The notes beneath the pieces are model-generated. The model did no database searches. It was not told the origin of the DNA and saw nothing but the letters and a program-made list of their open reading frames with translations. From assembly GCA_965649765.1 (NCBI GenBank), contig OZ287749.1, forward strand, positions 41,788,001 to 41,852,000: a DNA stretch of 64,000 bases. Direction: 5' to 3'. Shown here in pieces: positions 1 to 64,000 of the stretch. The translations under genes were made by a program, and so were the position numbers. This DNA is from Bispira polyomma. Its lineage: Eukaryota. The first letter of the stretch is position 1, and every line of letters starts with the position of its first letter.

Positions 1-414
1 CAAAAAGCACCTGTATATAGTTATAAGGTAGTTCAATGGCACACATATAGATGATAATTAAACAGAAACCATAACATTATTGTTACAAGAAACTCTCACC
101 TAAGTCACTATTTTGAAGACACCAATAAAATGACTAGTCTAATATAGCCTTTGTAAGGCCCTTATTTGAATGACAGACGGATTTTGTTTATCCAAACATA
201 ATGTTTTTGCATGGATAATACTATTGAAATGGTGGAATAGAATTAATACACTATAGTCTTTTGTCCTTAAATTGAAAAAAATTAACAATAAATCATGTGA
301 ATTAAACATTAAACAATTTAAACATTAAGGATCTCTAGTTTTCTTATTTAATCCAATCTTAATTTTGACTAGGTTTCCCAGCCAATCTTAAAATGGAATG
401 GGCTGACCCATCTT

Positions 415-941
415 TTTTTTCTTTTTTTTTTTTTTTTTCTTAAAAAAAGCAGCTTTATTCACCCTTTTTTCACATGATATAAAAAAAAATTAAAACAACC
501 CTGGGAGGGCGAGGGTGGGAAACCCCCCGTCAGGGCTTAACAAAAACATTTCATACACAGTATGAAGAAATATGAACATTTTAGACATTTTAGTTACATT
601 TTTGTTGTTAAAGAATACAGTCTACAATATGAACAAATTTTCGGGAGAAAAACAAACCAGAAACACAAACCATCAAAGTACATTAATTCATAATCAACTA
701 TTATTGCATAAAAGGATAAAAATATCAAGAAATTAAATAAAATATATATCTATGGCAGTTCGATTCGTTAAAACGTTGTTTAATCTCTTAAATTTTATTA
801 TTAATTGGGTTCTACCATAGATAGCCATTTAATTAAGAATTTTCTATAACTTAAGTTAATACTATACAAGAGAATATTTAATTTTGATACATTGTAATCT
901 AAATTTTTGTAACTTTATGTTATTAATGGTGAACTAAAGAT
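415..941 (-). mobile_element. 5'-truncated non-LTR retroelement insertion (L1/Tx1-like 3' end)
   Basis: 14-bp TSD GGCTGACCCATCTT at 401-414 and 942-955. Poly-T at about 411-441 is a minus-strand polyA tail, with minus-strand AATAAA at 454-459. Minus-strand frame 914-801 ends ...YRKFLIKWLSMVEPN*, resembling L1/Tx1 ORF2 C-termini. Confidence 0.75.
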
Positions 942-3900
942 GGCTGACCCATCTTAAGATAAGCTACCAAACTTAGCATCCTAAGTTGAACTTTATCATA
1001 TATTAAGATCGGCCAAATTGGAAGTTGGGCTCCAACAAAAACATTGATATATGCAGGCATGTATATATAAAAATGTGACACACTTTAAATCTCACCCCAG
1101 AGAAAGGCTACTTATAAAAACATATATGAGACACCCATTTTTTCTTTATTCTGATATACATCTTACAGTGATCAATTTGTAAAGTGAGCTTGTTGCCTTA
1201 TATAGATTTATCAGTGAGTCATACTTCCAGTTGACTTACAAGATTATTATCTATCTTGTATTATAAGGGTGGCGTTTTAATATTATATGGTGGTGGAAAA
1301 ATGTTCCTTATTGACATAATCATTGCAGTGTGTATGCCAAGTGTGTTTTGAAAGTCTTTACAAAAAGAGCTTAAATAACTATAATAATAAGACTGTATTT
1401 GTACTTTGTGAATTAAAGGAAAGACAGAGAGAGAGAAAGTAACTCATAGCTTAAGGTCAACAATGGGTGACTCATATATTAAACACGTCTGTGTGTTTAA
1501 ATAGATTTACAGTGTGAGATACCTGTAATTAAAGCTATTGTTACTTCTGAGAGCAAATAAGATTGATTACAGCCCTGAACATGTGATAGGATTTGACGAA
1601 TGGATGGAATAGATTGAAATGTGTTAAGCATCATTTATGCAGTGTGTAAAGGTATAAAGAAAATATACTAGTAACCCTAATATCCATATTACTATCATCA
1701 CAGATCAGTTCATGTTAGGTAAAAGACTAGTATTGTCCATAATAATTAAAAGTTTACTATCTGTTAAAAAAAAACACAGCAAAAACCAACAGCCTTGTTT
1801 CGGGTCTTGTTGTTCCAGACACCAATTTATTATATTGTATTCAGATTTATATTATCTGAATCCCAAAAAGACCAAAATAATCTTTTTGTAACTGGTCAAG
1901 TAGAACCAACTAGCACCAGTAACCAACCAACCAGTTCAGTCCTCTAACTGGAGAGTGACGCTTGAGGATGAGACTATTTATCAACGTCCACAAGGTTCTT
2001 TAGCCTGCCGCTGGGGGTAAGACCCAATGACAGAGGACAAACATCTTTGAGTGGTCATCCGAGCCGCTATGTGTTTGGTAGCTGGTCTCTATCTAACTAG
2101 TCGCCTCAAGTCGGTCTCAAACCCAAGTCCTCTGGATTCTTAAGTGAATATAACAAACTTGAAAAATTAGTATTTAACTTAATTAAATGAAAAGTGCTTG
2201 CTTCGTATGTCAGGTTGGTTTAAAATCTTTCCAATCATGTTCAGTGTACTACAAACAATTCCTGGAAAGTGCAGTTTTTTTTGTACTTTGTCAGCTCCAA
2301 ATCAAGTAATTAAGCCTGTATAACATAATGATGCTTGCAATAATTGTGAAGGGCATCCTTTGATATTGGTTATAATTCAGATTTAATAGTAAACAAGAAG
2401 ATTAATCACAATCCCAGTACTCATACAAACAGAGTGACTTTGAAAATTGAGGTCCCAGTATCAAGTAGCGCACTAATCAATTCCTAAATTGACTTTGATT
2501 CACTGTTCTTTGCAATCCCTGCATCTCTGGGTAAACGGGTCATAGTACACCAGCTTGTAAATCGCAAGAGGCAGACAAACAAAAAATGACACAGGCAATG
2601 CCTGTATGGTGCAAAAATATCATCTGCTAGTGATGTTCTGAAGTTATTAGTTAGACTGATTTATATTTAGACAGGAATTGTTGGATGGATAATAGAGTGA
2701 ATAGATACATCATGTAGTAGTAAAACAGCCTGACTACCTTCCTGAGTTAGGGGCCAGGTTTACTGTCTCTATATAACTTGGTAAAGCTTGTGATAGAGCT
2801 CTTGATGACTATTAGATATACTCTGCCAAATTTGGGACCAATTTTAATAACTCAACTAAAATGTTTAGCAGGACATGATGTATTTTAACTTCTTTAATTT
2901 TTTGGGTGGAAGTCATAATAATTCGTGCATGATTTTAGGCCAAGAGCCATGCCGAGTCCAAGAGAGTTTAACAAGAGCTTGTAAGGAATCATACAGAGTC
3001 CAACAAGAGTTGTCCAGAGTTAATTGACAGTAGTTGTGCCAAGTTGCTTGAAGTTATTGCATTGCACAACCTTCACATAATTTCACAAGAATTCTGTCAG
3101 CAGTATTTAAGGAAGTCCTGTTTATTAGCTCTTGCATGCTTCGTCGCAGAAAGCAGAGTTATTAACCAATAATCATTACTATCAGGCTAACCAGATATAA
3201 CTCTGTCAAATTTAGCCTAAGGGCGCCTGTCACTTTCACAAACTAAACCATCAAATCCTGTGCGAACTACAAATCGCACTCTTCGCCACTGAATGGGTAT
3301 TGTTTTTACCGTTCGCCATGTTTTCTCAACTCGACCCTAACACAATGAGATCTCGTTCTTTATGCAACAACGGCAAGTTCATGCTACGATTTCAACAAAC
3401 TAGCTTAAGTTTAAATAAGTGGGAAGCCCACTTTAACGTGTATGACTAGCCTGGTCTAAATCTCTATAGCAATTAATTGCAAAGGGTTAAAATTGAATTT
3501 TCATCATTCCTACTTGCTTATAGTATTGTTTACCTGTAGTACAGCCGGTTTTAGATAAAAGCACATGTTTACCTGTGTATTTATAACTGTATATCTAAAC
3601 ACTACACACAAGTCATGTATACACATAATGATAAACATAAACTTCTACTCTATATTTTGTTTCCACCTCAGACGCGCGGTAGATATTTATGTAATAGTTG
3701 TATATGAATTCACAGCCGATTAATCACCACCTCCTATTGTTATAAATATAGCATTCTGCTTCCTAAAGATATCTGTGGTATTCGTCTAGCCTGGGAAAAG
3801 GCGTTAGTCAGTAGTTCATTTTAATGATATGTGTCCTAATTTCAAAATTAAGGTACACCTAAAGCAACTTCAGATATGTCAAGGTTGACAATTAACCAAG

Positions 3901-3984
3901 TACCTATAGATAGACCTCCACATTGACAGTAGGACACATTATTTTCAACGAGTAATCACTAATTCGTATCCTAACCTACTATAT

Positions 3985-4262
3985 AAAATAACAATAAGAA
4001 TTGTTTAATTTCATATAGCACACTTCTAACATCACTGTTATCAAATGCGCTTTGATATTATTACCCCAGCCTGGGTTCTTTCACTTGTTAACCAATTCTT
4101 CAGTCTCAGCTCCCTCAGGAAGCCTACTAGCTGCACTGTCACATACAGCACACAAAGACTAACGCCCATTAGTGGCCAGGTACCCATTTATACACCTAAA
4201 TAGAGAGGTACAACTTTGTGTAAAGTACCTTGTCCAAGGGTACAAGGGTAGAATTAGAATCT
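3985..4262 (-). mobile_element. CORE-like SINE copy
   Basis: Aligns by eye with 19800-20040 (atcactgttatc.aatgcgctttgatattattaccccagcctg ... caggtacccattta). Further fragments near 7200-7330, 19020-19115 and 53920-54050. Confidence 0.75.
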
Positions 4263-7200
4263 CAATTATTCAAACCCTGTATATCCGAAGAAAGAAAAAT
4301 GCCTATCTGCACAATAGTGCTATTAGTGTTGGTATTATTGCTGATTGAACCGCTACTTACTAAGTGGAAGAACATTTAATGACAGCGATGTTCAAAACTG
4401 TGCTATATCATATGATTATTATTATTACTTTGTATTAAAACTATTATGTCTGTTCTGGTACAAAATAAGTTATCTAGACCGACTTATTTATTTAGTCCCA
4501 TATATGTTAAAATGAACACTTTGTGATTATTGCAACAACATGTAAAAATATGGCAGAACTTTATCCAATAAGAGACACAAAAACCGACTTTTGGCTGATT
4601 ATTTCATAGAATTACACAGGTTGTGTTATCTGAAACTTTGGGTAAAATATCGCCTTAGGAAAAGTTAAGACCCTGCTGCCTGCACTATGGCAGTATTAGA
4701 TTGATACGTTTGATATTAGTGTAGTTGGACATTTTATAACTTTTAGGAGTATTAGTATTGGCAGTATTAGGATCATAAATATTAGAACCTTTAAATGAAA
4801 AGTAAATACGCCATTAAACTCTGTAGGTTACAAGCTGATGAAGTATTGTACATGTAGTTATTAAAAATGGACTATTGGTAAACAACTGGGAATAAATAGA
4901 GCTATACTTGGTATAGGTGAAGTATAATTGGTGGCATGCATTTATGGTTTCTTGTCATCATGTTTTGTGACAAATAACAGTTATTTACAGCTGTGGAATT
5001 TTACCATTATTCTACATACATTGAAATGTAAAGAATGTAAAAAAAAAAAAAAAACTGATATAAAACTGATATAAACTGAACACATTTTTAATACATAATT
5101 TTTGGAAGAAATGTCTGATGTTGATTTGTGTGTACCTTAAGTAGAATACATGAATAGGATTCCTATTTGTGATAAATTTTGAAAATAGGACACATTTTCA
5201 GCGCATGAACACCAATTGTTATATTCACCTTGGCAACTCAATCTATAATAACACTATTTCATATTCTTGTGAATTATTGGTTAAAGACTGTGTTTAGTAG
5301 ACATATTAGGCTTTTAGAGGCAGTTTATAGAATAACCTTTTATATCCTTAACTATGCACAATTCCCTGTATATGGGTATTATGTATAGGTTAAGGAACTT
5401 AAGGTACGAAACCCTGCATGAGAGACCACCTGTACTACTCAATCGTGTTTCTGTAAAGACTACCTTTCTAAAATCTACTTGGCCACTGTTTTGTTAATGT
5501 TAACCTGTATATGAAGACCATCAGACGTCTGGTGAGTCAGGAGTATTTCTAGACAAGTTTTGACTGTATGTGCTACAAGTGGTTTTCTGTAAACCTGTTT
5601 GGACGGTATATTGGCCATAGTAACCTTATAACAACATTCTTATTGCAGACATCTACTATTGTTTGTTTTTCATTCTCTACTTGTTTTCCAGTCACGTGGT
5701 TAATAACTACTATGCTTAACACAAAGGACCTACATTCGATCCCAGCCTGGGGCTTCTAGGTACCGGAACAAATGATCACTTAAAACGATTGGGTCATATC
5801 TCTCCATGGTCCGGCTAAAGAAGTATGGGGATGAAGATAAATAGTCATCCTCAAGTATCTATTTTGAGTTTACTTAAGTTATGGGGAATGACAGGTACTG
5901 CTGCTTGTTGGTCTGTTGGGCAGTCAAGAAAAGGGTAACACGCACATTGAGTCCCACAATGTTGGGATTTATGGCATTTAATATCATTTTTAACTACAGT
6001 GTTTTACAGATAGAATATATCTATTATCATAATCCATCAAGATAGGTAAAAAGTAAGACTTCTATTTGATTTTTTTTAAATTGATGTTTTAGTAGGGTGT
6101 ATTTTATTATTCTCTTTTGCCTTGTTCAGAAATCTTTACTTCAAACATATGGTCTTGTTAGTACACACATTGTCTTGTGGTCTGTAGAAGCAGGCATTTG
6201 ATCAGATAAGAACACAGCAATATGAGGATACTGTGTGGCGAATCTTAAGAATGTTAAGTCCAAATTATTTTTTCAGTAATCTAAAGCCATTTAATAAAAA
6301 AGAAGATATATGACCATACAAATGTTTATGGCCTAAATAAATCAATTAGCTCTGGTTATTTAATAGCAGAAGGTATGTGATTCTAAGAGCTTTTATCAGG
6401 TGTCTTCAGCTTGCAAGTGCCAGGCGTCCTAAATGGGTTAGTTCACCCCTTTTTCTCTTTAGTTTATACAGATTGGAACATGTATAATTGCAGAGAATAT
6501 AGTTTCTAACAAAAAATAAGGTAACTTCAATATCTATTTTGATGAAGTAATGCAAATAATCATATGTACTTGTTTGCACCTCAATAGCAAATCAAATATA
6601 TCTATGTTTATAAATTTCTCTTTTGTGTGCATATTTTACCGATGAAGTAAAATGCCTTTACAGATAAATGTAATGGACCAATGATATTCCAATGATTATG
6701 ACAGAGAGTGAAATAATAAAGGTCTGTCGGTGCATTTTCACTGGGAAGTAGAGTTCTGAGAAAACTGGAAATAGTATGCAGGTTTTTAAAATAATACCAG
6801 ACCTGGTTGTTTTAAACTACATACCCAATGTTATGTTAAAGCTGTAGTTATACTTATTTTTTAACTTTTATAAATTACATAATAGCAACATTACATCATA
6901 CCATGTACAATATTAATTCATTCAGAAGGTGTTTTTGTAATGATGCTCCACCACATGTAGAATGGTATATTTCTTTTGTAAGTAATCTTTAAGTATACTG
7001 CAAATAAGTTGTCAACATATTTATATTAATGATTTTCTCATTATTACCCAGTTTAATATTTATGTTAATACTCTCTATAAATTAGTCCCAGTTAATGTAA
7101 ATGTGTAGGTCTATAGTCTTGCTATGACCATTCTTGAGGTATCAACTGACTTTATCGACAATTTACACCTCAGTCTCAGTTCTACTTTTTAACCTACCAA

Positions 7201-7684
7201 TTGTTGAATCACAGCTAGCCATGCTGCCATATGCGATGCAAAGACTGACAACCATCAGCAGCCAGGTACTCATTAATGCACCTGGTTGGAGATCTAGAAG
7301 AGGAATACCTTTGTGTGACATACCTTGTACAATTTTTGGACCTGCAGTGAAGATCAATCCTGGAACCTTATTATGAAAGATCGACTTGCTTATTTTGTTT
7401 GATCAACACAAGCTAAGTTCCTGCCATGCATTTAAATAATAATAATGAAAGTCAACCCGTCAATGACCTATTCTGCAATATAATGTATTCAGCCGTTAAA
7501 GCAATGCCTATCTGGGTAGCACATTGTCATATGTCCCAAATTAGCTTTTAAAAGTAACATAGTGGACAAAGGACAGCTATGTGAGTTGTCGAAGTTTGTG
7601 TTTGGCACTTTATTTACACAAATACTTCAAATGCAACCTACTGCATGCAAAAGTTTGAATATGTGTAACTAATTATAATTAAGG

Positions 7685-7922
7685 CTAGTTTCATTTGGTC
7701 GGATAACATCCTTAGGCAAGATGTGAACACAAGTTTGCCTAGTGCCTCAGATGATCACTTAAAATGGCAGTCCTCTGTCACTGAGTAATATTTCCAGTGG
7801 CAAATTAAAGATCCTTGGGGACGTTGATAAATAGTCATCCTCAAGCAAGCCTCGGTGCCCATGAGGAAGCGCATTTAAAACGTCCCTGCGTTGTTTAACG
7901 GCACTATAACAAATGCCCTATT
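7685..7922 (+). mobile_element. SINE body, same family as 54058
   Basis: Near-identical to 54460-54665. Confidence 0.75.
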
Positions 7923-9446
7923 TCATTTCAGAACCAACAGAAGCCTACATGTAGATCTGAAAACATGCACCGAAATAGGTCCCTTGATTACAAGAAAAAC
8001 AAAGTAAATATGCTATTTCCACAAAAATACACATCCTTTTCCCAACACTTTGCCACAGTAACATTCCACACATTTCAGAGAATAATTCATACAAAGGCTA
8101 TAACACATATTTCACCTTTTACAACCTATAATGACATTGATATCTGTACAATCCTATCAATAGTTTTCACTTTTCAGCGACATCAATCAGCCAATCAAAG
8201 GAATACATACTTGGTTAAGTATATTCAGTTTTTAGAAGATTCTCAGAAATACAGCGGTATTGTTCTATAGAGTCAAGCTGGATTTTATCTAGTTCTAGTG
8301 CACAGTCCTTAAGATAAAAACATTTGGAATATGAAGACATATGAAAAGAATGTTATACATGAACCAACATTTATTTCCATATTTGTTGGGTTTGGGTACA
8401 GACACTATACAAAGGTTGATAACGCAAGTTACCATTACCATAACCTGTAGCTATTTGTTAGATGAAACAAGCTATTTACATAGCTGATAAATACTTAGGG
8501 TTACCTTTAATTGAACCTCTGTTTAGTTGAGGTTACCATAACCTAAAGCTTAAGCAAACCAGAGCTAGTGTAAAGTGGGTAAACTCAATTTAGGATTACT
8601 TAAACTGGCTTACCCTAAAGCTAAACCCAACAACCGTTAGTAGGCATAGAACCAGGAACCTTTTGATCATCAGACCAACATCCTAACCATTAGTCCACGG
8701 GGATCACATTATTTTATCTTTCTTACTATTTATTGCCCAGAGTTTACTTCCCAAATTATATTTACAACATTTGATGATGGTGACATAAAGAAAGGGTAAT
8801 AATGTCACCGTATAAATATCATATATAATCACACCTCAAAATGAAAAAATATGTGGAATCAACAAAGAGTGAATGGTGCATTGGAGGTTATATTGACCAG
8901 ATTCGTTTACATATGTATTTGTAGAGGCACATTACAATATTTCAACCACATTATTGTAACAAAATTTCAAATGGTTTATAAACTTAATTTATGTTACATC
9001 TATGACTATCTGAGTATGATTTAACTTACATAGCCATTAAATAGTTTTCATTTCATTATATTTATAACAGCTAGTATTCAATATTGACATTTTATTCATA
9101 TGAGCAGACTATAGTGGCTAGAAAGTGTTTAAAGACATAACAAATAGTTATCAAATGTGATAACGCATATAACACAAATCATGTATCAGTAACCTGTTCG
9201 CTTTTTGTCATTTTTGAAAACTTAACTCCTGATATTTGTGATATATTAAAGCGTCATCTGTGTGATGGTGAATTTAAGTCCATAGTGACCTGGAGATACC
9301 TGCATAGAGCATAAATACTTTATTGCAGAGAATCTCTTATAACCTCTGAGTCATAACTGACAAAGTAATCAGTCCTTAGTATGGCAGATTGACGACAATG
9401 AAAACTCAAACCTGAGACAGAATTATAATTGATATATGTTATAGTA

Positions 9447-9622
9447 CAGTAGAACCTCTAATATCAGAGATTATCTAAATATAGGACTTTATTTTACTCT
9501 CCTCAATTGACGTTTTTCCATTGCTGTTTATCCTAAGATGTCTCTTCTATCTTATGATCTTTCTAGTATGTTTACAAAATCTTGCTCTCCCAACATGTGC
9601 GTTAAATAGAGGGTATACACTG
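9447..9622. mobile_element. Tc1/mariner (pogo/Tigger-like) MITE remnant
   Basis: TA|CAGTAGAACCTCTA ... TAGAGGGTATACACTG|TA. A similar remnant at about 5405-5568 ends gttttgactg|ta. Confidence 0.5.
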
Positions 9623-11254
9623 TATGAGAATTGACATCTATATTATTTCATCTTGTTAATTAGTCTAAAATAATTTCATGTAAACTCGGTGGTTGCCAGG
9701 TTAACATCAGTATTTAGCATTTCAATTCAAATTTCATATTAACCTGTGCTGGCCAGGCTAAAACCAGTATATAGCATTTCAATTATAAATTCCCTCCAAA
9801 TCACACTTCTGATTCAGTCAACAGCCACGCCTCCCACCCCTCCCCCCCCCTTACTATAAAGTCTAACTTTTTAAAATCTAACAATAGGGCATCACTGGTG
9901 CTAAAAATAGCATTATCATATACACAATATAGTCCATATATATGTATAAACATATGGTGCTTTGAAATCAATTTTTCTATTTTAGAAGGAGTTCTGTTGG
10001 AAGGAGGTCAACCTTTTGTGCACGACTAATGATTTATAAGATATAGAGATATGCATATACAATAGACTTTATATGTGGGTGGGGAGGAAGGTGGGTGGGT
10101 GGCTGGGAGATCAGGCCTCAGCTAAGCCCTGTCAGAAAAAGTGGTCAATCATTTCTTTCCTCTCCACTGGGTTCAAATTTGTGTGGGGGCGGCATCTTAA
10201 AAGGGGGGGGGGGGGTGTTATTAGAAACTCCTAGACCGGAAGTCATTTAACCATATATAGGCCATGTGTGTGTTAGGAAGAATAGAATAAGAAAAGAAGA
10301 TGAACCCTGTATGTTTATGTTGGTTTAATTATATGTGATACTGTATAGAATATTATATGATTAATGTGGTGGCTTATATAATCTAACTTCAATAGAAGGA
10401 GGAATATAATGAAGATTTATAATTTTCCATCTTTCTTTGTACCTTTGTTTTGAATACATTGATTCTATATATCTCAAACATACATACTATGCCTTCACTG
10501 ATGTAGAATTTAACAACAGGCTATAATATCATATGCATTTTTAAACTTTTCCCATTGTTATTAAAATACATTGATTCTATATCTCAAACATACAAACTAT
10601 GTCTGTTCACTAAATGTAGAGTTCAACAACAGGCTTATATTATGCATACGGATTTTTTAAAAAATTTTCCTATATGTTGTTTAAAATTCACATCCCTGAT
10701 CATTGGGCAGGGGTATTTGTTTTTAGATGAACCATATTTGTGGCTACATTTCCTACTAAAGATTTACAGCACACACACAGCCTTGTTTATGACACTAAAA
10801 ACTTGTGCAAATATGTAACATCACTCCATTCTGACCACAAAAACCCACTTTAATAGTCACGACTTTTACAAGATTGTTAATTCTTTTGTTTAGCTGTGTT
10901 TGCAGCACAGTCATATTCTAACGGCAAGTGCATGAGGATATTTTGTTTTGTATACGGATTAAATAGCTCAAAGTTTGATATAAAAAGCTCTGACCTAAAT
11001 CAAGTATAATCTGAGCCTAGTGTGCAAATTGTTTACTCTAAAATTACTGGACCGTATGTTCCATACACAAATATAGATACATATGCATGCATATTATTAA
11101 TCCAATCTTGTAAAGACAGAATTTCAACAACAGGCTAAAAATAACTGTGTAGTGGGTCAAATATGGAGCAACAAGAAACACCCATTAGTTTTACCCCTGA
11201 TTTTTATGTTTAATGTACATAATAATGTAGGACCCTTAAAATACAAACCATTTT

Positions 11255-11460
11255 TTCCACCCGCGAGGAAACAAACCAAACTCAACTGGCCATGTTATAA
11301 TGATTCTGTATACACACATATATATAAACCCGCCAAAACGGCCGCCTGGAAATGATAAACAGAGCGCATAGGAGCCACCGCTCGAAATTTTCTCCACAAC
11401 TATACCGCAAACCGATGACTCAGAATTGTGGTGACTCACCGCCCGGGAACCTTCACTCTC
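11255..11460 (+). promoter_or_regulatory. Candidate promoter/enhancer of the bZIP gene
   Basis: Local CpG-rich patch in CpG-poor DNA about 0.8 kb upstream of the first coding exon. TATATAAA at 11321, E2F-like CCCGCCAAA just after it, TGACTCA at 11416-11422 and 11432-11438, kB-like GGGAACCTTC near 11445. Confidence 0.55.
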
Positions 11461-12239
11461 ACTCAAACCTATTTTATCTTTATGTAAAGAAGCTAGGCAT
11501 TCTCTATTTCGTACCTGAAAGGCACACATACACAGTGTCCACGATTTATATGTATACACAACTTTATATTGTGTGTATACAATGTATATAATATTAGATT
11601 CAATGAAATGTCAAAACACAAACAATTTATGCAAATGTGACATTTTAATATTACATTTTTTTCTTCTTGTTTTCAGGCTTTAGCATATTATAAAGAATAA
11701 TATCAGTATGTTTGTGTGTGTTTTGTTGGATGGATACTTTGTAACCGCCGGGTTGTTTACATGGTTGTTTATTATATTATTGTTGTTGTTTTAATCCGTT
11801 TTGGCAACTATCTCACTAATCGTGGAATGCACATCTATAATGAAGAAACACCAGGAAAAGTATGGAAATATATATTTGGATGTGTTATAAAAATAGAATT
11901 AATAGCTCACGTCAATGCGATGTCACATTATTCAGACCAGGCTTCATCTGATTAGCTGACACATATTTTATACCTCTTTGTCAATCCATGGAAGCTGAAT
12001 GAGAGGTCAATTGAGTTTGATTGAAATACTGAATATGATATAATGAATGTGTATTATATATATATGTATATATATATATATATGTATATATGTACAGATG
12101 GTAAACATTGTCATAAAGCATAATCATATGTGAACTCACTGATCTAACTGGTGCAGAGGAGAATATTTTGCAAGGCAATAGCTGTGTCTTAGGGTAATTT
12201 ATGAGCAAATTACAGGTATTTCTGTCTGGTTTTAGAGCC

Positions 12240-13595
12240 ATGGGTGGTTACCCTAAATGGAACAAAACAAAGAGTTTGGACCTTAATGCTAACTGTTTAG
12301 GTTATGAGAATAGACAGAGTGGGATTGGATTGGCTTCAGGCTGGATCGAGGAGACCATGCAGAGACCAGATGACAGTGGCAAGGCAACCATTTTAAGGTA
12401 TCAACGACCACCAGACCATGGTCTGCAACCTATCATGTATAGAACAGATGGCAATGGTAAGGCAACAATGTCAAGGGATCAACAACCACCAGACCATGGT
12501 CTGCAACCCATCATGTATAGAACAGATGGCAATGGTAAGGCAACAATGTCAAGGGATCAACATCCACCAGACCATGGTCTGCAATCTACCATGTACAGAA
12601 CAGATGGCTGTGGTAAGACCACTATGTCAAGGGTTCAGCAACCTTCAGACCATGGTCTACAACTCGCCATGTGTGGAACATATGGCAGTGGTGAGACTAC
12701 TACAGCAAGGTTTCAGCAACCACCAGGGCATAGCCATCCACCCGAATTTGGGCAAAGTTTGCAACCCTCATCAGCCAACACTCATAGTTTTGTCAGTGAG
12801 TTACTCGGACCATTCAGCCATGACCAGCAGACATTTAGTGCTGGTTGTCATAGTGGCGGTGAAAGACAAGAGGGTGATACAGTGCACTGGGGTCAAAGTT
12901 TATTGCCAAGCCTACCAAGCCGACCAGACCAGCAGCAGTTTTCTAACAAAAGTACAGCTGGTACACTAGATCGAGGACAGTTTACTAGTGAGGCATTTGA
13001 ACGCATGGATGACGTCACTACAGCTATTGGCGGGTTTTTGATTGACCAACCTAAGCATTCTCGAACTGGTGGGGATAGAGGGTTATTTTCTTATGGTTCC
13101 TTACCTCCTTGCAGTTATGGCAATATGGGCGTGAGTGGGGACTCAATGGCCTATCCTGAGAATGTTACCAAACAGCTGACTGAGATCAATAACAGCAGTG
13201 ATTATCTACCTAGTCATATTGATCCCCACTTTGACAAGAAAACTTCACCTGCTTTTACTCAGTCACCGGGGAATTCCCAACATTATTACTCAGAGCAGAC
13301 GACTTTTTCGACGACCACAAATGATATGGCAGTTTTAGCTCAAAGAAGTAGTTTGACGGGTTTTGAGCAGAGGTATGAACGCCAGGACATTGTGGATACC
13401 AGTAATATGTGGCAGCCTGCAAAGGGTACTCACTTGAGTACCAGTTGTCCACCAAAAGCAGCTGGAAAAGTGACCGGAAGTGAGGATACACAGAAAATGC
13501 TGAGCCAAGGGGGGAGTGGCCTAACTGCCGAGCCTGTGACTGACAGCAGTAATTGTGAAGACCTTAGTGATATAGAACAGTTGTATAATATATTG
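12240..13595 (+). CDS. First coding exon of the bZIP gene (452 aa; low-complexity N-terminus with 26-aa repeats)
   Basis: Lies in the long ORF 12201-13625, with higher GC than its flanks. Acceptor tttctgtctggttttAG ends at 12235, followed by agccATGG (good Kozak-like context, ATG at 12240). Donor TTG|gtaagc at 13596, phase 0. Confidence 0.75.
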
Positions 13596-15786
13596 GTAAG
13601 CTTTCTTATGTCATTTAATGTATAATTGGTACATTTATAATATATTAATGCCCCAAGTGTGTTTAAGAGAATTTTATGATGTTAATATTTTTGGTATGGA
13701 AACTTATGTTCATTAGTTAGACTTCTTAACTTTTAAAATGTTATATTTTTCAGTAACCCTCTCAAACCTATTAAAAATAAAATTAGCTGTCCAAAAATAT
13801 CACGTCTAAGTTTTAATTGATGTTTGTATTGCAATAAAAAGCATTCTTGGTGATGTCTATTGATCCATTTGGTTGTGATATTCATAACACAAGGCAAGTG
13901 GAACTTCCCCAAACATGTGTATAGATAAGAACCCAGCATGTAATGATATGTGTTCAATTATTTGTATCATTTCCTTTTTGTTATAAGTTATTAGTATATA
14001 TAGTGTTATACATTTACAGACCAAACAAAACCCATGTAAAATATCTGTGTCAGTAGGCAAAAAGTCTGTTTGTATGATGATTAGAAGTCTGTTACTAGGA
14101 ATGAGTCACCTTCCCCTCTCTCAAGTATGAGGGGGAAATCTCCTACTGTACACGATATACACTTATTATACCACTATAATATATACACAATCCACCTGGA
14201 AATGCCTTGGTGAACCACTTTCTATAATACACACCACCACCGCCACTAACCACCAAAGTGGGTGTGTCATCTACAGCTAATAGGTCTCTTTGTGTTACTT
14301 ATGGTTGCCATACTACTCCGTCAGAGTTTACTATTGACACCTCTCGTGTCTTGGATATGAGTATAGGCTAGTGTCCGAGTGAGCGTTCAGTTATCAAGGT
14401 TTTGTTAAGAGAGAATGAGTAACTATACTGAAAAAAAAAAATCGATTTTTAAAAGGATGACACTAAAATGGATTATTACTAGCTCTACTGCAGTGCGCCA
14501 AAATTTTAGAAACAATAAAAAATATATTGTCTATACATACACGATCAGATCTGAGCGGACAACATACGTGGCATTTGTAATAAAACCTTCTTAAAATAAA
14601 ACTTTCTCCAAATTTTGTCAGATCATATTGGGGGTGGGGGGGGTGGGGGGGGTGGGGGTGGGGGGGGGGGCTTTTTGTACATGTAGATCACCATACTATC
14701 ATGAAATTCATGTATTTAATACTTATGATGTAGTTTAAAAGATCCATCCAAGCTAGTCTGATAGTATCCTACACTTTTATTCGGATTGTATTACATTGGA
14801 GCCTGTTAACAGGGCCCTAGACACTGACCCTAGCCTACTGAATTTATAGCCAGTTATACATATATGTCTTCAATCTAATCCCTTTTTATAGGTTTTTTTA
14901 ATTACATGAATAAATAATTAGTATACATTGTTTGAAATAAGAGGCCAAAGTTCCACAGAGGAGTAATTGGATAACAAGTAAAACAATACTGATATTGTGT
15001 GTCGATTTTGTAATCTAATTTTGCTAAATACAGAAGTTAAATTTACAACAACTCTTTATGAATCAGTTCAAATCAATACATATATGTGTGGAGTGTTATA
15101 TCTTATAAATCAATCAAGTAGATATCTGTTTAACTGTGTCAATATTTGGTATAAAATGTAATTAATTCTAGCCCTTGAAATAATATATAATGGAATGTGA
15201 TACGACTATAACAGGCCCTACACTCTTTTGTGTAGCAATAATTATCATTATTACAGATGAAATATATGAAAACACCCACCAATCATATGCATGGAAAATA
15301 AACAAGTAAGGATCTCCTCCCCAATTTGAAGAGACTATGCCCTTATATATAGTTGGACTTTCAACATATTGAATATTAATCTATTGTTTTTCTGGTGGCA
15401 AGCCAACTACCTGGTATATAAATAAATGAACAGAAAAATTAAGTATGTAAGATTTGACAAAAAAAATAGACAAAAGTACAAACATTGGGTTTGGAGAGTG
15501 TACATTATTATACTTGAATGTAACACCTATAAACTCAATCACCTGTATTAACAAGAAATCAATGTTATACCTCTTTACTGCTGTCCATATTTTTTTAGTC
15601 TAGAATACCTTGTATTCTAGCTGTTTATAGCCTACTGTTCTTACATTTTAACCTCTGTTTTAATGAGGCATATTATTAATTGTATTCAGCTATCTTTAAC
15701 AATTAGGGATAGTACTGTTGTCAATCTATCTGTATAGGTTATATAGAGCGAGTAAGCATGGTAAAAAATGAGATATCCACATTGGT

Positions 15787-15824
<38 letters not shown>

Positions 15825-18800
15825 CATGTCAATATGTTGTATAAACCAGGGGCAGTATTCACACACAAAGAGGCTAAGTCTAGACATTGTCCTAAATCTA
15901 ACACAAAAGTAAACTAGATATAAGACAAAGTTTGGTTAGCTCTTTAGTGGATACACCACCCCTGGTTATTAGGAGCTGTATGATTTCAGACGATCTGCAT
16001 GGCTTTTTATTATTTGTGCTCTTCACAAGATTTCCAGACATTTAGCAGTCAATAATAATGGATATTTCAGGTTCTTTGAACTACAGCCTTATTTAGTGTT
16101 TTTTTTCAAGAACTATCATACCCTGCTTTATTTCCCTTTCTTTGTTGGGAGAATATACTTATTAGTGGTGCTTACTTCCAATGTTTATTGTAGATAATTG
16201 TTGAATTTTTTTATTGTTATAATGTAATCCGGTTGCAAAAGGTATGCCCTTAACGACTTAACGAAACTTGTGTAGGGTCATTGGAGAGGGCCAATGTGAA
16301 TCAGTGGTTATAAGCATCTGCTTAATGGTTCTGTCTCACTCAGACGTGCGTCTGTGACCCTTCGTAGTGGGAGTTTATGCCACGGATCTAGTGTTATTTG
16401 ACAAACTTATCGCCCATCTCCCCCTTTATCACCCAATAATACATCACTAAACGCAACAAAAGTTCAGTAATGGCTACTAATTATAAGTAATGCGAAACGA
16501 TCAACGATCCAACACAACCTGCTACTGATGAGAAATGCTTCAAAACTGAAGACGTTTAACCCCCCCCCCCCCCTTCTCCCCACAAAACCCCCCACCAGCT
16601 GTCTCTCACTAACATTTCAAAACTTTTGGGACGGTGCTACTAAAGGTCACAGATATAAACAAAGACTTCCGAAGCGTTCCTTATGTAGACAAACTTGAAA
16701 CAACGTTGAAACTACTGTCACTGATCGCTACGAATATGTCCGTGCTGCATTCGTGATGGGCATTCGTGTAAATGAGACCTAGGTATCAGTACAGAAAACC
16801 TCTCAACCCTAAGGACAGTCGGATCAAATCCCACTGCTTCCTTCATATGGAAAATATTGTTAAGTACTTGCTATAGGTCGGTGGTTTGCAGTACAATTAG
16901 TACTGGTTTCCTCCGCCAAAAAAATATGACAATCGCAATATGACCAAAGATGTTGTATAATACCTATTTCACATCCCCATGGAATATGCTGCTCTGTCTG
17001 TCCACTAAGTTAATATGCATTACCCACTCCATGTACTGAGAAGACTATAATTACATGGATAGTCTTATTTTATCAGGCTCAGCCTGATAATGTTTTTATT
17101 CTGACAATGCCGTCGCCATCTTAGAAAATATATGCAAGGCCTTCATGGATTGGTTGGAAACAATCGATCCAGCCAAACTGAGGGGTTTCAGATGTATTGT
17201 TATCAGGTGTGGCCTGGGGCCTGAGTATATAGGTTGATATCAACGTTAGTGTATTTCACACTGTGTGCCTGTGTCTTTTTTAAAAGACAATCCTTGTTTT
17301 TTATATGACTACTATGTTTGGCTAGCCTACTGAATAAGGAAGACATTTTGTGGACAAATAAAGTTATGCTGTCCTTCATTGGGCCTCATTCAACATTAAT
17401 GACATCAGACTAACAAATTAGTTTGATCTATATCCCTAGTATGATTAATATAAGCATACATTACTAAAGTACACAGAGGAAGGGGTTTTGAATCATTTGC
17501 TTAAGTCTATAGCTTTGTGGTTTATATTGACGTCACAGCTGGTTGGTATGACGTCAATCCTTTATTATACCAAACATCAACATTATACATTATATGCTTT
17601 TCAAAGTAAAATCTATTTTCCTTTCCACCTACACTATCTGTCCTCAAGCACTGTTTTATATACTAGAGATGTATCTGATATCAATAAGTAGTCTCTCTTA
17701 AAGGCTCATTTTTGTTAACATTCTTCCCTTAATTTAACATTTGATAAGCATAACTATATACAATGATCTTCCTATATATAAGTGTTTAGCTGCTCTGTAA
17801 AAGGTAGTAGGAATAAAAGAAGGGCCCCCTATGTTCTCCAAGGGGATGGTTCCACATTCAAGTACGATCAGCAAAATAGGCCCGTTTTTGAGATCGGGGC
17901 GGTCATGGCGAAAAAATCAATAATGTAATATTTTGGGTGGGAAAATGAAAGTAACCCAGGTTAGGATCGAACTTATTAGCGATAGGATCTGACATATCAC
18001 CCTAGGATCTACCGTATCAGCGATAGGATTGACCGTATCGGCAATAGGATCTGAATGATCTATACGGCATGTCACTCATGATAGTACTTGTAATAATCAA
18101 GGTCGGGATTGCTATGGCAAAATAACTGAAAAAAAAAGTTTTTATATTCTTCCACACCATCCCGTTCACCCTGTTCGCCTCGTTTTCCCCCCCCCGACCT
18201 ATACGTTTTAACACGTCAGTCTTAGGACAGGTTTAGAGTGAGATAAGACACACAGACAGAAAGTATTGACAAAAAGGTCAAACTTATCAATCCGATTTTG
18301 AGGTCCGGGGAGGTAAGTCAGGGTACTTTTAGAAAACATCGAACATGTTGAATATCCTTCCCGACAACCGCGACCACCCCATTTTTGCCCCCGGACCTCA
18401 AAATTAGCAAGGTCATGGATCAAACAGCATAGTGGAACCACCATGTTAAACATACATTGAGATACAGTTTTTAGTATTAAGGATACACTAGAGCCTTCTG
18501 TAAGGCTAATCAATATGTTAACTGTATTTAGTTATCATTATGGTATTCCAGACAAACTGGGTGTTTCTTGTGTTTACTGTAATTATGTTACCATAAGAAG
18601 TATGAAGTATAACTAATAAGACTATGTTATCTTATGTGGGATTCCAGGATATACCATGTGTCTTAAATATCAGACACTAAACAGGTGGGGGTGCTGCTTT
18701 AAAGGAAGGTGGCAATGATTAACTAAAAATTTGTTCTGCATTTTGATACAGGGTAAATGTAAATGCGTAGGTTATGAGAGTTTTTGCACAGAGCCACACA

Positions 18801-21800
18801 TGTAAACCAAACAAATCCCACAATTCATGGCTAATGCTATGGTTGTCAAACTAAAGAACCGTGTACTGAACTACCTGGAAATTAGTAGAAATTCAGTTTA
18901 TTTGTCATAATCACTTTCACTAATTATTAGTCACTAAGGATAGACTTTTCTCATGAACACTTTCTTCAAACCTTTAATCTATCATCATTTATGATGTCTA
19001 AGCTGACTTTACAAGTCACACCCCACCCTGGGGTTTTTTCACTTGTCAACAAAATTGTTCACTCTCAGCATATTAGGCATGCTACCACAAACACCCATTA
19101 GCTGCCAGGTACCCAGTTTTTTTACATTTTACAATATCATGCATGCAAAGTTACCCAGACTTTTTGGTTCACCGTCTTCCCTTTTGTCATCCAGACATAC
19201 AATACTTGGGAGTTGTATGGCAAATTGACAGTAAGAGAAGCCTATAGCCAAATTCAGTTATATTTATGAAAGTCCAAACTTTATTGACTATTCAGTCATG
19301 CACTATTCAGCTATTCACAAACATATAATTAAAAAAGTAACTATATCTGTAAAAAAGGATCATAATGCTTAATCATGTTATGTAACATAGATAAAAGGTA
19401 GATCTACAGTGTTTTAAGAAGAAAAAACACACACACTGGCATATCCAGGCATGGAATTATAACCCATGCCATAGTGCTGATATGTCCACTTACATTACTG
19501 TCGAATAAAAATAGAATAACTATTGAGACATTTCAACATCCAGTGAGTGTAATTCGAAACCCATGACCTTTACACAAGAAGTACTAATTATATTCAAGTA
19601 TAGTAACATGGTTAGTGTTAATTTTTACAGTTTATGGTTGGATACATTGTCTATGGTTATGCAATTTGATACCTAAATGTGGGTAGATGATGTTTTGAAC
19701 TGGTTGGCTTGATAAGGTCGGAGTTATCTAACTAAAATAAGGCAAGCTTGATGTAGCTTTCGTTGGTGTGTTGCAGGACACTATATAATAATTATAATAA
19801 ATATCATTTTATATAGCGCAGTTATGAATATCACTGTTATCTAATGCGCTTTGATATTATTACCCCAGCCTGATTCTTCCACTTGTCAACCAATTGTTCA
19901 ATCTCTACTCTCTTAGGAAGCATACTGGCTGTGCTGCCACATTCGGATCATCAAAGACTAACACCCATTAGCGGTCAGGTACCCATTTATCCACCTGGAC
20001 AGAGAGGGATAACTTTGTGTATAGTACCATGTCCAACGGTTTATCACCAGACCAGCGAGGAGGAGTTAATCTAGAGCCTCAGATCTTTCAGATCCAAAGT
20101 CCATTACTCTAAGCCTACGCTTCCTTTCAGCATGTTTTTATCGGCCAACGTCGGCCGATGTCGGCCGATTTTTTCCCCTGTTATACAATACTACCAAGTG
20201 CTTCCTTTCAGCAGATTTGCATCAGATCCGATCAGACGTCGGCCGACGTCAGTTGGGCCATCAGATTTTATCTGTCAGGGAGCGAAAAAATCGGGAGGAC
20301 TGACCGATTTTGACGCAAAAATGTTTACAAATACACTGTCTTAAGTATATTTTTCATCTGATATATACCCAATATTCGTCGTATATTGACTTGGAAAATG
20401 GCATGAGAAAGCTTATTTTACTGTGATTACTGTGCTTCTTTTTTCACCAAAATTCGTTGAGAAACGGCTTAGATATTTAACTTTAAATAGGGGTACCCCA
20501 TTTACCCTTACTCTTCTACTGTGAATTATACGTCACAGGAACGTCATCATGACGCCACTTTTGCAGCTACGTCACAACGCACACATACAGAAGTAAAAAT
20601 GGGTACTAATGTATAAACTTAAATTTCTGAGCCGTTTTTCAACGAATTTTGATGAAAAAAGAGACACAGTAATCACAATAAAATAAGCTTTCTCATGCCA
20701 TTTTCAAAGTCAACATCCGACGAATATTGAGTGTACATCTGATGAAAGGAAGCACAACATCGGCTGACGTCGGATCGGATCGGACACCTTTAAATCGGCC
20801 AACGTCGGAATGTGCTGAAAGGAAGCGTAGGCTAACTGCCAGGTGACAGAGACATATATAGGAGCTATCTGACAATTGTGTGCACATAAAGTAGACTCTC
20901 TGTGCAACTAAAACTAGTATAAGTTGAATTCATTAGTGAGCGTTTCCATGCAGGCAACTTTCTGGGGCGACCAGCCGACGTATAACAGGCAATTTTCAAT
21001 TTTTATGTTTCTATACAATTACTTGAGAAAAATAGATACCTGTATTTAAACCTGAATATCTTAGCCATTTCTAAACCGATTTTGATGCAAAAAAAGCACA
21101 ATATACACGATAAAATAAGCTTCCTCACCATATTTTTATGAAATTTATACCTTCAGTAATTTTTGAGCTATTACAAAAAAATCGGCAATGTTTACAAGGC
21201 GACGGCAATGCCAGGCGATTTCTTTCGCTCCTACTAGCGAAAAAATCGCCTGGCATTGCCTGTCGCCTATCAGCGTTGTTCACATGGAAACACTTGGTTT
21301 TAAATCAATGAAACTGATAGAATCGCCGTCGGCCGTCGCCTGATCGCCTCAGAAAGTTGCCCGCATGGAAACGTTCACTTATAACTAGAACCAATTTCCT
21401 GGCCCCAACATTTAAAATGTTAGCTATCAATTCGGTCTAAGTAGCAGTTAGCCATAACTACAATCAATTAGCAGTTTGAATACCAAATAAAGCTAGATAC
21501 ATTTGAATAGAAGTTAACTATTAGTAGAACGACCAAATCACTTGTATATTGGTCTTCTGTATATCTTAAATATCTCAGGTGTTAAAAACTGTGTTGATTG
21601 TGGTGTTATAACATCAGTGTCATGTTAGTGTGCATTACAGTGAACATAATAGCATCCTTGAACTGAGGTGAACTAGTAGGTCTTAGATACCAATACATGT
21701 ATACACAGTGTATGTTGGAAGTTAAAGAAAAGGTTCTCTGTGTTCACAGTCTAGACAAGCACATACCTTTTTATAACACTTGCAAGTGTCTCTCTGATAA

Positions 21801-24800
21801 AGTCAGACTTTTTGTTATTACATAAACACATCCTGATCTTACATATGTGTGACCACCTGTGTATTTGTTAAAACTACTAATGTCGTTATTATATAAACTT
21901 TTAGGCTCCCACTATAGCGAGTTAGAAAAACGATGCTTGTGCATAGATGGAGATGAGTCGGTCGCAGAAACATCCCCCAATGTAAGCGGTGTAAAAATTT
22001 GAACCCACAGTGATTTCCATCTGAAATCCTGGGTCAGTGCAGACCTCCATGGGAAAATTTGCGGAAATGTAGAATAAACTTAAATTTCCGCAATGAACTT
22101 TGCACAGCAAGGGCATTGCTATACTTTCCTCCATACGTGATCTAAAAAGCCGCAATTAGAAACATGATTTGATTGGCGATGAACGCACATGTTCACTTTG
22201 GCAGAAAAGTGCTGAGTAAGCAGTGAAAATCGCAAGGCCGACGTGAAAGTGGAAGCTGCCCTTAAAAAAGTAAATATGAGATTTTGTGTTGAATGTCACC
22301 CAAAATCGAACTACTTCATGTATACTGCTAATGGGTTTGTAATGAATCTGCAGTCACATGATAACTTCAAAAGACGTCATAATTTATCCTCAACAAAGAC
22401 AGAATATTTTGAAAACCTATTTTATATTAATATCATACAACACTGTGTCTTGACCAACATCACCTGGTTTGATGTATGATACTCTAAATAGCAATAGTCA
22501 TGTTGAAGTCTCTCAGACTAGGTCTACCCATCAGAACGGTGGTTAGCCCTAAATTACCAATTGTACATTCTTGGTACATTCTTAGACACACTTGGTTAAA
22601 ACTGTATCACAGATCTTAGAATAACTTTAAGTATTCCTGAGGTTAGATCTGATTTAGCAATTCACTTGACAATCCCATACCTTTGATTCCTCCACGAATG
22701 CCCACAGATTGGCAAACTTGCAAGTCGTGGCTCAAGTCTTACTGATACTTAGTACTTCCTTGTATGTGGGACGAGGGGCTAAAAGTGATTGATGTCAATA
22801 GATCATCATAATAACATGATTCTTACACTGTTGTGCTTTGCTTTATCCATGTGACCAATGAGTCAAAACGACTTCAGATTTTAGAAACTACATGTGGTTG
22901 AAATCAGATACTACACTCTAGATCTAGAAAATATTCTTTTTAAAATTGTTTCATTTTCATTCTACTAAATTTAGAGAAAACTGATATATGTGATATGATC
23001 CTGCACAGGAATATTCAGAATAGTGGAAGCCCAAGGAGGAGGTATGATTCATTTATGTCCTTGACACTGGTTCGATGTTTTTCTATTTTATGTGCTAATA
23101 CATGAACTATAGCATCCACATGGCTGTATATTAATACACTCTAATTTTACACATCATTTCTGAGGCAGCTCATATGTGTTTTTTTCTGTCTGGGAAACCC
23201 ATTTCCTGTTCTGAAATATTGCTTTTGTTGTTTAAACTTTCTGAAGTGGGTCGTAGTAGGCTGGTAGTTTATAATTGTTATGTAATTATGTCTAGGTCTC
23301 ACATAGAAGAGGGTGCTGTGAGTATGATGGGGAATGTTGGAGCATGGTGGAGGATTTAGATTCTGCATCATTCTCCATAAAAATAACGGTTTTGTTTTTA
23401 TGTCGGTGACTATCCAATACCAATACATTACCATCTTTGAGTACCAAAAGTACGCTTCAATGAATGACGAATTTGTTACGGAGCGATAGGCAATAGATGG
23501 AGATTAGGGAAGAATGGTGAAGAACCGTAAGGGATTGACTACCAACAGAATTTGACATTGCAATCAAGATTCATCAACGTGGGACCTAAGCATTAGAGCA
23601 TTTATTTCACTATCAGTTGCCTTCACTTCTGATGACAGTTGGTCTCTTAATCTATCAGGGCAAGAAGTGGGTCGTCTTATTTTTAGACTGTACATACACA
23701 CAACAAATCATGTACGTGCTATTGCCATGTTTTCTTTCCAATCCATAATTTTGTAATTGCAGAAGAACAAGCTAGATTTATTAAGTACCAGATGAGTGAA
23801 TAATAGAGTAATTGTCAACGAAGTTTGTAGAAACGACCAATAGTGTGTAAGTTCACGTTTTCTCTAGGACTTGATTTTAACTATTTTAACCTAATAAGTT
23901 TGTGGGGCAGTGAATCTTACTTCCTACTAGTGAAAGGTTAACTTCTGTATTAACCTTTTGACCAAATCTGGCCATTTGTGACAATTAATCCTAGTCAATT
24001 TCTTCAAGATTGAAAAATAGTAAAATTTTCTTGCAGCTAAAGTTTTAACTTATACAGTATTATTCCTGGGTTGTTGTTATGCCACAAGAAATGTAAACAC
24101 ATAAAACATATTAAGAATATGATCTGCATCTGTTAAACAAACATTAGGGAAGTGTATGAATCATTTAGAACTAATAGCCACACCAGCCCATTATTACTGA
24201 TTAACATAAGTAAACAATCACTCCTGTAATGTGATATCTAATTGAACAAGTGTCCAACACAACTAAATATGTTTGACATGACGGCCAATGCTGATCAATA
24301 ACACAAACTAGAGGCGTATGGTAAAGTAAAATCAATATACACCTATATTACAGTTCCAGTTCATTAGAAGACATAGCTCTATTGATCGCCTCTAATATTT
24401 ACTGTTTTTAAAAAGGTTAGTTTAATTTGTATAACTATTCTTAGGGCTTGTTACTACACACAGTTGGTCACACTTTAGCCTTAATGAACACACAACAAGG
24501 TTAAACTAGACCCACATTCAAGTACGACTGAGGAGCCTTTACCAAATAACGGGGTTTCCCTTTGTTCCCAATAACGAAACTTTGTCTATGCTATTTTTAT
24601 ATACTAGAGTATACACCGCCGCTAAATCACAGGGACGGTAACCGCGAGACTTGCGTTTTACCACTTGCACTGCTTTGACTGTTTTACAATGCACCAAAAA
24701 CTAATGGAATGATTGAAGGTAAATACGTTTGGCTGATGACATTTTTGTTGACATTGTTGTAAATATATTACCACGTCAAAATAGAATTTAGACAGACAAG

Positions 24801-27800
24801 TGAATTAGAATTAAGCTTATTAGTATTTGTTATTACTATCATTTGTTAATGTTATTATTGTTATCAGAGGCCATTTAAGTCTTTTAAACTTGCCATACAC
24901 ATATGTCAGAAACTATAGGGCCATAGCTATTGCAAAATGACTTATTATCTATTGTTATATTTGTGTTGGCTGACCATTATTTGATGTAATGAACATAGTT
25001 TATATGAGACGCAGGTACAATACACAAGGCTTTGCTAAGATAAAACAGTAAAAGACTCCAATTGAAGATAAATTGAAATTTGTTAATACAACTACAATTA
25101 TTACAATAATACTAACTAACATAACTGTGCTAAAACCTAGCGAACAAACATAAAATCAGAGTCCAGGTTGATCTAAATAGACGGTTATCTTGTTTCATCA
25201 GAAAATGTGGCAACTACTTCTGAAACCAAGACATCACTGTATGATAACTTGCTTTCACAGTATGGCTGCATTATATGTTATCTCAGTGACTGTGGGTTAT
25301 AGGTCTTTGGAGTGGTGTACACAGTTAACTACTCCTTTTGCGTCTCAGAAGCACATTTTTTTTCACAAAGAAGCACTCAAATTAAAATATTTTTTTTGAT
25401 GAATTTATGAGATATTTTGGAGTAAATAAAAACTGTTGATGTGTTTGGATAAATCAGAAAGCGAGGTCAGTTGTTTTCAATTAATTTGACATGCATGTGT
25501 ATTAGAGTAGTTTGACACACACACAATAAACTATTATCGTTTTACTTACTGTCACAAAATAGGATCACCCTATAAATATCAACATTTCTTTAAGTAAAAT
25601 ATGTATAAATATCTTTATGTGTAATTGTTGTATCAACTATCGTTTCCGTATAGTTTGGATATTTTGTTTTAAAAATATGTAGATATAAAACTTTGTTATT
25701 TAAAACATATTTTAGTTTTTCTTGTTTTATGTAATAGTATTGGATTTCTCCTGCTTTGTGGTTATTCAGCAACATAATCTGTCCCCTTTTTTTTCTAGAA
25801 ATAAAACCTGGCAAATTTTGTCTTTATAAAGAAGCACTTCCTTAACTGAGTAATACAGAGATTTGGGCCCAAGACAATTACAGTTGATTTAACCATGTAA
25901 ACACATATGTACATACAGGTCTGCATAGATTCAGGAGTTGTTTCTCAACTTTTGGATAATTTCCACTGTATTACATGATATTACAAAAGACCACAATCAC
26001 GATAATCAGTGCTGTGACCCTATAGACCTATAGACTTAAGGGGCGAATATACTTGACCGATTTTGTGTCCAAATCCATCATTAGACGTCGGTTTCCGTCA
26101 TCCGGATGCAGATACACTACATCTGAAAAACGTCACCAACCTCACAAAATCAATAAAATTTACTTCATATTCTCATTAGTCATCTGAAAAAAATTTGGTC
26201 TTTGACGGATCTTAAAAATTCGGCTTCCGAACAAGAGGTGCTGTCGGCCAAGTGTATTCTACAATTTTATTATATTTGAATTTTTTCGGATTACGGAAAC
26301 TGACATTGGATAACGGATTCAGACGCAAAATTGGGGAGGTATATTTGCCCCTTAGCAGGTATATTCGCCCCTTAGCAGGTATATTTGCCCCTTAGCAGGT
26401 ATATTCGCCCCTTACCGCTCCACCAGTTTCCTGTATAATAATGAAGTTAATAATTACCATTATGTCAAATGTAATCATAAACATGACAGGAGTACCCCGT
26501 AGACTACATACCTCCGCAAAGGGATCACCGTGCCCCCAAAAATTATAATACTAAAAATCCATGTATATGATCCACTAAAATTGATTTTTTTTCCTTGAAC
26601 CCTTAATGGTTTCGTTATTTACCTGTGCCCTGTCCCTTTATAAAGTTTGCTTAATGATTTATTTTTTTACCTATGCTGTGTCCCTTTATAAAGTTTGCTT
26701 AACGATTTATTTTTTTACCTATACCTTGTCCTTTTACAAAGTTTGGTTAATATCGGTTCTGAGGTTTTGTGTACTCTTAACTAACTGACTAACTAACTAA
26801 ACAGACAAACAAGGGGCTAAAAACTGACTCAAAACTGACTTGCGTTTGCATTCAATTACAATCAGGGTGATAATTAATTATGTGCATTTACTGACAGGTT
26901 ATGTGGGGACTAGGTAAACACTTCTTTTTAATCGATGTGTTAACATGAGGGGAATTGAATGTAAAATCGTAGATAACCCAATAGCTTTCATACAAGGAGA
27001 GGTGTGTGTGGAGGGGGGGGGGGGGGAAGAAATGTCATTTCGCAAATCTGACGTCTGATATCGGAGGTCGCTTACATGAGTACATAAACTTACTCCTTGC
27101 TTTGGAGTAAACAACCTTTAACTTGTTGTCATACAAATTATCTACTTGTTGGCGAATCAGTATTCTGAAATTCAGTTGCCTGTCAAATGTCTTTTTTTCA
27201 CATTTTACACTGAATACTGTGCTTAACTTACTTTTGATTTTATTGACCTTATAGTGTAAAGTGAAGACAAGTAACAATTCGTTTGGTCTGGTGTTTTTCA
27301 CATTTTACATTAGATACTTTGCTTAACTTACTTTTTGACTTTAATGCCCTTGTAGTGTAAATTGAAAACAAGTCACAAATCGTCTGGTCTAGTGTTAAAG
27401 TAATTCTACAAATGTTGATAATTACAAGTTATGAAACCATTCAGTCTTCATCAAAAGTGGCTCAAAATATCTGGTCAGAAACTAAAACAAAGGCTCTGGT
27501 TGGTTGATAATGTAAGAGCAATATTGTTGCTACTGGCTGTTTAATCACACTATGTCAGACAATACATTGTCCCAATGTGACGTCACAAGACGATAGCATT
27601 GCAATGTGTCCATAAAGTAGTAATACTGCACATAACCGAATTAAGTCGAGGCCTTGGTGATGTAGTGGTAACACACACGCCCCACCTCTGGCAGTTGTAG
27701 ATTCGAATCTCGGCCTGGTGTGTATGTTGGAAGTAGGAAACCTCGACCAGTTACCTCGCTCTGATTCCGTCACCAGTGAATTGCCTCTGGTGACATGGCG

Positions 27801-30800
27801 CAAATATGTTAAATGTGAGCGACTTTAAACCCTAATGACCGACGATTAACCAACTCACTGAATTTATTAATCTGTGATGTACATAACCTGTTTTTACTTT
27901 GTGTTTCATATACTCAACAAAACCAGATTCTGAAACCTTCATCTCTAATAGCATATACCTATGTCTTCAACCTCTACTATTTGTATGTACTTTCACTTTC
28001 AGATTTCCACTACTTTACCAAAACCAGAATGTAAATACATCTTACCACCAACATACCCACCCATCCCTATATTTTACCAAACCAGTTGGTGAATACATCT
28101 GACTACCAGCATACACTACCTATCCTTATATCTTCAACCTAAATGTTTTTATGTACTTGTACTTTTAGATGTCTCCAGAGCATTCATTCGATGACAGGGA
28201 GGACGACACTGGCGGAGACGAAGAAACGCGACTACACCGCAGGCGGGAAAAGAACAGAGTGGCAGCACAGAAATGTCGTCAAAAGAAGAGGGATGCATCA
28301 AATAATCTAGTCAAAGTAAGTTAAACTAAGTTGTTTCAAATTTGTTGCAAGGTGCTATATATAAGCTGAGTCTAATTCCACATGGTATTTCTTTGGTCCA
28401 GTTGGCATCGTTTTCACTTCTGCATTGTGCCACAATCAATAGTCAGGCATCCTCTGTGGTGCACATCCAAGTCAGCAATCAAAAGAATAGTGTGATACGG
28501 GATAAGGTTCGTGATCAGTCGTGACCAGGAGATGAAAGTTAAGGCAGAAAAGCGACTTGATACAAATGTGTTTTGTGCTTTTTCCTAAAGCCTGTAATCT
28601 TTGTCCCATTGAAGACTAGTAGGGAGATTATTCCACTCAGCAGGTGCTGCAGCTTTGAATGATTTTAACCAGTCATGATCAGTTTCTTAGGTAAAAAAAC
28701 AGAGATGAAAAGATGATTCCATCTGGTAAGATTGCTAAGATGATTAGTAGGCTGGCCACTGCACATTGACAGTGTTAAAATGGGGACATCTAGCTTAAAT
28801 TTATACCTCCTTCAACAGTCTTGTCCCAAATGTGTGTCAAACATAGAGCTACTATTGCCATATCAAAGCAAATTCATCCAAGTTGGTATATCTAAAAAAA
28901 TGGGCACACTAGTTTTTTTTGTTGGCAAATTCCTTGGTTAGTGGCCATATGGACTACTGCATATGGACTAATTTATTATAATTACAATTATTACAGCTTC
29001 TTTAATCTCTCGCATTGCAAAAAGTCAATGCCCAGTTTATACAGTTTGGCAGACCAAATAAGTACCACTGTCAAGGGTGTATGAATTCCCCATTGACATA
29101 CATCGAATTCAGTTCAGTTAATGATGCAAAATGTATGACTTCAAATTCTGTTATACACAGAGAGAGGTGATAGAATTTCTTATTTTAATTCCATCCATTG
29201 GAAAGTAGTTTTGACATTGCCATTTATAAACCTGAAACTTCACTTTCCATGAGCCACCTCTTTACGCAGTTACTGAGTAAACAGCTGGCAGAGATGTACT
29301 TCTTGTATTACAGTGTTGACTGTTGATATTATTTGTCTTAGTAACATGACTAATAATGTTTGTACTGAAACCACAAGTGTATGTTGTGGTTTTTGTTTGC
29401 GGGTACTCCAATTCAAAACGCAAACTTATAAAGCTCCTTGTAAGAGTACATTTTTAACCCACCAACCAAAAGCCAAGTTGTACGTGTACTCTAACATGTC
29501 AGTAGATAGATAGATGGGGAGATAGACAGATTTTTTTATTGTACTCTCACCTGGTAAATATAAACACATATATACAATTTATAAAATGCTTGACCCAGGC
29601 AGCCACTTGTGGCTTATGAGAGAGTTTGCGTGTAAAAATAGGTTCAATGTACAAATACAGCGTTAATATAATATCATATATATATAGAATTACATGTACA
29701 ATATACTAGATCCGACTTCTAAGCATCTTTAGGCCGTCAGGCCTTTGTCACAGGCCATCAGACCCAAGATCACATTTCTAGCACATTATTACTATTACTA
29801 TATGAAAGGTCAATGAAATTTGACTCAACACTCAAATTACAGAATAGTAGGGAAAAGTTTTTGGTATCATAATGTAGCATTAAATGTATGCTATCATATA
29901 TATAAATTACAATATACTAGATCCGACTTTTTTGTCGCGGACTGTCAGAGTCAAGAATATATTTCTAGTATATCATTACTATATGAAAGGACATATTGCC
30001 ACATATCTTACACATACAAAGATAACTGAGCCAAGATCATAATAAATTACCAGTATCATTAAACACTGGCCACTGGCGTCTCTATGAGTAATACAATTTT
30101 CCTAGTTCAACTTTATGTAATTTACTTTGATATATATTTCACACCAAGTTATATATTTATGGTTTTCTTTTAACAGAAACTTTACCAGCTTGCAGTGAAT
30201 AGTGAACCTTGATCAAGCTTGACATTTCTATTCTCTCCATTGTCGTGTGATACCAAATCTTTTTGCCATTAATTCCCAAACTGTGGAATGATCTTCGGTG
30301 ATGACATACAAAAGGCCCCAACACTCAATAGTTCAGAAAACAGACTTAAAACCTACTAGTTTGGTAAAGCCTTCTCACCATACTATACTGAGGATATCGG
30401 GGTTATGAACTTTTTTCCATCCCACATATATTCAATATCTAGTTTATGTTATAGATTGTGTGCATTAAAATCCCTAGTACAGAGATTAAGCAGATGGTTA
30501 CCTGATTGATTGATTAATACTTGAGATAAGAAGGATGCTCATGATTTGCAGATATAATTTTGAATTGACTGTTAAAATGAAGATAGTTCTATTCCAGGCT
30601 TTGGTGATAATATGTATGATTTACAGCCTTATTTTTTACTAAGTTCACTTTGAACACTAATTTATTATTCTATTAACATCTGTGTTCAACTGTCATTACA
30701 GATAATATTTAGTGATTCATAACTGAATTACTAGACGTGAACTTTGACCTCGTATAAAGACCATTTGGCGTTAGGAGCTAATTTTCTGTCACCAACATTG

Positions 30801-33800
30801 AATGATTTTTATTTATTTTATTCTTCACTAATTGATTTAAACATGAAGTCAATTCTTTCAGATGGTGTTTCATGGATTACAATTTGTGTACTGCATAGCT
30901 GACAGCTTTATTGTTGGCTGAGGGCTGCTTTTTATTCTAATATGAACATTTTTAGTCCATCAATATCACAATTTATATTAATTGGTAATTGCTACAATTG
31001 GACTTTAACCTAGTTTGTAAGAGCATCAGCGTTTGGAGCTCTAGTTTTCTGGTGTGTGGCTAATATTTGAAAGGTTTTGTTTATATACAAATCTCACACT
31101 CCAGCCACCTGTGTCTTTGTACTGTTAACCACACACACCTTTTTTCTACCAACACCTTGTCATATTCCTTTTGTGCAGTTTGTCTAATAAATCTGTATTT
31201 TGGCCCAGTTCTGGTTCCATTTCATTCTTTCAAATAAAAATGCAATACTTCCATTTAATCAAAAAAGGGGATATTTTATGTGTGAGTCTGCATTTAAAGC
31301 AAAAGCTTGTCTGGGTGATTTTGTTTTTCTGAAAATGAATATAATTTTAAAACCTATTTATAAAGTGGATTATACTCTACCTATATCATTGAAATGTCTA
31401 GTTTAATTCTGCTTATAACACACAGTTTATAAGCACCCTTTCTATACTGAATTACATCTTATTTTAATGTATCTCTGCATTTATAGCATGATGTTTCTTC
31501 TGAAACTCATAAAATCTAAGACACATTTTGTAAACTATGATGGCAGATTTTTTGAATGCCACATTCCAGATCTAATTTTGTTCACTTTCTCTTTGCATTT
31601 TAGTTCAGTTTTAATTTATTGTCTCATCTTGTTTTAGAGATGTGTACGTCAGAGGGAGTTAGGTGTATTATCTAACCTCTGTAACAAGTTGGTTATCAAA
31701 CACTGTATGGGTATTGGAATACAAGATCAGTTAGTTGTTACACATAGAGTAAGGAATCTAAAATAATTCGCCACCTAGAAAATGTTGTGTTTTTGGTAGA
31801 ATTGTGGTTAATATTTTGCTAAAATTTAGATTTTTGTTCACATTTTGCCTTATTTCTCTAAATTCAAGTTATGATTTGCCAGTTTTTTTTTATTAATTTG
31901 GCTTCAATTTTAGCGTTGACATTTTGTATTATTTTGTGTGATGAGGTGGCCGGTTTTAAAATGAAAGGCATAATTAACACATAATCTCCAACAAGAATCC
32001 TATACACGTTTGTATGCATTGTTTAAAAATATGATATTTGAAGGTTGCATTGCCCAGTTATAATCTGGGAGGATAAAAGATTGAATGGACATTTTGAGAG
32101 TGACTGAGGATTCTAATGAGTGATCCTAGTAAGTAAGTATCCGGTTAATCTCTGACAAACTCTGTGGGCCTAATGGTGTATAAGCATTAGCTTTATATCA
32201 TTTAGTTCTCTTATCTCTAAGGACAGCTGATTTGAATCTAACATGTGCAAAGGGAAGTTTGAGACAAAGTTTGCTTGATACATGGTACTTGGCGAAGGTC
32301 AGTTCTTCCTAGTGTACGAAGTACTGGGTTACTCTATTTATTAATGTGGCCATCACAATGTGACCAAACATTGTTGAACTTACTTATTCTAAAAACCCAA
32401 ATAAATTTAAATTCAAACCACATTCTCTTGAAGATAGAAATTTGCTGTTCTTGTGTTTTTACCCTACCTATTTTATTTTTCCATAAAAAACCCACATAAC
32501 ATTTTTTGCCATCCACAGTAGAACATTCTAACATTTGGAATGGGTGTATAATAAGTTCTAATTATTGTAAATAGATCTAAGAGCTAGAAACTTACTTAAG
32601 TCTGCGTTTCCATGTCAGCAATAGATGACGGCAATCAGGCGACGGACGACGGCTATCAGGCGACGGACGACGGCAATTGGCAATTTAATGTTTTCACTAC
32701 CAGGAAGGAAAAAATTAACATCCATTGTCCGTCGCCTATCGGGCGACTCACATGGAAAAATATACTTATAAATGAATGAAACTGAAAAGTTGCTGTCGGC
32801 TGATCACCTCTGAAAAAATGCCTGCATGGAAACATCTACTTACCCTTCCATACAAACCAGATCTCAGAGACTAAACTGAAATGGCAGACTTTGACCACAA
32901 TCCATGCAGTATGTTGCTCGTCAGTGCAAAGACTTGGGCCATTTGCTCTTGTTATATAATCATTATATATAGACTTCAATTCTGTTTTGTGGGGTTTACA
33001 TGTGGTTGCTATTATCACTTGTAATTTACTTCATTTTTTATCTCCACAAAATATAGGTTGGAGTTGAACTGTCTGTGTGTGTGGCTTTCTTTTCTGTGGG
33101 GAACATCAAGAATAGAAATCCAATCCAACATAATATACACTTAGTATTAAATAAATACTTTTGAGCTATACTATTAGGACATTTAGGAACCCATAAATAA
33201 GCTGATATTACTACATTATGTGTGTGTCTCATGTAAGCCTATATAAACCCAGGTGACTAATAAGGGTGGAGATTTGACTCTTAACAAGATTCATCCCCCT
33301 CCACACTAAGTATATCAAGGGGGTGAAGCTTGTTATTAATGCTAATTTATAAGCCCTTCCCAAACCTCGGGCGGTCTGCTGGTGGGATGTGTATATCTGT
33401 GTGTGTAGGTTATAATTAGGCTACACCGAGTTACACCCATGCAGTGACTGATTCCTCCCACCCAAACAGTGGTGGGTGGTACATGTATACATCTTTACCA
33501 CCCTGTGAGCTATAACTATACTGTACTATGCACTACTGTGTTGCTAAGCCAAACTTTCACAGCCAAACCACACAAGAAGAAAACACAAGGCTGGTATATA
33601 ATATAACTAAACCCATTACAGTCTGTGTTGACTTAGTATTTCTTTTTTCTGTTGACGTTTTTGCCATGCTCATTTCCTTTCCACAAAAAAAGTCAGTTGT
33701 TTGCATCCAGTCACACCTTTTACTGTTGACAGGACACCACCCCTTATTTTTGGCGATGTGATATAGGATGGATGTGAACTTTGCAAATACCTGAAGAAAA

Positions 33801-36800
33801 ACACTCGATGGGTTTTAACTTTTCAAGAAGACTCTCTCAAATTAAACCAGCCTATGGGGTGATAAGTTACAGCTGTCCAAAGAGTCAAATTGTTGACAAC
33901 CCCCCCTCTCCCTGCCTCCTTTTCCCTCCCCTATCTCTGTTCAGTCTATAGTAGGCGTGGATATAGCTTGTGTTTTAAGTGTCTGTATTTCATCTTTTCT
34001 CTTTAGTCCACCATTTATTTAACTCCCCCATTCTTTTTCTACCAAATATCGCCCTTGGGATAAGAAGCTAGCTGTCTGATTGGTTAGCCTTCAGTGGAAA
34101 ACTCGGCAGTTCTCGCCTGTTGTCGACCAATCAAATCAGAGATGGTCGTGAATTCAGGCGTTATTCCTCCCTCTTACACAACGTTTTATACAAGCAGCAC
34201 TAGTTTCTTCCTTAATGTTTATTTTGATTTTTAAATTTTTTGGACCAGCTTTATACAAAAACATTATTTATTGTATTCTCCCTCAAGGGCGATTGTGTTA
34301 TTTATAAATAGAGAGAATCTATATAAAAAAAACCTCCTACACTAAAACCCTGACTGCCTATTTTAACTCGTCGCCAACCCAAAAAACCACCTTGCACCTT
34401 TATAAATTAGCAATGCCAACACAAAGAATATTGGAATACAAAGCCTTATTATTTATTATTACTATCTCATATACAACAAGGTACTCTTTCTGAGATTATT
34501 TGGCACGGGTTTCGAGGGGGAGAGATGAAAAGGACTGGGGTGAGGGGGGCACTACCCACGGGGTGGGGGATGGGGGAGAAGGTTATTTGTTGTTGACTAG
34601 TTGCATAATATATACGCAGAAATACATTATATGCAGAAAAACTAATATCTAGAGATAGTATATTACAGCAAAATTTATGACAAGCACACGAAAAACTTCT
34701 CAGAGGGAGAAAAAAGCTTGCTGAAAAAGTGTTGCGCAATTTAGGGTCTTTGTTTGATGCCTGGCGTGTGCCAAATTGGGAAGTCTCCAACAAAGGATGG
34801 CTTTTTTATTATATTACATATACATGTGCACCCGACGGTTTTTTTTTAATAATCTGTCACAAGTAGAAATAATAAGAGGCTTAAATTACCTTATTGATAA
34901 ACAACATGTGGGGGGGGGGGGACCTTTCACGGAAAGAAAACAAAGGAATATATACAAAAATGGGAAGACAGTTCAGTTCTTTTTGTAGAGAGTTCTAATA
35001 ATTGTTTTTATTCTTTCTTTTTTATTTTTGCTCTCCTTCTATTTTAGAGGGGAACAAAATAAAAAAAACCAACCCAAATTGGTAGCGAGGTGTATTCATG
35101 TACATATTGAAATTCTGACCACATGAAAGTGAGGAAATGTCAATCCTTGTATTAATTGTAAAAAGCCATAATAAATAACAATAAGAAGCAAGTAGATTTG
35201 TTACACACATGGGTTGGATATGTCTGAAGTCTAATCGGTTGTACAACCCTTCCAGTATGTATAAGTTCAAATAGATCAGGGAGCAAACTAAAACTCTACG
35301 GCTCTCTACAAAATGGTTGTTAAGGTTCACCTATTGTTTTTTTTTTACAGAGTTATGTTATTACAGTATATACTACATATAACTAAATCCATGTAATGTA
35401 AACCTAAAGCAGTTTTTGAAATGGCCATCGCAAATGCATCAACAAAATGGCATTCTACTTTGTTTTCAGATCCAATAAACTTCTAAGATAACCCTAACTT
35501 AAAGTATAAGTCACATACAGAAGTCTTCAAACAAGGACTTTTAGGAAAATAATAATGAAACTGTCTGTAACTTTTGAATAGACAGTGTAGTTCGACCCTT
35601 TCCAGCCATTAAAGCCATTTGTTATGTTTGATGTCAAAAGCAGATATCCCCACGTGTCTTCTTTGAACTTCCTACGGTAATCAATTAGAAATTCATTTCA
35701 ATTGATCACGTGTTAAATGGGAAGTGATTGGACAATACGAATACAAACACTCCAGATTTGCTTTGTGTAATTAGATCACAGTTAAATTTTCATATCCAAG
35801 AAAACGAAAAAAAAATACTGATCAGTCATCAATTGGAAACGGTAAAACAATTTAATGGAAAAGTACCCATTGCACCTGGTATATGTGAATGGAGTAAGTG
35901 GGGAGAAAGGACCCAATATGTTACACCGTATATAGAGCTGTCATCTGTCACATAGACATAACATAGTGCTGGTTATAGGTTGTAAACAAGTTTGATGTAC
36001 AGATTACTGCTACTGTGCATAGTAGTCCATTAAGTCATAACTACTAAATACTGTAGTAAAAGTTTCTAGCAACAGTGGATTAGCGAGTGCTAACATATTG
36101 ATCTCAGTTTAGTAAAGAGATGCAAACATATATTAGCCTATGTTCAGATGTTTTGTTAACTTGTTGCCACAAAGTTCTACTTGTACTAATAATGCACATA
36201 ATTCTTCAAAATATTCAGCCATATCTAGTCACTAAAATGAATTCCTGCCTTGCATGTCTTGCAAAACATATGTTTACATTGGGCTAGAAATCATTTTTTC
36301 TATCTCATTAAAAATAGTTTATTCATACAGACCAGACATGAAGTTTTGAACCAATTAACTATAGATTTTACTCTGGCATGGACTTTTTATTTCTGTTTCC
36401 AGGAATACCAGGATCTGGAGTCATCCAACACCCAACTCAGATTCGAGATCCGCCAGTATCAGAAACAGAAACAAGATCTGGAGAAGCTGCTTTCCAGCCA
36501 CTTAACAGACTGTACCAAGCACTCCGGATCAAGTGCCTCTTCATCAACCACATCCATCCCATCTACCTGTTCCATGACAACATGTCCAAACCACACGGTC
36601 AGTGTCCCTCCGCAGGCAGATCTAGGGCTTCCGTCACTTCAAGTCCCAGGATCTAGGAATTCTTCTTCTGTCACACACAGAGACCATAGAAGCATCCAGA
36701 GCATCCAGGCAGATACTGAAGCTGATGAAAGTGGTGGATTAAGGTCATCAACAAAAAGAGGTTCTTCTGAAATAGAAGTAAAGCAGACGGAGGAGGGGAA

Positions 36801-37725
36801 GAAATTCAGATTGCCTCAGCCAGCAGCACAAGGTAGTAGTATGAGTAGTAGTATGGCCATCCCCACACCCATCTGGTCACAGAAGTCTGAGAGTAGTAGA
36901 CTAACAAGCGAACCACCAACCCCATGGAAAGACTCTGGCCAGCCTTTTGGTCACAAGGGTGTCCACCAAGGGAGAAAACCTCAATTAGCAATAGGAAAAG
37001 GGGGTACTGCTCTAGGTACTGGCAAAGTACCAAGTTTTGGTCTTGGTTCAGACAGTAGAGGCTGGTCTGTGGATGAGAATGTCCAAGTTGCTACACAGGG
37101 AAGATTTGACCACTCATCTGTATACAAGACCACCTCTTCTAGTCAGGACCTACCCAGACAAGCAACTGCTACTACTGCTACAAAAGACAGTTTTCAGCAA
37201 ACACCCATTTCTCAGTTATCAACAAGCAGCATTGTCAGACTCTCAAACCCCCCTAGTCAGATATCACCAAGTTCAAGTTCCTCTGCCAGCGGATCTAGAA
37301 GGAGTGATCACATGACACAAAGGCAACAAGCAGAAAGCAACATTTCAGTCAATCAGAGGCCGTCAAATGTAGCAAATCAAGTGCAGCTAAATCGCTCTGG
37401 CTCCCCACTGGTACTACAGCCACCTCACTGTATTCAGTCTATGGACTTCTCTGCCTTTTCAAGCACACCATCTGGACCATCAGGTAAACCTTCTCCTACT
37501 GCTGCCTATATAAACAGACCAGCTAGACCATCAGATAAACATACTCTTACAACATCTACCTTACCTTTAACCTCTGCCACAGTCTCTGCATCATCCCCTA
37601 GTTCACTGCCTCCTCTCCATAGTGAGCCACATCATTCACCTGTGAACAGAGGAGCACCAAGAAGGTCAAAGTCAAGGACGGTTAAGGCCATAGATTTTAA
37701 TTCTATGTTTAATATCACAGATTGA
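12240..37725 (+). CDS. Spliced gene model join(12240..13595,28169..28315,36403..37725): ~941-aa ATF3/JDP2/BATF/Fos-family bZIP transcription factor
   Basis: Three exons with canonical GT-AG sites, both junctions phase 0 (452+49+440 aa). The spliced bZIP reads RLHRRREKNRVAAQKCRQKKRDASNNLVK|EYQDLESSNTQLRFEIRQYQKQKQDLEKLLSSHLTDC. It has the N-x7-R basic motif, a heptad zipper ending in H-x3-C, and an intron after L-x-x at the zipper start, as in Fos/ATF3/BATF genes. The join of the first exon rests on phase and splice sites only. Confidence 0.8.
12358..12735 (+). repeat. Coding tandem repeat, 78-nt / 26-aa unit (xPPDHGLQPIMYRTDGNGKATMSRDQ), about 4 full and 2 partial copies
   Basis: ccagaccatggtctgcaa recurs at 12411, 12489 and 12567, and in diverged form near 12645. 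Units decay towards both ends. Confidence 0.95.
14630..14670 (+). repeat. G-run tract with G-quadruplex potential, intron 1
   Basis: Five G-runs separated by single T. Confidence 0.7.
17528..17556. promoter_or_regulatory. Paired CRE palindromes in intron 1
   Basis: TGACGTCA at 17528-17535 and 17549-17556, 21 bp apart. Confidence 0.45.
17846..18441. mobile_element. Degenerate TIR element with internal ~20-bp GATAGGATC repeats
   Basis: Ends TGGTTCCAC / GTGGAACCA. About 5 copies of gcgataggatctgacc at 17960-18060. Internal inverted tttgaggtccgggg / ccccggacctcaaa. Confidence 0.55.
19785..20845 (-). mobile_element. tRNA-derived CORE-like SINE interrupted by MITE family A
   Basis: Minus strand carries the cctctct...ccaggtg.ataaatgggtacc core and a (TTA)-rich tail near 19785-19815. 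The tRNA-like head is split by the 20113-20832 insertion. Confidence 0.7.
20113..20832. mobile_element. PIF/Harbinger-type MITE, family A copy 1
   Basis: TIR GCCTACGCTTCCTTTCAGCA...TGCTGAAAGGAAGCGTAGGC with TAA on both sides. Internal ~150-bp inverted arms at 20352-20503 and 20597-20747. No ORF. Confidence 0.9.
20936..21378. mobile_element. PIF/Harbinger-type MITE, family B
   Basis: TIR GTGAGCGTTTCCATGCAGGCAACTTTCTG / CAGAAAGTTGCCCGCATGGAAACGTTCAC, TTA TSD, internal GGCGA/TCGCC subterminal repeats. Confidence 0.88.
26040..26414. mobile_element. MITE whose right end is quadruplicated
   Basis: Left GGGGCGAATATAC and right GTATATT(T/C)GCCCC. Subterminal inverted similarity tccgtcatccgga / tcggattacgga. 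A 20-bp unit occurs 4 times at 26337-26414. Confidence 0.8.
26602..26750 (+). repeat. ~48-bp unit, 3 copies
   Basis: tttttacct.t...tgtccctttataaagtttgcttaa repeated. This explains the repetitive spurious ORF 26606-26788. Confidence 0.8.
27040..27089 (-). mobile_element. Solo terminal fragment of family C MITE
   Basis: Reverse complement gtttatgtactcatgtaagcgacctccgatatcagacgtcagatttgcg matches the left end of 55139. Confidence 0.7.
27195..27396 (+). repeat. ~100-bp tandem duplication
   Basis: tttttcacattttaca..gcttaacttactttt...tagtgtaaa...cgt.tggtct.gtgtt occurs twice. Confidence 0.8.
27648..27860 (+). mobile_element. tRNA-derived SINE (V-SINE-like mollusc type)
   Basis: A-box TGGTGATGTAGTGG, B-box GATTCGAATC, body ending aatatgttaaatgtgagcgactttaaacc. 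Relatives at about 16800-16958, 32165-32325, 50705-50940, 51950-51995(-) and 59465-59700(-). Confidence 0.65.
28169..28315 (+). CDS. bZIP basic-region exon (MSPEHSFDDREDDTGGDEETRLHRRREKNRVAAQKCRQKKRDASNNLVK)
   Basis: Acceptor tacttgtacttttAG at 28168 and donor AAA|gtaagt at 28316. 147 nt, phase 0-0. RRREKNRVAAQKCR is a typical AP-1/ATF basic region, and the exon starts with xSPE like Fos exon 3. Not in the ORF track (under 60 aa). Confidence 0.93.
32600..32839. mobile_element. Shorter, diverged family B MITE
   Basis: Ends GTCTGCGTTTCCATG / CATGGAAACATCTAC. The right part aligns by eye to about 21255-21378. Flanks are TAA and TTA (imperfect TSD). Confidence 0.7.
36403..37725 (+). CDS. Terminal coding exon: leucine zipper plus ~400-aa S/T/P/Q-rich C-terminal tail
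   Basis: Within ORF 36250-37725. Acceptor tttttatttctgtttccAG at 36402. Zipper EYQDLESSNTQLRFEIRQYQKQKQDLEKLLSSHLTDC follows in frame. Stop TGA at 37723-37725. Confidence 0.9.
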   Translation, partial: EYQDLESSNTQLRFEIRQYQKQKQDLEKLLSSHLTDCTKHSGSSASSSTTSIPSTCSMTTCPNHTVSVPPQADLGLPSLQVPGSRNSSSVTHRDHRSIQSIQADTEADESGGLRSSTKRGSSEIEVKQTEEGKKFRLPQPAAQGSSMSSSMAIPTPIWSQKSESSRLTSEPPTPWKDSGQPFGHKGVHQGRKPQLAIGKGGTALGTGKVPSFGLGSDSRGWSVDENVQVATQGRFDHSSVYKTTSSSQDLPRQATATTATKDSFQQTPISQLSTSSIVRLSNPPSQISPSSSSSASGSRRSDHMTQRQQAESNISVNQRPSNVANQVQLNRSGSPLVLQPPHCIQSMDFSAFSSTPSGPSGKPSPTAAYINRPARPSDKHTLTTSTLPLTSATVSASSPSSLPPLHSEPHHSPVNRGAPRRSKSRTVKAIDFNSMFNITD

Positions 37726-40700
37726 TTGGGTCATTGTTTATTTACAGTTTAAGAAAGAGTTTAGGTGTGGGTGTGCAAAGGTACCACTTATATTTATTGT
37801 TGAACTGTGTCTATTTTGTAACCTTATTGCATTATTTGTGTTATTGGGAGACAGTGTTATACCACTATTTATTGGATTTGTTTCTTGAATTGTTGTGTGT
37901 AATGAGAATTACACATGTGAGTTTATTTTAGCAATTGTACTGCATATTTTATCCTGGTTATATTTATTGTTTCAGCTAATTTTCTAAATGCCATGAATTC
38001 TTTAATTAGTGTCTTATCATGTTTCAGATTTTGAATTATTTAAGAAGAGATTGAGAGATTCAATATATATTTGAGAATTCTTATCCTTCGGCACCTTTTG
38101 ACAAAGAGGCCTATATTATGGAATTTATGGTATAATTTTAAGGAATATTTAGCTTTGTTATAAAAAAATTTGACCATTTGTTGGTGTTTTTTTCTTTTTT
38201 TGAGGCACCACCTTGAATTTTAAAAAGTAGTTCATAGTTGTTATTGGTACATTTAATTTAGTCTAACCTTGTCGAAACTAAATCAGGCTTAAGTTTATGA
38301 TCTGTTTAGTGCAGTATTATATAAATTACCACTGTTACAGAATTGTTCTTTTTCAAAACATAAGATGTCAAGCTTGGTTTTAATAAGGCTATACTTGATT
38401 GTGGGTTTGTTAAAAATATGTCCTAAATGTATAAACAAGTTTGTTTCAAAAATTTTTTTTAAAATATGTTTTCTTGTCACAGATGTTTTAACTATTTTGT
38501 TTTTGGCATTAGTACTTAATGCAGTATGTTAGACATTTTACACTGCTTTTCAGTGGTCAGTTATAGGGAATGTATTTATAGGAGTTTTCCCATGTATATT
38601 ATGCAATTTTTAAATGCATATTTGTGAAATGATAGTTTATTATTGTTTTATTATAAGCAAATGCTGGTGTTTTTCTATTTATGAATTGTATAGTTTATGA
38701 AATAGCGCAGTAGAGAGTACTTGTATATTTTAAGTATTTTTTTTACATAGGTATACTTGATAAATTAGTTAGCAAAAAGTTGGTTGCTTTATTGTTTTGA
38801 TTGCAGCCTATAGTTTTGAATGTCCAATGGGTCAAATACTTAAAACTCATTATTTAATTCTATTGCATTTCACTAGATAATGCACCATCAATATGGATGA
38901 GTATTATTGATATTTCAGTTTGTGTTTTGGGGTGCTGATGAAAATGCATGCTTACTTTCTTACAGAGTACATTTGATTCATGCAATCAGCAATTACAAGG
39001 GCACATTTCTAATCGGGACAATAATCACCAGGTTTTGGTGTAAAAGCTAAGCTATAAATAAAGAATGAAAGGATTTACTTTACAAGTGTAAATTCTAACA
39101 TTACTCTTCAGTTAGGCTTTTGTGTATTTGAGCATACAACTATCTTATTGTTTAAATTCTAACATTACTAGTCAGTGTTACTATTTTGTACATTTTAGCA
39201 GCCAAGTCTAACTATTCATTGTATACCATATGGTCTTGCGTAACAAAGTTGGCTGATAAAATAATTTTTGCCATAACAAACAATTTCAGTTTATTTTTTA
39301 AAAAACAAATTAAAAAAATAGTGAAAGTTTTCCTAAAGCTCCTAATCCAATTATTGTACAAAATTATTTGTCTTAGACATATGGCAATTTTTGAGATTGT
39401 GCAAAAATGGTATTGTCATCCCCAAGCAAATCCTACATACTTGATCCTTGACGGACCTTTTTCATCATGGATTGTTTGGATATTCTAATACCATCTGTGA
39501 CTAAGTGAATATTTCATTATCCCACAGTATAGATCGTTATGAGTTTGACAAATACATGCAGTCATTGCACCTTTACAATCAATAAATCCTCTCTACATGA
39601 AAAATGATCTAAAAACTACTGACCAGTTTCTGGTCTGTGTTTTATTTTCTTAGATCAGTAAAATAGTTGTGGCTTGCTGGCTTAAACATCATCTTTGTAA
39701 ACATGGTATTGGAAATACAAGCCATTTTCATAAACAATATCAATAAACAAAAACACATATAAAAATGACATACACATGTTCCTAATAAAGGGAATTTCTA
39801 CACTTTGGCATTGTTGGACCTTGCTAGAGCTTATGGCGCTATCAATCACAAGACTATAATGGAACGGTTCTCAGGATGGTTGTGTTTCAGGGATACTGTC
39901 CTAAAATAGTTTAGCTCCTACCTATTTGAAAAAATATCAATCTGTCAAGATTAGTGATGTACTTATCTGATCCTGTTTTTGTAGAATTTGGCGAGCCTCA
40001 GGGTTCCGTCCTGGGCTCAGTTTGATTTGATAACATACAACATCAAATTGTAATAGCCGCCTATAAATCCATTACCAAGTACCATATTTGCGCGTCTATC
40101 TTACATCCAGTTGTGCATCTAGTTCACACTAGATCTACTGACAAGATGCCTCTTAGATGTTCTGAAATGGATGGCTTAAAATATCTATGGATCAGGTACG
40201 GAGATTATAACATTACGTTTACAAGTTTCTCTTGTATACATTCTTGGACCTTCCCCTTTAACCAGTGATAAAGTGAGCAATTTGGAAGACTTTAGTTTGT
40301 ACAAAAATAAGCAATTTGATGTATGTGCATTGGACCAGTGTAATGATTATGGTTTAGCCCCACAAAGCCAAACAAGTTTCAATTAATGAATTTCAGACTG
40401 CAGTAGAAGTGGCGGACAGAACATCAACACACTTAAAGTATATTTTTATTTCTTAGTGACATTAATACCAGCCTTAATTAAACTAAAAAATACTGAAGTG
40501 AGAGAGGGGTGCCATGTACTGTGAAGTCGTGTTTGGAAACCTTATTTGTAAGAAACTATAAGAATATCCATTTTGTCCATTGTCTACCACACCTGATAGA
40601 ATTCAAATGACATGCAAATGGTGTTATCGTTCATTTGCAAAAGAGGGAAATTAAACAATAATAAAAGCATAAAAGGTAAATGGACTGAGCAGAAATACAG

Positions 40701-41345
40701 TTATTCAGTATATATAGTTGATATAGTGCATTAACTCAAGGGTGATATCTAATTGTCTACTACTAATATTATTCAATAAAAAAGGTACTTGATCACATGT
40801 GCCATTGATCTGAGAGTAATGTTTTGTGTTTCTGTGGAAATGGATGGAATCTTGCTTTATGCATACCATAGATTTTGAGAGTCAGATGGGTTTTTGCAAA
40901 TTTTTAAGAAAAAAGTAGAATTGTTTTATGGTTGGATTCTTCATGTAAAAAGTAATATTTACTTAAATAATAAATCATAAACATTTTATCAAATGTTGAT
41001 ACCTAAATAAAGCCTGACCTTGAATATGAATTAACGTGCTTTATATCGTGGTATTTTTCTGCTATATTTTTTTCTCTAATTGATTGACAAGGTACTGTGT
41101 CATTGTTGGTGAGCTTATTTTAAAGGTATTATAGATGAAATATTGATGGCTTTTGTAGGACAGGGCAGGCCAAATAGGCAGTTTTTCATTACTAATCCCA
41201 TTTATGTAATTGTTTTCTACCCTCAAAACGTATCAGACAATAGCAATAACACAATTTCTATTTCAAGGCATCTTTAGTTGTTTGTCAATGTAATGTGTTG
41301 GTGTAAATTCACAAGTTTATAGAAGAATAAATTCATTATCTTGGT
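37726..41345 (+). other. Probable long 3' UTR of the bZIP gene (end uncertain)
   Basis: T-rich + strand composition after the stop, with several ATTTA motifs. Candidate AATAAA near 39581, 40775 and 41326; the last is followed by a GT/T-rich tract. Confidence 0.4.
39780..40180 (+). mobile_element. Heavily decayed LINE RT fragment
   Basis: tttggcgagcctcagggttccgtcctggg encodes FGEPQGSVLG, a GVPQGSVLG-like motif. No open frame remains. Confidence 0.5.
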
Positions 41346-44300
41346 TGACTTGAGTTTGCCTTTTATTAAAAAAAATGGGCTTCATTGCAGAGAGTGGGAG
41401 AAAACTGTTTCAACAGACAACTTTAACACAAGTGCTTTTGTTGCCATATGTCAGAACCATAAAACATGTATAAATCCTATTGTATGAGTCAGTTATCATT
41501 TAATTGTTGAAACAAAAGGCCCTTGAGAGAACCCACCCTCTTCAAATTCATGGGATTCTTATATACATAGTCATATAAAACACATACAATTCGATGAAGT
41601 GTTTATGACGAGATCACAAAACTATCACAAAACCTGTTGAAATCAAAAGTATAACCACTATAAAATCTGCCCAAATAGTTGGGCAAATCTTAACATTTAT
41701 ATCCCTATAAGACTTGATGGATATTCTTGGCCTAAATAAAAACATTTACCTAATGTCCATGCTTCCTTGTTGAAAAAATCTAAACTGTTATGAAATGTTG
41801 AAACTGTTTCATTGAATTATATTCTTCTTCATTGTAATCTTACTAAATGGTTTTATGCCCGGATCACAGCTTCACCAATCAGAGCTGATGTTGAAGCCTA
41901 GGTCCCACTTCTGCGATTTTGAATTAAAATGTCAGTACAATATTGAAGGGATAATGGATCGCCGGTGATCAATCACGCTTCAACCAGTTGAAAATGCCTA
42001 GATTTCATCAGACTACTGTCTGCATGTGCCCCGTTGACTGGGGCGTCAAATTTAGTATAGACCTAATTCACCCAATAGGCACGAAAGATTGTGTTTAAAA
42101 ACTTGCACGCAGAGTGATTGGTAAACTAGCTCAAAAAGAGTATGAATGGAATACAACCAGTGGACATTTCAGGTAGATTAGGATCCCTAGCCAAGGCCAT
42201 GGACACAGATGAATATACCTGCCTCCCACTTTTGCGATCCACGAAAGAGGCACCTATGCGAGAGCTGTAAGAAGCCAGTGACTATAATTGGTCTATGATC
42301 GAGTTTAGAAGCTGTTGAAATCCCACAGAATGCAAGGGAGATTGCAAAGGGCAGAATTTAGCTGTCTTTGTGGAAATTTAGGATTTTTCTAAATTTCAGC
42401 AATGGATCACTCACAGCAGGGGTGGATGTTTGAGAAACCCAAGGGTCGAGTTGACAATGCATCACCATCGCAATAAACATGTAGTGATTAAATAAAGTGG
42501 TTGCAATCTCTGATATACTTTTTACTGACAAATCCGACAAACAAAACTGCAAAATAGCTTAAAATGCAATGAGAATGGCTGTTGAAAATCTACCATGATA
42601 ATTATTCCTAAATATTTTCCTACAATAATTTCACCCCCCCCCCCCCCCCCCCCCAAATAATGATGATCTTTTATTACAAAATTTCAAACGCTTCTGAGAT
42701 ATGTGAGATGTACAATATACAGGCGCACTAAAATTCAGTGTATGAACTGCACTCAATGAGTTCAGGAAAAGTGATTATGAAGTAGTAATATTGAAGAAAA
42801 CAATCTCAAATACAATGAAGCTTAACAACAGTGTGTGACTGTAAAGGACTAAAAGGACTACAATAACTGTGTGAGTTGTTGTACAACCATAAATTATTGT
42901 TGGCCATGTTTACTACCATATATATCTATTTAAGTCTATTTTTGGTCAGTTGTTTTGTTGACACTAATAGAGCAGTGAGTTCTATTTTCTCCAGTCGAGG
43001 TTATGTAAAGTAATTGTACTGTTAATTCACTAAAAATCTGGTATTTTTGGGTAAATATTGACCAAAAGCTGAAATGTCTATACATAGTTCACACCAAATT
43101 AATTCCACACTTAAGAGTGGAATTTATAATGTATTCGGACTAGAACACATCGAAGAAAAAATAATAAACATGTTTTATATGCAGGTAAAAGCACAAAGAA
43201 TATCAAAATACTCCAGAAGTTTGTTATTAATATCTGGATGATGTTGGTGTTAAGCTAAGTACTTCATCTTCCTTATTTTCATTGTAAATGAAGGTTAAGT
43301 ATCCATAATGGTAGGAAACACTTCCTCTTTCACAGATGTACTATTTACAAAACTGAAAACCTGTTTGTTTTGATCCTCCCACACATTTAAAGGCAATTAT
43401 GAATTTATTCTTAGTGCATTAGTGCAATAAAGACTTATAATTAGTACAGTTATATAACCCAGTAGAGTCCTTTTTGTGTTTTTTTGGCTAGGTATGAAAG
43501 AACGTCCCTTTTCCAGGAGTACAGCAGATATATAGATTACAAACCTTGGCTTTAGGATTAGTATTACATAAGCCACATATGTTTATATTCAATCCCTTGT
43601 GTAATGGACAAGGTCTGTATAACTAAAGAGTTAGTGTGCTGTTCAATGGCAAGTCCATGAAAGTGACATTGATTCACTCCCTGATTATGTCATACATTAT
43701 ACTGATGTGATTACTGGGCGATAATTGCCAAATTATTACCTCCAGAAGTTGTATACACAACACCGACACACTCAGAAACACGGGACCTAGGAGAAAGTCC
43801 TCTACTGGCAATTTACAAAACACTTTACATGTTTAGTGTAAACTAAGATGGCTTTTAAATTTAGAGAAAAAAATGATGGTAACTATCCAAAACAGGTGTT
43901 AGCTGTCGTCTTGTAAACAGTGTTTTTAATTAGAAATTTCCAAATCCTTATAATCCATGAGTTTTACCAAATAAAATATGCTGGCAAAACTAACTATATA
44001 GAAACACTCAAGCTGTCTGTCGGCGATCTTCAGCTATTTTGAAATGCGATCTCCGCTAATGAAGCAATGTGGATCATCAGTATTCGTAAGGTGATTGTAT
44101 TTAGAATGAGTTGAAAACACCACAATGCACCCGATTTGTGCATCCAGAGCAAACTGGTGCGACAATTTTATTTTAAACTAAATATATCACTACAGGTCGC
44201 TCACAACAAGGGGGGTTGTTTTAGAATTGTCAGGGTTGACTTGACCATGCATTGCCATCGCAAGGATTGCACAATAGTTGAGCAAATATCCCCTCTGTCG

Positions 44301-45269
44301 TTTTGCCCATGTGTATCGTTTGCTCTGTCATCACCTAATTAGACCCATCCCCCATTGTTTCTGAAAGAGAATGTGATGTGTTCTCAACTAGACCCACAAG
44401 TGACTACACGAACAACAAGTTCCAGTCAAGTTAAGGGTGAGTTAAGAATACACCCTGCATGCAAGGCAAGCGCTAAAGTCGACCCTAAAACAACTCCAAC
44501 CATTGTACATAGCTAGTGTGAATTGTATGTAGGTTGCCTAGATCACCAGGCAGGCGCTAGCCAAGATCGTGCAAGTGGGATGAGGCTTTTATTAACTCTC
44601 AAAGCCAAATAATATGAGGAAAATCTAGGAAATCTAATAATTTGTACACAAATACAACACCTAGGTCAACACTGATCGTTGAAGATCTCTCACTTTTATA
44701 TGTGGATATAACGAGTCTAAAAAGCTCGGTACATAAAAAAGATTGGTGAAGAACCCTCATTCTTGCTATGAATATAATTACTCAATAACGGTAAGTCAAG
44801 TTATAAGCAAATAAATCTCATTTTAGAAGTCTTAATTTTACTTTCTGATAGTGGGTTTTCAATAGTCTTTCAACAAGCAGAAAATATCCACTTGATCACC
44901 CAGATAAATGTACATAGAATTCTATGTATAGGAGGATGAGTGTTCATGTTTATTCTTAAGAGACTCACAAATTACTTAATGACACTAATATTTTTTTTTA
45001 CTATGTGACAATCGTCTTTGTTATCTACATAACGGGGAGGTATGATAAAGAGATCATATGTGTAGCTACAATTTAAGGATGATTAATCTTTATAATGTTA
45101 TAATGAAAGTGCATTATAAATAGAAATATGTACTTGAGCTAGGCCATGGGGTGTATTTGATCTTGTGTGGGTGTTTAAATCGGAAAGAAATAGACCTAAC
45201 TTAGATGGACACTCAGAAGAGCTTGTATACCTACCTCCGCCATACACCAAAAAGTGGCTGTAAAAAGTT

Positions 45270-45490
45270 AGGTCCTTGTACCCTTGGACATTGTGCTTTG
45301 CACAAAGTTGTCCCTCTCTAGCCAGATGTATAAATGGGTACCTGGCCGAAAATGGGTGTTAGTCTTTGTCCACCGTTTGTGGCAGGTTATGTGGCATTGG
45401 TTAACAAGTGCATAAACCCTGGCTGAAAACCGGCATAAGATAACAGTGATGTTAATAACTGTGCTATATCAAGTGATATTTATTATTAAA
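45270..45490 (+). mobile_element. CORE-like SINE copy
   Basis: gtacccttggaca...caaagttgtccctctcta..agatgtataaatgggtacctggcc is the reverse complement of the 4160-4245 core. Confidence 0.75.
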
Positions 45491-45759
45491 ATGCTGGTTT
45501 TCCCTATTTAGCCTCTTGAAAATATGTAAGGCCTTAGTGGATTGGTTAGAAATGAATCGACCCGGCCAAACTGAGGGGTGTCGTATTAATATATTTCTCA
45601 CTGTGCACCTGTGTCTTTTAAGAAAAAACAACTCTTGTTAATTTGTGTGATTTAGTGGGGTTTTTTTTTCCGGGGCCGATGCCCTAGACATTAACCAAGT
45701 TTGATTAAAATGAATGCTAAATCAGCTTACACAGAAAGTGTTACCATACAGAAAGTGCC

Positions 45760-46925
45760 CCTTCTCTATCATTAATGATATTAACCTTTATTGGACTGCA
45801 CCGAAGCTGTTGTCCTCACCCTTTTAAATCTCTCAGCAGCTTTCGACCCCATCACCACATTGCGACATCCTTAAACAATGGTTCGAATTAAATGGCACTC
45901 TCCTTGATTGCATTAGATCTTATCTTATTCTCCAAGCGCCAAAAAAAATCAACTATATGATTATTTATCATCTTCCTTCAACCTACCATATGGAGTTCCC
46001 CAGGGATTTGTCATTGGGCCTCTACTTTTTACCCTCATGTAGACATCCCCTCAGCACTATCATTAATAACCATAATATAAAACACCACACGTATACAGAA
46101 GACACCAAAGTCCACCTTTCTCTTAACCCTCAAAATGCACATAAAAATATTGATCTACTTGCGGACTGCCTGTCCTCTGTCCAGGCATAGATGAACTACT
46201 CCAAATTAAAATTAAATCCTGACAAAACTGAATTTTTTTTTGTGCCTGCTACTACCACATTTGTAATATTAAACAAAATCCGTAGCCATCTGTCTCTCGA
46301 CACTGCTGCCACGGTGGCCAATGCCCTTGTAAGTAGTTGCCTTGACTACTGTAACTCTCTTTTGTTTGGAGTAAACAAGTCACAGATTAAAATGCTCCAG
46401 TCCATTGAGAACTTCTTATGCAGGGTAATTTTTCCCCTGGGCAGTCGCACCAATATCCACTCCATTCCTTAAAAAGCTACACTGGCTTCCAATTCAGTAT
46501 AGAATTTGGTTCAAAATTAATGATACCACATTCAAGGCTGTAGTCACTCAACAGCGGCCCTACCTTGCTTCCCTTCTCTCTTTCAGTAACCTAAAGAGAG
46601 GCAATAAAGTCTCTGTCTCTTCTGTAAACCCTCCAGAAAGACTGAATTTAGAGATTTCTTCATTGCAGCTCCCTTGTGATAGAACTGTCTTTTAGTCGAC
46701 CTCAGATCATCAGACACACTTATTGGTTTTAGAAAAAAGCTTAAAACCCTTCCTTTTAACCTGGCCATCCAACCATAGTTTCCGCCCTGTACACACCACA
46801 CTCTTCCTTGCGACCTTGCTATGTCCATGGATCACACAATTGGATCACTGATGCCTGGCATCAATAAAACGCTTTAAAAATGAAAAAACAAAAACAAAAA
46901 ACAAACAAAAAAAACAACAAAAAAA
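45760..46925 (+). pseudogene. Decayed L2/CR1-type LINE reverse transcriptase (3' part of ORF2) with A-rich tail
   Basis: Frameshifted RT motifs: LNLSAAFD, GVPQG..GPLL, YTEDTK (YADD-like), MNYSKLKLNPDKTEF, ALVSSCLDYCNSLLFG, LHWLPIQYRIWFK, FFIAAP. AATAAA and an A-rich tail at 46863-46925. Confidence 0.85.
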
Positions 46926-48611
46926 CTAACAAATGAACAGGGATGAAAACATAACCTCATGACGGAAGTAAAATGCTGAAGTGGGTTTTTCTTGGGCGTG
47001 TGTCTTATTTCTTCTTATTTGTACCAACTTCTTAATGGTGTCGTTCCCAGTAATGTGAGACACTTTCTTTTTCTCTAAGAGCAAATATTCTAAATTAACC
47101 ACCCACACACATTAACAGGTATGATGATTTTATTTTTGGTTAAAGGGAATAAATAGCAATTATTACATTATATTATAAGTGTTAACCATTTTCAGGTAAC
47201 ACTCATGGTTTTACCCGATAAAACAAGGATTGTCTATTTATTTATCTTGTTTGTTTTGTGGATTATTTACAAACATTTCTTGCATTCATGTGACGAGGGG
47301 ATTTTTTCCAGTTATATGTGTAGCAAAAAAGCAGAAGTAAAAATTGTAAACGTGTATAGTACGTGTATAATAATAAATCTGGAAGCTCAAATTGGATAGA
47401 ATAAAATTAGACAACCTGATATTTGTAAATGCTCATTACTGTTGAGTGTATTTTTACAATCACTCACTAATGATGACTCAAAACAGTAAGTCAATACAGC
47501 ACTTGACACATAAAGCAAGCTTTAAACCGAATAGATTCTACACACAAAATGAAATCAAACATCAAACATATGAAGAGTTATATGGTCATTGAGCACCTGG
47601 CCACAAAATATAGTGTGTGAAGGTCAACAGCTCTAAATAAAACTGTGGCACTAATATAACAATAAAAACAACAAAAATTGTAGTCAGCCATTTTGTAATT
47701 GTCTCCAACTTTTTGGGTCAGCTGTGTGTGCCTTTCTTTTAACAAGGTCTCATTTGTCAATAATGATTGTACTTCTATTGACGTATACAAGACAAGTCCA
47801 CACTGCACCTCATTTATAACGCCTGTTTAAGCTTTTGATAAGGAAGTTCTTGCAAGGGCCAAATAAGTATCAGTACAAATTGGTAGAGATCAAGTACTTT
47901 TTGGTTAATTAAACATTTGCTTTATTACATTAAACTGTGATTTTGTGAATGACATCTTAAAAAATTACCGAATAAAGGAAAAAAACTTAAAATGAACACA
48001 ACTCTTATATGCAATGGATTGTGTGTTACTAAATTCTCGGAGTAATCCCTTTTTAAAGTTATATATCAATATAAATTGATGATACACTGTCATATTATTT
48101 GTAATGAAATGTATATTTACAATGTGCCTTATTGATACCAGGCATTGTCTAAAGTAGATTATCATAATCGATAAACCATGCATCATAAAGTTGTTCACAT
48201 CTTCCCAAAGGATGTTGTCTACCATTATACAACATGGTGTGTTACTAAGATTTGAACCATGTACTTCTGATTACCAGACCAACTTCCTAACCACTGACCA
48301 ACAACCAGCAAAAACATACAGTATTACCCTGTTCCCATCTAGCCCTTGACCGATAGCCAGTAGCCAGCAGCGGATGCCAATTCTATCACATAATAGATTT
48401 TATATTCATATGTTTACATATGGCCGATTTCTGTCGCTGCAAGAACTGAAAAAGAAGATCGTTTGTTGTCGGTCGGCTTGTAAACACTGTATAGAGTCTA
48501 TACAAGATTCAAAAAAGTTTCCAAATTTTTTTATAATACTTGTCCATTTACTTAATACATTTAGCAATTGAAATCTGCTTTATCAAAACACTAAAATCGG
48601 TTGATAGGTAA

Positions 48612-48784
48612 GCCTACGTTCTCATGTAAGCGACTTGCAATCCGACGCACAATTTGTAATTGGAAAATTGAATGCTGTTGGTCTCAGACAAACGATGCCA
48701 GGATGCTATATTTACAAAATAATTAGTTCTAAGCATCAAGTACATGCATCGGATATCGCAAGCCACTTACATGAGAATATAGGT
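48612..48784. mobile_element. Small MITE related to families A/C, apparently nested in an older element (~48407-48822)
   Basis: TIR GCCTACGTTCTCATGTAAGCGACTTGC / GCAAGCCACTTACATGAGAATATAGGT, flanked by TAA and TTA. Confidence 0.7.
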
Positions 48785-51700
48785 TTACAGTTGACGGCGA
48801 TCTGCTACATCGAAACATATACTAATAGATATATCAGTGTGGAGTCGATTAGGTGCTCTTTCTTTTGACCTGTTTTTTTGTTACCTGTGTACACTATGGT
48901 CAAGTGTTTACTGTGTTAGAACTGTACACAAACCACATATACATTAGGGGTACACCCGTGTCGTGTACTTTCTACAGGGTGACTGGTCTGCCAAGTGTTT
49001 AGGACATCATGTCCACTTCACCATAGCTTTTCTGTGACCCCTCTTCTCCAATTCTTTAGGGGTCTTTGCAGATTACATGATTAGAACGAGACGAGTACGA
49101 ATGGGGGAAGTAAATAATTTAGAAGCCAATGCCTCTTTTCATTATAGTATCATTCATAATATTATCGAAAAATTTTAAATGGACACAATTACTTTTAGGT
49201 GTCTGTTTTTAAAAGCTGGGTCCCCACTTCTGTGATTCAGAAAAGGGATTTCCGTGTGAGCGCTGTGAGAAGCTGGTTGCATGCATTCACCCCCGTGGTT
49301 AACTTTAGAAGGAGTTGAAATCCGATGGTCATCCAAGAAATGCAAGGATCTAGTTGACTACTGCAGTATTCGTGTGTTTCAGTGCATTAAAACACTCGGG
49401 CTTCTGAAGTCTCCCCTTTAGTGGGATGGTGGGTTTAAAGCTTTGACTATGAGAAGATCTGTGTGTACAATTCTTCACATATATGATGTGAGGTGAGTAT
49501 GTGCAACTTTCTAAGTTTTACTTGCCCCGTGTGTGGATTGGCCCTAATATATTAGTAATTGTGATCAACAACAAATTCAAAACAATCTACATTCAAATAC
49601 ACAGAGTAATACAAATCTGAGTTATCACACTAGTGTGTGAGAGGGAATGAAACCACTTGTTAGCTAGTACTCACATCACATCTACCAAGTAATATTGAAG
49701 TCTATACCAAGCCCTAACCCAACTATACTTATACTAAGTGGTCTTATGACATTCTGAAGTCATTTATCTATATCAGCCTCTGGCAAAAACATATAAAAAT
49801 GACAGTAAATAGTGTTAAACTGTGGCAAGTCCGTAAAACCCAAAGTATATCAGAATATTAAGGGAAAGCTAACGGATTGATAATGGGTTGACACGTAAAC
49901 AGTTATCTTCATATGCACGTATCAGTTGAACACACATTAAAACCAGTGCATTAACATTTAGTGTAAAAAAATATTCTGTCTAAATATTTAGATAGCCCAC
50001 TTCACCTGTGCCCTTTAACACTTTAAATGAGGGGAGATTTACAGATTGGCAAATATTATCTAAAGGCTCTACACAGTTAGGTGAGCAATCCTGTTATAAA
50101 AACTAATGAATTAAAATTGATCAGTTGTTGGCCAAACATTAATGTGTATTAACAAATAATACAAAGTAACATAATATATTATTTTATTTTTACATAATAT
50201 ATTATATGAATATATGTATATATATTAAATAACCTGTTATATTTTGATGTATGTTCAAAACTAGCACACTGGTCTATAAGTCTCTCAATACATGCCTCTC
50301 AAAATACCTCAGCCCGTATCCCACTTCTTACTTTCAGCAAGGTAATACCTGTCATGGTAAGTTTAACAAATTACTTTTCAATGTTCCTACGCAGCATACA
50401 CAGATCAAAAGTCCACTTCAATCGTAGTTTCTCATACGATGCACCCAGGTAATGGAATGACCTATCACAAGATATTAGAAGCAAGACTTATAACTATGAA
50501 AAAGCTTATGTCTCCTGACACGGGCTTACCATCACTGACTCATTCTCTGGTACCGACCCTTTTTCCGTCCACCACGATATGATTACTGAATAATGATTTT
50601 ATTTGTTACGCCTTAGCATCCACTAGTCCGAAGATTAAGCACTATTACAGAATGTATTAGATTAGATTAAAATATGTGTAAGGTATTATCTAATTACACT
50701 GAGAATGGCGCACGTCTCATTGGTATAACACACACTTTCTTCACACCTCTGTGGATGTGGGTTCAAACCTCGGCCCTATCGTGTATGTAGGGAAGTTGGC
50801 AGTAGACTTGCTGAAGGCCGGTGGTTTGCAGAGAAGACATATACCTTGACCTATCTATGTTGTTCTTTATTTTCTCCACCAGTGAAACTACCCAGCGTGA
50901 TATGAGAAAAATGTATTGAATGCGACACTTAACCAAAACACAATTATATTGGAAATGCTAGATGAAATATAGAAGAAAAAATAATAGAGAACAATTTGTA
51001 AATTTGCAAAATGGAAAAATCTTACTCTGTGTTAAAGAAATATTTTTTTTTATCTGAGTAATGAGTAGTTAAGGCTTGTCATTATCTATTTTTCTCCACT
51101 TTTGTTTTTTTATGATACAATGAAGCTACAAGTAAGCAGCTACAATATAATATACACTGAGTGGGTCTCAGTGGGGCCATCCTATCAGTTCTGTATGTAG
51201 CTCTCTCAGATTAGGTTTAATACCTAAGGAGCCTCGGCTTGTCTCCCAGACCCCAGAACTACCTAGTCAGTGAGTAGTACATCACCTCTGTCTACAACTA
51301 CATCACAACACAACATAGTCTTCCTCTGAGATCATAATATTGATGGGAGTTACACACAGTTGTTAGCCTGGTCCAAGGCTTAGTTTTGTATTAGTTTAGG
51401 TTTTATGTCAAGGTCATCATGTTTTGGGTTCATATGACACTAGCAAGTTCACTGGTGGAGGATATCAGAACAGGGCAGCTGGGTTTTTTAGACCTTCTAA
51501 AGTGATTGTTACCTGGGGCCGCCATGTTCTATATAGGGTCTAAAATTTACATTTAGGGGGTCAGTCATTTAGGGAGTCAATTTATATTGCTAATATTTAT
51601 GAAAAAATACATCTTGTTTTATTGAGGTTAATGTTATATTTGTCTTATATTTATGGTTAGTATATTTATCTTATCTAGGAATGCGTCTGGGGATTCTCTT

Positions 51701-64000: not shown

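Follow-up and report, generated by a model that had tools for sequence, protein, structure and literature searches.

A predicted 941-residue Fos/ATF3-class bZIP protein with long low-complexity arms, encoded in a tandem array of Bispira polyomma

The locus studied here raises the question of what kind of bZIP gene carries several hundred residues on either side of a DNA-binding domain with features of both BATF and ATF3. In the window, the 64,000-nucleotide stretch of DNA that was analyzed, three exons on the plus strand (12240-13595, 28169-28315, and 36403-37725) join in frame at the DNA level into a predicted ORF of 941 aa with a single terminal stop (452, 49, and 440 codons plus the stop). 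Both introns are in phase 0 and measure 14,573 bp (GTAAGC..TTTTAG) and 8,087 bp (GTAAGT..TTCCAG), and the bZIP is flanked by arms of 468 aa (N-terminal) and 403 aa (C-terminal). The GT-AG signals and the length of 941 aa bear out the earlier note, which had read three phase-0 exons as one ORF with a central bZIP between arms of about 470 and 400 aa. The frames of exons 1 and 3 far exceed chance, as 500 base shuffles of each gave no ORF longer than 206 and 195 codons, respectively. Exon 2 (49 aa) encodes an acidic spacer, the basic DNA-binding region (NRVAAQKCR), and the first zipper leucine, and it matches the Pfam families bZIP_1, bZIP_Maf, and bZIP_2 (E 7e-6 to 4e-5). Searched singly, neither exon 1 nor exon 3 matched a Pfam family. 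The leucine zipper (36403-36513, +) follows with Y-N-I-K-L at the a positions, as previously reported together with the basic and zipper motifs, with L-L-L-Y-L-H at the d positions, and with the HxxxC end in the form HLTDC. The three read runs are genomic DNA with even coverage across the introns, show no splice joint among the 15 of 156 joints listed, and are silent on expression.

Coding exon 1 (12240-13595, +) encodes the low-complexity N-terminal arm. Its ATG lies within GCCATGG and follows an acceptor-like TTTTAG, and its phase-0 donor lies at 13596. Single-sequence AlphaFold gave it a mean pLDDT of 35 and no confident fold. An in-frame tandem repeat (12354-12692, +) comprises 4.3 copies of a 78-bp (26-aa) unit, with a phase-1 GT[AG]AG donor-like site in each copy. 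In the gene frame, 35 of 75 differences between copies fall at codon position 3, whereas the two alternative frames give 14/46 and 9/42; 20 are synonymous and 28 non-synonymous, counts that come from pairs that are not independent. It is improbable, on balance, that the main product starts instead at the in-frame ATG that opens exon 2 directly after the acceptor AG, which would give a 489-aa protein with an N-terminal bZIP and leave exon 1 skipped, internally cut, or part of another transcript. The length of intron 1, the eight further GT[AG]AG sites in exon 1 (seven of them out of phase), and the lack of an exon 1 homologue in the own genome or in JGI contigs would all fit this shorter product. 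However, the basic exon of the paralogous gene F also opens with ATG and that of gene B with LSPE, which argues that MSPE is here a homologous exon start, and every paralogue has a phase-0 coding N-exon. Exon 1 itself is an open frame of 452 codons whose ATG sits in a strong context and which ends at a phase-0 donor, its repeats are biased toward changes at third codon positions, and no alternative gene for it was seen in the window; on the plus strand of intron 1, no ORF longer than 89 aa was found as a substitute. From these features we infer that exon 1 joins the 941-aa model.

An acidic stretch spans the junction of exons 1 and 2, with a net charge of about -14 and 5 W/F/Y/L residues in 41 aa by manual count; 39-aa windows inside exon 1 reach only -4. 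Its composition is compatible with an acidic activation domain.

A relative's protein, P0004, retrieved from a library of 1.84 billion with an E value of 4.5e-17, matches the Ser/Pro/Thr-rich tail (36727-37725, +): 33% of 338 aligned columns are identical, and the alignment score of 321 compares with a maximum of 104 in 300 shuffles. The tail contains a putative NLS-like element, KR-x12-GKKxRLP (36754-36816, +), and terminates in KAIDFxxxFNIxD-stop (37684-37725, +). Since the similarity to P0004 runs to this shared C-terminal motif, up to the stop codon, the tail is judged on its sequence to be genuine protein that is kept in another organism. A second protein, P0005, matches the zipper and has its own best match in this genome in the zipper exon of the 941-aa gene. 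The tail was not found by a scan of JGI metagenome contigs, and word-index protein searches gave no match for exon 2 or, among proteins of 771-2200 aa, for exon 3, both being weak evidence. These data bear on the doubtful proposition that the gene is a relaxed, nearly redundant duplicate with neutrally grown arms, at most a passive Jun sink. Such a duplicate could be expected to show low-complexity arms with recent tandem repeats, Tyr instead of Leu at one zipper d position, and a last exon that varies in length among relatives, as it does here (440 aa compared with 210 aa in P0005). Nevertheless, an intact frame of about 1.3 kb persists at each end, the motif blocks and the exact C-terminus of the tail are kept at the identity given above, and the residues N, A, A, C, and R of the basic region, which contact bases in this family, are retained in five of five cases.

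The main context of the gene lies beyond the window of the earlier note. Seven Fos/ATF3-class basic exons form a tandem array of ~380 kb (C2:41.66-42.04 Mb), in which Fos, an ATF3-like gene, and the 941-aa gene come first, all on the plus strand and with nothing else evident between them, followed by four more genes. All seven consist of an N-exon, a basic exon, and a zipper exon separated by phase-0 GT-AG introns (13/13, plus intron 1 of gene D), with the N-exon ends having been chosen by us at phase-0 donors. The boundaries of exon 2 are those of the 32- to 36-aa basic exons of the six paralogues, with a 13-aa insert in the present gene. The 941-aa gene, the array Fos, and the ATF3-like gene each have a phase-0 intron that separates the first zipper Leu from heptad 1, and vertebrate AP-1-class genes carry the same intron. 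Five paralogues are short (351-442 aa), with introns of 0.46-2.7 kb versus 14.6 kb for intron 1 of the 941-aa gene. The remaining neighbor, gene D (G000:C2:41,974,428-41,997,294, minus strand), resembles the 941-aa gene in its long introns and arms, in its aromatic a1 residue, and in 28/63 identical bZIP positions, but it is longer (predicted ~1038 aa), has a 778-aa tail, and shows no detectable similarity to it in the arms.

The exceptional size put forward previously holds insofar as 941 aa exceeds all 65 listed matches; the yardstick was, however, a vertebrate one, and even the five short paralogues of this array reach 351-442 aa. The library matches include a Fos-type protein of 638 aa and a long-tailed ATF3-type protein of 497 aa. 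Drosophila Atf3 is near 690 aa. Though unusually large, the predicted protein belongs to a familiar family and does not represent a new kind, and its length alone would be a modest curiosity.

The basic region has the pattern N-x2-A-A-x2-(C/S)-R in register with the zipper. Over 60 columns, identities counted by eye to the human rows were 26 for BATF3, 26 for ATF3, 25 for JDP2, 24 for BATF, and 23 for c-Fos, and because of these near-equal values the mixed BATF/ATF3 look is real; the gi rows we take to be BATF3, BATF, and JDP2. All human rows are from Table S1 of PMC4736632. The mixture noticed earlier is thus present in the sequence but is not special to this gene. The Patella ATF3 (P0012, XP_050407074.1) gave the top bZIP identity (31/64, with molluscan Fos close behind at 30/64) and carries the identical basic region, RRREKNRVAAQKCR, while the Gigantopelta ATF3-like protein (P0032, XP_041351157.1; 29/64) carries NRVAAQKCRQKK, the pre-bZIP motif of ATF3, and a zipper that likewise starts with EYQ. 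As mollusc proteins with the ATF3 signature motif share the "BATF" features, these are not diagnostic. Lamellibrachia KAI0236107.1 shares 25/64 bZIP positions. As in ATF3/JDP2, the 941-aa gene carries Asn in position a2, Lys in position a4, and the Cys of KCR; this Cys and this Lys, together with HxxxC, resemble ATF3 and Fos, and the lophotrochozoan ATF3 and ATF3-like proteins also have this Cys, this Lys, and the terminal His. In contrast, these proteins are 181-231 aa long and contain the pre-bZIP KEEL motif, whereas the 941-aa gene has its 403-aa tail and gave no hit in a profile search for LTPxxKEELxxxI, a motif defined here from B, F, P0032, and P0051; the profile recovers its own seeds B and F. 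The motif also occurs in vertebrate ATF3.

The array Fos (gene A) and the 941-aa gene agree in exon plan, in intron positions, and in the HxxxC zipper end, and Jun is a predicted partner of both. The 941-aa gene differs from Fos in having Asn rather than Lys/Arg at a2 and in lacking RRERNKLAAAKCRQRR and the SPTLISL-type C-terminus. The phylogeny of the bZIP agrees, given that a clade with Fos was rejected (p-AU 0.021), so the gene is non-Fos, and the first tree placed it outside the Fos clade with support of 98/92. In these trees of 70 columns, which are mostly unresolved and hold no vertebrate ATF3, JDP2, or BATF rows, a non-Fos clade was not rejected (p-AU 0.060); gene D comes out as sister to the 941-aa gene in the first tree (98/89) but not in the second. 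Of the original reading, the results favor a lineage-specific protein of the Fos/ATF3/BATF class that is not a Fos and bears large arms of low complexity. A CNC/BACH identity was ruled out by the zipper and the array context, the PDB matches being weak (BACH1, E 0.017; FosB, 0.13).

Gene order gives a smaller chance to another origin, since Fos-ATF3-X mirrors the order and orientation of human FOS-JDP2-BATF, for which a literature phrase search found no paper. The gene would then be the positional orthologue of vertebrate BATF, from a Fos-ATF3-BATF trio of the bilaterian ancestor, with the long arms added later; we consider this unlikely. Vertebrate BATF and BATF3 share RRREKNRVAAQ, EYxxLE, and Y-N-I at a1-a3 with the 941-aa gene, BATF3 ties with ATF3 in the identities above, and BATF is not known to carry the ATF3 pre-bZIP motif either. 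According to PMC6479329, vertebrates keep ATF3-BATF3 synteny, so that BATF-type genes also adjoin an ATF3-type gene, and grass carp BATF3 has three coding exons, as here, although at 120 aa it is about one-eighth as long. The 941-aa gene, next to an ATF3-like gene in a Fos-linked cluster, is placed as expected of BATF, but this position is not discriminating because local duplication is frequent in the array, as four more divergent paralogues attest. The shared motifs, moreover, also occur in mollusc ATF3-type proteins. At N+7 the gene has Cys, not the Ser of the human BATF/BATF3 rows; it has Lys at a4 and no hinge His, and at N+19, 20, 27, and 41 it reads V-K..S..K versus H-L..K..E in BATF, whose hinge His and outer zipper residues serve IRF4/8 contact. 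No vertebrate BATF is among the 65 listed matches, and a 2026 preprint (10.64898/2026.09.25.754218) reports Batf as absent from invertebrates. It is equally unlikely that the array is the protostome counterpart of FOS-JDP2-BATF/ATF3-BATF3 and holds the first invertebrate BATF orthologue, with arms of 470 and 400 residues; if so, BATF would predate IRF4/8-dependent adaptive immunity. The seven-gene array offers a testable lead on BATF origin.

The reading that we prefer, with a probability of roughly 0.62, is that the 941-aa gene is an ATF3 tandem duplicate whose product would partner Jun on AP-1/CRE sites and carry regulatory arms. In a count of e-g charge pairs, which is a crude rule, the zipper forms 3 attractive and 0 repulsive pairs and an Asn-Asn a-pair with the sole Jun found (L003), compared with 0 attractive and 2 repulsive pairs plus Lys-Lys as a homodimer, and 0-1 attractive and 1-3 repulsive with the six paralogues. 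Because of these charges, the protein is likely a Jun-heterodimer partner rather than a homodimer. In the proposed mechanism, ATF3 would have duplicated in tandem inside the array, the product would pair with Jun by these charge rules and, as family knowledge suggests, bind AP-1/CRE sites, and the long, probably disordered arms may tune activation or repression. In this account the first and the last coding exons lengthened to form the arms, in part through internal repeats, and no known domain was captured. Weighing against this reading are an exon 1 with no homologue seen in the own genome or in JGI contigs, the long intron 1, the missing pre-bZIP motif, and the unresolved trees.

PMC4736632 treats the animal bZIP set as very stable and gives bilaterians one FOS-ATF3 pair. 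Here a single array holds seven Fos/ATF3-class genes, of which two are predicted to be about 1000 aa long, against one Jun found in the genome. These numbers suggest that AP-1 control has been broadened in a lineage-specific way through the swapping of Jun partners. AU-rich elements in the 3' region were not enriched (12 versus a mean of 8.6; 79/500 shuffles), and TGASTCA across the window was not above chance (13 versus a shuffle mean of 9.15). At least two AP-1 sites within 1 kb upstream occurred in 16/2000 shuffles, for an interval picked after the sites were seen. These sites belong to a candidate promoter (11319-11438, +), with a TATA-like box at 11319 and TGACTCA at 11416 and 11432.

The three exons of gene C (window positions 12240-13595, 28169-28315 and 36403-37725) had been placed correctly by the earlier note, and under the predicted splicing they give a frame of 941 aa with one stop, at its end. 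Its introns of 14,573 and 8,087 bp are both GT-AG and phase-0, and both exon junctions are predictions from genomic DNA. The bZIP is flanked by 468 aa on the N-terminal side and 403 aa on the C-terminal side, and the Pfam matches, every one to a bZIP model, fall in exon 2 only. The open frames of exons 1 and 3 greatly exceed in length what chance would give, and gene C is very likely a genuine gene, unusually long.

A bZIP search across the 1.04-Gb assembly (G000) gave 42 matches, and among the 30 that were translated, five Fos/ATF3-type basic exons lie inside 380 kb surrounding the window (G000:C2:41,788,001-41,852,000). A six-frame scan of 660 kb found seven basic exons, every one paired with a zipper exon. 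These exons belong to seven Fos/ATF3-class bZIP genes that form an array in tandem (G000:C2:41,664,438-42,041,796; loci L050-L082), in the order Fos (gene A, +), ATF3-like (gene B, +), gene C (+), G (−), D (−), E (−) and F (+). All are built alike, from an N-exon, a basic exon and a zipper exon separated by phase-0 introns; in the models, the N-exons end at phase-0 donors of our choosing. The modelled proteins measure 442 aa (A), at least 439 aa (B, start not found), 941 aa (C), 376 aa (G), about 1038 aa (D), 351 aa (E) and 383 aa (F), with C and D as the two long members. The predicted gene D protein is the longer, its length being less sure because its first exon lies 18.6 kb away; its last exon has 815 codons with a 14-aa tandem repeat (L075:4428-6872, minus; G000:C2:41,974,428-41,976,872). 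Of the region's short ORFs, the 140 with the best scores were considered, and those lying between A and F resemble array genes or transposons. Upstream of the array are what we take, by recognition rather than by family scan, to be a KLF-type gene and a gene for a cytoplasmic dynein heavy chain. Searching G000 with three queries, from basic exons or zippers, gave one Jun gene and no Fos-type gene outside the array, both counts being lower bounds.

About 1.4-1.65 kb upstream of the gene A ATG (41,664,438, L050), a CArG box lies 15 bp from a full CRE, with an AP-1 site. This is the classic immediate-early Fos promoter layout, of which gene A would be an invertebrate case. Gene G (L073:8895-8999, minus) reads KNYR, with Tyr replacing the basic-region Cys/Ser, and has two non-Leu d positions, changes that may alter its DNA site or dimer choice.

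The mixed BATF and ATF3 appearance proposed earlier is real: counted by eye against the human rows in Table S1 of PMC4736632, the bZIP shares 26 of 60 positions with BATF3 and as many with ATF3. The BATF-like words are, however, not diagnostic because they are shared by Patella ATF3, with the same basic region, and by a Gigantopelta ATF3-like protein, which has that region and the EYQ zipper start plus the ATF3 pre-bZIP motif. Gene C lacks this motif, whereas B and F keep it, which speaks against classing gene C as ATF3; unlike BATF, it has Cys at the Ser position and no hinge His. Two trees, both built without vertebrate BATF, ATF3 or JDP2 rows, bear on the placement. The first, built on 33 of 65 protein matches together with two outgroups and the seven genes of the array, with most fungal rows, near-duplicates and intron read-throughs removed, separated gene C from Fos (98/92) and made gene D its sister (98/89). 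The second (15 of the 65 plus P0005, a relative's protein) left it in an open fork; the AU test rejected a place in the Fos clade (p-AU 0.021) and rejected neither a non-Fos clade (0.060) nor a C-D-E-G clade (0.058). Named best matches among the 65 are mostly from molluscs and annelids, which makes a lophotrochozoan host likely, and the longest of the 65 has 638 aa.

The animal bZIP set is described as stable, with a FOS-ATF3 pair, human BATF rows are classed under FOS and several Lottia bZIPs are left unclassified (PMC4736632); three of these Lottia rows look Fos/ATF3-like by eye. Sea-urchin ATF3 and FOS bear near-consecutive gi numbers in Table S1 of that paper (390348410, 390348414), a hint that they adjoin there too. 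Vertebrates show conserved ATF3-BATF3 synteny (PMC6479329), and a BATF-like transcript is reported from scallop (PMC4657243); a 2026 preprint reports Batf as not found in invertebrates (10.64898/2026.09.25.754218). Reading gene C, which lacks the BATF residues, as a BATF orthologue by position is unlikely. The most probable reading of gene C is a Jun partner that derives from ATF3 and is specific to its lineage (probability roughly 0.62). Full-text literature, with few subscription journals covered, yielded neither an AP-1 gene array described from an invertebrate nor a protein of this length.

The C-terminal tail, judged from sequence, is real protein. With exon 3 as query, phmmer matched two of 1.84 billion proteins, P0004 and P0005, both ENA singletons. 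P0004 aligns to exon 3 residues 109-440 at 33% identity (score 321 versus at most 104 in 300 shuffles), keeps the KR-x12-GKKxRLP block and ends in the identical motif KAIDFxxxFNIxD. P0005 matches the gene C zipper, its best match in G000 is gene C, and its last exon has only 210 aa. Exon 1 had no homologue in G000 itself or in JGI contigs. It is improbable that the product is a short form initiated in exon 2: exon 1 has a strong ATG context and a phase-0 donor, differences between copies of its 26-aa repeat favour codon position 3 (35 of 75), and no rival ORF able to replace it was found in intron 1. Each 78-bp repeat unit has a donor-like phase-1 site (window 12457, 12535, 12613 and 12691; three GGTAAG, one GGTGAG), use of which would change the reading frame ahead of the bZIP. 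Intron 1 also holds very high-copy repeats (window 16840-21911), where contig depth sums to tens of thousands versus about 20 for unique DNA.

The five base-contacting residues, which touch DNA across the bZIP family, are retained, and TRE/CRE binding would be expected. In Drosophila, Atf3 recognises a CRE-like core (PMC5849342). The zipper makes three attractive and no repulsive e-g pairs plus an Asn-Asn pair with the G000 Jun; the homodimer makes none attractive and two repulsive plus a Lys-Lys pair, and pairings with the six paralogues 0-1 attractive and 1-3 repulsive. That gene C is a neutral duplicate is unlikely. Six of the seven proteins of the array have two to three attractive pairs with Jun, so that the array appears to offer Jun alternative partners with differing arms. 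The conserved basic block of the gene C tail may serve as a nuclear localisation signal, and cofactors might be recruited by the acidic segment at the exon 1/2 junction and by the aromatic-acidic motif at the C-terminus. A TATA-like box with two AP-1 sites behind it lies 0.8-0.9 kb upstream, the sites hinting weakly at possible AP-1 feedback.

Elsewhere in the genome, two near-identical CREB bZIP exons lie inverted 29 kb apart (L004 and L005, G000:C12:25.80-25.83 Mb), the result either of recent duplication or of a duplicate in the assembly. A single 552-codon frame (L012/L021, G000:C3:77,468,554-77,469,798) contains two PAR/NFIL3-like bZIP domains separated by about 360 aa, and three C/EBP-type bZIP genes cluster in 25 kb (L010, L017 and L023, G000:C4:32.98-33.01 Mb).
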